A stretch of DNA of 64,000 nucleotides from positions 781,704-845,703 of the forward strand of contig OZ220477.1 in NCBI GenBank assembly GCA_965116015.1. The letters are read 5' to 3'. The position numbers were made by a program, and so were the translations under genes. Within the stretch, counting starts at the first letter, position 1. Each line of letters starts with the position of its first letter. The notes below the pieces were generated by a model, which did no database searches, was not told the origin of the DNA, and worked only from the letters and a program-made list of their open reading frames with translations. The DNA is from Dehalococcoidia bacterium (GTDB taxonomy: Bacteria > Chloroflexota > Dehalococcoidia > Lucifugimonadales > Australimonadaceae). Below, piece by piece: positions 1-64,000 of this stretch.

Positions 1-1373
1 CCCGCCGTGCTCTCCGGCCCAACAATATCCGTCTCGATTGCCGGATCCAGCTCCGAGAACCCAAGCCGGTTCACCAGCTCGTCCCGGATGCGAGGCTCCC
101 GAAGCGTCAAATGATAGGTATGCAGAACCGCCGCCTTGCTTCCGACTCTCCGACCATCACTTTCGCCGTTCTCGCCATCCTTGCCGTCCTTCATCGCCTT
201 GCTTTCGCCGTCCTTCATCACCTGCAAAGCGTTCCCCAACAACCGAAGCGTCCCCCGCACGCGCTGGAAATTACGATTCGCCGCAAGATGCCCCGTAATA
301 ACGCGAAGAAGCCGCGGATGAAACGGATACGCATCCTCAAAGTCCTTGTAGCCCAAACCGCTAGCCGCCCGCCCATTCCGGCCGGCGACCTCCGCATAAG
401 CCTTGGCGGCCTCAACCCGCGCCGCTTCATCCACGCTTTTGAACAGCCGCCTCCGCAGAATCTCAGGCAGATCCTCACTCTCCGACGGCGCCAGCGGATG
501 CATCACTCGCGCAAGCTGCGAGTTGATCCTCTCCAGCATCTCAAGCAGCCTCACCGCATCCGCATGCATCGCATCAACGTTCGCCGCATCCGCGCGCATC
601 GCGCCGGCGCCCTCCGCGCCGCTAAGCAATCCGTGAGCCTCCTCCGGCGTCGTAATCACCAGCACAGCCCGCGGACTATCAATAACCGCCTTCGCCAGCG
701 CGCTAAGCGTAGTAAGAACCCCATCCGCGCTTATCTTGCCAGCAACGACCAGCTGATCCACACGGTTGATGTACTGAACAAGCTCATCGATAACAATCAC
801 CACCGGCTCATCCCCGATCAGCCGCCGGAACGCCTCAGCCCCCGGGTCCCCAAAAAGCTCGTCGCCCTCTGCAAACTCCCCCAACGCCTCAGCCCCCCCA
901 AGCTGATGCAGAAGGTGCCCCGCCAGACTCCGCGCCCGGCTCCCGTCGTCCATCCGCACCCCGCCAATGCCATAGTCGATGCCATCGAACGCGACAACCC
1001 TCGCCGCCCCCACCCCAACCCTCTCGCCGTCGTGCCCAAAGCCCTCCCAATAGGGAAGGCCGGGATGCTTCGCCGCCGCCGCAAGCAACAGCAAACTATG
1101 CGTCTTCCCGCCCCCATACCGGCTATTCAGCTGATACACCGCCGGACTCGTGCTCTCGCGCCCCCTAACAACGCGATCCATCGCCATACGCACAAAGTCC
1201 GACATCGCCTTCGTCACATACGTCGCCTCCAGAAACTCCGCCGCCGACTCCGCAGTCGCAAGCTCCTTCCCCAGACCCCCGATCAAACTCGCCGCATACT
1301 GATCCCCCGCCTGCTCGATCTCCCGCGGCGGGCACGCCTCCAGCAATGGCCTCAGCTCCATCGTCTCCGTCAT
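1..1373 (-). CDS. DUF499-type P-loop ATPase (BrxC/PglY-like), N-terminal ~457 codons; gene continues beyond left window edge
   Basis: Absent from the ORF track because there is no stop inside the window. Hand translation of the minus strand from ATG at 1373-1371 reads MTETMELRPLLEA...AVYQLNSRYGGGKTHSLLLLAAAAKH (Walker A) ...DAYPFHPRLLRVITGHLAANRNFQRVRGTLRLL, with no stop down to position 1. Confidence 0.6.
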   Translation of the reverse strand, partial: MTETMELRPLLEACPPREIEQAGDQYAASLIGGLGKELATAESAAEFLEATYVTKAMSDFVRMAMDRVVRGRESTSPAVYQLNSRYGGGKTHSLLLLAAAAKHPGLPYWEGFGHDGERVGVGAARVVAFDGIDYGIGGVRMDDGSRARSLAGHLLHQLGGAEALGEFAEGDELFGDPGAEAFRRLIGDEPVVIVIDELVQYINRVDQLVVAGKISADGVLTTLSALAKAVIDSPRAVLVITTPEEAHGLLSGAEGAGAMRADAANVDAMHADAVRLLEMLERINSQLARVMHPLAPSESEDLPEILRRRLFKSVDEAARVEAAKAYAEVAGRNGRAASGLGYKDFEDAYPFHPRLLRVITGHLAANRNFQRVRGTLRLLGNALQVMKDGESKAMKDGKDGENGESDGRRVGSKAAVLHTYHLTLREPRIRDELVNRLGFSELDPAIETDIVGPESTA

Positions 1374-1567
1374 CCCAAAACTCCACTCTCCGAAAATTGC
1401 CCGCCGCCGCCCCCCCCTCGCCAGCGCCGGCGCCGCTCCGCCTACCCTACAGCAACGCCCGCTTTTGCCCAACACCCCCCCCCCCCCCCGCCTTGCACCC
1501 AACCCACCCCCACCCCCTCGCGGCGCTACAATCCCCGCACACCCCCCGAACACAGGAGGTCGCCCCT

Positions 1568-2869
1568 ATGCTCACCGTCCACGAAAACGAAAAACTCTCC
1601 CGCGTCGGCCCCGGAACCCCCATGGGCGAACTCATGCGACGCTACTGGCACCCCATCGCCGCCGCCGCCGAACTCAACGACAAGCCAACCAAGCCCGTCC
1701 GACTCCTCGGCGAAGACCTCGTCCTCTACAAAGACAACTCCGGAACCCTCGGACTCATCGACCGCTTCTGCCCTCACCGCCGCGTCGACCTCTCCTACGG
1801 CATCCCCGAATCCAGCGGCCTCCGCTGTATGTACCACGGCTGGATGATGAACGAAACCGGCCAATGCATCGAACAACCCTTCGAAGAAACCGTCCGCCCC
1901 GACGGACGCTTCAAGGAAAAAGTCAAAGTCCCCGCATACCCCGTCCAGCAACTCGCCGGAATGATCTTCGCCTACCTCGGACCCCAACCCGCCCCCCTCC
2001 TCCCCAACTGGGAACCCTTCACCTGGCAAGACGGCTGGAGCGAAATCGCCATCGCCCAACTCCCCTGCAACTGGCTCCAATGCATGGAAAACTCCCTCGA
2101 CCCAGTACACCTCGAATGGCTCCACGGATACTGGGGCGTCCGCCAGCAACACAACAAAGCCGTCCGCCTCGGCCTCGCCAAACCCGACGAATTCGGCATC
2201 ATCCCCAAACGCCACCAGAAAATCGGCTTCGACATCTTCGACTACGGCATCGTCAAACGACGCATCACCGAAGGCATCGACGAATCCCACGGCGACTGGG
2301 CCATCGGACACCCAGTCCTCTTCCCCCAGATCCTCTTCGTCGGCTCCTCCGTCCGATGCTCAATGCAATTCCGAACCCCCATCGACGACGAAAACACCCT
2401 CCACATCACCTGGTATTTCTACCGCGCCGCCCCCGGCCAATCCGTCCAGCCCCAGCAAACCACCCCCTACTTCAACGTCCCCCTCTACGACTCCGACGGA
2501 CGCCTAATCGAAGACCTCGTCAACCACCAGGACTTCGTCGCCTGGATCACCCAAGGCCCCATCGCCCCTCGACACCGCGAGAAACTCGGCGAATCCGACC
2601 GCGGCGTCATCCTCTACCGCAAACTCCTCGCCGAACAGATAACCATCGTCGCCGACGGAGGCGACCCCCTCGGCACAGTGCGCGACCCCGAAATCAACAA
2701 CTGCATCCAGCTCCCCCTCGAACGCTGGCCCTCTATGAACAACCCCGCCCGAATGGCCCAGTTCGTCCCCGCCCAGGCCGGCCAGAGCGAAACCCACATC
2801 AAACAGATCGAAGAATTCCTCAAACCCTGGGCCGAAGCCCCGCCCTGGGAAACCGCCCCAACCCCCTAA
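1568..2869 (+). CDS. Rieske [2Fe-2S] ring-hydroxylating oxygenase, alpha-subunit-like
   Basis: Internal ATG at 1568 of ORF 1346..2869, preceded by AGGAGG. Rieske motif CPHRRVDLSYG...CMYHGW and a mononuclear iron motif ENSLDPVHLEWLH. Confidence 0.85.
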   Translation: MLTVHENEKLSRVGPGTPMGELMRRYWHPIAAAAELNDKPTKPVRLLGEDLVLYKDNSGTLGLIDRFCPHRRVDLSYGIPESSGLRCMYHGWMMNETGQCIEQPFEETVRPDGRFKEKVKVPAYPVQQLAGMIFAYLGPQPAPLLPNWEPFTWQDGWSEIAIAQLPCNWLQCMENSLDPVHLEWLHGYWGVRQQHNKAVRLGLAKPDEFGIIPKRHQKIGFDIFDYGIVKRRITEGIDESHGDWAIGHPVLFPQILFVGSSVRCSMQFRTPIDDENTLHITWYFYRAAPGQSVQPQQTTPYFNVPLYDSDGRLIEDLVNHQDFVAWITQGPIAPRHREKLGESDRGVILYRKLLAEQITIVADGGDPLGTVRDPEINNCIQLPLERWPSMNNPARMAQFVPAQAGQSETHIKQIEEFLKPWAEAPPWETAPTP

Positions 2870-3081
2870 CGCCCTCCCAAAAGCCACAGGCCCCCTCGCC
2901 CCACAAAAGCGCCCACGCAAGGGCAGGGACCCGCCAGCGCCGCCAACCGGAGCGCACAGCCTCGCCCCCTCATTGCCCCACCGCCGCCCGCAAGGGTAGG
3001 GGCGCCCCAACCAGAAGCCCTCGAAATCGAGAACCCCCTGGCGCGGACAACAACCCCCCGCCGCCCCCAACCGGAGCCCCT

Positions 3082-3723
3082 ATGAGCTACTCCGCCATCG
3101 ACCCCAACAGAACCGCACTCCTCTTCTTCGATATGCTCAACGCCTACTTCCACACCGGATCAGACGACGAACAAGCCGCCGCCAAACCGATGCTCGACAA
3201 CTGCCGCACCGTCCTCGCCCACGCCCGGAACGCCCGCATCCCCGTCTTCTTCGCACGCGCCGACCACCGACCCGACGGCCTCGACTCAGCCCTCCTCTAC
3301 ACCGACTCCGACATCCGAGGCAACCCCTGGCCCAACCCCGAAGAACGCCCCTTCAAACCATACCTCTTGGTCCACGCCAACGACTGGAGCTCCAGCATCG
3401 TCCCCGAACTCGACCCACAGCCAACCGACTACTACATCCCCAAACATCGCTGGAGCGCCTTCCACCAAACCTCCCTCGAACTCAGCCTCCGATCCCGCGG
3501 CGTCGACACCATCATCCTCTGCGGCGGAGCCACCGACGTCGGAATCGCATCCACAGCCTTCGCCGCACGCGACCTCGACTTCAACCTCATCATCGTCAGC
3601 GACGCCTGCCGCTCCGCAAACCACGACAACCACAACCAGCTCATCACACGCATCTTCCCCTTTATGGCCCGCGTCCGAACCACCCAGCAAGTCGCCGCCA
3701 TGATCACGCCATCCCCCCAGTGA
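3082..3723 (+). CDS. Isochorismatase-family (cysteine) hydrolase
   Basis: Real C-terminal part of shadow ORF 1465..3723, starting MSYSAIDPNRTALLFFDMLN. Contains ...KHRWSAFHQTSLELSLRSRGVDTIILCGGATDVGIASTAFAARD. Confidence 0.8.
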   Translation: MSYSAIDPNRTALLFFDMLNAYFHTGSDDEQAAAKPMLDNCRTVLAHARNARIPVFFARADHRPDGLDSALLYTDSDIRGNPWPNPEERPFKPYLLVHANDWSSSIVPELDPQPTDYYIPKHRWSAFHQTSLELSLRSRGVDTIILCGGATDVGIASTAFAARDLDFNLIIVSDACRSANHDNHNQLITRIFPFMARVRTTQQVAAMITPSPQ

Positions 3724-5009
3724 CCTCCCCCTCCCAACCCCCGACCCGCCCGCGGAACAACAACCAGGCGCCCCTCCGCAACCCCGCCGTCCGAGGCCTC
3801 GCCAACCTCTACGCAAGCACGCTCATCTCCGGCGCCGGATGGGCAATGGTCCTCCCCATCACCCCCATCCTCGCCAACCACTTCAACGTCTCCCACGGCG
3901 TCGCCGCCCAAATCATCACCGCCTACGCCCTCGGACGCTTCTTCGGCATCCCCGGCGCCGGCGTCCTCATCGACCGCCTCGGCTCACGCAGAATCCTCAT
4001 CGCAGGCCCAACCCTCGTCCTCGCCGGAGCCCTCAGCGGCGCCGCAACCCCGCTCTTCACCCCCATCCTCGCCGCCGCACTCCTCATCGGCGTCGGCGAC
4101 AGCCTCTGGGCCCTCGGACGCGAAATAGCCGGCATCGACCTCGTCAACAACAACCATCGCGGCAGAGTCCTCAGCGGCTTCCACGGAATCCACTCAGGAG
4201 CCCTCGCAATCGGACCCCTCGCCGGCGGCCTCCTCGCCGACTCCCTCAACTTCCACGCAACATTCCTCGCATTCGCCGCCCTCTCCGCAATCGCCGTCGC
4301 CCTCGGATTCTTCGCCCACGACACCCGCCAACCACCCTCCCAAAACCCTCCCGCCCCAGCGCCCCGCCCCATCAACCTCCCAACCCGCGCGCGCAACCTC
4401 ATCGCCCTCTTCAACGAAATCAAACCCGAACTCCGCCTCACCTACTGGACATTCGTCTTCGCCACATTCGCCGGCTTCACCTTCCGCATCACCCTCCAGA
4501 GCATCCTCCCCCTCTACGCCGACGAACAACTCAGCCTCTCCGCAACCCAGATCGGCGCCCTCTTCTCGCTCTCAGGAGCCGTCGTCCTCGCTATGATCCT
4601 CCCCGCAGGCTTCGTCCTCGACAAACTCGGACGCAAATGGGGCACAGTCCCAAGCACACTCCTCCCCGGAGTCGCCTTCCTCCTCGTCCCCCTCGCCGAC
4701 TCCTACCTCCAACTCGCCATCCTCGTCAGCCTTATGGCCCTCGCCAACGGACTCTCCCTCGGATCCCTCGCCGCAAGCTCCTACGACATCCTCCCCAACC
4801 ACGTCCGCGGCCGCCTCCAGGCATTCCGGCGCACCGCCGCAGAAGTCGGCGGCGTCGGCGCCCCCCTCCTCGGAGGCGTCCTCGTCAACAGCGTCAGCCC
4901 CGCCGCCCCCTTCGTCGCCTACGCCCCCATCCTCCTCGCCGCCGGCCTTATGCTCGCATTCGCAGCCCGCGAAACCCTCGTCAAACCCGGAGCCCCGCCC
5001 TCCGCCTAA
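3720..5009 (+). CDS. MFS transporter
   Basis: 429 aa and multi-TM, with a GRFFGIPGAGVLIDRLGSRR loop motif. The GTG start overlaps the upstream stop (GTGA). Confidence 0.8.
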   Translation: MTSPSQPPTRPRNNNQAPLRNPAVRGLANLYASTLISGAGWAMVLPITPILANHFNVSHGVAAQIITAYALGRFFGIPGAGVLIDRLGSRRILIAGPTLVLAGALSGAATPLFTPILAAALLIGVGDSLWALGREIAGIDLVNNNHRGRVLSGFHGIHSGALAIGPLAGGLLADSLNFHATFLAFAALSAIAVALGFFAHDTRQPPSQNPPAPAPRPINLPTRARNLIALFNEIKPELRLTYWTFVFATFAGFTFRITLQSILPLYADEQLSLSATQIGALFSLSGAVVLAMILPAGFVLDKLGRKWGTVPSTLLPGVAFLLVPLADSYLQLAILVSLMALANGLSLGSLAASSYDILPNHVRGRLQAFRRTAAEVGGVGAPLLGGVLVNSVSPAAPFVAYAPILLAAGLMLAFAARETLVKPGAPPSA

Positions 5010-5198
5010 CGCGCCAGACCCCCTGCCCCCCCAAACCCCCAGCGCCAACCCGGCGCCACAGAGACCATCGCCCCCAGCAAAGAGCAGCATCCGCCAGAGC
5101 GCCGCCCTTAACCCCAACAGCGGCGCCCACGCACACCCCCTCTCCCTCCGATCCAGAACCCCCGCCTCAACCGCAGCGCAACGATGCGAAAAAAACAA

Positions 5199-5274
5199 TG
5201 GCGCCCCAGACAGGACTCGAACCCGTGACCATCTGCTTAGAAGGCAGCCGCTCTGTCCACTGAGCTACTGGGGC
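5199..5274 (-). tRNA. tRNA-Arg (anticodon UCU), CCA encoded
   Basis: Reverse complement folds by hand: acceptor GCCCCAG/CTGGGGC, D stem GCTC/GAGC, anticodon loop CTTCTAA, T arm ACGGG-TTCGAGT-CCTGT, 3' GCCA. Length 76 nt. Confidence 0.9.
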
Positions 5275-5375
5275 CCAATTCGAATATAGTTACACCATCG
5301 AACACGGTCAAGCGCGCCCAGTCGCGCCCTCGCCGCAAACAACCAACCTCCCCCTACGCAAAAAAGGACGCCCTA

Positions 5376-6158
5376 ATGACATTCAACTCCATCCGATTCG
5401 ACGCCCACGGCCCCCTCGCCATCCTCACCCTCGACCGCCAGAACCGACTCAACGCCCTCAGCCGCGAACTCATAACCGAACTCCAACTACTCATCACTAA
5501 CCTCGAAACCAACCACGACATCCGCGTCATCATCGTCACCGGAGCCGGACGCGCCTTCTGCGCCGGCGCCGACATCAAAGAACGCGCCGAAAATATGAAC
5601 GACCTCTCCCTCGCCCGAACCTCCGCCGTCATCTCCCCAACCTTCCGGCGCCTCGAACAACTCCCACAGATCAGCATCGCCGCCATCAACGGCGTCGCCG
5701 CCGGAGGAGGCCTCGAACTCGCAATGGCCTGCGACCTCCGCATCGCCGACCCCGAAGCCCGCTTCGCCCTCCCCGAACTCACCCTCGGAATCCTCCCAGG
5801 CGCCGGAGGAACCCAGCGCCTCCCACGACTCATCGGACCCGCACGCGCCAAAGAAATGATGCTCTTCGGCTCATTCATCGACGCCCCAACTGCCCTCAAC
5901 TGGGGACTCATCAACCACATCGCCCCAGCCGCCAACCTCATCGAAGAAGCCCGAACCTGGGCCGCGCGCCTCCTCGAACTACCCCCCCTCTCCCTCTCAA
6001 ACATCAAAAACGCCGTCAACATCGCAATGAACGTCGACATCGACGCCGGCATCCAATACGAACAACGTTGCTCCGCCCTCCTCGCCCTCACCGACGACCG
6101 CCGCGAAGGCCACGCCGCCTTCGTCGAAAAACGCAAACCCCGCTTCACCGGCCGCTAA
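5376..6158 (+). CDS. Enoyl-CoA hydratase/isomerase (crotonase) family
   Basis: 260 aa with VIIVTGAGRAFCAGADIKE and GGGLELAMACDLRIA motifs. AAGGA RBS upstream. Confidence 0.85.
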   Translation: MTFNSIRFDAHGPLAILTLDRQNRLNALSRELITELQLLITNLETNHDIRVIIVTGAGRAFCAGADIKERAENMNDLSLARTSAVISPTFRRLEQLPQISIAAINGVAAGGGLELAMACDLRIADPEARFALPELTLGILPGAGGTQRLPRLIGPARAKEMMLFGSFIDAPTALNWGLINHIAPAANLIEEARTWAARLLELPPLSLSNIKNAVNIAMNVDIDAGIQYEQRCSALLALTDDRREGHAAFVEKRKPRFTGR

Positions 6159-6437
6159 CAATCCCCCAACGATCCCAGCCCCGACCCCCTCACGACTCGC
6201 GAACGACCCGCAAGCCCCGCAACCCCAACGACTCCCTCCAGCGCCCTGCGCGAAACCCGTCGGCGCCCTGCGCAAGACCCCGTCCCCAACCCGCAACCGC
6301 CCGCCTCGCCGCACATCGCCCCCCATCCCTCACCCCGCCAACGCTCCTGAACCAGCCCCAACGGACACAACTCCACAACTCCAACAAACCAAGTTCAAGA
6401 ACTCCCCCGCCACACGCCCCCAAGCGCCCGAACAACC

Positions 6438-6938
6438 CTACCCGAAGCTCGTCGACACCCAGTGCGCCGACACCCTCCCCGCCCTGAAACCCCACACCCC
6501 CTCCACCCTCATCCCCTCCACATCCGCCGACGTCGTCAACTGCTCCTGAACCAACCGCCCCAACGGACGCGACGCAACAATCGCAACCACCGAATTCGAG
6601 AACGCCCGGCTAAACCCCCTCAACCCCCCTCCAGCCAACCGGCGACCCGCGAGCGCCGCAACCGTCGAAAGCCCCGCAGCCACAACGATATTCGTCCCGC
6701 AGAACGGAGACACCGCCAACCCCCTCTCCCCATCCTGCATCCGCTGCAACGCCTCCCGCGCAGCATCCTCCACCTCGCCCGCCTCCATATTCCCCATCAC
6801 AAGAAACCCGGCAGGAACCGAATAACCAGCCATCGGCCGGTTCTGACCGTGCCGCCCAAGCAGCAACGCAATCGTCGCATGCTCCAACCCATGATTGCGT
6901 CTCGTCCTCTCCCAAAAACCCACCGCAACTTCCCTCAA
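6438..6938 (-). CDS. Conserved hypothetical protein (HGLEHAT motif)
   Basis: 166-aa ORF with strand-appropriate G/T codon bias and a protein-like sequence. Family not recognised. Confidence 0.5.
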   Translation of the reverse strand: MREVAVGFWERTRRNHGLEHATIALLLGRHGQNRPMAGYSVPAGFLVMGNMEAGEVEDAAREALQRMQDGERGLAVSPFCGTNIVVAAGLSTVAALAGRRLAGGGLRGFSRAFSNSVVAIVASRPLGRLVQEQLTTSADVEGMRVEGVWGFRAGRVSAHWVSTSFG

Positions 6939-7182
6939 AGCTCGCCTCCCTCCACTATTTCCCTGATTCTACAGCCCCCTAGACTCCCCCGCGCCAGACC
7001 GGAACTCCCGCGCGCACCGATCCTCCGATGGAACCGCTAGCCCTCGCTGAACCGCGCGACCGGAACCCCCCCGCGCGCACCGATCCTCCCCCCACTGCGC
7101 GCATCGCTCCCCCCGCGAGACCGGACAGCGCCTGCCGCGCTCCCTCCTACCGCCAGTGAACAGAAACCCGCAGGGTAGGGCG

Positions 7183-7746
7183 CTACAACAGCCGAACCAA
7201 CCCGATCCCCGCCGCCGTCAGCGCCGTAACGATTGCCCCGGCGATCGCCACACCCGCCGCAATCGCCGGAAGCCCTCGCCGAGCCGGCATCCCCAGCGCC
7301 CACACCGCCAGCGTCCCCGTCCAGGCCCCCGTAAGCGGCAGAGGAATCGCCACCACCAGCACGATCCCCAAAAAACCCAACCGCCGAACCCGATCCCCCC
7401 ACTGCGCCTCAACCCGCCGAGTCCGCCACCGCAGCAAACGCCCAACCAAATGCTCCTGACGCTCTATCCGCTCTCCCACCGTCCGCAGCCCAAACAGAAC
7501 AAACGGCACAGGCACAAGATTCCCCACAACCGCCAGCGCATACGCCTTCAGCCACCACATATCGTACGTCAGCGCCGCCAGCGGAATCGCCGCACGCAGC
7601 TCCCCAACAGGCGTCATCGCAGCCAGCGCAACCAGCAACTCATCTCGCAATCCCACAGATGCCCAACCTCGACCAGAAGATAGCGCGGCGACCCCTCCCG
7701 CCTCCGCCCCAAGCAAAGAGGAAACCGCCCGCTCCCTACGCATCAT
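7183..7746 (-). CDS. Small multidrug-export-like membrane protein (COG2426-like)
   Basis: 187 aa with TPVGELRAAIPLA near the N-terminus and 4-5 TM segments. Start codon uncertain. Confidence 0.55.
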   Translation of the reverse strand: MMRRERAVSSLLGAEAGGVAALSSGRGWASVGLRDELLVALAAMTPVGELRAAIPLAALTYDMWWLKAYALAVVGNLVPVPFVLFGLRTVGERIERQEHLVGRLLRWRTRRVEAQWGDRVRRLGFLGIVLVVAIPLPLTGAWTGTLAVWALGMPARRGLPAIAAGVAIAGAIVTALTAAGIGLVRLL

Positions 7747-7821
7747 AGCAGCAGAAAACCCTCCGGCAAGAGCGTTCTAAACATTTTCCGAACAACAACT
7801 AGCGCTTCGGATAGTCAGATG

Positions 7822-7850
7822 TTGACAGACAGTGATACTTCGCATATAAC
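7822..7850 (+). promoter_or_regulatory. Sigma-70-like promoter TTGACA-17-TATAAC
   Basis: TTGACA at 7822-7827, 17-nt spacer, TATAAC at 7845-7850. Lies in an AT-richer unskewed patch about 70 nt upstream of the 7918 gene. Confidence 0.5.
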
Positions 7851-7917
7851 TCAACTGTAGGGAGGCTTCGCTGAGCTCCGCCGCCCACGCGGCGGGAGAA
7901 AAAGGAGGAGTCTTGCA

Positions 7918-8142
7918 ATGGCGAAAAAGACGCAGAAAATGACCCAAGTCGAAGACCGGTTCCACCAACCCCTCGAGCGTCTCCTGCCCGAGATGATCAA
8001 CGAGTACGGCCTCACCGTCACCGCCGCCCAGCTCGAAGTGTCCAAAGCGACCCTCAGCTACTGGCTCCTCAAGCTCGGCATCAACGTGCGGCGCGTCGCC
8101 CTCGCCCCCGGCGAATCGCTCGAAATCAAACGCGTCAGCTAG
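7918..8142 (+). CDS. Small HTH-like protein (74 aa)
   Basis: AAAGGAGGAG RBS 7 nt upstream of ATG. The segment LTVTAAQLEVSKATLSYWLLKLG looks like a helix-turn-helix. Confidence 0.6.
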   Translation: MAKKTQKMTQVEDRFHQPLERLLPEMINEYGLTVTAAQLEVSKATLSYWLLKLGINVRRVALAPGESLEIKRVS

Positions 8143-8171
8143 CCCAAAACGCCAGCGCGGCGCCAAACGAA

Positions 8172-8227
8172 GAGGCCCGGCGTTCCCCAATCCCCGACAA
8201 GCTCGGAGACACCGAACGCCGGGCCTC
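8172..8227. repeat. 14-bp perfect inverted repeat GAGGCCCGGCGTTC / GAACGCCGGGCCTC with 28-nt spacer
   Basis: Arms at 8172-8185 and 8214-8227, 30 nt downstream of the 7918 gene stop. No U tract, so terminator function is uncertain. Confidence 0.6.
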
Positions 8228-8422
8228 TCGCTATCCAGCCCAGCGCCGCCCCAAGACCCCGCCAGCAAAGCCCCGCCGCTCAGCGCCCCGCCGCTCAGCG
8301 CCCCGCCCGCACCGGACCCCCCTCGCCGATGCGGGCAGCCCGCCTCAGTCCCCCACGCTCCCCCGAACCCCCTCGCCAAGCGAACCCCAGCCCCCCCCCC
8401 GAAGCGCCCTCCATATCTCACC

Positions 8423-8451
8423 TTGACTTGCCGAATCGCTAGTGGTACAAC
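8423..8451 (+). promoter_or_regulatory. Sigma-70-like promoter TTGACT-17-TACAAC
   Basis: Hexamers at 8423-8428 and 8446-8451, upstream of the cytochrome c gene and just after a C10 tract. Confidence 0.4.
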
Positions 8452-8512
8452 GTGATAGAAATCACAACCTTGCAGGCCCCCTCGCAACCTGCATCGGACT
8501 CGAGGTAACCCC

Positions 8513-8998
8513 GTGGGCCCTCGCCAACCCGCGCCTCTACTAGCGATCGCCATCCTCGCCCTCACAGCCCTCTCCCTCGCTGCGTGCGCAAACGGCGCCC
8601 CCGTCTCCGCAGCCGAATGCTTCATCGCCAGCGACGGACGCATCGTCCCCGCCTCCGGCCCCGACTGCGACCCTCCCCCAGGAGCCGACGTCGAACCAAC
8701 CCCAACCTTCACCCCCATCCCCGTCGGCGGCGGACCCACCGGCGGCGCTGGACTCTTCATCGCCAACGGCTGCGCCACCTGCCACACCCTCGCATCCGTC
8801 CCCCAAGCGCGCGCAAACGTCGGACCCGACCTCACCGGCATCGGCGCCCAAAGCCCCGACTACATCCGCGAATCCATCATCAACCCCGGCGCCGTCATCA
8901 CCGAGGGCTACGAAGACGGCCTTATGCCCATCAACTTCGCCGAAACCATCCCCGAATCCGACCTCAACGCCCTCGTAGACTTCCTCGCAACCCAGTAG
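8513..8998 (+). CDS. c-type cytochrome, lipoprotein-anchored
   Basis: Signal/lipobox LSLAAC, heme motif CATCH, and a distal Met in EDGLMP. Confidence 0.8.
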   Translation: MGPRQPAPLLAIAILALTALSLAACANGAPVSAAECFIASDGRIVPASGPDCDPPPGADVEPTPTFTPIPVGGGPTGGAGLFIANGCATCHTLASVPQARANVGPDLTGIGAQSPDYIRESIINPGAVITEGYEDGLMPINFAETIPESDLNALVDFLATQ

Positions 8999-9233
8999 CC
9001 CCCCGCACCCCCGCCTAACAGCGCGCGACACATTGCCCTCCTACCCCAACCGCCAGCCCAGTGCGCCGCCTGCCCCTCCCCCATCCGGCGCCCGGCGCCC
9101 CGCAGCTCAACCCGAACCCAGCGCCCCTGCATCCCCCACTGCGCCGCATCCCCGACTAAGCCGCCCCGGTGAAGCCCCCTCGCTTAGGCCGCCCCGCTTT
9201 AGACCATCCCGCTTTAGGCTAGCTTTAGGCTAA

Positions 9234-9262
9234 TTGAAGCTTGCCCCCCGCCCGCATATACT
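9234..9262 (+). promoter_or_regulatory. Sigma-70-like promoter TTGAAG-17-TATACT upstream of dnaN
   Basis: Hexamers at 9234-9239 and 9257-9262. Preceded by four direct GCTT(T)AGR repeats at 9182, 9196, 9211 and 9222. Confidence 0.45.
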
Positions 9263-9312
9263 AGGCCGCCAGCTACCCCGCCCCCCAACCACAACATCTT
9301 GAGGTCCAGCAG

Positions 9313-10440
9313 ATGCAGATCAAGTGCCTCCAGGAGAATCTCAGCCACGGCCTCGGCGTCGTCCAGCGAGCCGTCGCCACCCGCACAACACTCCCCATCA
9401 CACAGCACGTCCTCCTCTCCACCGACGAAGGACGCCTCAAACTCTCCGCCACCAACCTCGACATCGCCATCAGCACATGGATCGGCGGCGAAATATCCTC
9501 CGAAGGCTCCGTAACCGCCCTCGCGCGAACCCTCATCGACCTCGTCAACTCCCTCGGACCCCAAACCATCGACCTCGCCTCCAACTCCCAGGAACGCGGC
9601 GTCGAAATCAAAGGCAACCGCTCCCAACACTCCATCAACGGCGCCAGCGCCAGCGAATTCCCACCCATGCCCGCCATCGGCGACGGATCCACAACCCGCA
9701 TCAACGGATACCAACTCCGCGACGCCATACACCAAGTCGCCTTCGCCGCCGCCGTCGAAGACTCCAGACCCGTCCTCACAGGCGTCAACGTCGAACTCGA
9801 AGGATCCCAGATCACCCTCGCCGCCGCCGACGGCTTCCGCCTCGCCGTACGATCCGCCAAACTCCTCGACCCCGTCGACGAGAAACTCTCCGTCATCATC
9901 CCCGCAAGAGCCCTCGCCGAAATCGAACGCCTAATCGACAGCGACGACCCCATCGACATCGTCATCAACACACAGCGAAGCCAGATCCTCTTCCGCCTCA
10001 AAAACATCGAATTCGTCTCCCAACTCATCCAGGGAACCTTCCCCAACTACAGCCAACTCATCCCCCACGAACGAACCACACGCGCAGTCGTCGACCTCGG
10101 CGAACTCAAACGCTCCTCTCGAACCGCCGCCATCTTCGCCAAAGACGGCTCCGGCATCATCCGACTCCTCATCGACTCCGAATCAGGCGACTCCGGCAAA
10201 CTCACCATCTCCTCGCGCGCCGACGAAATCGGCGACAGCGTCGGCGACATCGAAGCCGACATCGAAGGCCCCGTCGGCAAAATCGCCTTCAACAGCCGCT
10301 TCCTCAACGACGTCCTCGCCGTCATCGCCAAAGACAAAGTCGCCCTCGAAATGACAACCTCCTCAAGCCCAGGCGTCATACGACCCCTCGACGACCCCGA
10401 CTACGTCCACGTCGTAATGCCAATGTTCGTCCAGTGGTAA
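9313..10440 (+). CDS. dnaN: DNA polymerase III beta sliding clamp
   Basis: 375 aa: MQIKCLQENLSHGLGVVQRAV...LTGVNVELEG..ITLAAADGFRLAV...FPNYSQLIP...PGVIRP. GAGG RBS. Confidence 0.92.
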   Translation: MQIKCLQENLSHGLGVVQRAVATRTTLPITQHVLLSTDEGRLKLSATNLDIAISTWIGGEISSEGSVTALARTLIDLVNSLGPQTIDLASNSQERGVEIKGNRSQHSINGASASEFPPMPAIGDGSTTRINGYQLRDAIHQVAFAAAVEDSRPVLTGVNVELEGSQITLAAADGFRLAVRSAKLLDPVDEKLSVIIPARALAEIERLIDSDDPIDIVINTQRSQILFRLKNIEFVSQLIQGTFPNYSQLIPHERTTRAVVDLGELKRSSRTAAIFAKDGSGIIRLLIDSESGDSGKLTISSRADEIGDSVGDIEADIEGPVGKIAFNSRFLNDVLAVIAKDKVALEMTTSSSPGVIRPLDDPDYVHVVMPMFVQW

Positions 10441-10529
10441 CGTAAACGGCTCCCCCAACCCCAGACCCCTACAACAACCCCGCCCCTCTGACCGCCGCCC
10501 AAACTGACCTCAACAACCTCCTCGCCCAT

Positions 10530-10709
10530 ACCGATGCTCCTCCACTAATAACCCAAACTCCCAACCCAATCCCACAACCCCCCACAACCCCCCCAACCCA
10601 GCGCCCACCCCGCACCGATGCTCCTTCGCTAGCAAACCCAAACTCCCAACCCAATCCCACAACCCCCCACAACCCCCCCAACCCCCACCCACCCAGCGCC
10701 CACCCCGCG
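10530..10709. repeat. Intergenic tandem repeat, 2 copies of ~84-95 bp
   Basis: ACCGATGCTCC...AAACTCCCAACCCAATCCCACAACCCCCCACAACCCCCCC occurs at 10530 and again at 10614. Confidence 0.8.
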
Positions 10710-10800
10710 CGGGAATACCCGCCCCACACGCAGCTTCAGCAGTCCTGACTACCCCGGCGCCCATCCCCCGCAGGGATGCCCCCCGAAAGAGCCGCTCCCT

Positions 10801-11160
10801 ATGACAACCAGCGAAGGCCAGCTCCTCCTCAACAACCTCCTCCCCCCGGAAATGCGGAAGCAACTCCAGGACAATGGACTCCACGACGACCACGACCCTC
10901 CCCCCGTAGCCAGACTCTACACCCCCTACGGCAAATGGTCCTGGCTCCTCGCCCTCCAGGACCCCGAAGACCCAGACAAGATCCTCTGCCTCGCCGACAT
11001 GGGCATCGGCCAGCCGGAACTCGGCTACATCAGCCTCTCCCTCCTCGCCGACTACGACATCCGCGGAATCCCCATCCAGCTCGACCGCAGCGCCACATTC
11101 AACAAACCCCTCTCCTCGTACGCCAACCGCGCAACCCACAGCGGCAAAATCGAACTCTAA
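10801..11160 (+). CDS. DUF2958-like protein
   Basis: 119 aa: ARLYTPYGKWSWLLALQDPEDPDKILCLADMGIGQPELGYISLSLL. This matches the family pattern as I remember it. Confidence 0.6.
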   Translation: MTTSEGQLLLNNLLPPEMRKQLQDNGLHDDHDPPPVARLYTPYGKWSWLLALQDPEDPDKILCLADMGIGQPELGYISLSLLADYDIRGIPIQLDRSATFNKPLSSYANRATHSGKIEL

Positions 11161-11255
11161 CCCAAGCCCGCAACCCCGACTCCCCACCCCATCCCCAAGC
11201 CCCCCGACTCCCCACCCCCACGCGCAACCCACCCCGTAGCGTGCAACCTCCCCCC

Positions 11256-11950
11256 GTGACCCTCCCCCCAGCGCCCAACCCCGCCCCTCCCCGAACCGAC
11301 CACGCGCCGGCGCCCCCTCCTGCCGCTCCTCCTCCAGCTCCACCTACCCTCCATCGTCCTCGGATTCGGAATGGGCGCCACGATCCCCGTCGTCCCCGAA
11401 TTCGCCAAATCCTTCGGCGTTGTGGTATCTATCATTCGATTCAGAAATCCGAATTCACGCCGAGCCGGAGTGTTTGGCGATGACTTACAAGGGGTAGTAG
11501 GGAATGGGCAAGTCGGGTTGGCTCTTTGTGGGGCTTTTTACGGGATTGCTCGTCGGGGCTATATGGGCAAGCAGCTTTAGCATTATCGGGGCGGTTCGGG
11601 GGGTCATCGGTTATGTGGTCGCTATCATCGTAACGGTCTCCGATTGGATGTTCTTCTTTGGCATTTTATGGTTCGTCGCAGTTGTTATTCCAATGGCTGC
11701 AGTAACTCTCTCGGTTATGTTGGGGCAGAATCTGCTAAGGCGCTGGCGTGGGCGCGGAGCGGAGCCAGGGCGTGGGAAAGGGGCGTAGAGGGCGGTCTAG
11801 GTCGAGGGCTGAGGGTTGTGGGACGGGCGGGGATGCTAGAGGGGCATTCCCATCCTTTTCACCCTCGCCCTCAGCGCCATCGGAACCGCCGGAATACTCT
11901 CCTCCCTCATCCTCGCCGCCCTCGTCCCCGAAACCAACCGCCCACACAAA
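11256..11950 (+). pseudogene. Disrupted tandem paralog of the downstream MFS gene (5' and 3' remnants only)
   Basis: 11256-11420 is homologous to 12010-12175 (GTGACCCTCCCCCCA...GGATTCGGAATGGGCGCCAC.ATCCCCGTCGTCCCCGAATTCGCCAAATCCTTCGGCGT) and carries an internal frameshift. 11858-11945 is homologous to 13171-13262. The middle is replaced by unrelated DNA. Confidence 0.8.
11504..11788 (+). CDS. Small hydrophobic protein (94 aa, ~3 TM) inside the skew-inverted insert
   Basis: Sequence MGKSGWLFVGLFTGLLVGAIWASSFSIIGAV...WFVAVVIPMAAVTLSVMLG. It is the only sizeable ORF in the 437-bp insert and has no recognisable family. Confidence 0.4.
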   Translation: MGKSGWLFVGLFTGLLVGAIWASSFSIIGAVRGVIGYVVAIIVTVSDWMFFFGILWFVAVVIPMAAVTLSVMLGQNLLRRWRGRGAEPGRGKGA

Positions 11951-11956
11951 CCCCCA

Positions 11957-11973
11957 CCCCCCCCCCCCCCCCC
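11957..11973. repeat. Poly-C tract, 17 nt
   Basis: Counted directly. Lies 37 nt upstream of the GTG start of the intact MFS gene. Confidence 0.9.
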
Positions 11974-12009
11974 ACGCGCGCCCCGCCCCGTTGCGTGTAA
12001 GCTCCCCCC

Positions 12010-13272
12010 GTGACCCTCCCCCCAGAGCCCAACCCCCACCCTCCCCCCGAACCCGCCACGCGCCGGCGACCCCTCCTGTCGCTCCTCCTCCAGCTCCACC
12101 TACCCTCCATCGCCCTCGGATTCGGAATGGGCGCCACAATCCCCGTCGTCCCCGAATTCGCCAAATCCTTCGGCGTCGGCCCCGGCCAGGCATCCCTCGT
12201 CTTCGTCGCCAACATGCTCGGAGGCCTCACCGCCAGCGTCCCCATCGGATACCTCCTCGACAGAATCGGCCGGCGACGCATCCTCATCCTCGGCCCAGCC
12301 CTCACCGCACTCGCCGCACTCCTCACCGCCTCCGCCGCCTCATTCCCCCTCCTCCTCCTCTACCGCTTCATCGGAGGATGGGGAACCCAAATGTGGACCC
12401 TCAGCCGACTCACCATGATCGCCGACTCCAACCCCTCCGCCTCCCGCGGACGCATGATCACCAGCCTCCTCGGCGTCCAGCACGTCGGAACCCTCGCCGG
12501 ACCCCTCGCCGGAGGCCTCATCGCCGTAACCTACGGCCTCCAAGCCGCCTTCATCCTCCAGGGAGCCTTCGCCCTCCTCGCCGTCGCCCCCGGATTCCTC
12601 ACCCCCGAAACCGCCCCCAAAGGCCAACCCCAAAACCCCGCAGGGCAGGGGAGCCCAACCCCCGCCTTCGCCTGGAGATCCCTCCTCTCACCGCCAATCC
12701 CACTAATGTTCCTCGCCCAATGGCTCGGAATGACCGCCCGCGGCGGCATCGTCGCCGGCAGCACAGTCTTCGTCTACGCCTCCTACGCCTACAACGCCGA
12801 CCCCCGAACCCTCGGCCTCCTCAGCTCCCTTATGGCCGGCGCCGGCATCCCCCTCACCTTCGCCGCCGGATACCTCATGGACCGCTTCGGACGCAAAACC
12901 ACCATCGTCCCAGGCCTCGCCATCCTCGGCGCAGCCATGACCTTCCTCGGCGCCGCCTCATTCCTCAACCTCGGATTCTCCTACTTCGTCGCAGGCTTCA
13001 TCGTCCTCCAAACCACCAACAGCCTCCTCACCGGCTCCTGGCAAGTCATCGGCTCCGACCTCGCCCCGCCAGCCGCCAGAGGACGCTTCTTCGCCGTCGG
13101 ACGCACCGTCACCCAGGCCGGCTTCGCCACAAACCCCGCCCTCTTCTCCCTCTGCGTCGCACTCTCCGGCTTCACCCTCGCCCTCGGCGTCATCGGAACC
13201 GCCGGAATACTCTCCTCCCTCATCCTCGCCGCCCTCGTCCCCGAAACAAACCGCCCCCGCAACCCCCCCTAA
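12010..13272 (+). CDS. MFS transporter
   Basis: 420 aa, multi-TM, with LLDRIGRRRILILG motif. GTG start. Confidence 0.8.
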   Translation: MTLPPEPNPHPPPEPATRRRPLLSLLLQLHLPSIALGFGMGATIPVVPEFAKSFGVGPGQASLVFVANMLGGLTASVPIGYLLDRIGRRRILILGPALTALAALLTASAASFPLLLLYRFIGGWGTQMWTLSRLTMIADSNPSASRGRMITSLLGVQHVGTLAGPLAGGLIAVTYGLQAAFILQGAFALLAVAPGFLTPETAPKGQPQNPAGQGSPTPAFAWRSLLSPPIPLMFLAQWLGMTARGGIVAGSTVFVYASYAYNADPRTLGLLSSLMAGAGIPLTFAAGYLMDRFGRKTTIVPGLAILGAAMTFLGAASFLNLGFSYFVAGFIVLQTTNSLLTGSWQVIGSDLAPPAARGRFFAVGRTVTQAGFATNPALFSLCVALSGFTLALGVIGTAGILSSLILAALVPETNRPRNPP

Positions 13273-13342
13273 CCGCGTACCATAAACCCCCGCGCTCCCC
13301 AACCCCCGACCCCAACCAAACCACAAACCAAAGGAACCCGCC

Positions 13343-13777
13343 ATGACCAACCACAACAACCTCAAATCAAACATCATCCCCGGATTGCGCTACCGCAACG
13401 CCCCCGCCGCCATCGACTGGCTCTGCAACGTCCTCGGCTTCGAGCGCCATCTCGTCGTCCCCGGCGACGACGACGGAACAATCGCCCACGCCCAGCTAAC
13501 CCTCGGCAACGGAATGATAATGCTCGGATCCCACCGCGACGCCCCCGACAACATCGTCGCCCCTCCCGAAACAAACAACTCCCCCCTCACCCAAAGCGCA
13601 TACATCGTCGTCAGCGACATCCAAGCCCACTACCAGCGCGCCAAAGCCGCCGGAGCGCACATCGTCATGGAACTCGAAGAACAGCATTACGGAGGCAGCC
13701 TCTACACCGCGCGCGACCCCGAAGGCCAGCTCTGGTGCATCGGCTCCTACAACCCCTGGGCCGACGCCGCCCCCTAA
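13343..13777 (+). CDS. VOC/glyoxalase-family protein (PhnB-like)
   Basis: 144 aa: IPGLRYRNAPAAIDWLCNVLGFE...HAQL..GNGMIMLGS...YTARDPEGQLWCIGSYNPW. Confidence 0.75.
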   Translation: MTNHNNLKSNIIPGLRYRNAPAAIDWLCNVLGFERHLVVPGDDDGTIAHAQLTLGNGMIMLGSHRDAPDNIVAPPETNNSPLTQSAYIVVSDIQAHYQRAKAAGAHIVMELEEQHYGGSLYTARDPEGQLWCIGSYNPWADAAP

Positions 13778-13927
13778 CCCCTCCCCGGAAAACGCGAACC
13801 TCCAGCGCCTCCCACCCCCTGCAACGCCCCGCAAACAACCGCTGCGCCCCCGCCCCGCCCCACTTCGCAGAGAAGACCGACGCGCAGATCACCGCGCGTT
13901 GCACAGCCCCCCAGAGAAACGAAAACC

Positions 13928-14716
13928 CTACGTCTCCAGAATCCCCCGCTCCGACGGAAACAGCGCAAGCAGCCCCCCATCCACATTGATATTCTCACCC
14001 GTAATGAACCCCGACAACGGCGACGCCAGAAACAGCGCCGCCTGAGCCTGATCCGCCGGCTCCCCCCACCTCCCCAGCGGAATATTCCGCGGCCTCTCCG
14101 CACGCGGCGCCGTCGAACCCCCCGGCGTAGTCCCCCTGCTCTCCCCCGTCTGCGTCGGCGTTATCGAATTCACCCGAATCCCATACGGCGCCAGCTGAAT
14201 CGCCATCGTCCGCGTCATCTGCAGCACCGCCCCCTTCGACGCCGAATACGCAATGAACCCAGCCTTCCCCCGATGACCCGTCGTCGACGCAGTATTCACA
14301 ATCGCCCCGCCAGCGCCCTGCGCAACCATCCGGCGCGCCGCCTGCTGACTACACAGCATCGTCCCGTCCATAATCACCGACTGCACCCACTTCCACCTCT
14401 CATACTCAACATCCAGAATCCCCGCCTCATTATTCACCGCCGCATTATTCACCAGCACATCCACACGCCCATAAGCCTCGTCCGCAGCCCTGAACACAGC
14501 CTCCACCCCCTCCGGAGACGAAATATCCGCGCTCACCCCAACAGCGTCTCCCCCCAACTCCCGCACCGACAAAGCCGCCTGCTCCGCCCGATCGTCCAGA
14601 AAATCAACGCACACCACCCGCGCCCCCTCCCGCGCCAGCGCCCGCGCAATCTCCACCCCGATATTCGGACCGCTCCCAGTAACCACCGCCGCCTTCCCAT
14701 CAAGCAACATCCCCAA
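13928..14716 (-). CDS. SDR-family oxidoreductase
   Basis: TGSGPNIG cofactor motif, NNAA, and catalytic YSASK. Confidence 0.85.
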   Translation of the reverse strand: MGMLLDGKAAVVTGSGPNIGVEIARALAREGARVVCVDFLDDRAEQAALSVRELGGDAVGVSADISSPEGVEAVFRAADEAYGRVDVLVNNAAVNNEAGILDVEYERWKWVQSVIMDGTMLCSQQAARRMVAQGAGGAIVNTASTTGHRGKAGFIAYSASKGAVLQMTRTMAIQLAPYGIRVNSITPTQTGESRGTTPGGSTAPRAERPRNIPLGRWGEPADQAQAALFLASPLSGFITGENINVDGGLLALFPSERGILET

Positions 14717-14956
14717 CCTCCTCGCCTAACCGGCAGAATCCCCCGCATCCTACCACCCCCCTCAACCCCCTGGCGTAACGCCCTCGCCCCATCCCGCCTC
14801 GAACCCTCCTCAACACCATCGGAACCCACCGCGACCGCCAAGCGCTCCCCCTTCAAAAACCTCCTAACCCGAACAGAACACCCCTCCCCCAACAGACCCA
14901 TCGCCTCCCAGCCCGGATAGCCTCCTCGCACGGAGCCTCGCGATGCGCGTCAACGG

Positions 14957-15122
14957 TCGGAATGTGGAGCGAACAAGGAGAGCGCCGCTTGCGCGGCGGC
15001 AAGCGGAACGACTAGGGGAAAGCGGAGTGCATTCCGAGAGGGTAGCGGTGGGGTAGGGGTAGGAGAACCCAGAATTCCGATAAGCCGGAGTAAACCGAGC
15101 GGCGGCCGCAAGGAACAGCCGC
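14957..15122. other. G-rich, hairpin-dense intergenic patch (candidate structured RNA or relic), strand undetermined
   Basis: Nested perfect stems: TCGGAATG (14957-14964) with CATTCCGA (15030-15037); CCGCTTGC (14985-14992) with GCAAGCGG (14999-15006); GCGGC (15099-15103) with GCCGC (15118-15122). Composition is opposite to the surrounding DNA. Confidence 0.35.
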
Positions 15123-15179
15123 ATACCCAGCGCCCCCCGAAACGCGCCCGATGATGCCACCGACGCCTGCCCCCCACCC

Positions 15180-17117
15180 TCAATGCGTGTCGAACAACTC
15201 CTGATACCGCGCAATCGCCCCCAACACAGCCTCCCGCTCCGCCCCCGTCGGCCTCCGCGGATCACGCGCCTTCGGCAAACGCCCCAACTTCAGCATCGCC
15301 GCGCGCAGCAGCGCCCGAGCCTTCGTCGCATCAAGATTGCTCCCCTCAATCGTAAGATCATTCGGCGAAGAGGGCAGCGCGCCCTCCGGATCTCCACGAC
15401 CAACACGCACAACCGGCATCCCGCTACACGCCGCTATCCCCAGTGCCGCCAACTGACTCGGCAACGCCGAACCGCTCCCGGCAGCCGCCTCCAGCACAAA
15501 CCCGTGGAACACAGGACTCCCCGGCTCCAGCGACGCCTCCTGCTCAGCCCCACGCGCGATCCGCGCCATAATATCCACCTCAACATCAGGATCCGCCGAA
15601 TCCTCCTCCGCCATATAGTGCCCGTACTTCACAATATGAACCGGAGCTATCGCCGACCCCAACAGCGAACCATCCTCCCCCTTGATCCGAACCGACGCCG
15701 TCCCCCCGCTATCCCCGAACTCCTGAAACACCGCCTCCGACGGCAAACGCCTCACCGCCAGCGCCGAACTCCCCGTCGTCCTGTACGCCGGCTTGTGCCA
15801 GATCCGCGTCTCCGCACCCGCAGCCCCAAGAGCTCCCCCATGACCCCCAGTCGCCCGGTAGCCCCCAGGACGCGCATCACCCTTCTTGAACGACCGCGCC
15901 GAAAACACCTGCTCATCCACGATCCCCACCGCCCCCAAACCCGCCCCAAGACCCGACGCGATATACCGCGCCGCATCCACGATATTCCTGTCCCCATCAT
16001 TCGACAGCTCCCCATGCGGACGCTGCGACGACACCCCCACGAACGGCAGCGCCGTATCCAGCGTCACACTCAACCAATACAACGTCTCCTCGATATGCGG
16101 ACTCCCCTCCAGCCAGATGAACCCATCGTGCCTCCCCGAATCAATCGTCTCCTGAACAGCATTGAACGCCCGCGCCATCGCCCAATTCGGCGGAAACTTC
16201 CCGACAGCCCGCGGACTATACGGAAAGAAATCCCTCCCCGCCCTCTCACCCTGCCCCGTATACCCCGCCGGAGGCAGCGCCCGCACGAAATCGAAATCCG
16301 CCACCCTGTCCAGCGCATTCGCCCCCCCGTCCGAACCCCGGCCATACACCCCCCGATCGATATCCTCGAACACCCGCGACGCATCCGGAAAGAACGACTG
16401 ACGCCCCCCATACCCAATGCTCGCATCCCGAAGATCCCCCTCCTCGAACGGACGCCCCTCCGCCGAACCATCCGCCCGCCGCGCCACATACGGCAACAGA
16501 TACGCCCCATCCTCAGGACGCAGCTCCACCTCGTAGAACGGCTTCCCGTCGTCGTGATACGCCTCCCGCGCATCCTCCTCCAGCGGATGCGCGCTGAACT
16601 TCCGGATACGCACCCTCACCGGCTCATAAAGCGTCTGCGCCGCCAAATGATCGAACCGCCCCTCCAGCCCGGGCTCCCCCTCCAACCGCCCCTTACTGCT
16701 AGTAACCAACGTAGGCGAATTCGCAACAGTCGACCGAGGCCCCGAAAACACCGCTATCCGCGGCCTCATATTCCCCTTCCCCCAGTACGCATACACCCGG
16801 CGCAACTCTTCTTCGTAGAACGCGGCATCCTCAGCAGGGGTCGTTCCGCTGTACCCCCTCAGCGCCCTTGCTAGTTCAAAGAACTCCTTGCTAGGTCTGC
16901 CTTTGCCTTTCGCGACCACTACCGCGGACAGCATCGGCCGCCCTGACGCGACCTCCAACCTGCAGATGCACCCTAGCTCTGGTCCAATCCCCCTGGCAGT
17001 CATTCCCACCTGAGGCGCAACTCCTCCGTAATTGGCTTTCCCCTGTCTCTTGGCCAATCCGATTAGCACATCCCTAAGCTCACTAAGCCTGTCCCTCATC
17101 ACCGTCTCCTTGCCCAA
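15180..17117 (-). CDS. Asparaginase-family protein with extra ~115-aa N-terminal (wHTH-like) module
   Basis: 645 aa. From residue ~120: IAVFSGPRSTVANSP...WLEGSPHIEETLYWL...FSARSFKKGD, resembling asparaginase motifs (GGTI / HGTDTMEET / K) in divergent form. The N-terminal module is paralogous to the 17201..17557 product. Confidence 0.65.
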   Translation of the reverse strand: MGKETVMRDRLSELRDVLIGLAKRQGKANYGGVAPQVGMTARGIGPELGCICRLEVASGRPMLSAVVVAKGKGRPSKEFFELARALRGYSGTTPAEDAAFYEEELRRVYAYWGKGNMRPRIAVFSGPRSTVANSPTLVTSSKGRLEGEPGLEGRFDHLAAQTLYEPVRVRIRKFSAHPLEEDAREAYHDDGKPFYEVELRPEDGAYLLPYVARRADGSAEGRPFEEGDLRDASIGYGGRQSFFPDASRVFEDIDRGVYGRGSDGGANALDRVADFDFVRALPPAGYTGQGERAGRDFFPYSPRAVGKFPPNWAMARAFNAVQETIDSGRHDGFIWLEGSPHIEETLYWLSVTLDTALPFVGVSSQRPHGELSNDGDRNIVDAARYIASGLGAGLGAVGIVDEQVFSARSFKKGDARPGGYRATGGHGGALGAAGAETRIWHKPAYRTTGSSALAVRRLPSEAVFQEFGDSGGTASVRIKGEDGSLLGSAIAPVHIVKYGHYMAEEDSADPDVEVDIMARIARGAEQEASLEPGSPVFHGFVLEAAAGSGSALPSQLAALGIAACSGMPVVRVGRGDPEGALPSSPNDLTIEGSNLDATKARALLRAAMLKLGRLPKARDPRRPTGAEREAVLGAIARYQELFDTH

Positions 17118-17200
17118 GAATCTCTAACGAAGATCGCCCTCCCCCTTAGTTCCCCCAGTACTCACCGACCCTGCGCACTCACGTCGCCTTACCCTCCCAC

Positions 17201-17557
17201 CTAGTTCCCCCAATGCTCATAAACCCGGCGCAACTCCTCCGCGTAGAACGCAGCAGCATCAGCATCGGTCGTTCCGCTGTACCGCCCCAGTTTCTTCGCC
17301 AGCCTGAAGAACCCTCCGCCAGGTTTGCCTCTGCGTTCCGAGATTACTACGACGGACAGCATCGTCCCCCCCTCACCCCTGCAGATGCGCTCCAGCAGAG
17401 GGTCAAGTCCCAGGGAACCTATCCCCAAACGCCTCGCGATATCCCCGTAGTAGATGGTGCCGCGTCGCTTAGCCTTTTCGATTAGCACGTCTCGAACAGC
17501 GTCGAACAGCTCCTCCCCGAGATTACTAAGCCTCTCCATCAGACTATCCCTCATCAC
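17201..17557 (-). CDS. Stand-alone paralog of the N-terminal module of the 15180..17117 protein
   Basis: 118 aa, about 50% identical by eye: ...YYGDIARRLGIGSLG..LLERICR...MLSVVVISERRGKPGGGFFRLAKKLGRYSGTTDADAAAFYAEELRRVYEHWG versus ...NYGGVAPQVGMTARG...MLSAVVVAKGKGRPSKEFFELARALRGYSGTTPAEDAAFYEEELRRVYAYWG. Confidence 0.65.
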   Translation of the reverse strand: MMRDSLMERLSNLGEELFDAVRDVLIEKAKRRGTIYYGDIARRLGIGSLGLDPLLERICRGEGGTMLSVVVISERRGKPGGGFFRLAKKLGRYSGTTDADAAAFYAEELRRVYEHWGN

Positions 17558-17589
17558 CGCCTCCTCCCCTCAGAATCCCTGCCCCCCAA

Positions 17590-18048
17590 CTACCGACCCT
17601 TAGCCTCCCGCCGCGCCGACTCGTAGAACCCCAAAAACTCATCCACCCCCACCGACGCTATCGTCTCCCCCACCAACTCCAACGGAAGATCCTCCAAACG
17701 CCTGAACCGAACGCACGACTTCCCCATATCCAAACGCCTCCCCGTCGCCCGGTACGCCGACACAAACCGCTCGTGCCGCTCCGCATCCGCATACACCGTA
17801 TTCAGGTACAGCGCCATATACCGCTTCTGCGACGCCAGAGCCGCCAGCTGCAGCGCCTGCCCGTTATACGTAACCCCATACCGGCTCAACGGCACAACAT
17901 ACCCAATCATCCCGAACTGCATACACTCCTCGTACCCCTCCGGCAGATGCTCCAGCACAACCCGACGCACCGCCTCCAGCGCATCCCTCCGCTCCCCCGG
18001 AAGCTCCGCCAGATACTCCTCAACCGTCGCCGCCCCGCTCTTCACCAT
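17590..18048 (-). CDS. DUF1801 (YdhG-like) domain protein
   Basis: Internal start MVKSGAATVEEYLAELPGERRDALEAVR with GGAGG RBS. The N-terminal extension of ORF 17590..18156 is unlikely to be real. Confidence 0.65.
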   Translation of the reverse strand: MVKSGAATVEEYLAELPGERRDALEAVRRVVLEHLPEGYEECMQFGMIGYVVPLSRYGVTYNGQALQLAALASQKRYMALYLNTVYADAERHERFVSAYRATGRRLDMGKSCVRFRRLEDLPLELVGETIASVGVDEFLGFYESARREAKGR

Positions 18049-18146
18049 CGCGCCCTCCTCCCGGCCTAACGCCGCTTCCGCCCACCCCGCCATTATGCCG
18101 CGCAACGCCCCCAAACAGTGTACCCTTCCACCCATCCCCCCAGGAG

Positions 18147-19201
18147 GTGCCCCCAATGCTAGTAATCGACGCCGACTGCCACGTCATCGAAAACGACCAA
18201 ACCTGGGAATACCTCGACCCCCAAGACGCCCACTTCAAACCACAACCCGTCGACAACCCCGACCGGCCTATGTGGATCATCGACGGACGCGCCCGCCAGC
18301 GACCCTTCGGCACAACCCCCACCGGAGCCCCCTCCGAACAACTCTCCGGCTTCTCCCGAACCTCCTTCCAAACCCGTTCCCTCTCCGACATCGACGCCCG
18401 CCTCGCCCATATGGACGAACTCAACGTCGACATCCAAGTCCTCTACCCCACCATCTACCTCACACGCATCACCGAACGACCCGAAGTCGAACTCGCCCTC
18501 GCTAAAAGCTACAACCGATGGATGGCCGACGTTTGGGCCCAGAGCAAAGGACGCCTCCGATGGGTCGCCGTCCCGCCCCTCGACTCCATCAACCAAACCC
18601 CAGCCATCCTCCGCCACGCCAAAAACAACGGCGCCGTCGGCGTCTTCATGCGCGGATTCGAAGGCCCCCGACGCCTCACCGACACCTACTTCGACCCACT
18701 CTACAACGCCGCCCTCGAATACGACCTCCCCATCGCCATCCACGCCGGATGCGGAAACCCCGCCTTCGCCCAACTCGCCGACGGCGACGCCTACGCCCGC
18801 AACAAACTCCCCGTCATCAGCGCCTTCCACTCCCTCATCTTCAACCGAACACCCCAACGCTTCCCGGACTCCGCTTCGCATTCGTCGAAGTCGCCGCCAA
18901 CTGGATCCCCTACATCCTCAACGACCTCCACCGACGCGTCCAACGCGAAGGATGGACCCTCCCCAACAACGTCCTCGCCGAAAACCAAATGTACGTCGCC
19001 TGCCAAACCAACGACGACATCCCCTACATCCTCCAGCGCGCCTCCGAAGACCACCTCATGATCGGCTCCGACTACGGCCACTCCGACACATCAAGCGAAC
19101 TCGAAGCCCTCAGATCCCTCAGAACCAGTGGACGCCTCGAACCCCGCATCGTCGACAAAATCCTCTCCCACAACCCCGCCCAACTCTACGCCATCAACTA
19201 G
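18147..19201 (+). pseudogene. Amidohydrolase-2 family gene with a 1-nt frameshift (or assembly error)
   Basis: ORFs 18147..19061 and 18518..19201 are N- and C-terminal halves of one protein. The join is at ...IFNRTPQRFP / GLRFAFVEVAANWIPY, and one base is missing at CCGG around 18864-18867. Confidence 0.7.
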
Positions 19202-19312
19202 CCCCCCCCCCCCGCCAGCTATCCCCCCTTCGGGAAAAGCGAACAGAACGGGAACAGAACGGGTGGGGCGCCCCCCTAGACCCCCGCCCCAGCGCCCCAA
19301 CCCCCACTCCCC

Positions 19313-19774
19313 CTAAAGCCGCCCCTCGGCGCGCGCGATCGGACGCGCATCCTCAAAGCGCGGAGCCGCCACCCCCAAACGCTGCAACAGCGTATAGTCG
19401 TCCCGATCCCCCCACTGCTCCACGATAACCCCATTCGCCAGCCGGTAAATCTCTATCCGGCGCCACCACGACAGATTCGTCCGCGGCGAATGACCATTGA
19501 ACGTCCCCTGAAACCCCCCATTGAACGACACGCTCGCCACAACCTTGTCCCCCGAAGCAATCAGATCATCGATAGTAACCCGGATCCCCGGAAACGCCGT
19601 CCGCGTCATCACAGCAAGCTCCTTCACCGGCTGCGGACCGAACGGATCCTCCGGTATCCCCGCGATATGCAACTCAACATCCCGCGCGTACGCCTCATCG
19701 ACAAACCCCGCATCCCCCTCGTTGTACACCCGCTCATACAACCGCCGGATCGCCGCCTTGTTCGCCTCCGACAT
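19313..19774 (-). CDS. SnoaL-like / ester cyclase family protein
   Basis: Internal start MSEANKAAIRRLYERVYNEGD with GGAGG RBS. The longer ORF extension looks spurious. Confidence 0.65.
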   Translation of the reverse strand: MSEANKAAIRRLYERVYNEGDAGFVDEAYARDVELHIAGIPEDPFGPQPVKELAVMTRTAFPGIRVTIDDLIASGDKVVASVSFNGGFQGTFNGHSPRTNLSWWRRIEIYRLANGVIVEQWGDRDDYTLLQRLGVAAPRFEDARPIARAEGRL

Positions 19775-19922
19775 CCCGCCCCCTCCCTCCGCCTGCGCTA
19801 CTCCCGCATTCTTTGCGTCCGCGTCCCCAACGTCAAGTGCGCCGCCCGGCCCCGCCCTGTATAGTTGCCCCATCTCGCAGAGAAGACAAAGAAGACTGAA
19901 GACTACAGAAAAGAGGTGCGCA

Positions 19923-20870
19923 ATGCTTGCCGCAGCAACCAGTAACGGCGTCGTCATCATCGAACAGAACGCAGACCGCTGGCGCGTCGCCAGCCGCGCC
20001 CTCCACAACATCCGCGTCGAAGCCATCGCCCGAAACCGCGGCGCCATCCTCGCCGCCACAGAACAAGGACTCTACGAAAGCGACAACACCGCCGAAACCT
20101 GGACACCCATCATCCCCAACGTCGATATGCGCTCCCTCGCCGTCGCCGCCGACGGCGCAGCATTCGCCGGAGCCGACAACGCCGCCCTCTACCGCCGGCG
20201 ACCCGCCGACGAACAATTCACCGAAGTCCTCAGCTTCAAAAACCTCCCAACATACTGGTCCTGGACATTCCCCGTCTCCCCACACCTCCCCAACCTCCGC
20301 TCCATCGCCGCATCCCCAACACACCCCAACCGCATCTACGTCGGCGTCGAAGTCGGCGGCGTTATGCTCACCGAAGACGGCGGCGAAACCTGGCGCGAAG
20401 CCCGCGAAGGCATACACCCAGACATCCACGGACTCGCAGCCGCACCCGGAGACCCCGACAACATCTTCGCCGTAACCGGCGTCGGCTTCTTCCGAAGCAA
20501 CAACGGCGCCCGATCCTGGGAATCCCGATCCGACGGCCTCGACCACCTCTACACCATCGCCATCGCCAGCCACCCAACCCAACCACACCGCCTCATCGCA
20601 TCCGCAACCAACGGACGCCCACGCAACTGGCGCGACCGACCCCAAGGCGCCTGCGCCAAGGTCTACCACTCCCCCAACGGCGGCGACTCCTGGAGCCCCC
20701 TTATGACCACCGCGCTCGTCGAAGCCATCGACGCCCTCGCCGTCGACGACAACAACGCCGCCTTCGCCGGAACCCACGGCGGCGACATCCTCGCCCTCCT
20801 CCCCAACGCCGAAGACTGGACCACAATCGCCACCGGACTCCCCCCCATCAACGCCCTCGCCATCCTGTAA
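19923..20870 (+). CDS. BNR/sialidase-like beta-propeller protein
   Basis: Internal ATG at 19923. Repeated S/T-x-D-x-G-x-T/S-W motifs (SDNTAETW, TEDGGETW, SNNGARSW, SPNGGDSW). Confidence 0.65.
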   Translation: MLAAATSNGVVIIEQNADRWRVASRALHNIRVEAIARNRGAILAATEQGLYESDNTAETWTPIIPNVDMRSLAVAADGAAFAGADNAALYRRRPADEQFTEVLSFKNLPTYWSWTFPVSPHLPNLRSIAASPTHPNRIYVGVEVGGVMLTEDGGETWREAREGIHPDIHGLAAAPGDPDNIFAVTGVGFFRSNNGARSWESRSDGLDHLYTIAIASHPTQPHRLIASATNGRPRNWRDRPQGACAKVYHSPNGGDSWSPLMTTALVEAIDALAVDDNNAAFAGTHGGDILALLPNAEDWTTIATGLPPINALAIL

Positions 20871-21044
20871 ACCCCAGCTCACCTCACGCGCAGAACACAA
20901 CATCCCCGCTGACCGCTACAGCGTCGATGACATCCCCAGCTCGCCCGTCCCGCCCAGAACAGAACAGCGCGACAGGGTAGGGCAGGAAGACGCCTTCCAC
21001 CAAGCCATCCGTTCCCCTTCCCCCCAAAGAGCGCGCCGCCGCCT

Positions 21045-22037
21045 CTACTGATCCATCGTCGTTCGCGCGAACACCTCCTCCAGCCCCATCAGCCGCGGAG
21101 TAAGACCCTGCTCGTTCGAATACTGCGCCGCCGTCTCCAGCGTCCTCCGGTTCGCCCGTATCCCGTGCCTCACCAGCGGCTCCCGCAGAGCCGCCGCCGA
21201 CTCCCTCGAAACAAGCCCAGCCTTCACGTAGTACTCCACATGCTCCATACGCCGGCGGTTCGTCAACTCATTCGCCGCAACATACGCCTTCAGAATATTG
21301 AGCGCCGCCCACGGATGCTCCTCCGCCACCCTCCGCCGTATCACCATCCCGTGATTGATAGGGTAGATTCCCGTCTTCTCGTAGTACCGCGCCCCTTCCG
21401 CGTCCGGATCAGGAAAAAGCGTCCTGATATCCGGATGATTGCGCAGATCCGCAGTGCTCCGATCCACAAGATTCGGGTCCCGAAGATAAAGCAGCGTCGC
21501 CTGCAACTCCCCCGAGAGCATCATCCCACCGATATTCTTCTCAATAGGTATCTGATTGATCGTAACCCCCGGCGGAGCCTGGAACCCCGTCGCCCCCCCA
21601 TGACTAACCTCCGGCACGCGCTCCATAAAGAACTCCATATCCCTCGGCTCCACCCCGAACTCATGCTGAAGAACCCCTCGCGTCCACAGCGCCGCAGTCT
21701 GCTGATACTCCGGAACCCCAACCCGCTTCCCCCTCAGATCCGCCGGACTCCCTATCCCCGCATCCCTCCTCACAAGAATCCCCGTATGGAAGAAACTCCG
21801 CGTCGTGAAGATCGGCAAACCCACCCACGTCGCATCCCCGTGCGCCATCGCCATCATCAACGACGAGAACGACATCTCCGACACATCAAACTCCGCAAAC
21901 TTCAGCTGACGCCAGAAAATCTCAGACCCATGAACCGACGTCGGAATGAACTCGATCCCGTCCGGCTTCACCTCCCCGCTCATAATCGGCCACGTCCGCG
22001 GATTATTCGCCAGCGCAATGCTCAGCCTCAGATCCAT
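21045..22037 (-). CDS. NMT1/THI5-like periplasmic-binding-fold protein (4,5-dihydroxyphthalate decarboxylase-like)
   Basis: 330 aa with N-terminus MDLRLSIALANNPRTWPIMSGEVKPDGIEFIPT...EIFWRQLKFAEFDVSEMSFSS, typical of this family as I recall it. Confidence 0.55.
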   Translation of the reverse strand: MDLRLSIALANNPRTWPIMSGEVKPDGIEFIPTSVHGSEIFWRQLKFAEFDVSEMSFSSLMMAMAHGDATWVGLPIFTTRSFFHTGILVRRDAGIGSPADLRGKRVGVPEYQQTAALWTRGVLQHEFGVEPRDMEFFMERVPEVSHGGATGFQAPPGVTINQIPIEKNIGGMMLSGELQATLLYLRDPNLVDRSTADLRNHPDIRTLFPDPDAEGARYYEKTGIYPINHGMVIRRRVAEEHPWAALNILKAYVAANELTNRRRMEHVEYYVKAGLVSRESAAALREPLVRHGIRANRRTLETAAQYSNEQGLTPRLMGLEEVFARTTMDQ

Positions 22038-22342
22038 CTCTCGCCTCCTACCGCATAATGCTCCCCCGAACTATACGCCCCGACGCTGCGCCGCGCCTCC
22101 ACCCAACGCCACCCCCCTCTCCCACACGCCGTAACGCTTCTGCGCGCCCCCCTTCGCCGCGCCGCCCGCGCCGCACACTCCCCCCTCGCCGCGCCACTTC
22201 TGCGCGCGCCCTCTCGCCGATTGCGGCCTCTCGACGCCGTACCGCTTCTGCGCATACCCCTCTCGACGCCATACCCCCCTTCGCGCCGCAAAGAGCCCCC
22301 GTGATATATCCTCCCGCCACAAACCCCCACGGAGGAAACGCT

Positions 22343-22774
22343 ATGGCCCGCATCCGACACATCGCCCTCGGCACAGCCGACCCCGAAGCAACCGCCAAGT
22401 TCTACATGGAAGGCCTCGGACTCCAACAAGTCGGACGAGTCGACTCACCCACCGCAGAGGGCTACTACCTCAGCGATGGACACATCAACCTCGCCATCCT
22501 CAAATGGCGACAGGAATGGGCCTCCATCACCGAGGGCGGACCCAAACTCACCGGCGTCCACCACATCGGCTTCGGCGTCGACAACCTGGACGACGCCCAA
22601 TCCCAAGTCCTCGCCGCCGGCGCCGTCGAGCACACCGAACCCAAAATACGCGAAGAATACAACTCCCGACGCCCCAACAACGCCGGCGGCGGCAACGTCG
22701 AAGTCAAATTCACCGGCCCCGACGGCGTAACCTTCGACCTCTCCGTCCACGGATGGGTAGGCGCAACCGACTGA
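22343..22774 (+). CDS. VOC/glyoxalase-family protein
   Basis: Internal ATG at 22343 with GGAGG RBS. Contains IRHIALGTADPEATAKFYMEGLGL...GVHHIGFGVDNLD. Confidence 0.75.
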   Translation: MARIRHIALGTADPEATAKFYMEGLGLQQVGRVDSPTAEGYYLSDGHINLAILKWRQEWASITEGGPKLTGVHHIGFGVDNLDDAQSQVLAAGAVEHTEPKIREEYNSRRPNNAGGGNVEVKFTGPDGVTFDLSVHGWVGATD

Positions 22775-22993
22775 TCCCCCCACCCGCCCCCCCTGCCAAA
22801 CCCCAATGGCGGAGACCCCTCCTCCCCAACCAACGCCCGCCCGGAGCAACAACCTAAGCCCCCGCCGTCGGCGCCCTCGCCCAACAACCCCACGCGCCCC
22901 TAGCGCCCACTCTCGCCCAGCGCAGGAGCGCGCATCCCAACCCGCGTCCGCGGCGATGCGGCTACACCCACTCCCGCCCAGCGCGGGAGCGCG

Positions 22994-23314
22994 TCACATA
23001 GGCAGAAGATAACTCCTCGCGTTCCCCCCGATCGCAAGGAGCCCCGTAGAGTTCAGACCGCCGATTGCGACGATTCCCACCGCGTTCACGCCTCCCACCG
23101 AAATCAGCCCTATCGAATTCACCCCGCCCACAGCGACAATCCCTATCGAATTCACAACCCCGAACGTAACCAACCCCATAGCGTTCAGAACGCTGAGCGC
23201 GGTCATTCCAAACGCGTTCAGACCGCCTGCCGCAACCATCCCCATCGCGTTCCATCGCCCCACAGCAACGCCTCCGATGGCATTGCCCTCAACCGTAACA
23301 GCATTCTCTTGCAC
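22994..23314 (-). CDS. Small protein made of ~8 tandem 11-residue repeats (N-a-x-G-x-v-a-x-G-G-x)
   Basis: GTG start at 23314, 7 nt after GGAGG. Repeats read NAIGGVAVGRW NAMGMVAAGGL NAFGMTALSVL NAMGLVTFGVV NSIGIVAVGGV NSIGLISVGGV NAVGIVAIGGL NSTGLLAIGG, with a 33-bp DNA periodicity. Confidence 0.5.
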   Translation of the reverse strand: MQENAVTVEGNAIGGVAVGRWNAMGMVAAGGLNAFGMTALSVLNAMGLVTFGVVNSIGIVAVGGVNSIGLISVGGVNAVGIVAIGGLNSTGLLAIGGNARSYLLPM

Positions 23315-23617
23315 AGATCTCCCTCCGAATGACACGCCGCGCCAGCTTCGCCGAAAGCCTACACGAATCAACCGACCCCAACAAGCCAACTGCCTAGCGC
23401 ACAGCCCCACAGCGCTCCGCCTCCCCGCTCCCTCTCCGCGACGCGAACGCGTCCCTCGCCGAACGCACGACCACGCCCCCCCCCCCGCAAACGCACAGCC
23501 CCACAGCGCTCCGCCTCCCCGCTCCCCCTACGCAACGCGAACCGCGCCCCGTTCACCGAACGCACGACTACTCCCCCCGCCCCAACCCTCGCGCAACAGC
23601 GGGAGACGCCCTGCCTC

Positions 23618-24118
23618 CTAACGCCCGAACCACGGCTCGTACTTCCGAACCGTCTCCGTGAACCTCCGCGTCCCCGGAGGCCACATCACCCGCCACTCCG
23701 TCCCCTCACGCACCAGCTCCTCCGTCGCCGCCCGCAGCGTCCCATCCTCAAAATCAACCAGCGCCCCCACAACCACATTCCGCCCATAGTTGCGCTGACT
23801 CCCATACGTAACCCTCGTGATCGACCTTCCCCGCGACAACCCATCAACCAGCTCCCGCCACCCGCTCGACCCAAGCCCCGCAGCCTCCGCGCGCCCCGCC
23901 TCGTCAAGCAAGTTATACGCCCGCTCGTAATCCCCCTCCTGCGCCGCCTCATACAGCGCCTCCACCGTCCCCCGAGGCGACAGCGTAATCGACGCCCCCC
24001 CGAACGGAATGCTCACAACCTGCGCAGCCAGCGCGAACAACAACGCAAACAGAACCCCCGTCGTCCACACCTGAACCTGCGACGCCCAACGAACCCCCGC
24101 GCGCAACCGCGCGAACAT
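23618..24118 (-). CDS. Membrane-anchored hypothetical protein
   Basis: Internal start MFARLRAGVRWAS with one TM. Its ATG overlaps the stop of the upstream MFS gene (ATGA), which suggests translational coupling. Confidence 0.55.
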   Translation of the reverse strand: MFARLRAGVRWASQVQVWTTGVLFALLFALAAQVVSIPFGGASITLSPRGTVEALYEAAQEGDYERAYNLLDEAGRAEAAGLGSSGWRELVDGLSRGRSITRVTYGSQRNYGRNVVVGALVDFEDGTLRAATEELVREGTEWRVMWPPGTRRFTETVRKYEPWFGR

Positions 24119-25404
24119 CACACGACGCCCCCCTGCGCCCACAACCGCGCCGGCATAGGAGGCTTCCGCGCCAGAAAGAAAAACAACGACCCCGCGCCCA
24201 CTATCGCCGCAACAACCAGAAACGCCCCATCGTAATCCCCAAACCTGTCCCGCATCGCCCCCGCAAGCGTCGGCCCTACCAGCGGCCCAAGCATCACCAT
24301 CACATTCGAATACCCCGCTATCTTCCCGAAATGACGCCGACCATAGAAATCCGCCCGTATCGCCATCATCAGCGGCCCACGCGTCCCCCACGCCAAACCA
24401 TGCAACAGCGACGCCCCAGCGATCAAATACCCACTCTCAGCCACAACCAGAATCCCCATCGCCGCCGAATGCGCAAGCATACAGAACGCCGCCATCCGCG
24501 CCTTGTTCCGCCTATCCCCAACAAACCCTCCCCCCACCTGACCCGCAATACTCGTAACCGTAACCAGCGTCAGCATCGCCTGAGCCGACGTCGCGCTCCA
24601 CCCAACATCCTCCACCAGATGCGGCACAAGATGCACCAGCACCGTAAACACCGCAATCAACGCCACCCCATGACCAAGCGACACATACCAGAACGACCGG
24701 TCCCGCATCGCCTCCCCAACCGTGAAATCCTGCTGCGCCTCCAGCTCCCGCGTCCCCCCATCCCCCGACCGCGCGACCCGTCCCCCATCCGGCAGCAGCC
24801 CGTGCTGCTCCGGATACCCCCGCAGCAACTGCGCCAGCGGCAACCCCAGCGCCAGAACCGCCACCCCCGTCCCGAACGCCGTAGCCCGCCACCCATACAT
24901 CGTCAGCGACCACGCCACCACCGGCGACAGCGCCCCCGCCAGCCCGATCCCCGTCGAACTCAGCCCAAGCGCCTGCGCCCGACGACGACGGAACCACCGC
25001 GTAGTAACCGTCGTAAGCGTCAGCCAGCCCGCAAGATTCATCCCCAGCGACATCACCAGCACGATCGCCAGAAACACCGGAAACGTCGACGCCAGCGGCA
25101 GCGCCATAAACCCAACCCCCAGCGTAACCACGCCCGCGCGCACCAAAGCCCGCGGACTGAACCGGTCGATCAACCACCCATGCGCAGGACTCAACAACCC
25201 CGCAGCAAGCTGCGACACCGAGAATGCGCTCGAAATCGCAAACTTGCTCCACCCGAACTGCGCCTCAAACCGCAGCAGATACTGACCAAACGTAAACCCG
25301 AACGCCGCCCCCGTAACCCCATGCAGACACACCGACGCAAACACAATCCACCAGCCGTAGAAAATGCCCCTGTCAGACCGCCCCGCAGGACCCGTCGTCG
25401 CCAT
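24118..25404 (-). CDS. MFS transporter (oxalate/formate-antiporter-like)
   Basis: 428 aa, 12 TM-like segments, with GWLIDRFSPRALV motif. Confidence 0.8.
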   Translation of the reverse strand: MATTGPAGRSDRGIFYGWWIVFASVCLHGVTGAAFGFTFGQYLLRFEAQFGWSKFAISSAFSVSQLAAGLLSPAHGWLIDRFSPRALVRAGVVTLGVGFMALPLASTFPVFLAIVLVMSLGMNLAGWLTLTTVTTRWFRRRRAQALGLSSTGIGLAGALSPVVAWSLTMYGWRATAFGTGVAVLALGLPLAQLLRGYPEQHGLLPDGGRVARSGDGGTRELEAQQDFTVGEAMRDRSFWYVSLGHGVALIAVFTVLVHLVPHLVEDVGWSATSAQAMLTLVTVTSIAGQVGGGFVGDRRNKARMAAFCMLAHSAAMGILVVAESGYLIAGASLLHGLAWGTRGPLMMAIRADFYGRRHFGKIAGYSNVMVMLGPLVGPTLAGAMRDRFGDYDGAFLVVAAIVGAGSLFFFLARKPPMPARLWAQGGVV

Positions 25405-25440
25405 GCAACTCCCTTAAACCACACCCTCCATACACTACCA

Positions 25441-25595
25441 CGCCCCTCACCCCAGCTACCCCCGACCCTCGACCCACCACCCCTCGCCCCAGCCGACCCC
25501 AACGCCCCTCACCCCCAAGCTAGCCCCCGACCCTCGACCCACCACCCCTCGCCACCAGCCGACCCCAACGCCCCTCACCACCAGCTGCCCCCAGC
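25441..25595. repeat. Intergenic tandem repeat, ~2.4 copies of 62-66 bp
   Basis: CGCCCCTCACCCC.AGCTA.CCCCCGACCCTCGACCCACCACCCCTCGCC..CAGCCGACCCCAA starts at 25441, 25503 and 25569. Confidence 0.8.
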
Positions 25596-25649
25596 AACAA
25601 CGACGGCGCCTAACCCCTACCGGACAGCCCGCCCCAGCGCGACGCGAGC

Positions 25650-25679
25650 GGGCAGGGGAGCCCAAGCGGAGCCCTGCCC
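25650..25679 (-). terminator. 8-bp GC hairpin GGGCAGGG / CCCTGCCC just 3' of the MT-A70 gene (member of the GGGYAGGG family)
   Basis: Arms at 25650-25657 and 25672-25679 with a 14-nt loop. No U tract, so terminator function is tentative. Confidence 0.35.
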
Positions 25680-25684
25680 CCCTC

Positions 25685-26281
25685 TCATCGCGCCCCTCGC
25701 GACAGCGCAAGCCCCGCCGCCTCGATCCCCCACGCGTCCCACCCCTCGCAGCTCGACCTAGCGAACAGCTCGATCTTCCGCTGCGCAGGAAACATCAGCC
25801 CGATCCTCCGCCGAACCTCCTCCGGCTTCGCCGAATGCGCCCCCCGCCGAGCGCTCACCAACTGACGAACATCCCGCCTCCCCCGCGGCCGCGGAATCCG
25901 CCCACGCTTGAACACAAGACACAACTCGCACTGACTCAGCGTATAGAACCCCGGATTCACCCGCTGCTTGTCCCACACGAACGCCACCGTCGCCCACCCG
26001 AACCCCCACGCCTTCCCCAGCTCGATAGCCTGATCAAGATGCGGATTCGTCGCCCACAGAAACAGCACGCTATCGTCCGCAGCGATCCCTCCCACATCCA
26101 GCCGCTTCAAACCCTCCAGCGTAACCGTCGGATAATGCCGCGCAGCCCCGCCCGTATCCCCGCTCCCCGGCCCCGAATGCTGTAGCTGACCCTTATAGTC
26201 CCACGGCGGATCAGCGTAGATGACATCGTACCGGCCATCCGGAAGCCCCGGAAACTCCCCGTTCGAAAGCAACTCCGCCAA
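25685..26281 (-). CDS. MT-A70-family N6-adenine methyltransferase
   Basis: 198 aa with catalytic DPPW in VIYADPPWDY. Also FLWATN and SAKPEE motifs. Confidence 0.8.
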   Translation of the reverse strand: MAELLSNGEFPGLPDGRYDVIYADPPWDYKGQLQHSGPGSGDTGGAARHYPTVTLEGLKRLDVGGIAADDSVLFLWATNPHLDQAIELGKAWGFGWATVAFVWDKQRVNPGFYTLSQCELCLVFKRGRIPRPRGRRDVRQLVSARRGAHSAKPEEVRRRIGLMFPAQRKIELFARSSCEGWDAWGIEAAGLALSRGAR

Positions 26282-26342
26282 ACCGCCCCCTCTCCCCCCG
26301 AAACGCCCCTCCCCTTGCCCGAGAAGAGCGCCCCCCTCCGCG

Positions 26343-27872
26343 CTACCCCTCGAACACCAACGACTTCACCACAACCGGAATCGCCTCCACCGACTCCAAC
26401 TGCTCCCCCAGATCGATGAAATTGAACTCCCCAACCGTAATCCCGTCCACAACAATCACATCCTGCTCAACCTTATGCTCATTCTTCAGCATCGACCCCA
26501 CAAGCCCCGCCACATCCGCGCTCAGAACAACCGTCCACACATGCTCCGTCAGCGGCGACAGCGCCTCCGATATCCCATCGCACAGCGCCTTGATCGAATC
26601 ATACGTAGGAATCACCGGCCCCAGCAGCGCAAGCGCCAAAGGCTTCCCGATATCATGATGCGCAATATCCAAACGCTGGAACGCCTCCGAAATAGCCCGC
26701 CCCACCACATCCCTGCTTATATCGTTCGGATCCGCCGGCAGATACGCCGGCACAACCTGCAGATCAAGATGCGGCAGCAACTCAGGACTCGACACAAACA
26801 CCGTGCTCGACGACACCTGAACCGTGTACTGCGACGCCCCTATCACCGTCGCCCGGATACGCTCCGCGCTCCCAGCCAGCGGAATCCCTAGCGACGGCAA
26901 CCGCGACCGAACCGCCGCCCCCAACAGCGGACCCATATCCCCATAGTCCTGCCTGTCGTAATCGTACACATACTCCGCCACCCCCCCCGAAAACCCAATC
27001 TCGTCAACCCCCTCCCCAAACTCCAACGGCCCCGAGATAATCAGCTCCGACCCCAGCGGCGAATACTCCCCACGAATCGCCTCGAACAGAATATCCGCCA
27101 GCTTCTCAGCAACCCTCCTCTTCTCCTCCTCCTCCATCCGCCTCCCAATCTCCACATCCACCCCAACGCTCCTCGCAACAACCCGCCCCGCCTCCTCGAT
27201 CCGCTCAACAACCCCATCCCCATCCCACGCTATCAACCGCGCCCCCACATTGATCGCCATCGTCTCCGCAACCTTCCCGTTCCGCACAATCGCCAGCTTC
27301 GACGTCCCCCCTCCCATATCCACATTCATCCCCGCCCCAACCTTCAGCGACCGCGCCGCCGCGCCCGAACCATGCGCACCCAGAATCCCCTCCAGATTCG
27401 GCCCCGCCGTCGCGCACACAAACCTCCCCCCAGCAGCCGCCAGCATCCGGATAATCGCCTCCGAATTATGCTTCCGCACCGCCTCCCCAGTACAGATAAC
27501 AGCCCCCGTATCGATATCCTCCGGCGACAGCTCCGCCTCCTCGTAACTCCCCCTCACAAACTCCCCAAGAGCCTCCGTATCTATCGTGTCCGGATCAGAA
27601 TACGGAGTCAGCAGAATAGGCGAGCGATGCAGAACCTGACGGAACACCACCTCAAACTCGCTCGACATCTCCGTGCTCCGCCGGCGCATCACCAGCTTCG
27701 AAAACATCAAATGCGACGTCGAAGACCCAATATCGATCCCCACGCTCGTCAGCCGCAGCCAATCAGGATTGATCGGAAACCCATCGTCCGCGATCGAGCC
27801 GAACACCACCTCATCCTCCGCCCCATAGTGTCCGTGCTCCCAAGGATCGTCGTGCATAAACCCGCCTTTCAC
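26343..27872 (-). CDS. EutA-like ASKHA-fold ATPase (ethanolamine ammonia-lyase reactivase family)
   Basis: ~505 aa. SVGIDIGSSTSHLMFS, NVDMGGGTSKLAIV, RATVIGASQYTVQVS and the C-terminal VVVKSLVF align by eye with E. coli EutA. Start is either GTG 27872 or ATG 27857. Confidence 0.75.
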   Translation of the reverse strand: MKGGFMHDDPWEHGHYGAEDEVVFGSIADDGFPINPDWLRLTSVGIDIGSSTSHLMFSKLVMRRRSTEMSSEFEVVFRQVLHRSPILLTPYSDPDTIDTEALGEFVRGSYEEAELSPEDIDTGAVICTGEAVRKHNSEAIIRMLAAAGGRFVCATAGPNLEGILGAHGSGAAARSLKVGAGMNVDMGGGTSKLAIVRNGKVAETMAINVGARLIAWDGDGVVERIEEAGRVVARSVGVDVEIGRRMEEEEKRRVAEKLADILFEAIRGEYSPLGSELIISGPLEFGEGVDEIGFSGGVAEYVYDYDRQDYGDMGPLLGAAVRSRLPSLGIPLAGSAERIRATVIGASQYTVQVSSSTVFVSSPELLPHLDLQVVPAYLPADPNDISRDVVGRAISEAFQRLDIAHHDIGKPLALALLGPVIPTYDSIKALCDGISEALSPLTEHVWTVVLSADVAGLVGSMLKNEHKVEQDVIVVDGITVGEFNFIDLGEQLESVEAIPVVVKSLVFEG

Positions 27873-28010
27873 CCTGCGGACGCGCGAGCAAGAGCGGGCG
27901 TCTGCAACTGCCCGCCTCCACCCCGCGCGACCCGGAAAATCCCCGCCATCTTATGCCCCCGCGCCCCCTCCGGCAACAGCCGCCTCGCGCCCAGAACAAC
28001 CCAACCCCCC

Positions 28011-28395
28011 GCGCAGAGTAGGGTAGCCCCGACGCACACCGGCCTCGACACTCCAGGCAGCCCCAACCCCCCGCAGAGTAGGGCAGAACGCCCTGCAAGC
28101 CCCCGAATCCCCAGCCAACCCCCCAGCGTGCGCAGGGGAGGGGTAGAACGCCCCGCAAACCCCGCGAACCTCCACGCCAACCCCCAGCCCCCGCGCAGGG
28201 TAGAGGTGTGCGCCTGAACTGGGAGCCGCCAGCAGCGCCCAACCTCAGCGCGCAGGGTAGGGCGGAACGCACTGCAAACCCCCAGCGTCCCAAGCCAACC
28301 CCAGCGCCGGGGTAGGGCAGAACGCCCTGCAAGCCCCCGAATCCCCAAGCCAACCCCCAGCGCACGCAGGGCAGGAGTAGAACCCCCAACAGCCG
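28011..28395. repeat. Tandem array, ~7 copies of a 57-63-bp unit carrying a GCAGGGTAGGGCAGAACGCCCTGC hairpin
   Basis: Units start near 28011, 28071, 28129, 28192, 28250, 28307 and 28364. The best-conserved units are 28071 and 28307. Confidence 0.85.
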
Positions 28396-28415
28396 CCTCC
28401 TGCTCAGACGCCCCC

Positions 28416-29291
28416 TCAGCCCCCCGACAGATTCGGCTCCCCCGACGAAGTAACCTCCCACCAATTCCCGTTCAGATCCGCCAGCACGAACCACGCCTCC
28501 CCGAACTCCTCCTGCGGCTCCCGCAGCTCCGCCACACCCTCCCCCAAACGACCCAGTGCATCGTACGCCTCCAGAACATCCGCCCGGCTCCCCACCTTCA
28601 ACGTATAACGATTCACCGAACGCAACCCCGCCCGCTCCGCAGACGGCAGCACAACAATATACCACGGCCCAGACGCCCCCCCAATGTACGTCGAGATATT
28701 CCCGCCCCCCACAATCTCCAGCCCCAGAACCTCCGTAAAGAACCGATTGCTCGACTCCTTATCCACGCGCTGCATCGTCCCGTGCGACAACGCCTGCGGC
28801 GTATAACCCCGACCCGGAAAACGCCCCGCCGGCAACTCCAGCCCCCAATGCCGCGCCGCCACCCGCCGCCCATGCTCCGACGCCCTCGGGTTGTAATACT
28901 CAATCTCTATCGTATTCCCGCCCGGCTCATCCACATACACCGAATACGCAAAATGACTCCCGCGCGGCCCGTCGATATTCGTCAGCCCATACTCATCCCC
29001 ATGCTCCCGCAGATACGCCGCCGCCGCATCAATCTCCCTATGATCCGCAACCCGATACCCATAGTGATTCGCATGCGGCTTCCTCGGAGCATCCTCCCCT
29101 CCCTCATGCACAACAAGACCCCATCCCGTATTCGGATGCCTCACCACCGCCGCCCCCGCCCAGCGCCCCTCCACATCGCACGCCAGCAGATCCGTAAACA
29201 CAGGCAGCGTCTCATCCAAAAACCGACACTCATAGTGCCCATACGTCAACCCCTCAGGCCTTAACAGCGCCATCCCAACGCCTCCCAACAC
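28416..29291 (-). CDS. Two-domain VOC (glyoxalase/extradiol-dioxygenase-like) protein
   Basis: 291 aa with two beta-alpha-beta-beta-beta modules (HANHYGYRV...; LSHGTMQRVD...). Start may instead be M7. Confidence 0.65.
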   Translation of the reverse strand: MLGGVGMALLRPEGLTYGHYECRFLDETLPVFTDLLACDVEGRWAGAAVVRHPNTGWGLVVHEGGEDAPRKPHANHYGYRVADHREIDAAAAYLREHGDEYGLTNIDGPRGSHFAYSVYVDEPGGNTIEIEYYNPRASEHGRRVAARHWGLELPAGRFPGRGYTPQALSHGTMQRVDKESSNRFFTEVLGLEIVGGGNISTYIGGASGPWYIVVLPSAERAGLRSVNRYTLKVGSRADVLEAYDALGRLGEGVAELREPQEEFGEAWFVLADLNGNWWEVTSSGEPNLSGG

Positions 29292-29636
29292 AGAATCCCC
29301 ACGCCCCGAATACTACTCCCCCGCAAACAACCCCCGCCCCCGATCGCCCCCGCCCCCTAGACGAACGCATCCTGACTCGGCCCCCTCCCCCAAGCGCCCC
29401 CCCCTGAACGAAACGCCGCCTGACGACCTCCTCGCCCCCGACCCCGCCCGCTCGCCCGGACGAGACCCGCCCGCGCCATCCCCCGCCGCAAGCGAACCTC
29501 TCGACCCCTCCCGCCCCCGCCAAGCGAAACCCTCGCCGCCTCCCGCCCCGATCGCCTACCCCCACCCTCCGGTAGACGAAAACCCCGCCCCAGAGCCGCC
29601 CCCCTCCCACCCTCGCGCTGCGCTATCCTTACCCCT

Positions 29637-30437
29637 ATGACCGAACTCGCCGAACGCCTCGACCTCGCCATCCGCCTCGTCCGCGAAGCAGGACAACTCG
29701 CCATCTCCTACTACCAGCGCCAGAACATCGGACTCAACTTCAAACCCGACCGCTCACCCGTAACCCGCGCCGACACCGAAGCCGAACAACTCATGCGACG
29801 CATCCTCGACTCCGAATGCCCCCGCGACGAAATCTCCGGCGAAGAACTCCCCCTCAAACAAGGCTCCTCCGGATACCGCTGGCTCCTCGACCCCATCGAC
29901 GGCACCGAATCCTTCATCCGGGGCGTACCCCTTTTTGGCGTAATGACAGCCCTCGAGCACAAGACAGAACCCATCGCCGGCGCCATCTGCTTCCCCGCCC
30001 TCGGCGAAATCATCTACGCCGCCAAAAACCACGGCGCCTGGTGGGCAACCGCAATCGGCAAACCCCAAAACCCCCTCCAACCCCAACCCGCCCGCGTCTC
30101 CTCCGTCTCCCAACTCTCAAACGCCACACTCCTCTCCACCGCATTCCACCACTTCGCAACCATCCGCAAAGCCCGCGCCCTCCCCAAACTCCTCTCATCC
30201 GTCGCAAACGCCCGCGGATGGTCCGACTGCTACGGACACTACCTCGTCGCCACCGGACGCGCCGACATCATGATCGACCCCCTCATGAAAATCTGGGACA
30301 ACGCCCCCCTCCTCCCCATCATCGAAGAAGCCGGCGGACGCTTCTCCTCACTCGACGGCCAGCGCTCCATCCGAGCCCCCAACGCCCTCTCCACCAACGG
30401 ACTCCTCCACAACGCCGTCCTCGACGCCCTCCAATAG
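29637..30437 (+). CDS. Inositol monophosphatase family (HisN-like) phosphatase
   Basis: EEL..., WLLDPIDGTESFIRG and the WDNAPLLPIIEEAGG motif. Confidence 0.85.
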   Translation: MTELAERLDLAIRLVREAGQLAISYYQRQNIGLNFKPDRSPVTRADTEAEQLMRRILDSECPRDEISGEELPLKQGSSGYRWLLDPIDGTESFIRGVPLFGVMTALEHKTEPIAGAICFPALGEIIYAAKNHGAWWATAIGKPQNPLQPQPARVSSVSQLSNATLLSTAFHHFATIRKARALPKLLSSVANARGWSDCYGHYLVATGRADIMIDPLMKIWDNAPLLPIIEEAGGRFSSLDGQRSIRAPNALSTNGLLHNAVLDALQ

Positions 30438-30757
30438 AGCGCCCCGACCCCGCCCCAGCCGGAGCTCCCCAACAGCGAACCCATCGCCCGCCCCCCTAAC
30501 GCACGACGGCCAGCCCCCCCAGCCGCTCCCCCAACCCCTCCCCCCAACGGACTCCTCCACAACCCCGTCCTCGACGCCCTCCAATAGAGCGCCCCGACCC
30601 CGCCCCAGCCGGAGCTCCCCAACAGCGAACCCGTCGCCCGCCCCCCTAACGCACGACGGCCAGCCCCTCCCCCAGCCGCTCCCCCAACGCCCTCTCCACC
30701 GACGGACTCCTCCACAACCCCGTCCTCGACGCCCTCCAATAGAGCGCCCCGACTCAG
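30376..30757. repeat. Tandem ~150-155-bp repeat (2.4 copies) that includes the last ~60 nt and stop codon of the IMPase gene
   Basis: AACGGACTCCTCCACAAC.CCGTCCTCGACGCCCTCCAATAGAGCGCCCCGAC starts at 30396, 30546 and 30701. Confidence 0.85.
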
Positions 30758-30928
30758 CCCTCCAACCCCCAGCCCCTCACGCCAGCCCGCCGCCCGATTG
30801 GCAACCTGCCGCCCCTACGCCTGAAGTGCCCCCACCACCACCGTGCCGTGCCCCGCCAACCCTCCGCCCAATTACAGCCCACCGTCCCCCCGCGCCAGAC
30901 CCCCACCCCACCCCGCGCCCACCCCGCG

Positions 30929-31471
30929 CTAGAACGCCCCCCACAACCACCGCCACCCCTCCCGAACAACATCCACCGCCCGATAATCATCCAGCCACCG
31001 CCCCCCGTGCAGCGCATACTCCTGCGCCCCCTTCAGAGCTGCCACGAGCGCAAGCCACAACAACGACCGACGCAGCGTAAGCGCATACCCCGGCGCAAAC
31101 CGGCGCAAACCCGCAACGAACACGAACCAAAACTCAAACACATTCGGAAACGCCAGCAGCAGCCACCGCGCCCCCGTAACCTCGAACCCCGCCACCCCCA
31201 CAAAACGAAAAACGAACAACCACACAGCGATCGAACGCGCAGAACCGCTCCACCGCAGCGACGCCCACAGAAACGTCCCCATATACAAAACGTCCAACCG
31301 CTTATCGAACGACTGATAATCCCGAACGCCCCCCAGATCCAGCAGATTCATCAAGAACAGATCCGAAAAATCGACCGCAACCGCAACCACCGCCCCTGCG
31401 AACGCCCAGCGCAGCACAGGCAGCGCCCCTGCCGCCCGCGCAACAGCGATAACCAGCTCCTCCGCCGTCAT
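30929..31471 (-). CDS. Polytopic membrane protein, family unknown
   Basis: Internal start MTAEELVIAVARAAG. The upstream part of ORF 30929..31654 is just translated repeats (RRCCMRRAR x3). Confidence 0.55.
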   Translation of the reverse strand: MTAEELVIAVARAAGALPVLRWAFAGAVVAVAVDFSDLFLMNLLDLGGVRDYQSFDKRLDVLYMGTFLWASLRWSGSARSIAVWLFVFRFVGVAGFEVTGARWLLLAFPNVFEFWFVFVAGLRRFAPGYALTLRRSLLWLALVAALKGAQEYALHGGRWLDDYRAVDVVREGWRWLWGAF

Positions 31472-31518
31472 ACCCCCCGAGGATACGGCAACCCTCCCCA
31501 GTGAGGTGCCGGTAGAGA

Positions 31519-31780
31519 GCCGAGCCCTCCGCATACAGCAGCGCCCACGATGTTCCCGCTCACCGCATCCCCCTTCACGCCGAGCCCTCCGCATACAGCA
31601 GCGCCGGAGTACGGAAAGCGCGCCCCCCAGCGACGCAAGCCGAGCCCTCCGCATACAGCAGCGCCCCTCTCAGGAGCGCATGGAGTGCCTACGGCCGAGC
31701 CCCCCGCATACAGCGGCGCCCCCGTGTATGTGGCTCTCCTGATGCGCGGGACTGACGCCTCCCCGCACACAGCAGCCCCG
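31519..31780. repeat. CRISPR-like mini-array: 27-nt direct repeat x4 (+1 degenerate) with unrelated 28-36-nt spacers; no cas genes in window
   Basis: GCCGAGCCCTCCGCATACAGCAGCGCC at 31519, 31579 and 31639, one variant at 31694, and a degenerate copy near 31757. Spacers are 33, 33, 28 and 36 nt and show no mutual similarity. Confidence 0.4.
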
Positions 31781-31962
31781 CCCGCAACCGCCTGCCCCGC
31801 GCTCCCCACAGCCCACTCCTGCCCTTGCGAATACCCCCACCCTCAACGCCCCCGCCCCGCGCTCCCCCAATCGCCCCGCACCGAACGCTCCCCCCGCGCC
31901 CCACAACCCTTGCCCCTGAAACCCATCCGGCGTAGCCTTCTCCCGCCTCAGGAGAACGTCCA

Positions 31963-32745
31963 ATGAACCAAACTCGCAAGCGCGAACTAGCCCAGGAAAT
32001 GCAAACCCTCGCCCAGCGCTTCTGGAACGCCGAAGCCGAAATCTGCCGCCAATTCTGGAGCGTCCCACGATCCCCCGCCGAACAAACCCCCTGGCTCCGC
32101 CTACAGGTCTACAAAGAAATGCACGGCTCCGGACTCTCAGCAAACCCCGGAGGCATCATCCAGGGACTCATCCACAAACTCGACCGCAACCTCCCCCTCG
32201 CCCAAACCCAACAACAACGCCGCAACCTCGAACGCGACATCCAAGTCCTCCGCGAAGAATTCACCCACTACCGCCTCTTCGCCGACATCCTCGAAGAAGC
32301 CACAGGCGAACCCGTCCGCATCCAGAACCTCCCCCAATGGCAACTCCCCCAAGACGCCGAACTCCAGCGCATCCGGCAGCAAGCCCGCCAACAACACGGA
32401 CACATCGGCGAAGCAGCCATCGCCTTCACCGAAGGCGGAGGCGCCGCCTTCTTCCAAGAAGGACGCAACATCAGCGGCGACCCCCTCTCCCAACGCATCG
32501 CCGACGCCTGCGCCATCGTCTACAACGACGAAACCGAACACGGACAACACGGCGCAGCCCAATTCCAGCACAACCTCCACACCGAACAAGAATGGGCCCA
32601 AGCCCGCGCCCTGGTCATCGACATCTGCCGCCAGCGGCTCCGAATGCGCTACGAAATGTTCGCCCTCCCCATCAACGAAACCCGCATCAACCAAATCGCC
32701 AACGCCCAAACCAACCCCTCTCCCCAATCACCACCCTCCCCATAA
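31963..32745 (+). CDS. Ferritin-like (putative di-iron) protein
   Basis: 260 aa, helical, with two E-x-x-H motifs (REEFTHY and DETEHG). Confidence 0.5.
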   Translation: MNQTRKRELAQEMQTLAQRFWNAEAEICRQFWSVPRSPAEQTPWLRLQVYKEMHGSGLSANPGGIIQGLIHKLDRNLPLAQTQQQRRNLERDIQVLREEFTHYRLFADILEEATGEPVRIQNLPQWQLPQDAELQRIRQQARQQHGHIGEAAIAFTEGGGAAFFQEGRNISGDPLSQRIADACAIVYNDETEHGQHGAAQFQHNLHTEQEWAQARALVIDICRQRLRMRYEMFALPINETRINQIANAQTNPSPQSPPSP

Positions 32746-32785
32746 CAAGCGGGTGCCCATTTTTGAATGTCCAAGGAGAAGAGGA

Positions 32786-33238
32786 ATGATGCGCGCCGTC
32801 GCCAGTCTGCTAACGATTGCCAGCGCGCTAGCGTTGGCAGCTGCCTGCGGAGGCGATGACATCGCTGTGGCCTCCAACGCGCTGGATTGCAGGACAATGG
32901 AATGGTCACCGGATGAGTATTCCCGATACCGATTGGAGTACCGAGGGTTCATCCTCTGGCATGGCTCCCTTGAATGGGATGCCCCTTGGGCCATGGTAGG
33001 CGCATCCCCATACTTTGCGGACTTCCTTTCCGCTAGAGACACCAATTTAATGACACCCTTTCCAGACTCCGGACTCACTTCCCCGCATACTGCTAAAAAC
33101 TGGGCATGCGCAACAGCGGACAAGATTGCTCGTGCTTGTAGTCACCTAAAGACTGATCATCGGTGGCCTTGGTGGGAAAAACGGTCAAAGCTCTATGTCT
33201 ACTGTGCATCCGATATTACAGACAATCACCCTTCGTAG
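32786..33238 (+). CDS. Lipoprotein, family unknown, in a compositionally foreign patch
   Basis: MMRAVASLLTIASALALAAACGG lipobox with AAGGAGAAGAGG RBS. Codon usage lacks the local C/A bias. Confidence 0.6.
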   Translation: MMRAVASLLTIASALALAAACGGDDIAVASNALDCRTMEWSPDEYSRYRLEYRGFILWHGSLEWDAPWAMVGASPYFADFLSARDTNLMTPFPDSGLTSPHTAKNWACATADKIARACSHLKTDHRWPWWEKRSKLYVYCASDITDNHPS

Positions 33239-33532
33239 AGGGCAACCTCCCCAAACCCAGCGCCCCCCGCGGCGCAAGCTCCTGCCGCGTCGCCCCTAGC
33301 CAGCCCATCGCTCCCAGAGCCAGCCGCCCGCAACAAACCCACAACAGCCAGGCTGCCCCGAACCTTGAGACGCCCCCTCGCGATCCTCAAGCTCCGGAGC
33401 AGCGAACGACCCCGCAACGAAAACGCCCCCGCCCGCCGTAGAGCAGAGGCGCCTCTCCCGCCCCTTTCGCTATACTGATGCCGCGGCCTCCCGCAGTGCT
33501 GGAGCAAACCAACACCCCTCAAGGATGAACCA

Positions 33533-33760
33533 ATGGACGACCGAACCTGCGCAACCTGCATCTACCTCGACAAGCAAGCCTCCCCGCCGCAGGCCGGCTA
33601 CGGAAGCCACATAGGACGATGCCGCTGCAACCCCCCGCTCCTCCTCGACGGTGGAGGCGGCGGCGGAGTATGGCCCCTGGTGAGCGCAACCGACTGGTGC
33701 GGCGAATGGGACGACGGCCTCGACGACGACGACTACGAGGACGAAAACGACGAAGACTAA
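33533..33760 (+). CDS. Small Cys-rich protein with poly-acidic tail (75 aa)
   Basis: C-x2-C ... C-x-C ... WCGEW pattern followed by DDGLDDDDYEDENDED. Confidence 0.45.
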   Translation: MDDRTCATCIYLDKQASPPQAGYGSHIGRCRCNPPLLLDGGGGGGVWPLVSATDWCGEWDDGLDDDDYEDENDED

Positions 33761-33771
33761 CGCCGCCCCCC

Positions 33772-34853
33772 CTAAACCCGAGGATCCCCCCTGAACGCCA
33801 GATAGTGATTCCCCTTCGACACCGCACCCAAACCCGTCACCGCCCGCGACCACGACTCCCCACCATCCTCCGACCACAACACATCCCCGTCCGACGTCGC
33901 AGCTAGCGCCTGAACGCCGCCCCCCGACTCCTCCAGCGTCATCGCCTCCACGCTCGCCGTAAGATCCCCCTCCAACCCAGCCCCCCTCAGCCTCTCCCAC
34001 GTCTCTCCCCCGTCCCGGCTCCGCGAGATCCGCGTCGACGCCGTCCCATCACGATGCCAACTCCCCGGACTCTTCTGCCCAGCCGTAACCAACATATACC
34101 ACGGATCGCTCGGCTTATACACCAACTGATCCGGATACCCCCCAAACTCGCTCCCCCGCCCGAACACATTCACCCACGTAACCCCATCATCCCGCGACAT
34201 CCACAAACCCTCGCCACCCGTCACAAACATCCGCCCCGGATCCAACGGATTCGACACCAACCGATGCACATCGTTGTACATCCCCGAATCTCCGTAAACG
34301 TATCCCCCCCATCCGTCGACCGGTACAACCCCCCCTGCTCGATGCTCGCATACACCGTAGACGCATCCCCCGGACGAAAACTAATATGCTTCAGATGCGC
34401 AACATGCGGCGGCGCAGGAAACCGCCACGCGCTCGTCTCCTGAGCCCCCAGCGCCGGCTTCTCACTCCACGTCCCTCCCAGATCATCGCTCACGAACAAC
34501 CGCGCCGGCTCCGTCCCCGCAAACAACCGCGTCCTCCCCCCAACCTCCGCCGTCGACAAACTATAAACGTTCCGCTCCGTAAGACCCTCGTCCCGCCTCT
34601 CCCAACTCCGCCCATCATCCTCGCTCGCATACACCCCCCCGTACTGAACCCCGCAGAACCACATCCCGCTCCGCGGATCCTGAACCAGCGCATGGATATG
34701 CCTTCCCTCCAGCGTCCGCTCCACAGCCGACCATCCCCCCGCATCGCGCACGATCCGCACAACCCCATCGACCGTCCCCACCAGCGCCTCCACGCTCAGC
34801 GACGACGACACAACCACATTCGACCCTCCCCCATGTGAAACCCCAATAGTCAT
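33772..34853 (-). pseudogene. BNR/beta-propeller paralog with a 1-nt frameshift (or assembly error)
   Basis: ORFs 34221..34853 and 33772..34281 join as ...DGGDTFTEIRG / MYNDVHRLV, colinear with DGGETWREAREGIHPDIHGL of the 19923 paralog. One base is missing in a C4 run at 34282-34285. Confidence 0.65.
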
Positions 34854-34937
34854 AACCTCACATCCCTTTCCCTAATCGTTCCCTAGCCCAATCGACCCCT
34901 AGCCCAACTGCCGCCTCTAGCCTCCCGCAGTATGGTG

Positions 34938-35720
34938 TCAGGACGGAGAACTCCGAAAGCAATCGAGGCAGCGGGGCCTTTTCATGCTCGTCTTCCGCTC
35001 CTTGCCGCACGAGTGGCAATACTTCTCCTCATAGTCGTAATTCTGGTACTCGTTCCACGTCTTGTAGTGCTCCAGGCAATAAGGCCTATCCGGATTGAGA
35101 GCAAGATCTCGCCTGCACCGAATGCAGTACCCGCCCGTGCTCGCCGGCGCTCTAGGCGCGCTCCTCCTCGACCTCGCCGCAGGCGCCCGCTCGGAAGCAG
35201 CCGGGCGAGCCGCCGACTTCGCAGGAGCAGGGGAGACAGCAGCCCCCGACCGCTCAGCGCGCTCCCGAAGCCTCTCGACATAGCGGTCCAATTCCCTGTA
35301 GAGCTCCCCATGCTGCGCCTTCTCAACCCGAACCCCAAGCTCCCGGGCGTTATTGAAGGACGACTCAAGCAGATTCATCGAAGTCGCCAGCGCCGTCGAT
35401 TCATTCATATAAATCTTGGCGTGGAGCCACTTAACCGGATAAACAGTCGCCCCCTCGCCCTTCAGCCACGCCACGCCCTCATCCTGCGTCTTCTCGGCGC
35501 GATAGAAAATCTCAAATCGCAGCCCCTTCCGATTCAGAGCATCTCCGAGGAGCCTCGCCAGGTGCTCGTGATGCTTGTTATATGGAGACACCAGGTAAAG
35601 ACGCTCCTTCGCCTCCTTGATAACGTCATACACAGCCTGCTGCACATCCTCATCGAACAAGAACTGCGGCGGCCGACCCTCATCCCCAACGCTGGATGCA
35701 GACTTCCTGAAAGGAACCAA
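34938..35720 (-). CDS. PLD-superfamily (single HKD, Nuc-like) nuclease with C-terminal zinc-ribbon region
   Basis: HKD-like WLHAKIYMNESTALATSMN. C-terminus CIRCRR...CLEH...CHSCG...CLDC. Probable TTG start at 35720, 5 nt after AGGAGG (the ORF track starts at 35780). Ordinary, unskewed codon usage. Confidence 0.65.
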   Translation of the reverse strand: MVPFRKSASSVGDEGRPPQFLFDEDVQQAVYDVIKEAKERLYLVSPYNKHHEHLARLLGDALNRKGLRFEIFYRAEKTQDEGVAWLKGEGATVYPVKWLHAKIYMNESTALATSMNLLESSFNNARELGVRVEKAQHGELYRELDRYVERLRERAERSGAAVSPAPAKSAARPAASERAPAARSRRSAPRAPASTGGYCIRCRRDLALNPDRPYCLEHYKTWNEYQNYDYEEKYCHSCGKERKTSMKRPRCLDCFRSSPS

Positions 35721-35809
35721 AGCTCGCCTCCTATGCCTCTGCTTGACCGTATCCCCTCGCCCCCGCCCACCTCCCCCCAACAGGGGAGGAGGGCAGGGCG
35801 CCCCCCAAC

Positions 35810-37072
35810 CTACCGATCGATCCTACGCTCCTCCAGAACCTCCACCTTGTACTCCGCATCGTACTCCGCCGGCATCTCCACCTGGCGCGACAACTCAACC
35901 TGCTTATGCGTCCGCGTTGACTCATTGATCGCAAGCCCAACCTCCAGCGTCGCCATCCCCCACGCCCCGCTATGAAACACCGGACGCCCAAGCCGCACCG
36001 CGTTGTACAACTCCTCCAACTCCTGATCCCGATGCAGCGGATCAGAATCCACAATCAACTCCGTCAACCCATCATCCGTATACCTGTACAACCCCTCCGG
36101 ACCCTGACGCAGCTCCCCAAACTCGCAACTCACAATCACGATCCCCAGATCATTCGGCTTCCACCGCTCCGGACCATGCTCCCGGCGGAAAAACTGCCGC
36201 TCACCCTCCCCCCCGATCCGCAACGACAACTTCTCCTCATCCTCAGGACGCGTCCCCGCCGCCATAGCCCTCCGGATACTATTCCGCTCCCCCGGCGTAT
36301 ACCGCGTATTCGCATCACCCCACGGCACAAGCTCCGACGCCACAAAATACCCATACCCATTGTGGATCGCCACACCCGTAACCCCGCTCTCAAACTCCAG
36401 AAACGCCGCATAGTACCCCGGAATAGACCGATACTTCATCCACTGACCATAAGCCCCCCGAACACTCCTCGCCTTCCCTCCCGCGATCAAACGAATGCTG
36501 TCGATCTGATGCGGAGTCTGACGATACACCAACCCTCCCCCCTGATCCGGATCAAGCTCATCCGCCGTCCGCGGACGTATCACCCAATCCGTATACGCAA
36601 TCGCATTCACCGCCCCAAGCTCCCCCAACTCCCCCGACGCCACAATCTGACGCATCAACCTCACATGCGGCTGGAAACTCTGCGTATGCCCCGCCACCAG
36701 CTTCACCCCATTCCGATCGCACGCCTCCACCATCTCCTCAGCCTGCCGAATATCCAGCGCCATCGGCTTCTCAACCACAACATGCTTCCCATGATTCGCC
36801 GCCAGCACAGTCATCGGCGCATGGAACCGATTCGGCGTCGATATCCACACCGCCTCAACATCCGGATCCCGAACAAGCCCCTCCGCGCTGTCGAAAACCC
36901 GCGCCTCCTCATACCGAGCCTTGAACCGCGCACGAACATCCGGATTCACATCCGCCCCAGCGAACAGATCGATATACGGAGCCCGCTCCATCGGAGGCAA
37001 CATCTCCGCAGCCCCAACCCCGATCCCGATCACCCCCAACTTCAGCGGCCTCGCCTCTCCTGTCGTCATCAT
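35810..37072 (-). CDS. Gfo/Idh/MocA-family oxidoreductase
   Basis: Internal start MMTTGEARPLKLGVIGIGVGA with GGAAGGAG RBS. EKPMA motif present. Confidence 0.8.
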   Translation of the reverse strand: MMTTGEARPLKLGVIGIGVGAAEMLPPMERAPYIDLFAGADVNPDVRARFKARYEEARVFDSAEGLVRDPDVEAVWISTPNRFHAPMTVLAANHGKHVVVEKPMALDIRQAEEMVEACDRNGVKLVAGHTQSFQPHVRLMRQIVASGELGELGAVNAIAYTDWVIRPRTADELDPDQGGGLVYRQTPHQIDSIRLIAGGKARSVRGAYGQWMKYRSIPGYYAAFLEFESGVTGVAIHNGYGYFVASELVPWGDANTRYTPGERNSIRRAMAAGTRPEDEEKLSLRIGGEGERQFFRREHGPERWKPNDLGIVIVSCEFGELRQGPEGLYRYTDDGLTELIVDSDPLHRDQELEELYNAVRLGRPVFHSGAWGMATLEVGLAINESTRTHKQVELSRQVEMPAEYDAEYKVEVLEERRIDR

Positions 37073-37374
37073 CGCTCCTTCCTCATACTGCAATCCCGCT
37101 TGCCAAAACCCTCTCCCGTCCCTCAACCCTGTTCCCGACCCAACTCCTGCCCGCCCCAGCCACAACCCCCCGGCCACCCAACGGCTCGCGCCCAACTCCC
37201 CCGAGCCCAGTCCTCGCCCGGAGACGACGCGCGCCGGCGCCGAAACCCTACAGCAACTCCCCCGTCCCCTCAACCAACCCCCTGGCCCCCTCCCCCCGCC
37301 GCCCCCCCCCCCAACCCCGCGACAGGGCAGGGGAGACTCCCTCGCGCCCCCTCCCCCCAGCTATCATAGCCCCC

Positions 37375-38352
37375 ATGAACCACCACAGACCCCCGCTATT
37401 CTCCGTCGGCGGAAGCTCCGGCCTCGGATGGCAAACCCTCCTCGACGTCTGCAAAACCTGCGAGCGCGCCGGCTACTTCGCCTTCTACCCATCCGACCAC
37501 CTCATGACCGTCCAGGCCGGCAAAGGACCCTCCCCAGACCGCCTCGACGCCCTCGCCGCGCTCGCCGCCCTCTCCGCCCACACCTCCACCCTCCGCCTCG
37601 GAGTCCTCGTCGCCAACAACCTCTTCCGACACCCCGTCGTCACCGCCAAAATCCTCAACACAATCGACCACGCATCCAACGGACGCGCAGAACTCGGCCT
37701 CGGCGCCGGATGGGCCCAACCCGAACACGACGCCCACGGATTCCCCTTCCCCCCGCCCCCTCAGCGCATCGACATGCTCGACGAAGCCCTCTCCGTCATC
37801 AAAGCCCTCTGGACCACCGAACCCGCCAACTTCAAAGGAACCTACTACAACCTCCGCGACGCCCCCCACATCCCCAAACCCATCCAGAAACCACACCCCC
37901 CCATCATCGTCGGAGGCATAAGCCCACGCACAATGCGCGTCGCACTCAAACACGCCGACGACTGGGACCAGATCGCCCCCATCCGGCAAGTCGCCCGCAA
38001 CATCCAGCGCTTCCGCGACCAAGCCGCCGAAAACAGACGCAACCTAACCCAAATGCGCTTCTCCGTCCAAACCCCATTCAACTTCGTCCAAACCCGCGCC
38101 CAAGCCAACCGCATCATCGACAACGCCATCGCCAGCCTCAACTACGGAGCCCAAAACCCCGCCCCCGGCTACAACAACCTCCGCGAACACATCGCCGACT
38201 CCCGACTCCTCGGATCCCCCGACGAAATCACCGACCAGATAGGCCGCTGGATCGACGCCGGAGTCAACCACTTCATCCTCACAACCCCGCGCCCCTTCTC
38301 CCCCGAACCCCTCGAAACCTTCATCGCCAAAGTCGCCCCAGCCTTCCGCTAA
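37375..38352 (+). CDS. Luciferase-like monooxygenase (LLM-class flavin/F420 oxidoreductase)
   Basis: 325 aa with LRLGVLVANNLFRHPVVTAK and NGRAELGLGAGW. Confidence 0.8.
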   Translation: MNHHRPPLFSVGGSSGLGWQTLLDVCKTCERAGYFAFYPSDHLMTVQAGKGPSPDRLDALAALAALSAHTSTLRLGVLVANNLFRHPVVTAKILNTIDHASNGRAELGLGAGWAQPEHDAHGFPFPPPPQRIDMLDEALSVIKALWTTEPANFKGTYYNLRDAPHIPKPIQKPHPPIIVGGISPRTMRVALKHADDWDQIAPIRQVARNIQRFRDQAAENRRNLTQMRFSVQTPFNFVQTRAQANRIIDNAIASLNYGAQNPAPGYNNLREHIADSRLLGSPDEITDQIGRWIDAGVNHFILTTPRPFSPEPLETFIAKVAPAFR

Positions 38353-38585
38353 CCCAACCCCCAACCCGCACCCACACACAGCGGACGCCCCCTCCATCGT
38401 CCCCCGGGAACGCGGAATGCGGACGCCCCTCAATGACCCCCCAACGCCCCCCAGAACAGGGCAGGGTAGGGACCCCAACGCGCCCCCGCGCCCCCTCAAA
38501 CCTGTCATCTTCGCGACACTTCCCCGTTGCGCCATACGCCACACCCCCCGTACCCTGTCCCTTATCCCCCCTCTCCTACGCCTCC

Positions 38586-38698
38586 CTGTCTCGCACTGTC
38601 TCGCATCCCTCTAACCCCCTCCGCCCCCTGTCTCATTTCGTCTCATTCCAGACCTGTTCCAGACCCAAAACAGACCTATCCCAGACCTGATCAGACCC
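38586..38698 (+). promoter_or_regulatory. Phased direct repeats: CTGTCTCGCA x2 / GTCTCAT x2, then CAGACC x5 at 11-bp spacing
   Basis: CAGACC starts at 38649, 38660, 38671, 38682 and 38692. The tandem CTGTCTCGCA copies start at 38586 and 38596. The cluster ends 37 nt upstream of the 38735 HTH gene. Confidence 0.55.
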
Positions 38699-38734
38699 GC
38701 CGCAACCCCCGATTCACGAGTGGAATGACACACT

Positions 38735-39169
38735 ATGGAACAAAATGAAACAGATTTCACAGAACCCACAGACTCCGAAGAACCCCTCTCCGACAGGCAA
38801 CTCCTGGCCCTCCCCTTCATCGCCGCCGCATCGCCATCCATCACCCAAGGAGCCAAAGCCGCCGGCATCGCACGCTCAACCCTCATCCGATGGCGCAGAG
38901 ACCCCCACTTCCGCGCCGAACTCGAACGCATGCGCAGCGAAGCCGCATCCCTCGCCTACACCGAACTCCAGGGACTCGTCCTCAAAAGCGTCAACTCCCT
39001 CGCCGAACTCCTCGAACACCAAAACCCCAGCGTCCGCCTCAGCGCCATCCGATCCGTCCTCAGCAGCGCCTTCAGAGCCAACGACCTCAACCAACTCTAC
39101 AACCGCTTCGACGTCATCGACAACTCCATCTCCCTCCTCAAAAACGAAACCATCCGCAAACCCCGCTAA
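38735..39169 (+). CDS. HTH-domain protein (144 aa)
   Basis: ITQGAKAAGIARSTLIRWRRDPHFRAELE resembles the HTH of small phage/plasmid-type DNA-binding proteins. Confidence 0.6.
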   Translation: MEQNETDFTEPTDSEEPLSDRQLLALPFIAAASPSITQGAKAAGIARSTLIRWRRDPHFRAELERMRSEAASLAYTELQGLVLKSVNSLAELLEHQNPSVRLSAIRSVLSSAFRANDLNQLYNRFDVIDNSISLLKNETIRKPR

Positions 39170-39259
39170 ACCCAACCTCCCGCCCCTCCAAACGCCCCCA
39201 CACCTCTACCTCCTCCCCGCAACAACCCAAACAACCCAGCTCCGAAAGGCGACCCCCCT

Positions 39260-39568
39260 ATGAAATCCTCCCTCCGCAGCATCGAACGCTACCTCATCGT
39301 CCAGATACTCCAGATCCGCCTCCAGCCCGTAGCCGACAACTTCGCCCAACGATGCGCCCACGCCATCGACAACAACAAACCATTCCCCGACATCATCGAC
39401 CTCATCCAGAACGCCGTCGCCGCCAGAGTCCCCGTCCTCGCCATCGCCCCCGTCGACAACTACCTCCAGAACTGCCAGCGCAAACGCGAGTATCCCGACC
39501 CCGACACCATCGTCCACAACATCGTCTTCGGCCTCAGCCTCGCCCGCCCCCACCTCCCCCCGCGCTAA
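39260..39568 (+). CDS. Hypothetical protein (102 aa)
   Basis: ORF with local codon bias, co-directional with the 38735 gene. No recognisable motif. Confidence 0.4.
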   Translation: MKSSLRSIERYLIVQILQIRLQPVADNFAQRCAHAIDNNKPFPDIIDLIQNAVAARVPVLAIAPVDNYLQNCQRKREYPDPDTIVHNIVFGLSLARPHLPPR

Positions 39569-39683
39569 CAACCAACTCCCATCCCCCAAACAAACCCCCG
39601 CCCAACCCCCCAAACCCCAACGACTACCCCCACAAACCAAACCCGCTATCATCCCTCCCGGCGCACAGCCAGGAGAACCACCA

Positions 39684-40643
39684 ATGACCAACACCCTCTT
39701 CAGCCTCGGCGGAAGCTCAGGCCTCGAATGGGCCGACTTCCTCCAAATATGCCAAACCTGCGACCAGCTCGGCTTCCACGCCTTCTACCCCTCCGACCAC
39801 CTTATGCAGATCCACCCCGGACGCGGCGCAACCCCCGCCCGCCTCGACGGCCTCACCGCTATGGCCGCAATCGCCGGTCACACCAAAAACCTCCGCCTCG
39901 GAATGCTCGTCATCAACAACAACCTCCGACACCCCGTCATCACCGCCAAAATCATCAACACCATCGACCACGCATCCAACGGACGCGCAGAAATGGGCAT
40001 CGGCTCAGGAAACGTCAAACACGAATTCGACGTCCACGGAATCCCATTCCCACCCTTCCCCGAACGAACCCAACGCCTCGACGAAGCCCTCTCCGTCATC
40101 AAAGCCATCTGGACCGACGAACCCGCAACCTTCAACGGAACCTACTACAACCTCAACCAAGCCCCCCAAATGCCCAAACCCATCCAAAAACCACACCCCC
40201 CCATCATCGTCGGCGGACGCGGCGACCAAACCCTCCGCATCGCCGCCAAGCACGCCAACGACTACAACCAGATCGCACCCCTCCAAGAAGCCAAAATCAA
40301 CCTCGCCCGTATGCAAACAATCTGCAACGAAACAGGCAAAGACATCTCCGCAATGCGACGCTCCATCCAGATACAGATCAACCTAACCGACGACAAAACC
40401 GCCGTCGAACAAACCATCGCCCGCGGCGCCGCCCTCGCCACCCAGCGCCCCGCCGCCCACTACGCCTCCCCCGAAGACCAGGCCCGCGACAGCATGCTCC
40501 TCGGATCCCCAGCCGAAATCGTCGACCAGCTCGGCCGCTGGACCGAAATCGGCGTCAACCACTTCATCCTCATGACCCCCAGACCATTCAACCCCGCCAT
40601 AATGGAACGCTTCGCCGCCCAAATCGCCCCCCACTTCCCCTAA
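39684..40643 (+). CDS. Luciferase-like monooxygenase (LLM class), paralog of 37375..38352
   Basis: 319 aa with LRLGMLVINNNLRHPVITAK and NGRAEMGIGSG. Colinear with the upstream paralog. Confidence 0.8.
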   Translation: MTNTLFSLGGSSGLEWADFLQICQTCDQLGFHAFYPSDHLMQIHPGRGATPARLDGLTAMAAIAGHTKNLRLGMLVINNNLRHPVITAKIINTIDHASNGRAEMGIGSGNVKHEFDVHGIPFPPFPERTQRLDEALSVIKAIWTDEPATFNGTYYNLNQAPQMPKPIQKPHPPIIVGGRGDQTLRIAAKHANDYNQIAPLQEAKINLARMQTICNETGKDISAMRRSIQIQINLTDDKTAVEQTIARGAALATQRPAAHYASPEDQARDSMLLGSPAEIVDQLGRWTEIGVNHFILMTPRPFNPAIMERFAAQIAPHFP

Positions 40644-41560
40644 CCCAACACCCACCCAACCCCCAGCCCCACAAAGAACGCCCAACCCCACCAACCCAAG
40701 CCCCCCCACCGCCCAAACTACCCCCACTCCCCCCTAACCCAATCCCAACCATCACCCACAGCCGCCGACCCACAAGAACGCCCAACCCCGCCAACCCCAG
40801 CCGCCCCCCAAGAACGCACAGCGCCGCCAACCCCAGCCAGCCCCCGCCCAAATCGCCCCTCACTTCCCCTAACCCCAACCCAACCCCCCAGCCGCCCTCG
40901 CAGAAACCACCCTCGCTCCTCCTCACCCAGCCCCAGCCCCCCAGCCACCGCCCCCACAAGAACGCAGCCACCGCCCAAATCGCCCCCCACTCCCCCTAAC
41001 CCAACACCCACCCAACCCCCAACCCCCAGCCCCACAAAGAACGCCCAACCCCACCAACCCCAGCCCCCCACCGCCCAAACTACCCCCACTCCCCCTAACC
41101 CAATCCCAGCCAACCCCCCAGCCGCCGACCCCACAGGAACGCGCAGCGCCGCCAACCCCAACCCGCCCCCGCAGAAACCAACCCCCCAACCCATACCCAG
41201 CCAGCTCCCCAGCCGCCGACCCCACAGGAACGCGCAGCGCCGCCAACCACCAACCCGCCGCCGCAGAAACCAACCCCCCAACCCAACCCCCAATCCCCCC
41301 AGCCGCCGACCCCACAGAAACGCGCAGCGCCGCCAACCCCAGCCCGCCCCCGCAGAACCACCCCCACAACCCATACCCAGACAGCTCCCCAGCCGCCGAC
41401 CCACAGGAACGCGCAACGCCGCCAACCCCAACCCGCCCCCGAAGAAACCGCCCCCACTTCCCCCAACCCAACCCCGGAGCCCCAGCCGCAGCACCCCCCA
41501 AGTAGAGAGCGCGCAACCCCAAGAGCGCCAAGCCCCCGCCAAACAACCCCGAAGCTCCCC
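40600..41560. repeat. ~940-bp non-coding C-rich satellite: 356-bp duplication including the LLM gene 3' end, plus four ~90-bp units
   Basis: CCGCCCAAATCGCCCC.CACT.CCCCTAACCC at 40615 (gene end), ~40849 and 40971. GCCGCCGACC(C)CACAG.AACGCGCA.CGCCGCCAACC at 41121, 41212, 41302 and 41392. Confidence 0.85.
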
Positions 41561-41578
41561 AGCCCCGAAACAGGAAAC

Positions 41579-42043
41579 CTACTTGCTCAGACCCATCCTC
41601 ACAACAACCTCAAACTCCGCCTCCGTCACCGGCGTTATCGACAACCGATTCCCCCGCCTCAGCACAACCATCTCCCCCAACTCCGGCTCCGACCGCAACT
41701 CATCAGCCGACACAATACCGTTGAACCTCTCATCCGCCCTGATATCCACCATCCACCAGATTGGCTTATCCGGAGTACTCTTCGGATCAGGATGATCCGA
41801 CCCCGGATCCCAAGCCGTGTGATCCGGATACCCCTCCCTCACAACCGTCGCCGTCCCCGCCACCCCGATCGGATTCGCGCTCGAATGCCAGAACAACACC
41901 CTATCCCCCGCCTTAATCGCATCCCGAAGCCAATTCCTCACCCGGAAATTCCGCACCCCGTCCCACTCGGCAACCCCATCCGCAACCAGATCATCATAGG
42001 AGTACGTCCCCGGCTCCGACTTGAACAGCCAGTAACTCGTCAT
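41579..42043 (-). CDS. EVE (PUA-like) domain protein
   Basis: Internal start MTSYWLFKSEPGTYSYDDLVADGVAEWDGVRNFRVRNWLRDAIKAGDRVLFWHS. Confidence 0.8.
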   Translation of the reverse strand: MTSYWLFKSEPGTYSYDDLVADGVAEWDGVRNFRVRNWLRDAIKAGDRVLFWHSSANPIGVAGTATVVREGYPDHTAWDPGSDHPDPKSTPDKPIWWMVDIRADERFNGIVSADELRSEPELGEMVVLRRGNRLSITPVTEAEFEVVVRMGLSK

Positions 42044-42286
42044 TGCCAGCCCTCCCGCAGAGTAGACCGCGAGTATAGCCCACCCCTCCCCGCGCTTGAC
42101 ATTCCCCCTCTCCATAGCCGCTAATGGAATACGGAACAGAGATTACCCAAATGGCCTCGAACACCCTGCGTCCCCCTCAGCCTCCCCCCTCAAACGGCGC
42201 CCCCTCTCGCCGGCGCCTCTCCCAAACCTCCGCCCAAAAGACGCCGCAACCTCCCCCGCTCGGCGCGAGCCAAACGCCATCCCCAT

Positions 42287-42442
42287 CCCCAACCTCCAGC
42301 GAACGTACCCCCTCGCCCAACCACACGCCCCCCTCGCTCAACCCAAGAACGCCCGCAAACCCACCCCCAACCTCCAGCGAACGTACCCCCTCAGCCAACC
42401 ACACGCCCCCCTCGCTCAACCCAAGAACGCCCGCAAACCCCT
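42287..42442. repeat. Tandem repeat, 2 x 78 bp
   Basis: CCCCAACCTCCAGCGAACGTACCCCCTC.GCC.AACCACACGCCCCCCTCGCTCAACCCAAGAACGCCCGCAAACC at 42287 and 42365. Confidence 0.8.
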
Positions 42443-42504
42443 CCTCCCCATCATCGCTCGCGCGAGCATTGCTCGGACTGCGCCCCCTGACCCCGAGCTC
42501 ATGG

Positions 42505-42915
42505 ATGACCCCCCGCGCCAACCCCTCGCGCCCGCCTCGATGGCGTCTCCTCCTCTCCATCGCCCTCGTCTACGCCCTCCTCCTGCCCCTCTACGGCTCC
42601 CTGATCTCCCCCGCATTCATCGAACTCCTCCCCAACCACGCCCACATCCACCCCAGCGGCCACCTCGCCCCGCATCTCCACTCCTACGAAACCCCGCCCG
42701 GCGCCCCCGACGACAGCAGCGGCGTATTCGCCATCCCCCCTGACAACGACGGATCCTCTGCCGGAGGCCTCGCCGCAGCCGCCCTCGCAGCCCTCATCCT
42801 CCTCGCAGCCCCCCCCCTCCTCCGACAAGTCCCCCCCCAGAGCCTCGCGCGGCTCGTCGCCGTAACCCTTCCCACAAGCCCTCCCCCTCCACGACTCGCC
42901 CCCCTCCTCAGCTGA
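42505..42915 (+). CDS. Small membrane protein with His-rich loop (HAHIHPSGHLAPHLH)
   Basis: In-frame ATG at 42505 inside ORF 42124..42915. Two TM segments flank the His cluster. Start and reality are uncertain. Confidence 0.4.
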   Translation: MTPRANPSRPPRWRLLLSIALVYALLLPLYGSLISPAFIELLPNHAHIHPSGHLAPHLHSYETPPGAPDDSSGVFAIPPDNDGSSAGGLAAAALAALILLAAPPLLRQVPPQSLARLVAVTLPTSPPPPRLAPLLS

Positions 42916-42936
42916 TTCCCTCCTCCAGGAGACGGG

Positions 42937-43491
42937 GTGAAGAAAAGAAATCTGCCCAGCTGGCGCATCGCGCCCGCTCGAGCAACCTTGCTCATAGCGC
43001 TCGTCCTGACCCTCAGCGTCGCCCCAGCGCACGCCCACGGACAACACGACCTCGAAGTCGAGCTCTTCCGCGGACCCTACGGCCCCTACGAGCTCTGGGT
43101 TACCGCCGTACCCCTCGTCGGATTCCTCGAAATCGCCGTCACCTTCCAACCAAACAACCCAGACGCAACGCTCGACTACAACCCAAGAGTCGTCGTAACC
43201 GCCGAACGCAACGGCCAGCGCCTCGGCCCCGGAACCGCCGCTCGCGCCTTCCTCGTAACCGCAAACGACTACTCAATCACCTTCGCTCCCGCATCCGCCG
43301 GAGAATGGCGCGTCCAAATCAACATCGACTCCGAGCGCAGCCCCGCCTCCCTCACACTCCCGGTCGACGTCGTCGCCGGGCGGGGATTCCCGTGGACAAC
43401 CCTCCTCGCAGGGCTCGGCCTGCTCCTCCCCATCCTCTGGCTGCTGTGGGGAGCCATCCGCCGGGCTCGCTCAGAAAGGCCAACGCCATGA
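42937..43491 (+). CDS. Secreted protein with C-terminal TM anchor
   Basis: Signal peptide ...SVAPAHAHG, GTG start after AGGAGA, beta-rich body and a terminal TM helix. Confidence 0.6.
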   Translation: MKKRNLPSWRIAPARATLLIALVLTLSVAPAHAHGQHDLEVELFRGPYGPYELWVTAVPLVGFLEIAVTFQPNNPDATLDYNPRVVVTAERNGQRLGPGTAARAFLVTANDYSITFAPASAGEWRVQINIDSERSPASLTLPVDVVAGRGFPWTTLLAGLGLLLPILWLLWGAIRRARSERPTP

Positions 43492-43916
43492 CAACCACCC
43501 AATCGGCTACCCCCGCCACCCCCAGCGCCCCCATCGCGCTCGCCATCGCCATCATCGCCGCCGCCCTCGCGCTTGCCGCATGCGGCGGCGCAGAGCCCCA
43601 GTTCCACATATTCAACCTCGCAACAACGCACGGCAAGCTCGCAAGCGGAAACGACGCCTTCGTCGTAAACCAGGGAGACGACGTCGCCTTCAACGTCTCC
43701 TCCGACTCCCCCGGAGTATTCCACATCCACGGCTACGACCTGCGCGCAAGGGTTGAAGCAGGCGGCAGCGGCCAGATCAAGTTCGATGCCGGCGCCACCG
43801 GCAGATTCGAGATCGCCTTCCACCCCGCAGACGCCGCCCACCATATGACCGATATGGACGGGATGACAGGCGAACCAGACATCGTCATCGCATGGCTCGA
43901 AGTGCAGCCCGGATAG
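43488..43916 (+). CDS. Cupredoxin-like lipoprotein
   Basis: ATG overlaps the upstream stop (ATGA). Lipobox LALAACGG, then GVFHIHGYD...FEIAFHP. Confidence 0.6.
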   Translation: MTTTQSATPATPSAPIALAIAIIAAALALAACGGAEPQFHIFNLATTHGKLASGNDAFVVNQGDDVAFNVSSDSPGVFHIHGYDLRARVEAGGSGQIKFDAGATGRFEIAFHPADAAHHMTDMDGMTGEPDIVIAWLEVQPG

Positions 43917-43925
43917 CGAACCGCA

Positions 43926-45566
43926 ATGACCCGCTGGAAGACGCTCTCAGCTCTCGGACCTCTCCTGCTGGCGGCCGCGCCGCCCGCGGCTTACGCCCAC
44001 GGGTTCGGCGAGCGCTACGACCTCCCTGTCCCCCTCACGCTCTACATCATCGGGGCAGGGAGCGCCGTCGCCCTGTCGTTCGTCGTCATCGCCCTCTTCG
44101 CCCGCGGCGTCCCCGCAAGCGACTACCCCCGCTTCAACCTCCTGCGCTGGCGTCTGGGACGAGCTCTCGCTGACTGGCGCCTCCTGTTCGTCGTCAAACT
44201 CGCATCCGTCGTCGTCTTCATCACAGCCCTCGTCGCCGGCTTCGCCGGCAGCCAGGAGCCGAACAGCAACCTCGCCCCAACCCTCGTCTGGATCATCTTC
44301 TGGGTCGGCGTAGCCTACGTAAACGGCCTCATAGGAAACCTCTGGGCCCTCATCAACCCTTGGAAGATCCTCTTCGGTTGGGCGGAGACCATCTGGCGCA
44401 GCGGCACAGGACGCCCTCTCAGCCTCGGCGCCGAATACCCCCCGCAGCTAGGCGTCTGGCCTGCTGTCGCCCTCTTCGCCGTCTTCGCCTGGGCCGAAAT
44501 CGCATGGCCAAACTCCGGCATCCCCTCAAGCATCGCCGCCCTCGCCCTCGCATACACCGGAGTGACCTTCGCCGGTATGTTCATCTACGGTCGCGACATC
44601 TGGCTAGAGCGCGGCGAAGCCCTCTCAGTCGCAATGGCCTTCTTCGCGCGGCTCGCCCCCACAGAAGTCCGCGCTCCCGCCCCAAACAAGGAAGCGCAGC
44701 CGGAAGAACAGACGCTCGCCCCCACAGAAGTCCGCGCTCCCGCCCCAAACAAGGAAGCGCAGCCGGAAGAACAGACGCTCGCCCCCACAGAAGTCCGCGC
44801 TCCCGCCCCAAACAAGGAAGCGCAGCCGGAAGAACAGACAGTGGACGACTACCCAGCGTTCGCCTCCGCTCCAGCCCACCGCCGGGAGTGGAACCTCCGC
44901 CCGTGGAGCGCCGGCCTCCTCGTCGGCGAGCCGCTCAGCCTCTCCGCCTCCGTATTCCTCATCCTTATGCTCTCGACCGTCTCATTCGACGGTTTCGCAG
45001 AAACCCCCATCTGGGCGGCGTTCCTCGCCGACTCCTACAGCGCATTCTCCTGGCTTGGCGTCCACGCCTTCACCGGCGTCAAGACATTCGGGCTGCTGCT
45101 AACCCCGGCGGTTCTGCTCGCCGCCTTCGCCCTCGCCGCGCTAGCGATGCGCCGCCTCGGAGAATCAGAAGAGCCCATCGCCCGCGTCATCGGCAGATTC
45201 GCCGTCTCGCTGACTCCCATCGCCCTGGCGTACCACATCGCCCACTTCCTCAGCTTCCTCCTCATCCAGGGACAGCGCATCATCCCGCTCGCCTCAGACC
45301 CCTTCGGACGCGGATGGAACCTCTTCGGCACAGCCGGCTACGAAGTCGCCATCGATGTCGTGAACGCCCGCTTCGCATGGATCGCCGGGGTAGCGGCGAT
45401 CGTCGTCGGACACGTCGCAGCGGTATACGCCGCCCACATCATCGCGGGCCGCGCATTCTCCTCCCCCTCCCTCGCCCTGCGGTCGCAGCTCCCAATGATG
45501 GCCCTGATGACCGGTTACACAATGCTCAGCCTCTGGATCGTCGCGCAACCGATCGTCGCGCACTAA
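43926..45566 (+). CDS. Polytopic membrane protein with N-terminal HGFGERYDLPVP motif and an internal 3 x 21-aa repeat
   Basis: 546 aa with signal-like N-terminus and >8 TM segments. Confidence 0.7.
   Translation: MTRWKTLSALGPLLLAAAPPAAYAHGFGERYDLPVPLTLYIIGAGSAVALSFVVIALFARGVPASDYPRFNLLRWRLGRALADWRLLFVVKLASVVVFITALVAGFAGSQEPNSNLAPTLVWIIFWVGVAYVNGLIGNLWALINPWKILFGWAETIWRSGTGRPLSLGAEYPPQLGVWPAVALFAVFAWAEIAWPNSGIPSSIAALALAYTGVTFAGMFIYGRDIWLERGEALSVAMAFFARLAPTEVRAPAPNKEAQPEEQTLAPTEVRAPAPNKEAQPEEQTLAPTEVRAPAPNKEAQPEEQTVDDYPAFASAPAHRREWNLRPWSAGLLVGEPLSLSASVFLILMLSTVSFDGFAETPIWAAFLADSYSAFSWLGVHAFTGVKTFGLLLTPAVLLAAFALAALAMRRLGESEEPIARVIGRFAVSLTPIALAYHIAHFLSFLLIQGQRIIPLASDPFGRGWNLFGTAGYEVAIDVVNARFAWIAGVAAIVVGHVAAVYAAHIIAGRAFSSPSLALRSQLPMMALMTGYTMLSLWIVAQPIVAH
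44652..44840 (+). repeat. Perfect in-frame tandem repeat, 3 x 63 bp (LAPTEVRAPAPNKEAQPEEQT)
   Basis: Unit starts at 44652, 44715 and 44778. The three copies look identical by eye. Confidence 0.9.
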
Positions 45567-45583
45567 ACCAACAGGCCTCGAGC

Positions 45584-46261
45584 CTAGTACTTGGAGATGA
45601 GATTAGGAACCATCTTGCCCGTCGCCAGATAAACCACCTGCTCGGCGATATTCGTCGCCCTGTCTGCGATCCGCTCAAGGTCATGCGCGGCCCAAAGCAA
45701 ATAAGTGGCGCGCTCAATCACCGTGGGATCCTTCAGCATCAGCAGCAGCAGCTCGTGATACACCTGATCGTAGAGCCGGTCGACTTCGTCATCGTCGGAA
45801 AGCACCCGATGCGCGAGCTCCACATCCCGCTTCACCAAAGCGTCAAGCGCGGAGCGAAGCATCGCCGACGACTTCTCAGCCATCCGCGGAATGTCGACCA
45901 GCGGCTTCACCGGAGGCTGATCCCCCATCATCAAGCTGATCTTGCTGATCCCCTCCGCATAGTCGCCGATGCGCTCAAGCTCCATCGAGATATGCAGCGT
46001 GGTGATCAGCGTCCGCAGGTCGAAAGCCACCGGCTGCTGGCTGGCGATCAGGTCAACGACGCGCTCCTCCAACTCCGCCCGTCGAGCGTCGATAGCGTCG
46101 TCGTCGCGGATCACCTGCCGCGACGTCTCGAGGTCGCGATCCTTCAACGAAGCGACCGCCCCCGCGATTGCCTTCTCGACCATACTCCCCAGGCTAAGCA
46201 AGCCATCTTGCAGCTCCTTCAAAGCCTGATCGAATTGAGCTCGTGGCCGCGCGTTGTACAT
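45584..46261 (-). CDS. phoU: Phosphate signalling complex protein PhoU
   Basis: 225 aa with duplicated ERIGDYA / ERIADRA motifs. Last gene of the pst operon. Confidence 0.9.
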   Translation of the reverse strand: MYNARPRAQFDQALKELQDGLLSLGSMVEKAIAGAVASLKDRDLETSRQVIRDDDAIDARRAELEERVVDLIASQQPVAFDLRTLITTLHISMELERIGDYAEGISKISLMMGDQPPVKPLVDIPRMAEKSSAMLRSALDALVKRDVELAHRVLSDDDEVDRLYDQVYHELLLLMLKDPTVIERATYLLWAAHDLERIADRATNIAEQVVYLATGKMVPNLISKY

Positions 46262-46273
46262 CGCTCCCTCCCT

Positions 46274-47065
46274 CTAGCCAAACCGCCCTGTAATGTAGCC
46301 CTCAGTGCGTTCGTCCTGGGGATTCGTGAAAATCTGATTAGTCTCTCCGACCTCCACAAGATACCCCGCCCGATCCTCCCCCATCGTCATAAAGGCCGTC
46401 CAGTCCGACGCCCGCGCCGCCTGCTGCATATTGTGAGTAACAACAATAATCGTGTACTCCCGCTTCAGATCCCGCATAAGATCCTCGATCGCAAGCGTCG
46501 AGATGGGATCAAGCGCCGATGCCGGCTCGTCCATCAGTATGATGTCCGGCTGCACCGCGACCGCGCGCGCTATGCACAGCCTCTGCTGCTGCCCGCCCGA
46601 GAGCGCCAATCCGCTCGTCTTCAGCCTGTCCTTCACTTCGTCCCAGAGCGCCGCTCTGCGAAGCGACGATTCTATAGCCTCATCCATATTCCCGCGAAAC
46701 CCGTTGATGCGGAGGCCAAACGCCACGTTGTCGTAGATCGACTTGGGGAACGGGTTCGGCTTCTGGAACACCATGCCCACGCGCAGCCGGATCTCCGTGG
46801 GATCGACCCCCGGGGCGTAGATGTCCTCCCCATTGAAGAGCACTTGCCCCTCGACGCGAGCCCCGGGCACGAGGTCGTTCATCCGGTTGAAGCAGCGCAG
46901 CAGCGTGCTCTTCCCCGACCCCGACGGCCCGATAAGGGCAGTTACAGCATTCCGCCGCACTTCAAGGTTGATGTCGCGCAGCGCCCTGAACGACCCATAG
47001 TACATATCAAGGGTCGAAACGCTCAGCGTCGTGTCCGTAGCGTTAGCCGCAGGCGCGCTCGTCAT
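46274..47065 (-). CDS. pstB: Phosphate ABC transporter ATP-binding protein
   Basis: [29 protein letters not shown]. Confidence 0.92.
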
Positions 47066-47952
47066 TCCTCAGACCTCCTCTGCGTACGGTTGCGAATGTA
47101 GATCGCCACCGCGTTCATCGAAAGCAGAACTCCCAGCAAGATGATGATCCCAGCCGCCGCGATCCCCCTGAACCCTGCCTGAGGCTGGCTCACCCAGTTG
47201 TATATCTGAATCGGCATCACTGAAAACTCGTCGAACGGGCTGGTCGGAATGAACGTAAGGAAAACCAAAGCGCTGATCGCCACCATGGGCGCAGCCTCTC
47301 CGATCGCCCGCGACATCGCCAGAATCGTGCCCGTCATAATCCCGGGGGTCGCTTGAGGCAGCACTACATCCCGCACCGTCTGGAACTTCGTAGCCCCCAA
47401 GCCGTACGAGGCCTCCCGGTACGTCCAAGGAACAGCGCGGATCGCCTCCCGGGAGGCAATGATGACGATAGGCATCACAAGGAGAGACATCGTGAGCGCC
47501 CCAGCTATGACCGTGCGCCCCATCGAGAGAATCTGAACGAATACGGCAAGCCCCAGCAGCCCGTAAACAATAGACGGCACTCCTGCCAGATTCGACACAT
47601 TCACCTCGATAATGCGCGTCAACCAGTTCTTCGGCGCGTACTCCTCGAGGTAAATGGCGGCGCCTACGCCCACGGGCACAGTGAACAGGAACGTGAGCGC
47701 CATAATCCAGATAGTGCCGAAGATGGCGGACCTCATCCCCGCCTGCTCGGGGAATCGGGAAGGGTAGTCGGTAATGAAATGAAGGCTCAGCCAGGGCGCG
47801 CCCTCCCACAGCACCCGGATCAGCAGCGACGCCAGCCCCGCAAGGCCCAGGAAGATAGCCGCCAGGAAAAAGACGTAGGCGATCGCGCCGATCCGCTTCC
47901 GCCTCCCCAAGCGAGGGTTCAGCTGTTTGGCGAGGTTGGTCATTGAGGCCAT
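47062..47952 (-). CDS. pstA: Phosphate ABC transporter permease PstA
   Basis: 296-aa permease with EAS..LGA motif. Position after pstC. Confidence 0.85.
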
Positions 47953-47957
47953 CTCTA

Positions 47958-48938
47958 CTAGTACTCCTCACGAAAGCGCCGAACAAGGAAATGCCCGAGC
48001 ACATTCATCCCCAGCGTGAATACGAACAAGAGCAGCCCAACCGCGAAGATGGTGTTGTACTCCAGCGAGCCATGCGGCGTCTCGCCAAGAGAGAGCTGCA
48101 CGATAAAGGCTGTCATCGCCTGAATGCTCTCGATCGGATTGAAAGTCAGCCGCGGAGTGGCCCCTGCGGCAAGCGTCACCAGCATCGTCTCCCCGATAGC
48201 GCGCGAGAACGCCAGGATGAACGAGGCGATGATGCCTGAGAACGCCGCCGGAACCACGACCCGCAGAGACACTTCGAGCCGCGTGCCTCCTAGCGCGTAC
48301 GCCGCATTGCGGAGCGAGCGGGGCACGGCCACCATCGCATCCTCGCTGAGCGACGAGACCATAGGGATAATCATCAAACCCATCACGAGCCCAGCGCTGA
48401 GCGCGTTGAACACAAGCAGGTCCTCCTGAAAGGGACGCAGGGGAATCCGCTGCAACTGCGGCGTAACGAAGGTGAGAGCAAAATAGCCGTACACCACTGT
48501 AGGTATGCCGGCAAGCACCTCGAGAATCGGCTTAATCGTGCGACGCACCCTGTCGGGCGCGTATTCCGAGAGGTAGACGGCGATAGCCAGCCCGGCCGGA
48601 ACAGCCAGGGCGGCGGCAATCGTTGCAACGAGCAGGGTGCCGCTCACAAGCGGAAGAACCCCGTAGTGGCGGTTGCCCTCCGCATCCTTGAGAAGCGGCG
48701 ACCATGTAGTTCCAAACAGGAAGTCCCACAACGGAATCTCGCGGAAGAAGCCGAGCGCCTGGCTGAACAAGCTCGCCACAATGCCGAACGTCGTGATAAT
48801 CGACATAACGGCGCAGGCGAAGAAAAGCGCGTGCACAATGCGCCCCGGAAGGGCGGAGCGCCTGCGGTTCAGCTGCACGGCTTGTCCGCGCCGACGTGCC
48901 TGATATGCGAAGCCATCTCGTGCGGTAGTGTCCATCAC
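47958..48938 (-). CDS. pstC: Phosphate ABC transporter permease PstC
   Basis: 326-aa permease. Position after pstS. Confidence 0.85.
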
Positions 48939-49091
48939 CAGTTCCCCGCTCGTCTAGTAGGCCGCCGGCCTCTCCCTCTGCGCAGCAGCCTGGCTCGTCT
49001 TAGGGAAGAAGGGAGAAAGGGGGCTGTGGCCAGCCGGGCGGACCCGGTGGGAGGAAGACCACAGCCCCCCAGGAAACAGCTCCGCCAGAAG

Positions 49092-50099
49092 CTAGAGCCC
49101 TGCCGCCGCCTTGTTCGCAGCGTACACGCTCTGAGCCACCGGAACGTACCCCGCCTCGCTCGTCAGCGCGTACCCGTGATCCATGTAGTACTCAACGAAC
49201 CCCTCAACCTCCGCGCGCTCAAGGCTCCCCACGTTCACATAGATGAACAGCGGCCGCGACAGCGTGTAAGAACCATCCTCTATCGTCGACGGCTCAGGAA
49301 CTACGCACCCCTCGCCCCCATCTACCCCAACCACCTTCAAACTCTCCTGATTCTCAAGGTAGTACGCATACCCAAAGTACCCAAGCGAACCCCTGTCTCC
49401 CGCTATCCCCCTTACCAGCACGTTGTCGTCCGCCGACGCCGTGTAGTCCGAACGCGAAACCTGAGACTCCCCATTGACCTCTTCCGTGAAGTAGTCGAAC
49501 GTCCCAGAATCCGTGTCCGGCCCGTACAGCCGCAACCGGCGATCCGGAAACCCAGACCGCACCTCGCTCCAGTTGTCTATCTCCGAACCAGGCTTCCAGA
49601 TCGCGTTCAGCTCCTCAACCGTCAGACACTCCACAAAGTCATTCTCCGGATGCGCCAGAACCGACAAACCATCTGTGCCTATCCGCATCTCGATGTACTC
49701 AACGCCGTTCGACAACGCCGCCTCGCTCTCGCTCGCCTTGATCGGACGCGACGCGTTCGATATATCCGTCTCCCCCACCGTGAACCGCTTGAATCCCCCT
49801 CCTGTCCCAGACACCGCCACATTCACCTGAACCCCCGGCTGTCCCTTCCGGAACTCCTCCGCAACCGCCTGCGTCACCGGAAACACCGTCGACGACCCAT
49901 CAACCTGTATCGTCCCTCTCAGCTCCTCCATCATCACATCCACCTCAACCATCGGCGTGGCCGTAGGCGCAGCCGACGCGCTTGTAGGTGTAGCCGTAGG
50001 AGTTGGCGTGGGATCCGACGCGCACGCCGCAACAAGCAACGCCACAAGGGCTACAGCGCCAAAAGCCAAACCTCTGTGCAAGTGCTTCCTGGGACTCAT
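49092..50099 (-). CDS. pstS: Phosphate-binding protein PstS (lipoprotein)
   Basis: Lipobox LLVAAC, then GSSTVFP and SGTGGG motifs. Confidence 0.88.
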   Translation of the reverse strand: MSPRKHLHRGLAFGAVALVALLVAACASDPTPTPTATPTSASAAPTATPMVEVDVMMEELRGTIQVDGSSTVFPVTQAVAEEFRKGQPGVQVNVAVSGTGGGFKRFTVGETDISNASRPIKASESEAALSNGVEYIEMRIGTDGLSVLAHPENDFVECLTVEELNAIWKPGSEIDNWSEVRSGFPDRRLRLYGPDTDSGTFDYFTEEVNGESQVSRSDYTASADDNVLVRGIAGDRGSLGYFGYAYYLENQESLKVVGVDGGEGCVVPEPSTIEDGSYTLSRPLFIYVNVGSLERAEVEGFVEYYMDHGYALTSEAGYVPVAQSVYAANKAAAGL

Positions 50100-50172
50100 T
50101 GTTCCTCCCTGCTTGGTAGTTCGACCTCAACGGTACGGGAGCCAAGTTAACGCGCGAACTGAACCCCCATTC

Positions 50173-50460
50173 GGCGCCAAGCTCGAGCCCGACTACCCTA
50201 TCAATCTCTTCCCCCTTTGCCGTCAACATCAGAATCGGCGCATCGGACTCGCGGCGGAGGATGCGGCAGACCTCGAGGCCATCCATCTCAGGGAGCATCA
50301 GATCAAGCGCCACGAGGTCGGGAGACGCCGAACGCGCAGTTTCGAGGCCGACGGCTCCGTCCTCAGCGGTAAGCACGTTGTACCCTTCACGCTCAAGGTT
50401 GTACTTCAGCGCTTCGAGGAGAGTCTCCTCATCTTCAATGATCAGAACGGTGCTGCTCAT
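50173..50460 (-). pseudogene. Truncated OmpR/PhoB-type response regulator (receiver domain, first ~96 codons only)
   Basis: MSSTVLIIEDEETL...DLVALDLMLPEMDG...ILMLTAKGEEIDRVVGLELGA, then homology stops. No DDY or winged-helix part follows, and the reading frame runs into pstS. Confidence 0.6.
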
Positions 50461-50541
50461 CCCTCTACGTCCTCAGGCCGCCTGTGTCGCGCCGACAGCT
50501 CGTCCTCGCTGTCATTCTATGGCTCTCCTTGCTACAGCCTG

Positions 50542-50558
50542 ATTAAGTGCTTGTTAAG
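50542..50558 (-). promoter_or_regulatory. Direct repeat CTTAAC-N5-CTTAAT (11-bp phase), OmpR-family-box-like
   Basis: Read on the minus strand upstream of the truncated regulator gene. Function is inferred only from geometry. Confidence 0.25.
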
Positions 50559-50595
50559 AGTCTTCTCCTGGACGCGGGCAGGAGAGCAGAGGCGG

Positions 50596-51228
50596 CTAGT
50601 ACGACTCAGCGCGGCAGATGCCTGCTTCTGGCCCTTGGCTGCCCCGGTATGCCTCCGTGAACTCGCGGAGCTGGTTGGCGTCGAAGCTCTCAAGAGGCAG
50701 CGCCCGTCCCCACACTGTTGCAGCGACCCGATACGTCATATCCGCATAGGAGCCTGCCACTATGCACTGGTTGCCCATTTCCCTCACGAACTGATTCACG
50801 GCCCCAGCCAGCTCGGGGTCGCCCGGCTGGTGCCAGATGACGACCCCCCCATGCTCCATATTGTGGATGACGCGCTCGGGAACGAGCGTCTCGCCCTTGT
50901 AACCCCAGCCGGCGTGAGGCAGGTCGAAATGATGCCCTGAGGTGGGAGGGATACGTCCCGGTATGCCCTCAACCTCCTGATTCCAGACATACGGCGGTTG
51001 GTGCGCCGCGGGCAGAAGCGGAACGGCGTACCCGATCTCTGACCCCTCGCTGCGCAGGAACAGGAAGAGCGCTACGCCAACAGCTATCGCAAGAATCGCC
51101 GCGCCAACGTAGAAGAAGACTCTGTTTCGGCCTGTGCGCTGCTGCGCCTCGGCTCGTCGCTCGCGGGCGGATCGTGCGCGCCGCGATCCCTCTCGGCGGC
51201 GCTGGCGGTCGTCAGGTGTCGTCATCAT
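50596..51228 (-). CDS. DUF3105 domain protein, membrane-anchored
   Basis: Internal start MMTTPDDRQ, one TM, then ...HNMEHGGVVIWHQPGD. Confidence 0.7.
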   Translation of the reverse strand: MMTTPDDRQRRREGSRRARSARERRAEAQQRTGRNRVFFYVGAAILAIAVGVALFLFLRSEGSEIGYAVPLLPAAHQPPYVWNQEVEGIPGRIPPTSGHHFDLPHAGWGYKGETLVPERVIHNMEHGGVVIWHQPGDPELAGAVNQFVREMGNQCIVAGSYADMTYRVAATVWGRALPLESFDANQLREFTEAYRGSQGPEAGICRAESY

Positions 51229-51236
51229 AGATCCAT

Positions 51237-52157
51237 TCAAAAGAGGTTGCGGATGCGCTCGAGCAATTCCCCAAGCGTCAACCAATAGTAGACGATGAAT
51301 GCCCCTGAGATAAGCAACAGCACGGCGCTTGCTGTCCCAACGTAGGGGAGCGTTCGACGCAACGCCCCGACCGCGGCCGTCTTGAACACGGCCATGCCCA
51401 CCGTCAACGCGAGGATAACCGACCCCATCCCCAACCCGTAGAGGAGGAACTGCAGCATCGAGTCGAGGAACGTATCCGCTGTGAACGTCCCTCCAATTAC
51501 CGCAAGGAAGATAGGCAGCGTGCAGCTCAGCGACGCTGTTCCGTAGGCGAGACCGAAGCTGAAGTAGCCTCCTATGCCGTCGCGGTTGGCCCCGCCCACG
51601 CGGGCGGAGAGGCGGACAGCGAGCGCGGTGTACAACTTGCCGCCCGAAAGCAAGTAGGCGCCGACCACAGTGAGAAGCACGCCGATGGCGAGCCCTATCC
51701 AGCTGAAGAAGCCAACCAGCCCCCGGGCGCCGAGTCCTATCGGAACGCCCACCGCCGCGAACATCAATACGAATCCCGCAGTAACCGTCGCCCCTACGAG
51801 CAGCGCTCGCGAGAGCCGCCACAGAGCGCCGCGCTCCTCCACATCCTGATCGCCAAGGTAGAGACCGAGGTAGGCAGGGAGCATAGCGAAACCGCACGGG
51901 TTGACCGACGACACCATTCCTGCGCTGAACGAGAAGCCGAACGGGAAAGCGTCGCCAACGCGTGAGAGGATGTTCCCAGAGCTTGCCGAGGCAGACTCGA
52001 CATTGCTCGTAACGACGCCAAGCTGGGAACCCGTGAAGATGGCCCCTAGAACTGCTGCGCCGAGTGCGGCAACGAGCGCCGCTATCGGCCCCCACACTGT
52101 CCAATCGCGCCAGTCGCGGCTGCCTGCGGTCGCCTGATTCATGGCCTCCCAACCCAT
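51237..52157 (-). CDS. ccdA: Cytochrome c biogenesis / thiol-disulfide transporter CcdA (DsbD family)
   Basis: Polytopic, with SSVNPCGFAMLPAY and SLSCTLPIFL Cys motifs. Start may be the internal MNQ. Confidence 0.75.
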   Translation of the reverse strand: MGWEAMNQATAGSRDWRDWTVWGPIAALVAALGAAVLGAIFTGSQLGVVTSNVESASASSGNILSRVGDAFPFGFSFSAGMVSSVNPCGFAMLPAYLGLYLGDQDVEERGALWRLSRALLVGATVTAGFVLMFAAVGVPIGLGARGLVGFFSWIGLAIGVLLTVVGAYLLSGGKLYTALAVRLSARVGGANRDGIGGYFSFGLAYGTASLSCTLPIFLAVIGGTFTADTFLDSMLQFLLYGLGMGSVILALTVGMAVFKTAAVGALRRTLPYVGTASAVLLLISGAFIVYYWLTLGELLERIRNLF

Positions 52158-52241
52158 ACACTACTGTAGCAGCAAGAGCCGAAACGCCGCTAGCGGAGAG
52201 ACAGGGCGGCGGCGCGGCGCCGCGCTTAGCCGGACAGGCTT

Positions 52242-53318
52242 TCAGCGCGCGGGGGAGTCTGGCAGCGTCCTCCAGACGTAGCCAGCGCCGGGAGCGACCG
52301 AGAGACGCCACGCCGCCGGAAGCGCTGCGCGGCCGAATCGGCGCTCAGCCTCCTGGGACAGCTCCGCGTAAGCAGTCGCTCCTCCCGGCAGCTCGAGGAC
52401 GAGCGTACGGCGCAGACCGGCGTCAATCGATCGGAGCAACCTTGCGTTCCCGTCAGGAGTGGGCCACGCATCAATGTCCCGGGACCGAGCCCCAGCTATC
52501 ACACGCTCGCCTTCCGCAAGCTGCAGGCCGGTCGCCTCTATCGCGATTCCCGACGCGTCGATAGCGGCGACACCCTCCTCTATTCCCATGACTCTCGCAG
52601 GGAGGATATTCCGAACGCCCATAAGCTCGCCGACTCTCGGCGACGCTGGGCGCCCGAACACCTCGTCGCGGGGGCCCGACTGCAGGATGACGCCATCGTC
52701 GAGCACGACCAGCTGCTGAGCAATCGAGTGCGCTTCGGCGAGATCGTGGGTGACAAGCGCTGTCGGCGTGGCGACGCGCGATTCCAATTCGAGCAGTTGC
52801 TCGGTGAGCACAGCGCGCGTAGGCGCGTCGAGCGCCGAGAAAGGCTCATCCAGGAGCAGAAACTCCGGCTCGGAGGCAAGAGCCCGTCCGAGAGCAACCC
52901 GCTGTCGCTGGCCGCCGGACAGCTGCGCAGGCCGCCTCGCTTCGAGTCCGCCCAGACTCAGCGCTTCGACTAGCTCCCCAATGCGGGAGCGCGCCAAGCG
53001 CCGGCCGCCCCGCAATCCGTAGGCGATGTTCTCCTCAGCCGTGAGATGAGGGAACAGCGCGTAATCCTGGAACACGAACCCTGCGCGCCGCTTGCGGGGA
53101 GGCACATTGACGCCAGCAGCTCTATCGAACAGCACACTGCCATTGCAGGTGATCCTTCCCGAATCCGCTCCTGCCAGTCCTGCAATTGTGCGCAGTGTGA
53201 GCGTCTTCCCGGACCCCGACGGGCCAAGAATGGCCAATGTCGCTCCCTGCTCGACGCGCAAGTCTATAGCGACGCGAAACGAACCCGCCCGTGCCGTTGC
53301 TACAGCTTCTAGCGCCAT
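52242..53318 (-). CDS. modC: Molybdate ABC transporter ATP-binding protein
   Basis: Internal start MALEAV. GPSGSGKT, LSGGQRQRVALGRA, LLLDEP and a C-terminal TOBE-like region. Confidence 0.8.
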   Translation of the reverse strand: MALEAVATARAGSFRVAIDLRVEQGATLAILGPSGSGKTLTLRTIAGLAGADSGRITCNGSVLFDRAAGVNVPPRKRRAGFVFQDYALFPHLTAEENIAYGLRGGRRLARSRIGELVEALSLGGLEARRPAQLSGGQRQRVALGRALASEPEFLLLDEPFSALDAPTRAVLTEQLLELESRVATPTALVTHDLAEAHSIAQQLVVLDDGVILQSGPRDEVFGRPASPRVGELMGVRNILPARVMGIEEGVAAIDASGIAIEATGLQLAEGERVIAGARSRDIDAWPTPDGNARLLRSIDAGLRRTLVLELPGGATAYAELSQEAERRFGRAALPAAWRLSVAPGAGYVWRTLPDSPAR

Positions 53319-53977
53319 GGCAAGCGTCTGCCGCGAGCGGCGAGTCCCACAGCGGCAAGCAATCCAAATGCCGAGAGGGTGAGCGCTATGGCGAGCGCCT
53401 GCGCCTCGGCGGCATCGCCTAGCTGCACCGCTTCGTAGATGGCGATGGGCATCGTGCGGGTGCGTCCCGGAATGCTGCCAGCAATCATCAGGGTCGCGCC
53501 AAACTCGCCGACGGCCCGCGCCAGGCAAAGCGCTACGCCGGCCATAACCGACCGCCACGCCATGGGCAGAGTAACCGTGAGGAACAGGCCCAGTTCAGTC
53601 CTGCCCAACGTGCGCGCAGCATCTTCGAGATTCGGGTCGACTGCTTCGAACCCCGCTTGCGCTGTTCGAACGAGGAACGGAGCTGACACAAGGAACGCGG
53701 CGAGAACCGCCCCGCTCCAGCCGAACACGAAACTAAACCCAAAGGCCGCATCGAGCATCGACCCGATGAGCGAGTTCCTGCCAACCGCCTGCAGCAGGTA
53801 GTAACCCAGCACGCTAGGAGGCAAGACCATAGGAATCAGCACGGCAGTCGAGAGCGCGTCGCGGGTCAGGCTGCGCCTGCGCGAAAGCCACCAGGCAAGC
53901 GGGATGCCCAGAAGCGCCGCGAACAGAGCGCTCGTGAGACCCACCTGAAGGCTTAGCCGGAGCGCAATCCAGTCCAT
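53309..53977 (-). CDS. modB: Molybdate ABC transporter permease
   Basis: Internal start MDWIALRLS. EDAARTLG motif and GEFGATLMIAG. Confidence 0.8.
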   Translation of the reverse strand: MDWIALRLSLQVGLTSALFAALLGIPLAWWLSRRRSLTRDALSTAVLIPMVLPPSVLGYYLLQAVGRNSLIGSMLDAAFGFSFVFGWSGAVLAAFLVSAPFLVRTAQAGFEAVDPNLEDAARTLGRTELGLFLTVTLPMAWRSVMAGVALCLARAVGEFGATLMIAGSIPGRTRTMPIAIYEAVQLGDAAEAQALAIALTLSAFGLLAAVGLAARGRRLPWR

Positions 53978-53988
53978 CCGCTCTCTAT

Positions 53989-54813
53989 CTACTTCCTCTT
54001 CGCGTCCTCGACGCCGTTGAGCGAGGCATAACCATAGCGCTCCCACGCCTCCCCGCTAGCCTCGCCTCGCGCATAGGTGAGGAACCGCTCTGCGAGACCG
54101 GCCTGCGGCGACGCGCTCACAACGCCCGCCGTTACTACAAGATCGGCGCTCGCTTTAGGGGGAAGCGGGGCGAGGCGGCGTAGTTTCGGCTCGCCGGACG
54201 CCAGAGCTAGCGAAAGCGGCACGAATCCGAGGTCGGCGCTGCCGGCGGCGACGAACTGCAACGTCTGAGCCGCATTCTCGCCGTACACGATGCGACTGGC
54301 GATGATGTCCCACATCCCCGCGTTGCGCAAGTACTGCCGCGCCGCGGCGCCATACGGAGCAAGCTCCGGATTCGCCAGCGCCACATGCCGGATGAAAGGC
54401 TCAGCCGCGAATTCGGCAGCATCGTCGAGAGCGGAATTAGGGGAGGGAGGGAGTGTCGTAACAGCAACGAGTTCCCCTCGCGCCAGTCCGGCGATGCTGT
54501 CTGGCGAGAGGATGCCGCTAGCTGCCAAAGCGTCGGTGAAGTGCTGGTCGGCTGAGATAAACAGATCCATCGGCGCTCCCTGGCGCAGCTGGGCGGCGAG
54601 AGTCCCAGAAGCTCCGGCGATGATCGTGATGTCGGAGTCGAAGCCCTGTGCTAGCTTCTCGACAGCAGGGCGCAAGCTGGCTGCGACGCCGATGGTTAGC
54701 GACGGTTCCGCTGCAGGCGCCCCGCATGCCGGGATTGCGCCAAGGAGCACAGCGATAAGCAGGAGGCGCTGCTGTAGGGCAGGGCAGGGGCCTCGAAAGG
54801 GGAGGCGGGGCAA
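53989..54813 (-). CDS. modA: Molybdate-binding protein
   Basis: Lipobox-like IPACG, AASL and SASGTL-like (GASGTLAAQ) motifs. First gene of modABC. Confidence 0.8.
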   Translation of the reverse strand: MPRLPFRGPCPALQQRLLLIAVLLGAIPACGAPAAEPSLTIGVAASLRPAVEKLAQGFDSDITIIAGASGTLAAQLRQGAPMDLFISADQHFTDALAASGILSPDSIAGLARGELVAVTTLPPSPNSALDDAAEFAAEPFIRHVALANPELAPYGAAARQYLRNAGMWDIIASRIVYGENAAQTLQFVAAGSADLGFVPLSLALASGEPKLRRLAPLPPKASADLVVTAGVVSASPQAGLAERFLTYARGEASGEAWERYGYASLNGVEDAKRK

Positions 54814-54936
54814 CCGTGTCTCCTTCGTCCCTTGGCATCATTCAGCGGGACTTCATCGTAACCGACTTTGCGCCCCAGGGGCCAGAGGGTTATCCAGCGA
54901 TTCTCAGGAGATGTGGGAGCGCAATAGCAGAATGTT

Positions 54937-54953
54937 TATAGCAAATATCTATA
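54937..54953. promoter_or_regulatory. Perfect palindrome TATAG-N7-CTATA in the modA upstream region (candidate operator)
   Basis: Lies in the AT-rich divergent intergenic region. Geometry resembles the TATAT-N7-TAYAT ModE operator pattern recalled from E. coli. Confidence 0.3.
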
Positions 54954-54992
54954 CAAGCTCTGTAAATCCGTAGCAGAATGCTAGCGATCTGC

Positions 54993-55021
54993 TTGACTAC
55001 TATCTTCGGGGCTGCTAGATT
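54993..55021 (+). promoter_or_regulatory. Sigma-70-like promoter TTGACT-17-TAGATT
   Basis: Hexamers at 54993-54998 and 55016-55021, about 60 nt upstream of the 55083 gene. Confidence 0.45.
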
Positions 55022-55082
55022 CATGCTTGCGGCGGCGAACAAAGGCTAGTCAAACGCCTCCGAGGAACAACAGGAGGGACTC

Positions 55083-55874
55083 ATGGCGAAGCTAGGACCG
55101 TACTCATATCCCGACATAAGGTTTGGGGATGCGGTGGAGATCGCAGGGCGGGTGCTCACGAAGTTCAAAGGGACGGTGAGCGTCAAGGGCCTCGCGTGGG
55201 AATTGGGAATGGCCGAGGGGAGCGGCACTCTGTTCGCCAAGGTTGCAGCGCTGCGCGATTTTGGCCTCGTGGAGGGAAGGGGAGAGCTGAGAATCTCGCA
55301 GCTGGCGCAGCGGGTCCTCCATCCCACTACCCCCGAGGAGGGGCAGCAGGCGAGAGCCGAAGCCTTCCAGCGCGTGGAACTGCTCCGGCAGCTCTACACG
55401 CGTTTCGAAGGGGAGACGCCGGACGACATGAGCCTGCTTGTGGGCTTGGAAGAGATCTCCCGCGCTCCTCGGGATGAAATCGTCCGTCGGGCGCCTCTCA
55501 TCCAGAAGCACCTGACGGACGCGATCCGCGTGCTGGGCAGACCCGTGCAGGAAGAGAAGAAGAGAGAATATTCTGGGGCAGAACAGATAATTGCTGCGGG
55601 CCCCGTAGAATCTCGGGTGTCCAGTGAGCCGTCTGAAGATGGACTGCGGGTGCTCGCCGCTGGACGGAGCCTCTCCGTTCCGCTCACTCCCCAGTACATC
55701 GAAGTAGCGATCACCCTGCTGCGGACTCTACAAGCTGAGCTGCGCGAAGAGGCCGATGAGGACATCTGCAACGACGACGGGCTCGACTTCGATGCCGAGA
55801 ACGGCTTCCATGCGTCCAGAATGCAGGCTTCCGAGCTCGAACTGGGGTCAACCGAGCAATTCGACATTCCGTAA
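55083..55874 (+). CDS. Hypothetical protein with N-terminal wHTH-like region
   Basis: 263 aa with CAGGAGGGA RBS and an acidic C-terminus. Followed by a strong terminator. Confidence 0.6.
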   Translation: MAKLGPYSYPDIRFGDAVEIAGRVLTKFKGTVSVKGLAWELGMAEGSGTLFAKVAALRDFGLVEGRGELRISQLAQRVLHPTTPEEGQQARAEAFQRVELLRQLYTRFEGETPDDMSLLVGLEEISRAPRDEIVRRAPLIQKHLTDAIRVLGRPVQEEKKREYSGAEQIIAAGPVESRVSSEPSEDGLRVLAAGRSLSVPLTPQYIEVAITLLRTLQAELREEADEDICNDDGLDFDAENGFHASRMQASELELGSTEQFDIP

Positions 55875-55897
55875 CCGACGCAAGGACATGCCGCAAA

Positions 55898-55932
55898 GGC
55901 CCGCCCCTGCTGCCAAGAGGCGGGCCTTTTTT
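55898..55932 (+). terminator. Rho-independent terminator (possibly bidirectional)
   Basis: GGCCCGCC (55898-55905) / GGCGGGCC (55919-55926), followed by TTTTTT. Confidence 0.8.
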
Positions 55933-56010
55933 ATGGCGTGCTAGCAGAGGCAGCGTATCGAAAGAAGAGTGACGAGTGCGCGGCGATTCTTGCGGGCTAA
56001 CGCTTACAGG

Positions 56011-57996
56011 CTAGCTCCCGCCGCCAAGGAACGCCTTCAGTCTCTCTGCTAAAGCGAGGCTCATGCCTCGCACCTGTGCGATGTCCTCCGCCGAAGCAGC
56101 TCGAACTCCTGCAACGCTGCCGAAGCGCTTGATAAGTTCGCGCCGTTTCTTCGGGCCGACGCCGGGCGCTTGATCGATCCTTGACGCGATAGCCGCCTTC
56201 GAACGCCGCTGGCGATGGTAAGTGATCGCGAACCGATGCGCCTCGTCGCGAATCCGCTGGACCAAGTAGAGGCCTTGGGACTGCCGTGGAAGAAGCACCG
56301 GCTCCGCCATCTGCGGCAAAAACACTTCTTCCTCTCGCTTCGCCAGTGAGCAGAGCGGGATATCGGTGATGCCAAGTTCAAGGAACGTCTCTTGCGCAGC
56401 TCCAAGATGCCCCTTGCCTCCATCGATAATCACCAGGCTCGGCGCGAAGCCAAACGACTCGCGTGTCCCCGCAATTCCACCAGATATCCCCACATAGTAG
56501 GGAGCGGGAGGCTCCGCAGCGATGCGCGCCGAGACGTGTCCGGTTGCGCCAGCGTTCGGCGCAGCCGCGGCGTAAGCGGCGGCCGCCTCACGGCGAGCCT
56601 CGCCGAGGCGTCGGAACCTCCGCCGCAGCATCTCGCGCATAGAGGCGTAGTCATCAACCCCATCAACCCCTTTAATCTGAAAGCGGCGGTAGTGGCCATT
56701 CTTGGGACGTCCGTTCTCGAACACGACCATGCTGCCCACAGAATGCGCGCCTTGGATATTCGATATGTCGTAGCACTCGATGCGGTCGGGCAGCGTCGGG
56801 AGCGTCAGGGCTTCCTGGAGCTCAACGAGCGCCTGCAGCACCTTGTCCGCTTCGTTGAGCCACTTGATCCGCCGCTGCGTCAAGGCTTCGCGAGCGTTCC
56901 CTGCAGCCATCTCCACCAACCGCCGGCGCGGCCCTCGCTGCGGACGAGTTACCGCCACCCGTCGACCACGTTTGCCGGCCAGCCACTGCTCGATCGCCGG
57001 GGCATTCTCCACCTCATGCTGTAGGAGCACGGCGGCCGGCACATCGGTGGAAGCCTCGTAGTACTGCTGCACGAAGTGCTCAAGCAAGAGCGGCTCTTCT
57101 TCCGCCTCCCCACCCTCCATAAGGAAGTGGTCGCGGTCAATCAACTTGCCGTGACGCACCTTGAAGAGCTCGACCCACGCCTCTCCCTTGTCGTAGGCAA
57201 GCGCGACGACGTCCGCGTCCTCCTGCCGATCGGAGACGACGCGCTGGCTCTGGGAGACCGATTCGATGGCCCTAATCTGGTCCCGTAGGATGGCGGCGCG
57301 CTCGAACTCCAAGCGCTCAGCCGCGTCGTTCATCTTGACCCGAATACTGCCTGCGACGGCTTCCGAGTCACCCTCCAGGAACTGCACGACCTCGCGGATA
57401 ACCTCCAAGTACTCCCGGCGATCGACTGCGCCAATGCACGGGCCAACGCAACGGTGGATGTGGTATTCGAGGCAAGGGCGTTCGTCGTCGCCGGTGATGA
57501 GTTTCGTACACGAGCGATAAGGAAAGAGCTTCTTGAGCAAGTCCATCGTCTTGCGCACCGAGCTAGCGCTGGCGAACGGCCCGAAATACCGTGCGCCGTC
57601 GGCCAGGACACGCCGCGTGAAGTAGACCTGCGGAAACTCCTCCGACAGGTCTATTTTGATATAGGGATACGTCTTGTCGTCTTTCAGGCGAGCGTTATAG
57701 AAGGGTTTCCGCTGCTTAATCAGTAGGTTCTCGAGCAGCAGCGCCTCTTGGACTGTCTCAGTGACGATGAACTCGAAATCGGCGATGCGAAGCGCCATCG
57801 CCTGCACCTTCGGCTCTTTGCCGTATGGAGTTTGGAAGTACGAGCGGACACGGTTACGCAAGCTGGCGGCCTTGCCAACGTAGATAACGGCGTCCTTCGC
57901 GTCCTTCATGAGGTATACGCCGGGACTCGTCGGCAGCGCGCTCAAGCGATCAGCGAACGCTTTCGTTCGCGCCTCCTTACGCACAGGGGTGGTCAT
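56011..57996 (-). CDS. uvrC: Excinuclease ABC subunit C
   Basis: 661 aa. N-terminal GIY-YIG (GVYLMKD...VIYVGKA), UVR domain and C-terminal HhH2. Confidence 0.92.
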   Translation of the reverse strand: MTTPVRKEARTKAFADRLSALPTSPGVYLMKDAKDAVIYVGKAASLRNRVRSYFQTPYGKEPKVQAMALRIADFEFIVTETVQEALLLENLLIKQRKPFYNARLKDDKTYPYIKIDLSEEFPQVYFTRRVLADGARYFGPFASASSVRKTMDLLKKLFPYRSCTKLITGDDERPCLEYHIHRCVGPCIGAVDRREYLEVIREVVQFLEGDSEAVAGSIRVKMNDAAERLEFERAAILRDQIRAIESVSQSQRVVSDRQEDADVVALAYDKGEAWVELFKVRHGKLIDRDHFLMEGGEAEEEPLLLEHFVQQYYEASTDVPAAVLLQHEVENAPAIEQWLAGKRGRRVAVTRPQRGPRRRLVEMAAGNAREALTQRRIKWLNEADKVLQALVELQEALTLPTLPDRIECYDISNIQGAHSVGSMVVFENGRPKNGHYRRFQIKGVDGVDDYASMREMLRRRFRRLGEARREAAAAYAAAAPNAGATGHVSARIAAEPPAPYYVGISGGIAGTRESFGFAPSLVIIDGGKGHLGAAQETFLELGITDIPLCSLAKREEEVFLPQMAEPVLLPRQSQGLYLVQRIRDEAHRFAITYHRQRRSKAAIASRIDQAPGVGPKKRRELIKRFGSVAGVRAASAEDIAQVRGMSLALAERLKAFLGGGS

Positions 57997-58093
57997 CGCC
58001 TTAGCAGTGTAACGCTTTGCGCCGCCAGAGAAAGGAGAGGGCGCACAGCCTTTAGAATGCTAAGCGCCGCCTAGGCCGCCAGGAAGCGGAGCC

Positions 58094-58507
58094 TTATGCG
58101 CCAAGATCGGTCGCCAGCTTGAGATAGGCGAGGACTCCGCCGATGATGGCGGTGATGATCCCGATCAATGCCAGTTCGCGGCGCAAGCCACCCGCAGGCG
58201 CCAGACCCGAGGCTTGGGGCGATGCCCTTCGCTGCACGAGCGGTGTAGCAGGAGTCGGGCGCCGACGTTCGGGCTGCGGCGAGGCGGTTCGCGAAGAGGA
58301 TGCAGCGGCAAGCGTCGCCGAATCGGCAGTCGCGGCTTCTGCTGCGTCGACGTCAGGCGCCTCGAGGGAGTCGTCCTCCGCAGGGGCAGGCGGAGTGAGA
58401 ACGGCCCCGGGTATCGATGGGCCTGTCGACCGAGCCTTGCGTTTCGCGCGTTCCCTAGCCCTCGCTTGGCTGGCCGCTGCTCTGTTCCCGGCTTTCTTGT
58501 TCGCCAT
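58094..58507 (-). CDS. Hypothetical basic/low-complexity protein with C-terminal TM
   Basis: 137 aa, sits in the operon between the kinase-like gene and uvrC. Low-complexity, so its reality is uncertain. Confidence 0.4.
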   Translation of the reverse strand: MANKKAGNRAAASQARARERAKRKARSTGPSIPGAVLTPPAPAEDDSLEAPDVDAAEAATADSATLAAASSSRTASPQPERRRPTPATPLVQRRASPQASGLAPAGGLRRELALIGIITAIIGGVLAYLKLATDLGA

Positions 58508-58531
58508 TGCCTTCTTCTGTCTCTCCCGCGC

Positions 58532-59254
58532 TCAAGCCGCCAACCGCGCGGCCTCAACAACGAGGTCGGCGGTGTGGTCGATATGCAACAAATCTGTGTT
58601 CAGCACGATATGGTAATACTGCGGGTCTTCGGGATCTACATTGAAGAAGCGACGGTAGTGCGCGAGACGGGCGCGCGCATTCTCAGTCACGTTCCGCTCA
58701 GCCTCGATTTCGTTCAGTCCCTCGCGCTCCATAATACGCGCTACACGCCCGGGGAGGCTAGAGACGAGCCCTACGTGCAAGGCTCCGGGAGTGTCTCTGA
58801 GGATGATGTTGGCGCCTCGTCCGGCAATCACTACATTCCCCGACGCAGCAATCTCTTGGATGACCTCCGTCGTGACCCTGAGCAGATTCTCGTCAGAGAG
58901 CGTTGCGTCAGGCCCCAGCTCCTCGCGCGGGAAGTCGCGGTACTCACGCACAAGCAGCGCGTCGAGCCCGCCGCCGAAGTAAGGGTCGGCGCCGCCGCCC
59001 GCGAGGGCGGAGCGTTCGAGCACAGTCTTAACGAAGCCTGCGATGCGGTCGCCCAGGCGGGGAGGGCGTTCGGTGCGCTCGGCAACTGCCGCTACGGTTG
59101 CGCCAATCTTCTTCGCGGCCTCGGCAAGGATCATCCGATCGATGTAGTCGATGCCAAGCTTACGGGCGACTTCGCTTCCTACTTCAATGGCGCCGCTGCC
59201 AACGAGGCCTGTAACGGTGATGATGGGCATTCCGTGGCTTCTCCTCTTCGCCAT
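58532..59254 (-). CDS. Cytidylate-kinase-like family protein
   Basis: P-loop-like ITVTGLVGSGAIEVG, then ...VIAGRGANIIL. Confidence 0.6.
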   Translation of the reverse strand: MAKRRSHGMPIITVTGLVGSGAIEVGSEVARKLGIDYIDRMILAEAAKKIGATVAAVAERTERPPRLGDRIAGFVKTVLERSALAGGGADPYFGGGLDALLVREYRDFPREELGPDATLSDENLLRVTTEVIQEIAASGNVVIAGRGANIILRDTPGALHVGLVSSLPGRVARIMEREGLNEIEAERNVTENARARLAHYRRFFNVDPEDPQYYHIVLNTDLLHIDHTADLVVEAARLAA

Positions 59255-59720
59255 CTTTCTTACTCGGGGGCCTCGCGCGATCCATCGCGTTCACCATCTC
59301 AATCATACATGCGTCGTCGCTGTCGCCGGCAGGCGCTGCGAACCACGCGTCGAGAATCTCCTCGGCGACATCGGGAGAGGTTGAGCGCAGGCTCATAACA
59401 AGCACGTTGGCGTCGTTCCAGCGGCGCGCGCCATCCGCCGTCTGCGCGTCGGCGCAGAGCGCGGCTCGGACGCCCGGCGCCTTGTTGGCGGCGATAGCGA
59501 CCCCTGTTCCCGTGAAACAGAAGAGAACGCCCTGATCGCATTCGCCACAAGCCACAGCCTCGCCGACCTTACGGCCTACCGACGGCCAGCGAGCATCATC
59601 TCCATCTGCGAGCGCGCCAAACAGGCGCACTTCGTGTCCACGCCTACGCAGGTCGTTGGCGACATGATCGGGAAGCGGGGTCGCCTCATCGCTGCCAACA
59701 GCTATTCTCATTGCACGCAA
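59184..59720 (-). CDS. rpiB: Ribose-5-phosphate isomerase B (RpiB/LacA/LacB family)
   Basis: MRIAVGSDEA...GVLFCFTGTGVAIAANK...GVRAALC...ARRWNDANVLVMS. The long C-terminal tail overlaps the next gene. Confidence 0.75.
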   Translation of the reverse strand: MRAMRIAVGSDEATPLPDHVANDLRRRGHEVRLFGALADGDDARWPSVGRKVGEAVACGECDQGVLFCFTGTGVAIAANKAPGVRAALCADAQTADGARRWNDANVLVMSLRSTSPDVAEEILDAWFAAPAGDSDDACMIEMVNAMDRARPPSKKDGEEEKPRNAHHHRYRPRWQRRH

Positions 59721-59725
59721 ACTCG

Positions 59726-60712
59726 CTATGCCCGGGGATGCGATCGCTCGAACGTCTCGCGGACCTGGTTGTCGGTCAAGTGCGTATAGACCTGAGTCGT
59801 TGAGATGTTAGCATGGCCGAGGAGTTCTTGAACGTGCCGCAACGGAGCCCCGCCGTGGAGCAGATGCGTGGCGAAGCTGTGGCGGAGCGTGTGCGGCGAT
59901 AGGCCACTACGGATGTCCGCGCGCTTCGCCGCCTGCTTCAGAATGAGCCAGTACCCTTGGCGTGTCATAGGACCGCCTCTGGCGTTGAGAAAAAGCGCTG
60001 TCTCCACAGCGCCGCGACGACGCGATCTCGCCAGCAGCAGAGGACGCACGTCGCGAGCGTAGGCTAGCAACTGACGCGCAATGCCGGGGTAGACCGGGGC
60101 GAGACGCTCTTTCGCTCCCTTGCCGAGAACGCGCACCCACCCTGCATCGAGACTCAGCGCAGAGACCTGTAGTCCTTGCGGCCCGGCCACTTCTGATACC
60201 CGGAGACCTGCGGCGTACGTGAGCTCGAGCATCACGCGGTCGCGTACGCCTTCGGGAGCGGGACGTTCGCCAGCTGCGGTGAGCAAGCGGGCGACCTCTT
60301 GCACGGTGAGCACATCAGGCAGCGACCGAGCAGGTCGGCGAGACTGTAGACGCTCCGCAGGGTTCGCGTCGATGACTTCTTCCTCGAGCAGGAATCGAAA
60401 GAATGAACGGGCAGCCGCCGTCTTGCGCGCGAGGCTGATCTCCGAATAGCCACCCTTAGCAAGCGCGAGCCGGGCCTCTTCGATTTCGCGCTGCGACACT
60501 TGGTCCCATCGGATGCAGGAGCGGCCGCCCGACAGTAGCTCCTGCAGCTGAGTCAGATCCGCGCGGTAGGCGGCGACGGTGTTCGCCGAGAGGCCACGTT
60601 CGGCGCGCAGATGGCTAAGGAACGATTCGATATCTGGGGCGGCCTCTCGAGGCGCGCGTCGCCTCGTGTCGCGGTCCGTGGAAGCCTGGGAGCTTCGGGC
60701 AGCCATAGCCAT
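59726..60712 (-). CDS. Tyrosine recombinase, XerC/XerD type
   Basis: N-terminal ...FLSHLRAERGLSANTVAAYRADL. C-terminal catalytic RHSFATHLL...LLGHANISTTQVYTH. Confidence 0.85.
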   Translation of the reverse strand: MAMAARSSQASTDRDTRRRAPREAAPDIESFLSHLRAERGLSANTVAAYRADLTQLQELLSGGRSCIRWDQVSQREIEEARLALAKGGYSEISLARKTAAARSFFRFLLEEEVIDANPAERLQSRRPARSLPDVLTVQEVARLLTAAGERPAPEGVRDRVMLELTYAAGLRVSEVAGPQGLQVSALSLDAGWVRVLGKGAKERLAPVYPGIARQLLAYARDVRPLLLARSRRRGAVETALFLNARGGPMTRQGYWLILKQAAKRADIRSGLSPHTLRHSFATHLLHGGAPLRHVQELLGHANISTTQVYTHLTDNQVRETFERSHPRA

Positions 60713-60797
60713 CGTTCGGCTATTCTAGAGACGGCGATTGAGCCTGTGGCATGAGTTTGCCTTGCGAATGCAGTCGATTGGCCAGACAGGGCCCCTG

Positions 60798-61556
60798 ATG
60801 ACCATTGCGCTCGACCCCAACGCGTTCGGCCTACCTCTGCTGACATGGACAGCTCTGGGGACGATGGCCGGCGTGCTGGTTGGCTGCAGCCTCTTCCTGC
60901 GCCGAGCCAGCGACCTGGGCGCCGATCGGCGGACGCTGTATGGAATTGTGATCGCAGCGTTGCTTGGAGGGTTGCTCGGGGCACGGCTGCTCCACATCGC
61001 CGATTACTGGGATTTCTACGCCAGGGCTCCGTTCCAGGCTCTGTACCTGTGGAACGGGGGGCTGTCGCTATGGGGTGGAGCGCTGGGAGGACTCGCGGCG
61101 GGGCTGTGCGCCGCACGGCGACAGGGACTCCCGCTGCCCGAGACGTCCGCGGCGGCTACGGTTCCGGCCCTCGTCGGACTGGCGATCGGCCGGGCTGGCG
61201 ACCTCCTGGCGGGCGAGCGCGCAGCTACTGGCTCAATGGCGCCATGGGCCGTGGTTTACGCCAACGAGAGCACCGAGGCGTACGCAGGGGGCGCAAGCGT
61301 CCACCCCGTGGCTCTGTACGAACTGATGCTGGATCTTGCGATAGCCGCCGCTGTGACATCGTGGAGTCGCCGCCTACCCAGCGGCGCTGTGATGCTTGCA
61401 GCCTTGGCGGCGTGGGCCGGGGGACGGTTCCTCATCGCGTTTGTGCGGCTCGATCCGGCGCACCTAGGGCTGCAGCAGACCCAGTGGGTTGGCCTAGTCA
61501 TGCTCGCGGGGATCAGCATAGCCGCACTTCGCTCCCGCAAGAGGCAGAGGAGATAA
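60798..61556 (+). CDS. lgt: Prolipoprotein diacylglyceryl transferase
   Basis: ATG at 60798 within ORF 60738..61556. WNGGLSLWGGALGG, GRAGDLLAGE and HPVALYE motifs. Confidence 0.8.
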   Translation: MTIALDPNAFGLPLLTWTALGTMAGVLVGCSLFLRRASDLGADRRTLYGIVIAALLGGLLGARLLHIADYWDFYARAPFQALYLWNGGLSLWGGALGGLAAGLCAARRQGLPLPETSAAATVPALVGLAIGRAGDLLAGERAATGSMAPWAVVYANESTEAYAGGASVHPVALYELMLDLAIAAAVTSWSRRLPSGAVMLAALAAWAGGRFLIAFVRLDPAHLGLQQTQWVGLVMLAGISIAALRSRKRQRR

Positions 61557-61673
61557 CGGCAGGACCTAGCACCCCTTTAGTTCATTGTTCACGCTCTTCA
61601 CCACAGGGAGTCCCGCCGAAGGCGCGTTCTCTTCAGGCGCCAGGCTTGCGCTCACGGGGGCGGGAGACGCGGC

Positions 61674-62219
61674 TCAAACGGCCCGCGCTTGCGCCATGCG
61701 GTCGCGCGAGTCGAAACCGCCCTCCAGAATGCCAAAGATGAGTCCCCACGTTCCTTGGCGCCACACCAGGCAAGGCACTTGGTGGTTGCCGTCCTGACTG
61801 CGCCAGACCGTGCCGGGGAAAACAAGCGAGTAGCGCTGGAATTCCTCCGGGAGTTGCTCTTGCCGGTCGAGCGTGTATTCAGCGTGACGCTGGCCTAAGA
61901 GACCGGGAGTTCCCATAATCAGCTCGACCATCGGCTCACCGATAAGCTCCTCCATTCCCTCTGCGAATGGAGCCATGTCGATGTCGGCGACAGAGATGAC
62001 CTCGGGGTCAATCGCGTCGCGCACCAGCTCCCAGCCGTCGTCCGCCTTATCGTTCTTGAGCGGACCGATTCCGCCCACAGCGGAGAGCACGCCAAGCGCC
62101 CTGCGCAGCCCTGCTGAGTCGATCGTCCAGCCGCGAGCCGTAGCCTCGTCGATGTCTCTGGGAAGGGCGGCGACAACCGCCGCCGCAAATTCCGCGTACC
62201 AGTCGGGAACCTCTGTCAT
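61674..62219 (-). CDS. Hypothetical protein
   Basis: Internal start MTEVPDWYAEF. 181 aa, no family recognised. Confidence 0.45.
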   Translation of the reverse strand: MTEVPDWYAEFAAAVVAALPRDIDEATARGWTIDSAGLRRALGVLSAVGGIGPLKNDKADDGWELVRDAIDPEVISVADIDMAPFAEGMEELIGEPMVELIMGTPGLLGQRHAEYTLDRQEQLPEEFQRYSLVFPGTVWRSQDGNHQVPCLVWRQGTWGLIFGILEGGFDSRDRMAQARAV

Positions 62220-62407
62220 CGCATCTCCTCGAACAGCTGAATCATGTCCGAGTATCCGCTTTGCCGCACTCGCCGCGCAACTGCTGCTCGATCCGAACTC
62301 GCGCCCGCCCGAGGTGCGCAGGCAGTGAGCCAAACGAGCAGTTCGGACTCGCGACGGAGTATGATTCCGTCGCGAGGACACAAGGAACCGCATGGAGGCA
62401 AGGCCGC

Positions 62408-63925
62408 ATGGAACAGCACAGCGTTTACGACGTCATCGTGATGGGAGGAGGCTCCGCTGGATGCGTTGCGGCAGCGCGGCTGTCGGAAGACCCCAAGCGG
62501 CGGGTGCTGCTGCTCGAGGCTGGCCCGGACCCGGATCCCCTTCCGTTCATCATTGCGGATGGCACAAGCAGCAACCGCCCAATCCTCGAGTCGGACTACG
62601 TGATTATGTACCCGACGAAGCGCAAGATCGACGGGAGCGAGTACTACCCCATCAGCGGCCGCGTACTAGGAGGCGGCTCGTCTGTGAATATGATGGGCGT
62701 CGTCCGACCTACACAGCACGACCTCGACCTATGGGAATCGCTCGGCAACCCCGGCTGGTCGTACGAGGACTGCCTTCCGGCGCTGAAACGCATCGAGAAC
62801 GATATTGACTACCCCGACGCGCCGCATCACGGCAACGCTGGGCCTCTTACGGTTAAGCGCCGGCTGTCGTTCGACAAGCTAGACCCGCCGCAAGAGGCAT
62901 TTCTGAGGCGCGCACAGGCCTTGGGATACCCGCTGCTGCCCGACCGGAACGTTCCGAACCCGTTCGGAATTTCCCGAGGCGCCTCGAACGTGAAGGACGG
63001 CAAACGGCAATCGACGGCCGTCGCCTATCTGGCTCCGGCGCGTTCACGGCCAAACCTCACAGTGATTGCCGAGGCTATGGTCGTGGGTCTCAAAATGGAC
63101 GGATCGCGCATTGCAGAAGTCGAGTACCGCAGAGGAAGCGAGGCGCGGACCGCGGCAGCGGACACGTTCGTGCTGAGCTCCGGGGTCTACCACAGCCCGC
63201 AGACGCTGATGCTGTCGGGCATCGGCAACCCGGAAGACCTGGAGCCGCTCGGCATCAAGGTTGTGCATGAGCTCAAGGGAATCGGAAGGAATTACCAAGA
63301 CCACGCGGCAGTGAACATGGTGTTCGAGAGCGCGTCAGACTTTATACCCGATTGGGTAGTCTCAGGCTTCCAACTCATCTACAAGAGCGATCCCGGACTG
63401 CCGAACGGCGACTTTCACTTGTATATGCGGGCTCCAGTGGTGGTCGAGGGACTGAAGCCGCTTATGCCTTTCGCCGCCAATCTCATCGAACAGAAGTCGC
63501 GGGGACGCGTTTTCATTACATCCACCGACCCCAGCGAGTTGCCAACAATCGACGACGGCCTGCTGCAGCACCCAGACGACACGAAGGCGGTGCGCACGGC
63601 GATGGAGTTCATTCAGGGCTTCGTGGACGATGACCTTATGCGGCCTTACTTCGGCACTCTCGTGCAGCCAGGGCCGGAGGAGGACTGGCTCGAGTACGCG
63701 CAGTCGACCTACGACTGCTACCACCACGGGGTGGGCACGTGCATGATGGGGCCGGCGTCGAACGAGATGGCTGTGGTGGACAGCCGCCTGAAGATGCACG
63801 GGATGGACAACCTCTTCGTAGCCGACGCCTCGATTATGCCTACAGTCACCCACGCCAACACCAACGTAACGTCGATTATGATTGGCGAGCGGCTATCGGA
63901 CTTTATTGGAGAGGCTGGCCGGTAG
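62408..63925 (+). CDS. GMC-family FAD oxidoreductase (choline-dehydrogenase-like)
   Basis: ATG at 62408. YDVIVMGGGSAGCVAAARLSE at the N-terminus and GTCMMGP...VVDSRLKMHGMDNLFVADASIMP at the C-terminus. Confidence 0.88.
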   Translation: MEQHSVYDVIVMGGGSAGCVAAARLSEDPKRRVLLLEAGPDPDPLPFIIADGTSSNRPILESDYVIMYPTKRKIDGSEYYPISGRVLGGGSSVNMMGVVRPTQHDLDLWESLGNPGWSYEDCLPALKRIENDIDYPDAPHHGNAGPLTVKRRLSFDKLDPPQEAFLRRAQALGYPLLPDRNVPNPFGISRGASNVKDGKRQSTAVAYLAPARSRPNLTVIAEAMVVGLKMDGSRIAEVEYRRGSEARTAAADTFVLSSGVYHSPQTLMLSGIGNPEDLEPLGIKVVHELKGIGRNYQDHAAVNMVFESASDFIPDWVVSGFQLIYKSDPGLPNGDFHLYMRAPVVVEGLKPLMPFAANLIEQKSRGRVFITSTDPSELPTIDDGLLQHPDDTKAVRTAMEFIQGFVDDDLMRPYFGTLVQPGPEEDWLEYAQSTYDCYHHGVGTCMMGPASNEMAVVDSRLKMHGMDNLFVADASIMPTVTHANTNVTSIMIGERLSDFIGEAGR

Positions 63926-64000
63926 GCGCAGCGGCGCCTGAGAGCATCGCGGGAGTAGACAGACTCTCAGTTGAGGAGCGAGGGATGCAACCGCAGCAGT

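Follow-up and report, generated by a model that had tools for sequence, protein, structure and literature searches.

The DNA analysed here, a window of 64,000 nucleotides from the approximately 2.39-Mb chromosome of a SAR202 (Chloroflexota) bacterium, carries a strand asymmetry of a known kind, probably replication strand bias, at a new record strength. The window probably spans one of the two points of the chromosome at which replication reverses its direction with respect to the strands, with a replication-linked mutation bias to the left of this point.

A strong and persistent depletion of G and T in the plus strand over the first 43 kb had been noticed in a first-pass annotation of the sequence, and this was borne out by the counts. 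In the region 1-42,900 the GC content is 64.3%, the GC skew is -0.393 and the AT skew is +0.229. The GC skew ranges from -0.28 to -0.54 in 2-kb windows, and all 168 windows of 1 kb were negative (median -0.40, range -0.62 to -0.13; 90% below -0.3). Measured against the binomial SD of a 1-kb window under G = C (0.039), the typical window is about 10 SD off parity. Expressed as (G-C)/N, the value for the block is 0.25 compared with the 0.025 typical in SkewDB, a magnitude far beyond ordinary replication skew, as had been claimed. The intergenic DNA of the block has skews between -0.16 and -0.63, which are milder on average, and includes stretches almost devoid of G and T, for example at 40.6-41.5 kb.

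Codon-position counts were based on about 45 Pfam-validated genes located on both strands. Plus-strand genes carry C or A at 91% of the third positions, whereas minus-strand genes carry G or T at 85%. At four-fold degenerate sites the base frequencies are A.158, C.793, G.028 and T.021 in plus-strand genes (n = 2038) and, read on the sense strand, G.729, T.181, C.056 and A.034 in minus-strand genes (n = 2804). With the plus strand as reference, these correspond to GC skews of -0.93 and -0.86, respectively. Because the two classes of genes are nearly identical at four-fold sites on the plus strand, the bias tracks the DNA strand, independent of transcription; when it is split into a strand-linked (S) and a sense-linked (T) component, S = -0.91 and T = -0.02. 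The earlier proposal that third-position bias is set by the strand was thus confirmed, and neither a failure of the skew to stay persistently below about -0.3 nor third positions following gene orientation was found. The bias is mutational: it peaks at synonymous, neutral sites and is much weaker at positions 1 and 2. On the sense strand of plus-strand genes, the GC skew goes from +0.04 and -0.25 at the first and second positions to -0.82 at the third, and to -0.93 at four-fold sites.

The saturated part of the block forms a plateau (1-42,100), C/A-rich in the plus and G/T-rich in the minus strand, which extends past the left end of the window. The end point of about 42,900 given previously was about right, as the plateau stops between 42.1 and 42.9 kb. 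Four-fold GC skew lies between -0.70 and -1.00 in 29 of the 31 validated plateau genes, irrespective of the strand, and keeps a level of about -0.9 all the way between 1.5 and 42 kb, with no positional gradient. Saturation could mask any such gradient. The gene for the beta clamp, dnaN (9313-10,440, plus strand), whose product is 78% identical to SAR202/Dehalococcoidia DnaN, has a four-fold GC skew of -0.98; it lies on the C-rich strand, and the plateau edge is about 33 kb away. The two exceptions among the 31 genes are both on the minus strand: the DUF499/HmaC-like ATPase gene (3-1565; -0.68), which is milder than its neighbours, and the PLD/DrmC-like defence gene (34,938-35,780; -0.44), a low-skew island that is probably a younger resident. 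A lipoprotein-like ORF (32,753-33,238, plus strand) is another low-skew island, with sense four-fold frequencies of A.29, C.33, G.20 and T.18. Weaker skew in accessory and defence genes is what would be expected of younger residents under a pressure acting in situ. The segment at 11.5-11.9 kb, where plain skew has the opposite sign, was considered as an inverted fossil and rejected: its four-fold sites are just mildly G/T-rich, and the hydrophobic protein that it encodes explains most of the effect. At the plateau edge there is an array of about nine degenerate, C/A-rich repeats of about 90 nt (40,630-41,560, plus strand); the kilobase at this place (40.5-41.5 kb) is the most skewed of the window (-0.62), and the matching spacer in the closest relative, OZ241740.1, is only 155 bp long.

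To the right of the plateau lies a graded transition zone (42,100-50,600), consisting of a four-gene plus-strand cluster followed by the minus-strand phoU-pstBACS operon. Here the four-fold skew declines gene by gene and without a step, from -0.83 (EVE gene) through -0.63, -0.53, -0.39, -0.46 and -0.35 to -0.19 (pstC), and between 50.6 and 64 kb it is about 0 to +0.1. One gene, pstS (49,092-50,099, minus strand), stands out as an island of plateau-type composition within the zone: its four-fold skew is -0.82, as opposed to -0.19 in pstC and +0.04 in the DUF3105 gene. The orthologous pstS genes of OZ241740.1 and OZ252088.1 have values of -0.57 and +0.78, and the three genes encode proteins with 81-82% amino acid identity. 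The pstS gene, which is probably highly expressed, is alone in hinting at a transcription-linked effect. Alignments of the pstC-pstS spacer and of the spacer upstream of pstS revealed just a hairpin and Pho-box-like repeats.

The right flank (50,600-64,000; modABC, uvrC, a gene for an xerC/D-type recombinase, lgt and a GMC oxidoreductase gene) is nearly symmetric (S = +0.09), with A and T equally raised on both strands, and the GC content is equal on the two sides of the boundary. At two-fold sites of the flank the plus-strand odds are 0.40 for A:G and 0.32 for T:C, about twice the values in relatives, and they match the 0.34 predicted if each strand were exposed for half of the time. The right flank thus looks like DNA whose two strands each take the exposed role about half the time.

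OZ241740.1 (locus L165) is collinear with the window between dnaN (1.520 Mb) and uvrC (1.575 Mb), and thus syntenic across the boundary. Along this stretch its four-fold skew starts at -0.6/-0.7, passes zero at orf500-pstC and reaches values between +0.25 and +0.56, the gene-by-gene gradient of the transition zone recurring at the same genes, and its transition factor flips from 4.7 to 0.7. As the four-fold skew of this sister changes sign at the same genes, the boundary is probably a replication skew switch. The sign reversal is clear in the sister, whereas the far side of the window reaches only S = +0.09 within 14 kb. Among the causes suggested previously, replication-linked asymmetry is therefore the best supported. 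Strand-linked skew at this locus is graded among relatives, with S values of -0.16, -0.28, -0.36, about -0.4 and -0.49 compared with -0.91 in the window; at about 60 other Dehalococcoidia dnaN loci |S| does not exceed 0.15. The relatives also have a sense-linked preference for codons ending in C (T about -0.1 to -0.2). A scan of metagenomes with orf546 yielded only relatives of at most 49% identity, none with strong skew. A patch of +0.36 in locus L001 was discarded as an instance of the same phenomenon, being an inserted RepA/AAA-like element.

The mutation spectrum was deduced from two-fold degenerate sites, where only transitions are synonymous. The plus-strand A:G odds are 2.07 in the block as opposed to 0.40 in the right flank, and the T:C odds 0.029 as opposed to 0.32. 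The resulting transition asymmetry factor is 72-80 in the block, 3.3 in the sister OZ241740.1, and 0.9 and 1.1 in two further relatives. These values uphold the earlier claim of C>T plus A>G change on the minus strand. The spectrum had been described as that of single-strand deamination, which fits the transitions, but transitions do not suffice to make the neutral sites of the plus strand 80% pyrimidine; G>C transversions on this strand are asymmetric as well. Changes polarised to the window lineage at codon positions 1 and 2 of the plus strand were 51 G>A against 23 A>G, 42 G>C against 6 C>G, and 33 T>C against 23 C>T. The G>C component is already present in relatives that lack the transition asymmetry. 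No strong preference for the 5' or 3' flanking base was found among 110 C>N and 33 A>G minus-strand events. Comparison of partial, pseudogene-like duplicates with their parent genes as a probe of the neutral spectrum gave differences too few and noisy to be informative.

The bias pushes amino acid usage in opposite directions in genes of the two strands. The ratio of PTHQNK to GVWCF residues is 1.25-1.48 in plus-strand genes and 0.65-0.68 in minus-strand genes; the relatives have a ratio of about 0.87, and the right flank has 0.93-0.95. Inside the block the protein branch of the window lineage is about twice as long as that of the sister, and in the phoU-pstS segment about equal. The opposite shifts and the doubled branch agree with the suggested long-term mutation pressure; the companion statement that the proteins remain intact does not hold for the BNR gene, which is frameshifted, nor for phoB, which is truncated.

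The following scheme would account for these observations. To the left of the switch one strand would always have the same role in replication, and a replication-linked mutation bias would have brought those of its sites that are free of constraint close to fixation. The bias is separable into a clade-wide G:C<->C:G transversion asymmetry, which underlies four-fold GC skews of -0.16 to -0.5 in relatives, and a lineage-specific excess of the minus-strand transitions C>T and A>G, estimated at about 13-fold and 6-fold over the complementary changes. Together these components lead to neutral sites with C near 0.8, A near 0.16 and G plus T near 0.05, and to the opposite shifts in amino acid usage of plus- and minus-strand genes. 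Replication would be the process that defines the exposed strand, and the amplification may come from the loss of an Ung- or EndoV-type repair of deaminated bases or from a lagging-strand template that stays single-stranded much longer. A bolder version, which we regard as doubtful, is that the lineage changed the way its chromosome is copied or repaired, so that one parental strand is single-stranded and unprotected far longer than in any bacterium studied, either by a mitochondrion-like uncoupled strand displacement or by total loss of the repair of deaminated C and A. If true, no known cellular chromosome would be more strand-asymmetric, and its genes would specify two proteomes that differ in amino acid composition according to the coding strand.

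Several observations could also be read in terms of a regional process, in which the minus strand is repeatedly single-stranded while the DNA is mobilised or copied leftward, with a fixed nick or start near 42-43 kb as the point of departure. This could occur in Hfr-like transfer by conjugation, in synthesis by rolling circle or strand displacement, or through a long transcript that runs leftward and forms R-loops. The strongest skew adjoins a sharp right edge, the window has no strong arm of opposite sign, the minus strand read 5'->3' leads leftward from that edge, and its very high G content makes it prone to R-loops and G-quadruplexes. Such a process is nevertheless unlikely: the arm of opposite sign does exist at the syntenic place in the sister, the sign of the skew at the dnaN locus is common to all relatives, the plateau shows no decay over 42 kb, and the right flank bears the same process symmetrically. 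Moreover, there is no plasmid similarity, and no relaxase, type IV secretion or replication-initiator gene among the approximately 55 ORFs scanned. A genomic island or integrated conjugative element finds no support: the block is syntenic with relatives, no relaxase or replication gene was found, and the sole integrase-family gene (xerC/D-like) is located in the unskewed flank. Mosaic origin, by horizontal transfer, a large recombination import or chimeric assembly of parts from different genomes, could be suspected from the abrupt change of composition and from the deviation of pstS and several accessory genes from their neighbours. It is highly improbable in view of the unchanged GC content, the gene order, which two complete relatives share across the boundary, and the gradient repeated gene by gene in the sister. 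One and the same genome is closest to both parts at similar divergence (UvrC 85%, DnaN 78%, SDR 90%).

A spectrum in which one strand undergoes C>T, C>G and A>G and the restriction of the effect to the window lineage are features that would also be produced by enzyme-driven hypermutation, i.e. by a strand-specific deaminase acting on cytosine and/or adenine in DNA, or a toxin, comparable to strand-coordinated APOBEC clusters. We consider this very unlikely, since the mutated sites have no flanking-base motif, the boundary coincides with a conserved skew switch, and the uniform equilibrium composition over 30 genes, with positions 1 and 2 filtered by selection, speaks for a lasting pressure and against an episode. 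An origin in selection or transcription (by codon preference, purine loading or transcription-coupled repair) could be invoked for pstS, with its strong bias of its own, and for the C-ending preference of the relatives. It was ruled out as the cause of the block by third positions that follow the DNA strand and not gene orientation: plus and minus genes use opposite codons, and intergenic DNA has the same sign of skew. A sequencing artefact, bisulfite-like or by deamination, would not have left GC content unchanged, spared codon positions 1 and 2 or kept the proteins recognisable by Pfam, and these last two readings are scarcely credible.

Replication-linked bias next to a skew switch thus being the preferred reading, it may be asked what kind of switch this is. 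Neither the window nor the loci L165, L166 and L163 yielded a cluster of DnaA boxes, an AT-rich unwinding element or a dif-like site, a weak negative since the motifs came from other phyla. Of the possible markers of fork polarity, none (dnaA, rRNA, EF-Tu, rpsL, groEL, gyrB, recF) was present in the loci analysed from the strongly skewed relatives. The clues to polarity at the switch disagree: the conventional rule of a G/T-rich leading strand implies diverging forks, and the run of minus-strand genes at the right with plus-strand dnaN at the left fits converging forks. The skew changes sharply at one side of the transition and gradually at the other, a shape not predicted by a simple origin; the switch lacks an origin signature, and a one-sided fork barrier would be expected to have such sides. 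If the switch is a terminus, the leading strand is C/A-rich here, the opposite of a near-universal bacterial rule.

Strand asymmetry normally amounts to a few per cent, and deamination of single-stranded DNA, polymerase asymmetry and repair are still under debate as its causes. The effect described here has about ten times the usual size, in a GC-rich and probably sponge-associated bacterium. The window genome and its sister, with about 80-90% protein identity and a far smaller transition asymmetry, constitute a natural experiment, and the repair and replication gene sets of the pair could reveal what normally keeps replication asymmetry small. Mutation bias alone can split codon and amino acid usage between the strands of one chromosome and can double the rate of protein change. 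In such genomes gene finding based on codon usage, binning, detection of horizontal transfer and phylogeny are affected.

A literature search found no report of such a phenomenon, but several known systems share part of its features. Deaminase clusters (APOBEC kataegis, bacterial deaminase toxins) likewise involve C>T and C>G on one strand and long single-stranded tracts, but here there is no context motif, and the composition is an equilibrium under selection instead of an episodic cluster. In mutation-accumulation lines of mismatch-repair-deficient E. coli mutL, both transitions are reportedly commoner, about 2-3-fold, when C or A is on the lagging-strand template; one repair loss could similarly amplify an existing replication asymmetry, although the factor here is about 80-fold. 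In animal mtDNA, where replication by strand displacement leaves the displaced strand open to deamination, one of the heavy and light strands likewise undergoes C>T and A>G and the other is A/C-rich and G/T-poor, with comparable or lower four-fold skew and the same effect on protein composition; the present case differs in being a 2.4-Mb bacterial chromosome, with a 42-kb plateau lacking mtDNA's gradient with single-strandedness time, and in the extra G>C transversion component. The strongest published skews are those of Borreliaceae, with an overall GC skew of about 0.2, and of some obligate intracellular bacteria. Borreliaceae have been described as clear skew outliers among bacteria, and an example given in SkewDB has a (G-C)/N of 0.046; strong bias normally accompanies low GC, and the phylum of this organism averages a low bias (0.025). 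Bacterial replication asymmetry (GC/TA skew, chirochores) resembles our case in being strand-linked, independent of orientation and strongest at synonymous sites, with separate codon and amino acid usage for each strand and joint enrichment of G and T on one strand; its switch of sign at a fixed chromosomal point has a clear counterpart in the sister. What sets the window apart from it is the magnitude (0.25, with a four-fold GC skew of about 0.9), a GC-rich host from a low-bias phylum, and a far side of the switch that is nearly symmetric for at least 14 kb.

The G+C content of the window is 64%. Its plus strand has a GC skew of -0.393 and an AT skew of +0.229 over positions 1-42,900, and the GC skew is -0.12 over 42,901-55,000 and +0.006 over 55,001-64,000. 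When the first 43 kb were divided into 2-kb windows, the GC skew lay between -0.28 and -0.54, and all of 168 overlapping 1-kb windows were negative (median -0.40, 90% below -0.3; the sampling standard deviation of a 1-kb window with G equal to C is 0.039). The peak kilobase (-0.62, 40.5-41.5 kb) adjoins the edge of the block.

About 45 genes, located on both strands, were validated by Pfam. The plus-strand genes include dnaN and those for a Rieske oxygenase, an isochorismatase, two MFS transporters, an enoyl-CoA hydratase, a cytochrome c, glyoxalases, an inositol monophosphatase-family protein and two luciferase-like monooxygenases. On the minus strand are genes for DUF499, DUF6391, SDR, asparaginase-like, DUF1801, SnoaL, MT-A70, EutA-like, GFO/IDH/MocA, PLD and EVE proteins, a binding protein and an MFS transporter. 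Third positions of the plus-strand genes of the block were C.725, A.185, G.074 and T.016, and those of the minus-strand genes, read on the sense strand, were G.618, T.235, C.116 and A.032. Referred to the plus strand, the four-fold GC skew was -0.93 in plus and -0.86 in minus genes, and it was between -0.70 and -1.00 in 29 of the 31 block genes. The sense GC skew of plus and minus genes was +0.04 and +0.32 at position 1, and -0.25 and +0.02 at position 2. Artefact and codon preference are ruled out as causes, since genes of both orientations share the strand-referenced skew, and positions 1 and 2 are milder. The proteins of the block are also affected, though far less than neutral sites; the composition of the block reflects mutation pressure filtered by selection. 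Thus, the extent and strength of the asymmetry described in the first-pass annotation, its dependence on the DNA strand and not on transcription, and its attribution to long-term mutation pressure are all borne out.

At two-fold degenerate sites transitions are the sole synonymous changes. The plus-strand odds at these sites were 2.07 for A:G and 0.029 for T:C in the block, and 0.40 and 0.32, respectively, in the right flank (50.6-64 kb). The factor of transition asymmetry between the strands was 72-80 in the block, 3.3 for the same genes in OZ241740.1, the sister chromosome, and 0.9-1.1 in two further relatives. In the window's lineage alone, the minus strand shows a very strong preference for C>T and A>G over the complementary changes. 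The bases next to the mutated sites revealed no motif. Changes at positions 1 and 2, polarised using three relatives, comprised G>A 51 versus A>G 23, T>C 33 versus C>T 23, and G>C 42 versus C>G 6. The deamination spectrum earlier proposed for the minus strand is therefore present in the transitions, but it is incomplete because of the excess of G>C; overall, the observation is confirmed and its original interpretation largely supported. Plus-strand neutral sites in the block are 80% pyrimidine, and in relatives lacking any transition asymmetry the strand-linked component of the four-fold skew (S) is still -0.16 to -0.28, which points to an unusual, clade-wide difference between the strands in G:C<->C:G transversions. 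At the dnaN loci L001, L004 and L002 of relatives, S ranges from -0.16 to -0.5, and transition asymmetry at two-fold sites is slight or absent.

If the baseline odds are taken as 0.17, the odds in the block correspond to a boost on the exposed strand of about 13-fold for C>T and about 6-fold for A>G. If each strand were exposed half of the time, symmetric odds of 0.34 would be predicted, near the two values of the right flank, which are about twice those of the relatives. Thus, the right flank probably does not escape the process, which apparently acts on both its strands, although the uncertain baseline makes this a consistency check and not a proof.

The effect on the proteins was quantified as the ratio of residues with C/A-only codons to those with G/T-only codons (PTHQNK/GVWCF). 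This ratio was 1.25-1.48 for plus-strand and 0.65-0.68 for minus-strand genes of the block, about 0.87 for the orthologues in three relatives (both strands) and 0.93-0.95 in the right flank of the window. For block genes the protein branch of the window was about twice that of OZ241740.1 (ratios 1.2-6.3), and for phoU-pstS the two branches were about equal. The least skewed validated genes of the block, both on the minus strand, encode an HmaC/DUF499-like ATPase (3-1565, four-fold skew -0.68) and a DrmC-like PLD nuclease (34938-35780, -0.44). Together with the genes on the same strand for an MT-A70 type II methyltransferase (25685-26281) and an EVE-domain protein (41579-42115), they make up a scattered set of defence-type genes. 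A methyltransferase-HNH gene inserted in a relative has a skew of -0.09 among neighbours of -0.6 to -0.7. The weaker skew of accessory genes fits younger residents still drifting to the local equilibrium. Two small plateau ORFs, one for a membrane protein of 94 residues (11504-11788) and one for a lipoprotein-like protein (32753-33238), are islands of low or opposite skew; no homologue of the former was found in any fetched relative. In L001 an inserted 535-residue RepA/AAA-like gene (18438-20045; plain GC skew +0.25 to +0.36), not present in the window, looks like a small integrated element.

The block boundary is a skew switch. Across it, the four-fold skew runs from -0.83 (EVE gene) through -0.62 (orf263), -0.63 (orf184), -0.53 (orf546), -0.39 (phoU), -0.46 (pstB), -0.35 (pstA) and -0.19 (pstC) to +0.04 (DUF3105) and +0.01 (orf298 homologue), and stays between -0.06 and +0.26 up to 64 kb; after separation from the sense-linked part, S of the right flank is +0.09. 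At the dnaN locus of OZ241740.1, oriented as in the window, S is -0.49. The genes adjoining the boundary there have skews of -0.61 to -0.73, followed, over the same genes as in the window, by -0.37, -0.16, -0.10, -0.34, -0.19 and +0.07, and the far side climbs to +0.24 (uvrC), +0.3 (cmk-like and rpiB) and, at a distance of about 20 kb, +0.25 to +0.56. The handling of orientation was checked with genes present in two overlapping loci, which gave identical values. The window DnaN is 78% identical to that of metagenome-assembled SAR202/Dehalococcoidia genomes, and many of the relatives derive from sponge metagenomes. OZ241740.1 (2,381,319 bp) is the closest relative of skewed and unskewed parts alike (Rieske 88%, SDR 90%, enoyl-CoA hydratase 83%, DnaN 78%, UvrC 85% identity). 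Because the window shares its gene order across the boundary with both OZ241740.1 and OZ252088.1, a second complete relative, a chimeric junction or a foreign origin of either side is ruled out.

The pstS gene (49092-50099; orthologues at 15076-16047 in L165 and 15053-16021 in L166) is alone in having the composition of the plateau (four-fold skew -0.82, with G.64 and T.23 on the sense strand) among operon neighbours near 0; its skew is -0.57 in OZ241740.1 and opposite in OZ252088.1 (sense C.78). It may reflect the same mutational process acting in a form linked to transcription, opposed by a preference for C-ending codons. At 50170-50460 only the first 97 residues of phoB remain, and there is no phoR, so this genome may regulate its pst operon differently; in OZ241740.1 both genes are intact between pstS and DUF3105. 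A BNR/sortilin-like gene (33772-34853) has a frameshift around 34,278-34,284 that divides it into two overlapping ORFs, whereas each of the two relatives has one undivided gene of 360 residues; the break marks a pseudogene or an indel in the assembly. Degenerate C/A-rich repeat arrays (40630-41560, 10530-10700 and 28057-28387; units of about 90 nt, roughly nine copies) occupy spacers whose counterparts in the sister genome are short, and the 28-kb copies retain a small G-containing hairpin. Degenerate partial copies of gene ends lie beside their parents at 11183-11955 (second MFS transporter), 17205-17371 (asparaginase-like), 30353-30825 (inositol monophosphatase-family, 3' end in triplicate) and 6244-6429 (DUF6391), and local duplication seems frequent in the window. 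A 63-nt unit (21 residues) is repeated three times in perfect tandem (44651-44839) in orf546, a conserved SAR202 protein without Pfam family, whose versions in relatives have about 46 fewer residues. The A+T content of the window peaks in the 100 nt at 54921-55020 (41% G+C), in the divergent modA/orf263 spacer, where a repeated TAGCAGAATG motif may be bound by a regulator.

A sign change at a conserved position is the hallmark of an origin or terminus of replication. The dnaN block of OZ252088.1 is inverted and lies on the other side of the boundary locus, about 108 kb off, with dnaN still on the C-rich strand, as would be expected after an inversion across such a point. In favour of an origin, the leading strand is conventionally the G/T-rich one, so that forks would run leftward through the block; the sense strand of the probably highly transcribed pstS is G/T-rich in the window's lineage, as if the exposed strand turned G/T-rich; and tRNA-Arg is on the minus strand. 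A search of the switch found neither a DnaA-box cluster nor an unwinding element nor a conserved spacer of any size, which speaks for a terminus, as does the profile, sharp at left and gradual at right, as expected where forks are blocked from one side only and meet at varying points. Also in line with a terminus, dnaN is on the plus strand, and 20 of 24 genes right of the switch in the sister genome, tmRNA and smpB among them, are on the minus strand; a search for a dif-like site, however, found none. A terminus would make the leading strand C/A-rich, for which we know of no precedent.

The data are best read as a mutational asymmetry linked to replication, of record strength, seen at its switch point and composed of a lineage-specific deamination-type component on top of a clade-wide transversion component. 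Its proximate cause may be that repair was lost or that DNA stays single-stranded for longer. A single-strand process confined to this region, instead of a chromosome-wide one, appears quite improbable.

Of about 70 Dehalococcoidia loci surveyed automatically, most had |S| ≤ 0.15 and a handful -0.2 to -0.5, and the window had -0.86 to -0.91; none of 80 marine metagenome loci came near this value, and no report of such a case was found in a literature search. Per nucleotide, (G-C)/N of the block is 0.25. In SkewDB about 0.025 is typical and 0.046 is used as an example; Borreliaceae have been described as clear outliers among bacteria for skew, and Chloroflexi as having low mean bias, with bias declining as G+C content rises.

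Follow-up and report, generated by a model that had tools for sequence, protein, structure and literature searches.

The octamer GGGYAGGG is very probably the KOPS of the lineage of Dehalococcoidia (Chloroflexota) to which this chromosome belongs, a guide word that would steer FtsK to dif. It is over-represented and strongly polar, its polarity flips at a single-copy dif-like site conserved in six genomes, and the chromosome encodes both FtsK and Xer recombinases. A literature search found no earlier description of this guide word in Dehalococcoidia. The kind of signal is already known and the lineage is new; an FtsK guide word of the E. coli type, with C or T at its centre, would be extended to this class. 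Most of what follows concerns a stretch of 64,000 nucleotides, here called the window, and the genome from which it comes (G000, a 2.39-Mb chromosome on a single contig, 96% complete).

Copies of the motif in the window are listed below, together with a recombinase gene discussed later.

2921..2928, + strand: GGGCAGGG copy on the leading strand, pointing to dif; intergenic.
2994..3001, + strand: GGGTAGGG copy on the leading strand; intergenic.
7173..7180, + strand: GGGTAGGG copy on the leading strand; intergenic.
12643..12650, + strand: GGGCAGGG(GAG) copy on the leading strand, within an MFS transporter gene (12010-13272, + strand; Pfam MFS_1).
15051..15058, + strand: GGGTAGGG copy inside the G-tract cluster GGGTAGCGGTGGGGTAGGGGTAGG; intergenic.
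20975..20982, + strand: GGGTAGGG copy on the leading strand; intergenic.
25650..25679, + strand: GGGCAGGG(GAG)-N14-CCCTGCCC, a leading-strand copy with an 8-bp inverted partner, the only hairpin of its kind.
28255..28317, + strand: two GGGTAGGG copies (28255 and 28310) in a 55-nt intergenic unit duplicated in tandem.
35791..35798, + strand: GGGCAGGG copy on the leading strand; intergenic.
37325..37335, + strand: GGGCAGGGGAG, the extended form; a luciferase-like monooxygenase gene follows 42 nt downstream.
38459..38471, + strand: GGGCAGGGTAGGG, two overlapping copies (38459 and 38464); intergenic.
44053..44060, + strand: GGGCAGGG copy on the leading strand, in a gene.
54777..54789, + strand: GGGCAGGGCAGGG, two overlapping copies (54777 and 54782) on the leading strand, in the composition-neutral part of the window.
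59726..60712, - strand: XerC/XerD-family tyrosine recombinase gene (TIGR02225, 313.9 bits against a cut-off of 329.6; Pfam Phage_integrase and Phage_int_SAM_1).

The initial annotation had drawn attention to this motif from the letters alone. The sites it gave are real, with three of its positions (15040, 20957 and 35786) displaced by 5-18 nt; its copy at 28133 is in fact GGGGAGGG at 28135, and so no Y copy. The placement of the 12643 copy in an MFS coding sequence is borne out by the Pfam match, the 16-nt identity between the copies at 12643 and 25650 is exact (GGGCAGGGGAGCCCAA), and the hairpin at 25650 exists as described, its inverted partner being an additional reverse copy at 25672-25679. 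Beyond the span then considered, three further copies lie on the + strand (44053, 54777 and 54782).

Counting the motif against expectation from composition, a check that the initial annotation had proposed, gave a clear excess. In window bases 1-43,000 the + strand carries 13 copies, against 0.12 expected under an order-1 Markov model and 0.32 under an order-3 model, while the control word GGGRAGGG occurs once on the + strand and 39 times on the - strand (Fisher p = 3e-8). On G-poor strands genome-wide, GGGTAGGG is found 44 times against 1.4 expected and GGGCAGGG 52 times against 3.7, together 96 against about 5, which makes these two the most enriched octamers after poly-G. The corresponding R-type words GGGGAGGG and GGGAAGGG have 7 and 8 copies on the same strands, compared with 52 and 44 for the Y forms. 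Origin of the Y words through small inversions that copy C-rich words was considered and discarded, since CCCTCCCC, with 694 copies, gives just 7 of GGGGAGGG. The initial annotation, which took survival against the mutation bias as evidence of selection and named a protein-binding site among its options, was right on this point. An architecture signal is held near normal density (13 copies per 43 kb) in a region that mutation bias by itself would leave with 0.1-0.3, which would make this genome a natural test of the quantity of KOPS that a chromosome needs. Two other parts of that description were too strong. Runs of three or more G do not lie mostly within the motif, which holds just 25 of 136 such runs and 23 of the 83 intergenic ones, and the extended flanks are weakly conserved: no position in them exceeds 0.7 to 1 bit, where core positions carry about 2 bits.

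By our own gene calls, made with a crude, self-written gene caller, 67 of the 99 copies on G-poor strands (68%) are intergenic, as are 70% of those on the G-poor leading strand; in composition-neutral DNA the majority lie inside genes. The intergenic consensus, GG.AGGGYAGGGGAG.G, has G-tracts at a 5-nt periodicity. Preferences outside the octamer are weak, with A favored at -1 and GAG at +8 to +10, and in G-poor intergenic DNA the base following GGGYAGGGGA is G in 22 of 23 instances. Relative to flanking genes the motif is found in every orientation (end/start 23, end/end 18, start/start 16, start/end 10), a mixture on which the idea of a promoter or terminator element was rejected. Neither mostly-intergenic placement nor an extra GAG is a described property of KOPS, and both count as points against that assignment.

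Over the whole chromosome, the motif reads forward on the arc that begins near 2.1 Mb, crosses 0 and ends at 845,841, and in reverse between 852,042 and about 2.09 Mb. Of the longer form GGGYAGGGGA, 36 copies are forward and 2 reverse on the way from 2.1 Mb past 0 to 0.9 Mb; on the rest of the chromosome, between 0.9 and 2.1 Mb, 35 are reverse and 3 forward. In the composition-neutral plateau the motif is confined to the + strand until 845,841 and to the - strand from 852,042 on. This polarity is independent of the local GC skew, which the orientation of the GGGRAGGG control just tracks. Leading-strand copies make up 453 of 572 (0.79) genome-wide; leading and lagging counts are 42 and 10 in the 7% of the chromosome around dif, and 100 and 39 in composition-neutral regions (p = 2e-7). 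On stretches with a G-poor leading strand, the motif stands at 93 leading and 78 lagging, against 9 and 272 for GGGRAGGG. The 11-mer GGGYAGGGGAG has the dif-centred polarity in 46 of 47 copies, those on G-rich strands included, and a reading in which the motif always sits on the G-poor strand was dropped, because the G-rich-strand copies show the same dif-centred polarity. An unbiased screen for octamers polar in all three composition classes returned AGGGTAGG, CAGGGTAG, CAGGGCAG and GCAGGGCA at the top.

The flip leaves a 6-kb gap in polarity (845,841 to 852,042), and within this gap lies the 28-mer ATGTCGCACTATTGATGTTATGTAAACT, intergenic at genome positions 850,175-850,202, which matches the consensus of bacterial dif sites better than anything else in the genome and is the probable active dif. 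In window coordinates it would be 68,472-68,499, 4.5 kb beyond the right end, and motif density near it is one copy per 3-4 kb. Its XerD arm, TTATGTAAACT, matches the B. subtilis dif. Homologous sites occupy the same polarity flip in G003, G002, G004, G022 and G042; they were missed at up to three mismatches to the 28-mer and recovered with four mismatches plus a degenerate pattern. A pattern search for copy number, covering whole genomes for G000, G003, G002, G015, G022 and G042 and one interval of G004, found the site once per genome in the six genomes searched whole, which represent four genera.

In these relatives polarity can be viewed apart from composition. The leading strand in the dif zones of the five genomes has a GC skew of -0.03 to +0.04, that is, none, and pooled over the five (three genera) the motif is found 90 times on the leading strand and 4 times on the lagging strand. 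The reversed word GGGAYGGG, a control that includes the form GGGACGGG, is evenly divided at 19 and 19, so that leading strands hold 90 copies of the motif against 19 of the reversed word. The octamer also occurs inside genes there, with polarity unchanged.

The FtsK open reading frame of G000 has FtsK_alpha, FtsK_SpoIIIE and FtsK_gamma domains (PF09397, 83.8 and 79.9 bits), and its gamma domain can be aligned to E. coli 2J5P and P. aeruginosa 2VE8/2VE9. At N1296, R1300 and E1303, the KOPS-contacting positions of the E. coli gamma domain, the aligned residues are P, R and D. Just the Arg is identical, and two of these three contacts in the gamma helix are changed; Firmicute homologues likewise differ at these positions. 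Binding of GGGYAGGG by the gamma domain is probable. TIGR02225 matches two Xer-type recombinases, at 313.9 and 228.7 bits, and neither reaches the equivalog cut-off of 329.6. The gene for the former, in the window at 59726..60712, is about 8 kb away from the dif-like site.

We propose that the gamma domain of FtsK would read GGGYAGGG on double-stranded DNA, often in the extended form GGGYAGGGGAG or in overlapping copies such as GGGCAGGGTAGGG. FtsK would load in a single orientation and pump DNA toward the point where the motifs converge, the 28-bp dif at 850,175-850,202, and there Xer recombinases would resolve chromosome dimers. Functional copies in the window would all be expected on the + strand because the entire window falls in the last 70 kb of one replichore. 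Within bases 1-43,000, a local mutation bias would have stripped G from the leading strand, so that chance G-rich words were lost and selected guide words left, mainly in intergenic DNA, where codon constraint does not oppose them. The copies would be conspicuous because selection keeps them against that bias.

Recognition of KOPS, also called FRS, by the FtsK gamma domain was reportedly treated by Bigot (2005), Levy (2005) and Lowe (2008). In E. coli, V. cholerae and P. aeruginosa the sequence so read is 5'-GGGNAGGG-3' (PMC3384302, PMC2680272), to which the present octamer is identical save at the central base. It shares with E. coli-type KOPS a leading-strand orientation from the origin side toward dif, an exact flip at dif, dense copies near that site, the occurrence of overlapping copies, and the accompanying FtsK alpha, beta and gamma domains and Xer recombinases; its skew of 0.79-0.96 compares with published values of 0.80-0.91, and its genome-wide leading-strand share of 0.79 with 0.79-0.91 for KOPS and SRS (PMC3384302). 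It differs in that its centre is limited to C or T wherever selection is visible, GGGRAGGG not being retained against the bias, in slightly favoring certain bases outside the octamer (A at -1, GAG at +8 to +10), in its host, a member of the Chloroflexota, and in its position on a G-poor strand, mostly between genes, over 0.5 Mb. B. subtilis uses the word GAGAAGGG, its SpoIIIE recognition sequence (SRS), and Lactococcus lactis the 7-mer GAAGAAG as KOPS (PMC3384302). Their function is the one proposed here and their type of polarity is the same; the words differ, theirs being A-rich versions in low-GC Firmicutes. Our octamer screen applies the same idea as AIMS, or architecture imparting sequences, skewed octamers whose polarity tracks replichores (Hendrickson and Lawrence 2006, cited by PMC3384302). 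AIMS are a statistical class with no assigned reader protein, whereas the word, dif and FtsK gamma domain found here indicate a specific mechanism.

The reader of the word might instead be a DNA-end-processing enzyme, with the word acting as a recombination hotspot of the Chi type or as some other signal polar with replication. Chi words likewise are rich in G, exceed expectation and point along the leading strand, and polarity and over-representation alone cannot separate Chi from KOPS. We regard this reading as quite unlikely. The word equals the gamma-proteobacterial KOPS consensus, and it flips exactly at a dif-like site beside which copies are dense. In a search directed at the RecBCD and AddAB families, RecC was not found in G000, and PDDEXK_1 nuclease domains were confined to a 230-aa open reading frame and, weakly, one of 561 aa, with no protein of AddAB size. 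The initial annotation had recognized the KOPS match and set it aside in favor of a REP-like element. In this reading, which can be widened to miniature mobile elements, a RAYT-type transposase would have spread short palindromic repeats outside genes. Such elements, like the motif, are short, G+C-rich and largely extragenic, as the 68% intergenic share on G-poor strands might suggest; in its favor, too, are a few repeat families of small size, some tandem units, the perfect hairpin at 25650, and a GTAG within GGGTAGGG. This explanation is nonetheless contradicted by the replichore polarity that flips at the dif-like site of six genomes and by the FtsK gamma and Xer genes, and we consider it extremely improbable. 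The search for a RAYT (Y1_Tnp, PF01797) that had been suggested gave no match in G000 while detecting the family in control genomes. The hairpin context had been overstated, a nearby complement of at least 6 nt accompanying 6 of 67 copies compared with 12% of control windows. Conserved palindromes of 20-40 nt and inverted pairs are lacking, the flanks of most copies are unique (clustering yields small families only), the copies strictly follow the replichores in orientation and form neither pairs nor inversions, and in relatives the octamer keeps its polarity inside genes.

Selection for DNA or RNA structure, with the motif forming a G-quadruplex or i-motif, would suit the 5-nt periodicity of the intergenic G-tracts and the few loci with four tracts (e.g. 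genome positions 41121 and 958630), but is very unlikely. The canonical four-tract pattern (tracts of at least three G, loops of 1-7 nt) is present in just 6 of 67 intergenic copies, with no excess; GGGGAGGG and GGGAAGGG are equally capable of such structure, yet were not retained; and structure by itself gives no cause for the flip at dif. It is also unlikely, if somewhat easier to entertain, that two populations overlap, with KOPS octamers everywhere and a separate intergenic GGGYAGGGGAG element of G-starved domains serving some other function. Intergenic 11-mers are concentrated in G-poor DNA (22, compared with 3 each in G-rich and neutral DNA), and their positions there are not conserved in the closest relative, whose orthologous spacer lacks the GGGCAGGGGAG copy at 37325. 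Against a second population stand the dif-centred polarity of the 11-mer, which extends to G-rich strands, its 10 leading and 0 lagging copies in the skew-free relatives, and the fact that those relatives, like G000, slightly favor G at +8 and +10.

With GGGYAGGG taken as KOPS, the motif provides a map of the replichores. The genes rplB, rpoC, dnaA and dnaN and the 16S rRNA gene are all co-directional with it. Gene-strand bias is weak (54% co-oriented) and no DnaA-box cluster was found at the inferred origin; these two markers are too weak to fix the origin, so that the motif, the dif-like site and the five landmark genes are the main support of the map. On this map the GC skew around dif has the sign usually found at an origin. 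Some 200 kb to either side of dif have a G-poor leading strand, and in total about 0.5 Mb of skew is inverted. In bases 1-43,000 of the window, which lies within the last 70 kb before dif, the leading strand is unusually poor in G. A KOPS map of this kind locates dif, and roughly the origin, where GC skew is unusable, and gives work on extreme skew domains an independent replichore map. The chromosome may, we suggest tentatively, uncouple KOPS and dif polarity from skew, its sawtooth skew arising not from ordinary origin-to-terminus forks but from some other directional process that starts at the composition-neutral plateaus. Candidates would include break-induced or recombination-dependent replication from the dif zone, and in-situ replication of integrated elements. 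Were this so, the G-starved leading strand would display a minimal selected set of KOPS, about one per 4-5 kb, mostly intergenic and with GGGYAGGGGAG as the optimal form. That set would then be a direct read-out of the strength of selection on these words.

The window has 66 copies of GGGNAGGG, compared with 39 +/- 6 after shuffling, and the informative part of this excess is its strand split. Across positions 1-43,000, GC skew is about -0.4, with C making up 45% and G 20% of the plus strand. On this G-poor strand GGGYAGGG is found 13 times, where 0.12 (order-1 Markov) or 0.32 (order-3) copies are expected, with five more on the G-rich minus strand; the control word GGGRAGGG has one copy on the plus strand and 39 on the minus strand (Fisher p = 3e-8). 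Copy positions in the initial annotation are correct within a few bases, apart from that at 28133, which is GGGGAGGG; its statement that G-runs fall mostly within the motif was too strong, as 25 of 136 runs, and 23 of 83 intergenic runs, do so.

Counts were made over the entire 2.39-Mb single-contig source genome, G000, whose skew profile is a sawtooth of domains reaching +/-0.45. In the skewed domains, which add up to 1.44 Mb, the G-poor strand carries 44 copies of GGGTAGGG against 1.4 expected and 52 of GGGCAGGG against 3.7; persistence of GGGYAGGG against the bias, as first proposed for the window, is upheld genome-wide. After poly-G, these two are the most over-represented octamers on G-poor strands, where GGGAAGGG (8 copies) and GGGGAGGG (7) show no enrichment. 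Per-strand density of GGGYAGGG is nearly constant with strand skew while that of GGGRAGGG drops tenfold, and TA (36) and CA (31) are the predominant loops in close GGG..GGG pairs of G-poor intergenic DNA.

A pattern search of G000 placed all but one of the forward copies of GGGYAGGGGAG from 2.16 Mb (through 0) to 0.846 Mb, and all reverse copies in 0.874-1.965 Mb, a two-arm pattern that holds regardless of local skew and is repeated in three relatives. Binned by arm, GGGYAGGGGA has 36 forward and 2 reverse copies on one arm and 35 reverse and 3 forward on the other, and AGGGYAGGG splits 68/8 and 49/10; GGGRAGGG tracks local skew only. Motif polarity brackets the origin between 2,091,342 and 2,123,758. 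A screen of all octamers, requiring polarity to hold separately in each of three classes of leading strand (G-rich, neutral and G-poor), is topped by AGGGTAGG, CAGGGTAG, CAGGGCAG and GCAGGGCA; its origin and terminus were derived from the motif itself, and independent anchors were therefore needed.

Scanning G000 with the general bacterial dif consensus gave two matches, the better being ATGTCGCACTATTGATGTTATGTAAACT at 850,175-850,202. Forward copies end at 845,841 and reverse copies begin at 852,042; this intergenic site falls exactly in the gap, which is part of a composition-neutral plateau, so skew cannot confound the flip. Because the window ends at genome position 845,703, the dif-like site is 4.5 kb beyond its right edge. 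Recombinase and landmark genes are as follows.

Xer-type and landmark genes of G000
window 59726-60712, minus strand: XerD-like tyrosine recombinase gene, with the dif-like site some 8 kb away
0.94 Mb: second Xer-type gene
2.256 Mb, plus strand: rplB
1.45 Mb, minus strand: rpoC
1.65 Mb, minus strand: 16S rRNA
1.84 Mb, minus strand: dnaA
inside the window, plus strand: dnaN

The XerD-like gene scores 313.9 bits against TIGR02225, slightly below the equivalog cut-off. FtsK of G000 has alpha, motor and gamma domains, and the last of these can be aligned to the gamma-domain structures solved for E. coli and P. aeruginosa, KOPS complex entry 2VE9 among them. At the positions of the KOPS-contacting residues N1296, R1300 and E1303 of E. 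coli, its gamma helix carries P, R and D, the Arg alone being identical. All five of rplB, rpoC, 16S rRNA, dnaA and dnaN are co-directional with an origin at ~2.09-2.12 Mb and a terminus at 0.85 Mb. Across all genes, strand bias is weak (54%, own gene calls), and no DnaA-box cluster stands out in G000.

In three relatives of the same genus (G003, G002, G004), each fetched interval has one 28-mer with four differences from the G000 site, exactly where the motif flips. The degenerate dif-like pattern is single-copy in each of six genomes from four genera, and in two relatives, each from another genus, polarity around it is perfect (G022, 9/0 left and 0/11 right; G042, 12/0 left and 0/15 right). 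Across 310 kb from five relatives taken together, GGGYAGGG has 90 leading and 4 lagging copies, one per 3.4 kb, in intervals whose leading-strand GC skew stays within -0.03 to +0.04. For GGGAYGGG, the reversed word of matched composition, the split is 19/19; GGGRAGGG stands at 45/12, and purine-only G-rich words are biased alike (GGGAGGGG, 16/5).

From these sequence comparisons, GGGYAGGG is a genuine strand-polar signal under selection and very probably this lineage's KOPS, directed at the dif-like site just past the window. The initial annotation had treated the likeness to KOPS as coincidental, a view that the flip of polarity at a conserved dif-like site, in a genome with FtsK gamma and Xer, speaks against. 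The polarity fraction in G000, 0.79 over the whole genome and 0.81 within the 7% dif region, compares with 0.91 (1.0 near dif; one per 12.6 kb) for E. coli KOPS, 0.80 for V. cholerae KOPS and 0.79 for B. subtilis SRS (PMC3384302). Dif/Xer was predicted earlier in Dehalococcoides (PMC3025954); our literature search turned up no account of KOPS in Chloroflexi. Such a signal would map the replichores independently on a chromosome of very unusual skew.

Gene positions came from our own rough caller (1,880 genes, 83% coding), whose calls are crude; by these, intergenic DNA contains 67 of the 99 copies on G-poor strands, in mixed orientation to adjacent genes. A REP-like element, originally favoured with the motif as a recurrent hairpin arm, is contradicted on several counts, replichore polarity among them. 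Unique sequence surrounds most copies, only a handful belonging to small families or tandem units, and flank information is low except for GG.A 5' and GAG 3' of the core. The RAYT gene that might have accompanied such an element is absent, a whole-genome search of G000 finding no Y1/RAYT transposase. Complements of the octamer of at least 6 nt lie near just 6 of the 67 intergenic copies, compared with 12% of controls; the hairpin at 25650 is therefore exceptional. Only 6 of the 67 fit a four-tract quadruplex pattern, and a quadruplex element, which would explain neither the C/T specificity nor the flip at dif, is highly improbable. A Chi-like signal is unlikely, as RecBCD and AddAB were not found in searches of G000 for two families, RecC and AddAB-sized PDDEXK_1 proteins. 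That GGGYAGGGGAG forms the core of a second, separate intergenic element is somewhat less improbable, but doubtful all the same: its copies obey the same polarity (46/47 in G000, 10/0 in relatives).

By the KOPS/dif map, the leading strand throughout the window is the plus strand, yet this is the G-poor one. GC skew at the dif-like site is negative to the left and positive to the right, fading over ~200 kb (window 1-44000; G000:C1, the G000 contig, 640,000-1,040,000), the sign usual at an origin. With KOPS converging on an origin-signed skew, and the leading strand G-poor (an inverted relation) over ~0.5 Mb of G000, the sawtooth does not line up with the replichores of this map. In inverted domains GGGRAGGG has 9 leading and 272 lagging copies, as composition dictates, and GGGYAGGG keeps 93 leading copies, one per 5.4 kb. 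These are 70% intergenic, against 28% in neutral DNA (own gene calls), and the extended and overlapping variants are enriched among them; intergenic DNA has 22 copies of GGGYAGGGGAG where it is G-poor and 3 where it is G-rich. Mutation pressure would remove chance and intragenic copies, and selection would retain or recreate strong ones where sequence is free to vary. In the single case examined, copies 37325 and 38459/38464, in the spacers flanking a luciferase-like monooxygenase gene, have no counterparts at the same positions in G003, the closest relative. The G000 spacer at window 37250-37380 consists of runs of C and A and cannot be aligned with G003 (L002 1380-1510); identity in the adjacent gene is 83%.

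Leading-strand copies of the candidate KOPS are also present in every one of a set of small intergenic repeat units, tandem or dispersed; local duplication may be one route of word multiplication in G-starved domains.

Repeat units bearing the candidate KOPS
window 28255-28317
G000:C1 753,048-753,229
G000:C1 779,056-779,185
G000:C1 1,611,376-1,611,735
G000:C1 1,538,037-1,538,110
G000:C1 4566, 8183, 34776, 53886 and 2386803: five-locus family

Other repeats lie outside the window. ACCCCCAC has 883 copies on one strand and none of its complement, the source being long Pro/Thr-rich coding repeats; GGGGTAGGGGTG is antisense of these repeats, and GGGTAGGG counts on G-rich strands are inflated for that reason. 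Poly-G tracts, 15-17 nt long, occupy exactly the space between TTGACA (-35) and TAnAnT-type (-10) hexamers, the layout of slipped-strand, phase-variable promoters. Eighteen such tracts are on G-poor strands, hence the G8 enrichment there, and the Pro/Thr-repeat gene family adjoins many of them. Two CRISPR-like arrays are also present, the first being responsible for enriched words GCGGGAGA and GGGAGATA.

Repeats of G000:C1 outside the window
0-80,000, 277,000-285,000 and 530,700-532,000: Pro/Thr-rich coding repeats with ACCCCCAC
4691, 8301, 11320, 23945, 29039, 34896, 49805, 55877, 57916, 61591, 65437, 284719, 287953 and 2369394-2386920: poly-G tracts in promoter-like layout
~122,784-126,000: CRISPR-like array 1, repeat ending ...CCTCCACGCGCGGGAGATAC, ~61-nt period, at least 50 units
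~1,136,300-1,146,600: CRISPR-like array 2, repeat TTCCCCCGCACACGCGGGGATAGACC

Follow-up and report, generated by a model that had tools for sequence, protein, structure and literature searches.

A predicted winged-helix-like module joined to an asparaginase-superfamily protein and flanked by a free-standing paralogue in a Dehalococcoidia genome

Introduction

Several metabolic-type enzymes are joined to a small helix-turn-helix (HTH) domain. Described examples include NrtR, in which a Nudix domain is combined with a winged HTH (wHTH), as well as BirA and PutA. The locus reported here, which lies in a 64,000-nt stretch of a Dehalococcoidia genome (the window), shares this arrangement. A single reading frame joins a small N-terminal module to an asparaginase-like body, and a second gene directly upstream encodes the module by itself. 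Unlike in NrtR, BirA, and PutA, the fused form occurs in only two genomes and does not define a family. One member of the module family (P0132) carries the NrtR winged-helix domain.

For the body, the closest described system is the type II L-asparaginase of Escherichia coli (EcAII; PF00710 + PF17763), with which it shares the two-domain fold. For the module, the points of comparison are the MGMT/Atl proteins (PF01035; e.g., Schizosaccharomyces pombe Atl1 and archaeal Ogt) and a set of small jumbo-phage proteins. No paper on the combination of such a module with an asparaginase-type enzyme was found in the literature.

Organization of the locus

The first-pass annotation had described a long fused ORF with an adjoining module-only ORF, and both are present exactly as claimed (Table 1). 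Translation of the long ORF more likely starts at ATG 17099, which yields a 639-aa product (P0001). The SD and start context of the fused module (GGAGACGGTGATGAGGGA) is similar to that of the free copy, which is preceded by an SD-like GGAGGAGG. The neighbors of the locus are metabolic genes, namely DUF1801, SDR, glyoxalase, MFS, and amidohydrolase.

Table 1. Features of the locus, with positions counted from the first letter of the window.
Feature	Position	Strand	Description
DUF1801 gene	17590..18048	(-)	152 aa from MVKSG start; Pfam PF08818, E 5e-13
Free-standing module gene	17201..17557	(-)	118 aa from GTG 17557, or 117 aa from ATG 17554 (P0121)
Spacer remnant	17145..17163	(-)	gagtactgggggaactaag, reads EYWGN*; within 83-nt spacer
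Long ORF (module + asparaginase-fold body)	15180-17117	(-)	645 aa from TTG
Fused module	16770..17099	(-)	residues 1-110 of 639-aa product
Fusion junction	16767..16785	(-)	TGG GGG AAG GGG AAT ATG (W G K G N M)
Asparaginase-superfamily body	15180..16769	(-)	529 aa + stop; widespread ~530-aa family

The N-terminal piece of the long product is indeed a module in its own right, and a free paralogue adjoins it, as had been proposed. Its ~110 residues are 48% identical to the short ORF (E 3e-28), and the match ends at ...YAYWG in the fused copy and ...YEHWGN in the free one. In the 3' third, the two copies reach ~85% DNA identity. The fused module retains the family-conserved Y, E, GRP-MLSA-VV, P, FF, LA, E, V, and W positions, and the free module departs from the family consensus at G64, T65, and V69 (R, P, and A in the family). 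The remnant in the spacer matches the 3' terminus of the module gene, which in the free copy reads gagcattgggggaactag, and is a tandem-duplication scar.

At the junction, the normal ATG of the enzyme (16769-16767) is retained behind a G-rich SD-like stretch; in homologues, the canonical start reads MxKPRIAVFSG. Hence, translation of the enzyme alone could still occur, and the fusion may be neutral. The junction contains GGGGAA twice in tandem, and the in-frame join in this assembly hinges on the lengths of two G-runs (G5 and G4 at 16771-16783). Removal of one G from either run gives ...YWG(R/K)GI-TGA overlapping the enzyme ATG, so that two separate genes would overlap at ATGA.

The module DNA is foreign in composition. 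At third codon positions, the body, DUF1801, and SDR genes show G at 0.63-0.72 and A at 0.01. The corresponding values for the modules are 0.42-0.45 and 0.12-0.19, and the break falls at the fusion junction. In a genome with extreme strand bias, such a sharp break in codon composition is a useful internal clock. A recent arrival of the modules, read from their weak strand bias alone, was nonetheless toned down because GC3 is atypically low in the modules of unskewed relatives as well (0.64-0.76 vs 0.90-0.98).

The asparaginase-superfamily body

The asparaginase fold assigned to the body in the first-pass annotation holds up in both profile and structure comparisons. The body matches Pfam Asparaginase (PF00710) with 43.1 bits (cut-off 22.5) at residues 316-414, a match that spans profile positions 64-162 only. 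Its AF2 model, which is of low confidence in the N-terminal half, resembles E. coli L-asparaginase II (Foldseek E 6.6e-16, TM 0.80 normalised to target). Asparaginase_C stays below its cut-off (17.5 vs 34.6 bits), as do the NCBIfam models TIGR00520 (48.3 vs 314.3 bits) and AnsB NF008304 (31.2 vs 506 bits). The body comprises ~530 aa, vs ~330 aa for type II L-asparaginases and glutaminase-asparaginases. Compared with EcAII, ~140 extra residues lie between the first and second motifs, in a segment of low model confidence. Unlike EcAII, the body in the window also bears the N-terminal module. The alignment for the module was shallow, so the full-length model is uninformative on how the domains pack.

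The catalytic motifs had been called divergent in the first-pass annotation. HMMER aligns EGSPH with the HGTDT of solved asparaginases and FKKGD with the K162 region, so the differences are real. They are neither peculiar nor degenerate, being conserved across the whole ~530-aa family, in which a Thr (FSGPRST), a Ser-Pro (EGSPH), and a Lys (FKKGD) form the invariant or near-invariant motifs. All 52 family members compared, the body in the window included, have Thr124, Ser333, and Lys406, and the Pro is present in 50 of the 52. The Thr of FSGP(R)(S/A)T (52/52) follows the first strand of the model. HMMER left this segment unaligned to the known asparaginases, so its equivalence to EcAII Thr12 (TGGTIAG) is one that we infer. 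As in EcAII, a Lys occupies the position equivalent to K162, and the Thr after the first strand is a putative counterpart of Thr12. The second triad, Thr89-Asp90-Lys162, is not reproduced; the body has Ser-Pro in place of Thr89-Asp90, with Asp replaced by Pro throughout the family.

These comparisons place the body as a typical member of a widespread ~530-aa family of the asparaginase superfamily. It has more than 2,300 homologues, and the enzyme occurs in Chloroflexota, Nitrososphaerota, and others, in ordinary and varied gene contexts.

The module family and its weak likeness to MGMT/Atl

A word-based search with the free module returned only the module itself, and the family surfaced in an exhaustive profile search. 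At E<=1e-3, this search gave 3,284 clusters, mostly free-standing proteins of ~105-120 aa. The family is thus large, very common, and without annotation: no Pfam or NCBIfam model covers the module, and PHROGs contained no match to it. Family members vary in net charge between -5 and +7 (median 0), which does not favor DNA binding. Among the top 150 members, seven have two to three modules in one protein, and fusions to NERD plus a UvrD-like helicase, ankyrin, NrtR-WHD, and an RHH domain occur. The AF2 model of the free module (pLDDT 93.2) contains an HTH and a short hairpin, and predicts with high confidence a winged-helix-like domain. Small proteins of jumbo phages (PaBG S5VMJ6, Dickeya phage JA13, Noxifer, and 201phi2-1) share this fold and size, with TM 0.70-0.76 at 17-26% identity to the module. 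They differ in being phage-borne and in having no link to an asparaginase-type enzyme.

A resemblance of the module to the wHTH of MGMT/Atl proteins had also been suggested. Both contain a helix, then a (T/Y)Y-x-x-(I/L)A HTH, then P-x-x-x-x-V-V, and then G-x-x-G-(F/Y), and the invariant Tyr of the module aligns with the HTH Tyr of MGMT in HMMER and hhalign. The best match in a PDB profile search, a weak one, is 1mgt (E 0.43). In Foldseek comparisons against the PDB (best E 0.4), Ogt and Atl are prominent among the top matches, with TM 0.35-0.47 (0.43-0.47 for Atl). Three family members carry the name 'Atl1' from JGI, and matches to MarR were not significant. The winged-helix-like character stands, together with weak best matches to Ogt/Atl, but membership in MGMT/Atl fails in formal sequence and profile tests. 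PF01035 matches none of the four modules tested, and the relative P0122 reaches 17.8 bits (cut-off 27). Marginal NCBIfam MGMT matches (E 0.006-0.05) were obtained for 4 of 82 family members, and hhalign of the module against 28 local MGMT domains gave a non-significant 28.7% probability over 34 columns. The pocket motif (PCHR in MGMT, PWHR in Atl) is absent. P-(M/L)-L-S-A takes its place, within the family consensus G-R-P-(L/M)-L-S-A-V-V. Unlike MGMT/Atl, the module ends with an extra long C-terminal helix that terminates in a conserved Trp.

Distribution and synteny

Pairing of the module with this enzyme had been thought unusual, and the survey agrees. Among the 120 best of the more than 2,300 body homologues, the N-terminal module occurs only in the protein from the window (P0001) and in P0002 from a relative (L001). 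Pfam and NCBIfam have no model for it. At both fused loci, a free paralogue is located upstream of the fusion. In L001, the final Trp codon of the module replaces the ATG of the enzyme (TGG GCC AAG...), so that enzyme could be made only as a fused protein. This junction comes from a separate assembly and contains no long homopolymer. The fused modules of the two loci are about one third identical to each other.

DUF1801 is the conserved upstream neighbor, with synteny in L001, L005, and L007. In the close relatives L005 and L007, DUF1801 is followed directly by the 530-aa enzyme gene; the modules therefore occupy the former DUF1801-enzyme spacer. Within the genus, two genomes (G002 and G005) have a free module directly upstream of an unfused enzyme gene, and a third (G003) has the enzyme and lacks the module. 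Overall, 11 of 61 relatives have the module, whereas the enzyme was detected in 25 of 251 genomes from the order; the two are not conserved as a pair across these genomes. The enzyme occurs without a module in G003 and across many further lineages, so it does not require the module for its function. The spacer of the relatives and its neighborhood collect small cassettes (HigB/HTH_3, HepT/NTP_transf_2, and further small ORFs).

In the module tree, the fused module of L001 is placed apart from the pair in the window. A single clade for the fused modules was not rejected by the AU test (p 0.34), and the body tree joins the two fused genes weakly (88/58). The two fusions, which have different junctions, are possibly of independent origin.

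Origin and putative role of the fusion

We tentatively favor, at somewhat short of even chances, a lineage-restricted translational fusion in which an accessory winged-helix-like module, acting in pairs, serves local regulation together with a conserved amidohydrolase. A small accessory gene of this type would have lodged between the DUF1801 and amidohydrolase genes in one Dehalococcoidia genus, its product perhaps being a distant relative of the MGMT/Atl DNA-binding domain. Here, two diverged module copies would have been partly homogenised by gene conversion. The proximal copy would then have lost its stop codon, and thereby run into the start codon of the enzyme. The intact enzyme part keeps every family-conserved residue, and so most likely still works as an amidohydrolase. 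Two or three tandem modules per protein are often seen in the family, from which we infer that modules act as pairs and that the free copy is the partner of the fused one. Such pairing may equip the enzyme with an accessory unit that binds nucleic acid or a ligand. By analogy with enzyme-plus-wHTH regulators, the most plausible role would be a locally acting regulatory one, such as feedback on the DUF1801-module-enzyme gene string.

The same DNA could also reflect a neutral accident, in which the fusion is real and arose when a small, recently acquired accessory gene lost its stop codon a few bases ahead of the enzyme start. Translation of the enzyme would still begin mainly at its own ATG, and the long product would be tolerated as a by-product that has no function of its own. 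We consider such an accident rather doubtful, though it accounts for several features. The start codon and its G-rich SD-like stretch are kept at the junction, the enzyme works without the module elsewhere, and the fusion is very rare. Moreover, small accessory cassettes gather at this site in relatives, and the module DNA, being compositionally foreign, is probably younger than its flanks. An accident fits less well with the obligate fusion in L001, where the enzyme has no ATG of its own. In addition, both fused modules have kept the conserved positions and remain stop-free over ~110 codons despite their low mutual identity, and in both genomes the natural C-terminus of the module lies within 0-4 residues of the enzyme N-terminus. 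An assembly artefact is unlikely. A one-base homopolymer error at TGGGGGAAGGGG would make two translationally coupled genes appear as one ORF; the true genes would then be a module with the ...YWG(R/K)GI-TGA ending and an enzyme read from the overlapping ATG. Such ATGA arrangements are common, the genome is a single 2.39-Mb contig, and a frameshift affects at least one gene of the window (amidohydrolase_2, at about 18860). Yet the frameshifts in the window are one-base losses, whereas this error requires an inserted base. The frames also stay in phase with or without the 6-nt GGGGAA duplication, and L001 provides a bona fide fusion in an independent assembly.

The free-plus-fused layout, which recurs at both fused loci, had initially been taken as typical of sensor/effector or toxin/antidote pairs, with the asparaginase-like body as effector. 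Some module relatives are fused to a NERD-helicase or an RHH antitoxin-like domain, the family extends to jumbo phages, and toxin-antitoxin cassettes lie nearby in relatives. Even so, a defense-type pair has a minimal chance of being correct. PADLOC returned no family for either protein at E<=1, Pfam and NCBIfam show a toxin or antitoxin domain in neither, and the neighbors are metabolic. The supposed effector is normally a module-free, conserved stand-alone enzyme in ordinary contexts. The comparison of homolog neighborhoods that had been suggested as a check for defense islands and co-occurrence gave varied contexts instead, with no constant partner for free modules elsewhere or for distant enzyme homologues. 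It is also quite improbable that module and amidohydrolase are true partners in a new two-part system, composed of an Atl-like reader of the base-flipping type and an asparaginase-fold amidase. This reading draws on the free module beside the enzyme in two genomes of the genus and on the two fusions with different junctions. If it were true, the Atl-like reader would direct the amidase to a nucleic-acid-linked or protein-linked amide, or control the enzyme through such a ligand.

Implications

The link between module and enzyme is local, being restricted to one genus and two fused genes, and it may be an evolutionary accident; its reach is accordingly modest. Nonetheless, should the fusion be real and functional, it would open a first way into two uncharacterised families together: the widespread 530-aa asparaginase-fold enzyme, whose catalytic triad is a Ser-Pro variant, and the ~110-aa winged-helix-like protein, which is very common, lacks a Pfam model, and is also found in jumbo phages.

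Fused and free copies of the module

Two adjacent genes in the window carry a module of about 110 residues: one encodes it alone, and the other joins it to an asparaginase-fold enzyme body of about 530 residues. The first-pass annotation placed the free neighbour at about 50% identity to the fused N-terminus and saw it end at the domain boundary. BLASTP bears this out: the first ~114 residues align at 48% identity (E = 3e-28), and the alignment stops at ...RRVYAYWG in the fused protein and ...RRVYEHWGN in the free one. Both copies share the Shine-Dalgarno-plus-start context GGAG..CGGTGATGAGGGA. A third module fragment, gagtactgggggaactaag, lies in the 83-nt spacer that separates them and repeats the module gene's 3' end; together with the two copies, this fragment indicates that the region arose through tandem duplication. 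As DNA, the copies form a mosaic whose last ~85 nt are ~85% identical and whose middle is far more diverged, which points to partial gene conversion.

Positions of the genes and associated features (window coordinates unless a relative's locus is named)
Feature	Position	Strand	Description
Fused gene	15180-17117	minus	ORF, 645 aa from TTG
P0001, gene call on record for the fused gene	ATG at 17099	minus	639 aa
Free module gene	17201-17557	minus	ORF, 118 aa, immediately upstream of the fused gene
Spacer	14717-15179		464 nt, separates enzyme gene from SDR gene on the same strand
Amidohydro_2-like gene	18147-19201	plus	Spans two frames, with the break near 18860; a pseudogene, or else the result of an assembly indel
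L007 accessory cassettes	2415-2905, 4986-5640		Around enzyme gene, absent from window
L001 accessory cassette	7441-7967		Around enzyme gene, absent from window

Arrangement in relatives

In the related loci L005 (body 84-85% identical) and L007 (82%), the DUF1801 gene is directly followed by a 530-aa gene. Two genomes of the same genus, G002 and G005, place a free module between DUF1801 and the unfused enzyme gene, ~90 nt before the latter. The second fused case, L001, runs from DUF1801 through a free module of the G002/G005 type and two small ORFs, which resemble HicB antitoxins by eye, to a 633-aa fusion. Its junction joins ...CDRW to AKPRVAVF, so that the module's final Trp codon stands in place of the enzyme ATG, which makes this fusion obligate. 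The window's junction joins ...YAYWGKGN to MRPRIAVF and keeps the ATG.

Among 61 relatives, 11 contain the module; in this set, the window's fused copy is the only one that does not stand alone. In the module tree, the window's two copies group together (97/90), and their neighbours, with moderate support (92/72), are the free modules that precede the enzyme gene in G002, G005, and L001. The L001 fused module falls elsewhere, apart from this pair. However, an AU test does not reject a single clade of the window pair and the L001 fused module (p = 0.34), and the body tree weakly joins the two fused genes as sisters (88/58). Hence, one or two fusion origins are both compatible with the data.

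Relatives also carry small cassettes around the enzyme gene, encoding a HigB-like toxin with HTH_3, HepT with a faint NTP_transf_2 match, and the HicB-resembling ORFs of L001. Small mobile genes seem to use this neighbourhood as a landing site.

Base composition

The strand bias of the window's genome is extreme. Third codon positions of the body, DUF1801, and SDR carry G at 0.63-0.72 and A at 0.01; those of the two modules carry G at 0.42-0.45 and A at 0.12-0.19, and the break coincides with the fusion junction. Unskewed relatives show a module GC3 of 0.64-0.76 versus 0.90-0.98 in the flanks. Module DNA is therefore compositionally foreign in all genomes compared. Such a composition is consistent with an accessory gene subject to movement or replacement, and suggests, short of proof, that the window's modules are more recent than the DNA on either side.

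Genome-wide GC skew (20-kb bins; window at C1:781704-845703, noted for window positions 1-44000) is sawtooth-shaped and reaches +/-0.45. Abrupt upward jumps lie near 80-120, 840-880, 1340-1500, and 1940-2120 kb, each followed by a near-linear fall from about +0.4 through 0 to -0.4, clearest at 1.52-1.92 Mb. AT skew mirrors this shape, which differs from the usual single origin/terminus step.

The enzyme body

The asparaginase-like body proposed from sequence alone is confirmed by a Pfam Asparaginase match (PF00710, residues 316-414, 43.1 bits against a cut-off of 22.5) and by an AF2 model that matches E. coli L-asparaginase II (E = 6.6e-16, TM 0.80). The model has a mean pLDDT of 71, good in the C-terminal half and poor at residues ~126-300. 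Asparaginase_C matches weakly, and the body scores far under the cut-offs of the NCBIfam type I and type II asparaginase models. PDB asparaginases align to residues ~320-460 of the fused protein, with EGSPH opposite HGTDT and FKKGD opposite the K162 region.

The catalytic motifs do diverge, as first described, but they are conserved family-wide and not peculiar to this gene. In the 52 family members aligned, three residues never vary (the FSGPRST Thr, the EGSP Ser, and the FKKGD Lys), and 50 of the 52 keep the EGSP Pro. This conservation rules out motif decay in the window's copy; the divergence is therefore a subfamily feature. The motifs mark a conserved subfamily of enzymes that are probably active. 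A search of 5.8 billion proteins returned more than 2,300 homologues. Almost all of the 120 best are ~530 aa, and the few of these with a named source belong to Chloroflexota/Dehalococcoidia, Nitrososphaerota, Binataceae, and Bathyarchaeia. Homologues whose sequences were inspected start with MxKPRIAVFSGPRST. The gene is patchily distributed: of the 251 genomes sampled from the order, 25 carry it.

The module family

Pfam, NCBIfam, PHROGs, and PADLOC do not cover the module. A profile built from four modules retrieved 3,284 clusters at E<=1e-3 (1,024 at E<=1e-10) from 1.84 billion representative proteins. Most members are free-standing proteins of 105-120 aa. Variants noted in P0196, P0172, P0132, P0133, and P0122-P0126 include proteins with two or three tandem modules, fusions of an N-terminal module to a NERD nuclease-like domain plus a UvrD-like helicase or to ankyrin repeats, an NrtR-type winged helix followed by two modules, and an RHH antitoxin-like domain ahead of a module. 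Hydrophobic stretches that, read by eye, appear membrane-spanning also precede a module. The consensus, ...(T)Y..(I/L)A...G...L..I...E...GRP(L/M)LSAVVV.K...PG.GFF.LA..LG....FW..EL.RV...W, holds a single invariant Tyr, and net charge ranges from -5 to +7.

In the AF2 model of the free module (pLDDT 93), a long helix is followed by a helix-turn-helix and a short hairpin, and a second long helix forms the C-terminus. The first-pass annotation saw a loose resemblance to wHTH domains of the MGMT/Atl type; the winged-helix-like fold stands, whereas the MGMT/Atl likeness is marginal. None of the PDB matches reaches significance (best E 0.4); Ogt/MGMT and Atl entries (TM 0.35-0.47) feature strongly at the head of the list, as do MarR-type repressors. 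MGMT sequence profiles match marginally, and an hhalign comparison with 28 MGMT domains of related genomes aligned the first 34 columns at a probability of 28.7%. Three family members are named "Atl1" by JGI. In a viral library, small uncharacterised jumbo-phage proteins (PaBG, JA13, Noxifer) reach TM 0.70-0.76. We conclude that the module is a predicted winged-helix-like domain with many different partners, possibly a distant Atl/MGMT-C relative.

Nature and meaning of the fusion

The evidence is best explained by a local fusion, probably a recent one, that joined an accessory winged-helix-like gene to an intact enzyme. Its junction, TGGGGGAAGGGGAATATG, invites the suspicion of an assembly artefact: one G less in either run would yield ...YWG(R/K)GI and then a TGA overlapping the enzyme ATG, in the ATGA overlap common in coupled genes. 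The contig is one 2.39-Mb piece, and a nearby gene is frameshifted, which bears on trust in the G-run lengths. The L001 fusion, however, is independent of any homopolymer, and we consider an artefact unlikely. Neutral read-through of the module into the enzyme is nearly as likely as the best-supported account.

A toxin/antidote-like pair or a defence system, the former suggested in the first-pass annotation, finds no support in PADLOC, gene context, or co-occurrence. Nor is linkage constant, since enzyme-gene neighbours vary from lineage to lineage and free modules in other genomes lie among unrelated housekeeping genes. A literature search found no paper on a module with an asparaginase-fold enzyme, in agreement with the earlier view that no such pairing is known.

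Within the favoured account of a local fusion, the free and fused copies may pair, and the module may have a binding or regulatory role, because the family is often tandem and by analogy with enzyme-wHTH regulators. With 3,284 clusters and no Pfam model, the module would deserve to be described as a family in its own right.

Follow-up and report, generated by a model that had tools for sequence, protein, structure and literature searches.

A strongly strand-biased domain with a graded right edge in a Dehalococcoidia chromosome

In the Dehalococcoidia chromosome studied here, a domain of at least 43 kb carries an extreme strand asymmetry, which declines to zero over several kilobases without changing sign. 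The domain extends past the left end of the window, by which the whole analysed stretch of 64,000 nucleotides is meant. The genes on either side of the junction are collinear with those of relatives, most of which are unskewed. This comparison excludes an assembly chimera and the boundary of a genomic island, so that the bias arose in place in this lineage.

Two domains of contrasting strand composition

The features of the left and right parts of the window are as follows.

1..42900, no strand assigned: saturated strand-bias domain, plus strand C/A-rich and minus strand G/T-rich (from skew, GC3 skew, 4-fold sites and Pfam)
5199-5274, minus strand: tRNA-Arg in the left domain (tRNA scan)
9313-10440, plus strand: dnaN, inside the skewed domain (Pfam)
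40630..41451, plus strand: nine tandem C/A-rich units of ~90 nt each (repeat family D1), in the intergenic gap adjoining the junction
50900..64000, no strand assigned: unbiased domain, skew -0.004, coding fraction ~0.90 (with Pfam annotation)

For the stretches 1-43.7, 43.7-50.9 and 50.9-64 kb, the mean GC skew is -0.39, -0.15 and 0.00, respectively. Computed in 2-kb windows, it ranges from -0.28 to -0.54 within 1-43 kb, then takes the values -0.36, -0.23, -0.20, -0.17, -0.12 and -0.05 up to 49 kb, and stays close to zero (-0.07 to +0.08) from 50 to 64 kb. A change-point analysis, one of the checks proposed in an earlier note on this DNA, was run as a likelihood segmentation of the G/C series. 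It placed change points at ~43.73 kb and ~50.86 kb, with segment skews of -0.376, -0.472, -0.149 and -0.004. Neither the computed profile nor the segmentation contains a sign inversion within 20 kb of the junction, which bears out the claim of that note that the skew fades without flipping. The base composition changes from A.220, C.447, G.195 and T.138 on the left to A.200, C.323, G.304 and T.172 on the right. Coding density, which the note had put at about 75% and 93% on the two sides of the junction, rises from 0.70 left of 42.9 kb to 0.90-0.96 right of it, according to the gene list compiled here.

The left domain contains ordinary chromosomal genes on both strands (Pfam annotation). Their GC3 skew is -0.64 to -0.87 for plus strand genes and +0.56 to +0.84 for minus strand genes, and the 4-fold sites, read in plus orientation, consist of A.18, C.72-.75, G.03-.07 and T.04 for either gene direction, a G/C asymmetry of ~-0.85 to -0.9. 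Since genes on both strands share this plus strand composition, the bias is a property of the DNA strand, not of codon choice. The 4-fold G content of plus and minus strand genes is.07 and.03, respectively, compared with.20 and.22 in OZ241740.1, a second skewed genome. Two-fold sites show the complementary change: coding-strand C/(C+T) in minus strand genes is.31 versus.95 in relatives, and G/(A+G) in plus strand genes is.21 versus.87. Unconstrained plus strand sites are thus nearly G-free regardless of gene direction, and intergenic DNA is the most biased class of all. The tandem array at 40630..41451 has a skew of -0.69 and is the most skewed stretch of the window; in OZ241740.1, the genes that flank it are separated by only 155 bp. 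G-quadruplex-type motifs number 91 on the minus strand of the domain versus 3 on the plus strand, but this excess was rejected as an independent signal, because mononucleotide shuffles yield a mean of 81. Rfam and tRNA scans of the window found only the tRNA-Arg. None of 80 JGI metagenome loci matching the Rieske protein at the left end is strongly skewed; the same scan showed that the gene order from Rieske to dnaN is kept even in relatives of 43% GC.

The right domain encodes a DUF3105 protein, an ABC transporter, UvrC, a XerC/D-like recombinase (at 59.7 kb), Lgt and a GMC oxidoreductase (Pfam). Among the listed orthologs of the last, none came from OZ241740.1; the one in OZ252088.1 has other gene neighbours and is some 50-90 kb away from the junction. 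The 4-fold sites of the right domain are composed of A.18, C.33, G.36 and T.13, and its minus strand genes show no shift. The 4-fold identity between the window and the relatives L001 and L004 is.50 and.48, respectively, and that between L001 and L004 is.51. Because synonymous divergence on the right is normal, being equal to that between relatives, the strong process is, on this comparison, absent there and not balanced.

In appearance, the edge is unlike an ordinary origin or terminus of replication, in agreement with the earlier dismissal of such a flip. Besides the constant sign of the skew, which does not invert around dnaN at 9.3 kb either, the window contains no dnaA gene, and scans for DnaA boxes and AT-rich DNA revealed no origin-like cluster that stands out; A+T does not exceed 51% in any 200-bp stretch. 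A less ordinary arrangement of this kind can be conceived, in which the left domain is a replichore and 50-64 kb is copied equally in both directions with zero net skew, as it would be between two alternative initiation sites or in a diffuse initiation zone, with a +0.4 domain further right. The polarity is origin-like, with the negative-skew domain on the left, dnaN is 34 kb away, and scattered initiation sites would give a linear ramp. Strong orientation-independent G/C asymmetry is also common in Dehalococcoidia: over whole loci of related genomes, a milder form akin to replication GC skew reaches ~+/-0.35-0.45 at 4-fold sites, with little A/T asymmetry. However, a 50:50 mix in which G sites change at ~7x background should randomise G and C and thereby saturate synonymous divergence on the right, contrary to the identities given above. 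Exact balance would moreover be required in two species, and no positive skew appears within 14 kb. Together with the missing DnaA-box cluster and dnaA gene, this makes such a balanced zone unlikely.

The graded edge and the pstS gene

Between the two domains, the following features are found.

42124-43916, plus strand: three small ORFs in the fade zone (gene list)
42900..49050, no strand assigned: fade zone, a ramp of falling strand bias (GC3 shift versus unskewed orthologs; likelihood fit)
43926-45566, plus strand: gene for a 546-aa membrane protein in the fade zone (gene list)
45584-48938, minus strand: phoU, pstB, pstA and pstC in the fade zone (gene list)
49092-50099, minus strand: pstS, first gene of the leftward-transcribed pst operon, with saturated bias of the same sign as that of the domain
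50100..50900, no strand assigned: outer edge of the affected region, comprising the pstS upstream region and a phoB remnant, with the change point at ~50.86 kb
about 50170-50470, minus strand: phoB remnant, which matches only L001 18019-18309

The fade is longer and less simple than first described: it covers ~8 kb (about 42.5-50.5 kb) instead of the ~1.5 kb proposed earlier, and it is not monotonic, as pstS is fully biased. A linear ramp from 41.3 to 49.3 kb is superior to a single step by 8.0 lnL units at the cost of one extra parameter. The raw fade is partly an effect of gene orientation, because the gene strand switches from plus to minus at 45.57 kb and the coding strand of the relatives prefers C. 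The shift was expressed as GC3 skew relative to unskewed orthologs, in fractions of the full shift. Measured in this way, it decreases roughly linearly from full at or below 42 kb to nil at ~50.5 kb, with ~0.8 at 42.5 kb, 0.55-0.7 at 43-45.5 kb, 0.5 in phoU and pstB, 0.3-0.4 in pstA and pstC, and 0.16 at 48.5-49 kb. Codon usage beyond 43.9 kb, which had been taken as ordinary, is still affected; the gene for the 546-aa protein has a GC3 skew of -0.50 versus ~0 in unskewed orthologs, and phoU, pstB, pstA and pstC remain shifted by -0.45 to -0.15. Ancestral G was assigned to 4-fold sites that carry G in all of the relatives L005, L006 and L009, with L004 as the unskewed control. Such sites are now 74% C, 20% A and 4% G in the window, compared with 25% C and 64% G in L004; 32% of the ancestral G is kept in the fade zone versus 4% on the left.

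The pstS gene is a second hot spot, separate from the ramp. In plus orientation, its 4-fold sites have C.63 and G.06, versus C.07 and G.79 in unskewed relatives, where the gene displays a strong codon bias (79% C-ending). Its ancestral G sites have become C in 74% of cases in the window genome and in 72% in OZ241740.1, and the coding (non-template, minus) strand is depleted of C in both skewed genomes. In OZ241740.1, pstS is even shifted more than the left domain of that genome. A conserved hairpin with compensatory changes is located between pstS and pstC. At 49.95 kb the pstS island seems to have a sharp inner edge, which was rejected as not real; it is due to the Thr/Pro/Ala-rich linker of the lipoprotein, the third positions of which are still without C on the minus strand.

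Upstream of pstS, phoR and the C-terminal half of phoB have been deleted in the window genome relative to its relatives, and the window holds no counterpart of the L001 phoR (16210-17607). The bin at 50.0-50.5 kb still has a GC3 shift of -0.27, and the values beyond it are ~0. The transition noticed earlier is real, but its outer edge, with the pstS hot spot included, lies near 50.2-50.9 kb and not at 44 kb. In OZ241740.1 the edge falls between pstS and phoR, so that in both skewed genomes it lies right at the 5' end of the pst operon, which is transcribed leftward.

This coincidence and the pstS hot spot would suit a cause in transcription alone, that is, pervasive leftward transcription whose G-rich non-template strand stabilises R-loops and thereby exposes the minus strand throughout the domain. 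The imbalance of G-quadruplex-type motifs (91 versus 3, shuffles giving a mean of 81) points the same way. Yet plus strand genes, dnaN among them, are as biased as minus strand genes, intergenic DNA is the most biased class, and towards the left the bias keeps rising after the operon has ended and across convergent genes. The unshifted minus strand genes of the right domain likewise argue against transcription as the sole cause, which is very unlikely.

Origin of the bias in place

The gene order luciferase-luciferase-EVE-three small ORFs-500 aa protein-phoU-pstBACS-(phoRB)-DUF3105-ABC runs across the junction in OZ241740.1, DAOUKL010000102, CBDFLP010000017, OZ252088.1, CBDHDB010000002, OZ244741.1 and OZ252105.1. 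The synteny of both flanks, which the earlier note had wanted compared in related genomes, is accordingly preserved. Six independent Dehalococcoidia assemblies have this junction order, five of them unskewed and one (OZ241740.1) skewed. The latter displays the same profile at about half the amplitude, with the same right-hand edge and the pstS peak included. Unskewed relatives share the gene order of the segment from 33.7 to 54 kb, with amino-acid identities of 70-96%, and it is only in the skewed genes that the proteins have diverged faster.

A misjoin of two organisms has a negligible probability and is refuted as far as sequence comparison goes. The symmetrised tetranucleotide correlation between the halves of the window (r = 0.65-0.74) is indeed lower than that within each half (0.96-0.97), but skew alone would yield such a difference. 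The adjacency at the junction recurs in the seven records of independent assemblies, the change is gradual, and the genes on the left have orthologs in the relatives (77-91% amino-acid identity). These points uphold the earlier view that the junction is not chimeric. A horizontally acquired genomic island was also rejected, as the region is collinear with unskewed relatives and neither an integrase nor a tRNA is present at 42-51 kb. The proposal that two mutational histories meet here is supported by codon-aligned orthologs, which indicate that the left genes changed in place and that those beyond 50.5 kb did not.

The non-monotonic profile could also result from import followed by amelioration. 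The segment from 43.7 to 49 kb would then have been replaced from an unskewed relative and be re-acquiring the bias, and the true end of the domain would lie near 50.2 kb. Phosphate-uptake genes are often exchanged between marine bacteria, pstS beyond the segment is fully biased, and the change point at 43.73 kb is fairly sharp. None of the compared relatives, however, is closer within the segment (4-fold identity.46-.55, as elsewhere), and the shift falls gradually inside it instead of being uniform. OZ241740.1 has a matching partial shift at the same place; a shared import predicts an equal excess of left over fade zone in both genomes, but ~2.2 versus ~0.6 hits per G site were observed. The ratio of fade-zone to left-domain excess, in contrast, is alike in the two (~0.2-0.25), so a position-fixed intensity fits better than a shared past import. 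As pstS, which in OZ241740.1 exceeds its own left domain, would need its own cause anyway, import is quite unlikely.

Known asymmetries, proposed mechanism and significance

Read on the minus strand, the changes are foremost C->G, followed by C->T, G->T and A->G. Simple cytosine deamination was rejected as the whole cause, since G->C far exceeds G->A at 4-fold sites (61% versus 6% in the half-skewed genome). A motif-specific deaminase or methylase was rejected as well, because the dependence of the changes on flanking bases is weak. In the unskewed control, too, synonymous changes are most often G/C exchanges, so the spectrum as it appears is shaped by a fixation bias against codons ending in A/T.

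The composition resembles that of vertebrate mitochondrial DNA, in which, under strand-displacement replication, the 4-fold sites of one strand are rich in C and A and contain no more than a few percent of G. In the domain, the minus strand is depleted of C (.03-.07) and A (.04) at 4-fold sites in genes of any direction. The 2-fold changes C->T and A->G on the G/T-rich strand and the graded intensity along the molecule are shared too. Unlike the mitochondrial case, the asymmetry resides in a 2.39-Mb bacterial chromosome, the dominant net 4-fold change is G->C, and the bias is lowest, not highest, beside the presumed start.

With bacterial replication GC skew, the asymmetry has in common that it is a property of the strand, independent of gene orientation, and mainly affects G versus C at synonymous sites. 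In ordinary replication skew, the leading strand is G-rich and the sign switches at oriC and the terminus; here, a ramp leads to zero, and the adjoining right domain has neither skew nor raised turnover. The GC skew effect recorded in SkewDB is typically around 2.5% (PMC8941118), far below the overall -0.39 of the left domain. A further parallel is genome Ch65 of the Microgenomates candidate order UBA1400, in which a chromosome-wide G/C disparity (C 29.8% versus G 15.0%) has been attributed to possibly unidirectional replication (PMC7143001). In both cases C is roughly twice as frequent as G on one strand whatever the gene orientation, which breaks Chargaff's second rule. However, the Ch65 disparity is chromosome-wide and leaves A and T at about the same level, whereas the present one is stronger (C 44.7%, G 19.5%), includes A 22.0% versus T 13.8%, and is limited to a domain with a graded edge. 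A chromosome-uniform disparity is not seen here, as the last 13 kb of the window have a skew of -0.004. Transcription-associated mutational asymmetry is compatible with pstS alone, a promoter-proximal and presumably the most expressed gene, which lost C from its non-template strand. It was rejected for the domain, where the sign does not follow gene orientation and plus strand genes, minus strand genes and intergenic DNA are equally biased.

The strand property of the bias, its in-place origin, the ramp, the edge common to a second species and the substitution spectrum are established. The best explanation for them, which has about an even chance of being correct, is a leftward replication-type process with scattered starts that chronically damages or miscopies the minus strand, the junction first noticed being the right edge of its domain. 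A long-acting, strongly strand-specific substitution pressure, arisen in place, has acted on the domain of at least 43 kb. The process would travel leftward, a direction suggested by the empirical rule that leading strands are G-rich, and the minus strand would be left single-stranded unusually long or be copied by an error-prone mode. Starts scattered between ~50.2 and ~42.5 kb would generate a ramp and not a step, and the process would not act right of ~50.5 kb. The pstS hot spot may best be put down to very heavy transcription, during which the non-template strand would lie exposed and be damaged, with such lesions being poorly repaired in this lineage. Several observations count against this explanation. 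Normal forks must cross the right domain yet leave no skew, so a special replication mode confined to the left domain would be needed. The dnaN gene on the plus strand would be head-on to leftward forks, which is unusual for dnaN, and the dominant 4-fold change is G:C->C:G, not the C->T of deamination.

Strand specificity, a domain beginning at a fixed edge and a normal rate beyond that edge would also be obtained if the minus strand were repeatedly transferred or made as single-stranded DNA, by Hfr-type conjugation or by rolling circle from a nick near 50 kb. The ramp would then arise because the leading end is poorly inherited through recombination; markers beside that end should show such a gradient over a few kb in Hfr crosses. 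On neither side, however, does the window annotation include a relaxase, a type IV secretion gene or a replication initiator, and the right flank keeps the housekeeping gene order of unskewed relatives. Such a transfer is therefore highly improbable.

Returning to the leftward replication-type process, a more specific version has a small chance of being correct. The pst operon may serve as a transcription-primed (R-loop-primed), effectively unidirectional replication start with leftward strand displacement, comparable to mitochondrial heavy-strand synthesis and to the stable DNA replication of RNase H-deficient E. coli. The start points of synthesis would be scattered along the operon and just beyond it, and tens of kb of the parental minus strand would be left single-stranded in every generation. 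If true, this version would account for the mitochondrial-grade composition of the domain, for the pstS hot spot and for a ramp that follows the direction of transcription, as well as for the position of the edge at the 5' end of pstS in two species and the untouched DNA upstream of the promoter.

Strand asymmetry is used to locate bacterial origins and termini and is assumed to be weak, chromosome-wide and sign-changing at these sites. In the present case, the asymmetry within one domain of a bacterial chromosome is as strong as in mitochondria, with 4-fold G at 3-7%, while the adjoining DNA is untouched. Within the domain, proteins are visibly altered and coding density is lowered, and its edge recurs, conserved, in another species. 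Should the cause be a domain-restricted mode of replication or repair, mutation spectrum and rate could differ several-fold between neighbouring parts of one chromosome over evolutionary time, and composition-based binning would split such a genome, given the symmetrised tetranucleotide correlation between its halves. The uncultured Dehalococcoidia, with unskewed, half-skewed and saturated relatives at one locus, would then be a natural system for studying the origin of strand asymmetry.

Strand composition along the window

The G+C content is 64% all along the window; the strand composition nevertheless falls into two regimes. From 1 to ~43 kb, the + strand consists of A.220, C.447, G.195 and T.138, and from 47 kb onward of A.200, C.323, G.304 and T.172. 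In 2-kb windows, the GC skew, read on the + strand throughout, ranges from -0.28 to -0.54 up to 43 kb, then passes in turn through -0.36, -0.23, -0.20, -0.17, -0.12 and -0.05, and at 50-64 kb stays within -0.07 to +0.08, except for a dip at 48-51 kb. The typical bacterial GC skew is ~2.5% according to SkewDB (PMC8941118). Likelihood segmentation of the G/C series places change points at ~43.73 and ~50.86 kb, yields segment skews of -0.376, -0.472, -0.149 and -0.004, and finds no positive-skew segment in the window. At 36-49 kb, the series is described better by a linear ramp from 41.3 to 49.3 kb than by a single step, with a gain of 8.0 lnL units for one extra parameter. The windows and the segmentation thus bear out the fade without a sign flip described in the earlier note, and the change in coding density that it placed at the same junction is also found (0.70 on the left, 0.90-0.96 on the right in the gene list used here).

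The genes of the left part are of ordinary kinds and located on both strands. They include those for a Rieske oxygenase, MFS transporters, an enoyl-CoA hydratase, DnaN, a short-chain dehydrogenase, EutA, an inositol monophosphatase, a GFO/IDH/MocA oxidoreductase, two luciferase-like monooxygenases, an EVE-domain protein and tRNA-Arg. Their third-position skew is -0.64 to -0.87 for + strand genes and +0.56 to +0.84 for - strand genes, which amounts to a single composition once both are expressed on the + strand. Accordingly, the 4-fold sites on the + strand have A.18, C.72-.75, G.03-.07 and T.04 in either gene orientation. At 2-fold sites, coding-strand C/(C+T) in - strand genes is.31, compared with.95 in relatives, and G/(A+G) in + strand genes is.21, compared with.87. 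The strongest bias of all is found in intergenic DNA, with -0.69 over nine tandem C/A-rich units of ~90 nt at 40.6-41.45 kb. Because the bias is independent of orientation and peaks between genes, codon preference and transcription direction are ruled out as its cause. Pervasive leftward transcription or R-loops are very unlikely, as + and - strand genes are equally biased. The production of single strands by a conjugation-like or rolling-circle process is highly improbable, since no such genes are present in the window.

Features of the strand-biased left domain
3-1565, - strand: DUF499 ATPase gene running off the left end; its third-position bias of +0.53 is weaker than that of its neighbours
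9313-10440, + strand: dnaN (sliding clamp), inside the skewed domain, with the skew unchanged around the gene
10550-10710, 11172-11420, 11954-12176, 28076-28387 and 30391-30825: C/A-rich direct repeats
40630-41451: C/A-rich direct repeats, the nine tandem ~90-nt units, without a counterpart in the related record OZ241740.1
11200-12180, and 11858-11955 versus 13171-13268: decayed duplicates (85-94% identity), upstream of an MFS gene (12010-13272), of that gene's own start region and 3' end
33772-34281 and 34221-34853: BNR/sortilin-like gene, apparently split into two ORFs

The C/A-rich repeat families occupy intergenic gaps of the skewed domain and contribute to its low coding density. The MFS duplicates suggest a tandem duplication followed by the loss of one copy. 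G-quadruplex-type motifs number 91 on the - strand and 3 on the + strand at 1-42900, and there are none past 50.2 kb. The 91 motifs match mononucleotide shuffles (mean 81), so the excess follows from composition; such motifs could nonetheless feed back on replication or R-loop formation.

Collinear relatives and the pattern of substitution

A scan of species-representative genomes yielded 80 loci, nearly all from uncultured Dehalococcoidia or other Chloroflexota and several labelled SAR202; ortholog loci carry L-numbers. The gene order of the window at 33.7-54 kb is matched in seven records: OZ241740.1 (L001/L008), DAOUKL010000102 (L004), CBDFLP010000017 (L005), OZ252088.1 (L006), CBDHDB010000002 (L007), OZ244741.1 (L009) and OZ252105.1 (L010). 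The common order is BNR protein, oxidoreductase, luciferase, luciferase, EVE, three small ORFs, a ~500-aa membrane protein, phoU, pstB, pstA, pstC, pstS, phoR, phoB, DUF3105 and ABC transporter. Since these records were assembled independently, a chimeric assembly is practically excluded, and an island border at the junction is ruled out as well.

Only OZ241740.1 among the seven is also skewed, with -0.2 to -0.3 left of the junction and ~0 right of it. The window genome, L001 and the unskewed control L004 are roughly equidistant by protein distance (0.13-0.16 in the genes of the fade zone, 42900-49050), and L005, L006 and L009 form a tight group.

The skewed part of OZ241740.1 contains an unskewed methylase-HNH insertion (L001 4593-6254), which is paralleled in the window by the DUF499 gene, less biased than its neighbours. 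DUF499 ATPase genes are often linked to restriction or defence systems, and the weaker bias of this one would fit a later arrival in the domain. Elsewhere in the domain, the order Rieske-MFS-ECH-DUF6391-exporter-cytochrome c-dnaN is kept even in relatives of 43% GC (L086, L089; 42-83% aa identity). L087 (Ga0209021_1001746), a relative of 66% GC, shows a skew sign change from ~-0.1 to ~+0.1 at about 11-12 kb, just downstream of its Rieske and MFS genes; the change is a candidate for an ordinary skew switch, at an origin or a terminus, close to the syntenic region.

When the window genes are aligned codon by codon with orthologs of the collinear relatives, the same codons differ in third-position skew on the + strand. 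The values for left-hand - strand genes are ~-0.75 in the window, -0.2 to -0.35 in L001 and +0.2 in unskewed relatives; those for + strand genes are -0.8, -0.5 and -0.1 to -0.35, respectively. Reference G sites were defined as 4-fold sites with G in all of L005, L006 and L009. In left-hand genes, these sites are now 74% C, 20% A and 4% G in the window and 61% C, 6% A and 27% G in L001, while L004 has 25% C and 64% G and, in the reverse direction, has turned 32% of C sites to G. These counts imply that the net replacement is mainly G -> C on the + strand, with minor G -> A and C -> A. At 2-fold sites, only transitions occur, and substitutions depend weakly on flanking bases. Even in the control, synonymous changes are most often G/C exchanges, so this spectrum is probably shaped by a fixation bias that disfavours A/T-ending codons. 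Simple cytosine deamination is insufficient as a full explanation of a spectrum dominated by G -> C. Protein divergence of the window genome is elevated in skewed genes alone: the window-L004 distance is 0.16 in left genes, compared with 0.10 for L001-L004, and 0.14 compared with 0.13 in fade-zone genes.

Past 50.5 kb, the 4-fold sites are symmetric (A.18, C.33, G.36, T.13) and only somewhat richer in A/T than those of the relatives (A.08, C.42, G.43, T.06). Identity at these sites is.50 for window-L001 and.48 for window-L004, equal to the.51 of L001-L004; the window-L004 value drops to.37 in left genes and.10 in pstS. If the same strong process copied the right-hand region half the time in each direction, G and C ought to be randomised there. 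This is not the case, as identity to the relatives is normal there, which implies that the process is absent rather than balanced. A zero-skew zone of balanced forks between two alternative origins, although otherwise attractive, is thereby weakened and unlikely. Import of the pst segment, followed by amelioration, is quite unlikely: with a shared past import, the excess of change in the left domain over the fade zone should match between the two skewed genomes, but it amounts to ~2.2 versus ~0.6 hits per G site. Instead, the fade zone of both genomes has ~0.2-0.25 of the excess change that G sites show in the left domain, and this common ratio fits an intensity set by position.

The graded edge and the pst operon

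Measured against unskewed orthologs, the shift is full at <=42 kb, ~0.8 of full at 42.5 kb, 0.55-0.7 across the small ORFs and the membrane-protein gene, ~0.5 in phoU and pstB, 0.3-0.4 in pstA and pstC, and 0.16 at 48.5-49 kb; past 50.5 kb it is nil. Codon usage was described in the earlier note as ordinary from about 43.9 kb, but the gene starting there is still strongly shifted (-0.50 versus ~0 in unskewed orthologs). This membrane-protein gene (43926-45566) contains three perfectly identical tandem 63-nt copies at 44651-44839, which look like a very recent in-frame expansion and probably explain most of its extra length (546 aa compared with ~500 aa in all relatives).

The pstS gene departs from the trend, with C.63 and G.06 at + strand 4-fold sites versus C.07 and G.79 in unskewed relatives. 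The patch at its 5' end that looks unskewed reflects the amino-acid content of a Thr/Pro/Ala-rich linker. The edge of L001 has the same profile at lower amplitude, likewise with its outer limit between pstS and phoR, and pstS of L001 is shifted more than L001's own left domain. Since pstS breaks the ramp in the window and exceeds the left domain in L001, it is a separate hot spot. Within its leftward operon, pstS is the gene nearest the promoter, and the pstS genes of relatives are highly codon-biased. The - strand is the coding strand of pstS, so if the gene is very active, damage to its exposed non-template strand would shift the composition in the way seen here.

Between pstS and pstC, the operon carries a GC-rich hairpin that is conserved in L001, L004 and L006 (window 48985-49095), with the stem GGGGGCTGTGGCC/GGCCACAGCCCCC on the RNA strand. 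Compensatory changes are seen in L004, and the hairpin has kept its G content despite the bias around it; it probably acts as an attenuator or else stabilises the pstS transcript. Upstream of pstS, phoR and the C-terminal half of phoB are present in every relative but absent from the window genome (window 50100-50600 versus L001 16050-18310), where a receiver-domain remnant of ~100 codons is left of phoB. Phosphate regulation of the pst operon has therefore probably been lost or altered.

A proposed replication-type process and the closest precedents

A strand-specific substitution pressure has been shown to have arisen in place, confined to a domain with a graded edge and common to two species. 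The - strand of this domain is G/T-rich, the composition of bacterial leading strands. Read on that strand, the minor components of the spectrum are C -> T, G -> T and A -> G, the changes that a temporarily single-stranded DNA strand would be expected to collect. At other Dehalococcoidia loci, there is a milder G/C asymmetry of the kind known from ordinary replication, again regardless of gene orientation. Together, these observations suggest a leftward process of the replication type. It would traverse the domain leftward from starts scattered across ~42.5-50.2 kb and would expose or miscopy the - strand far beyond what normal forks do. Against this reading, dnaN would be head-on to such forks, the domain continues beyond the left end of the window, and scans for DnaA boxes and AT-rich stretches found no origin feature in the window. 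Synthesis primed by pst operon transcripts in a strand-displacement mode, by analogy with mitochondria, would account for where the edge lies, why the bias ramps along the transcribed direction and why pstS forms a peak; this version is tentative and rather unlikely.

Two known cases come closest. Ordinary replication skew belongs to the same kind, although it is much weaker and switches sign. The other is a G/C disparity that covers the whole chromosome in UBA1400 Microgenomates (C 29.8%, G 15.0%, A ~ T), tentatively put down to unidirectional replication by its authors (PMC7143001). The case described here differs from both in being domain-limited, stronger and ramping to zero at its end. 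Within the class, a uniform G/C asymmetry of ~+/-0.35-0.45 at 4-fold sites, with little A/T asymmetry, extends over the whole 21-kb locus in L059, L016, L015, L033, L037, L012 and L159. Strong replication skew restricted to G/C seems to be common in the Dehalococcoidia.
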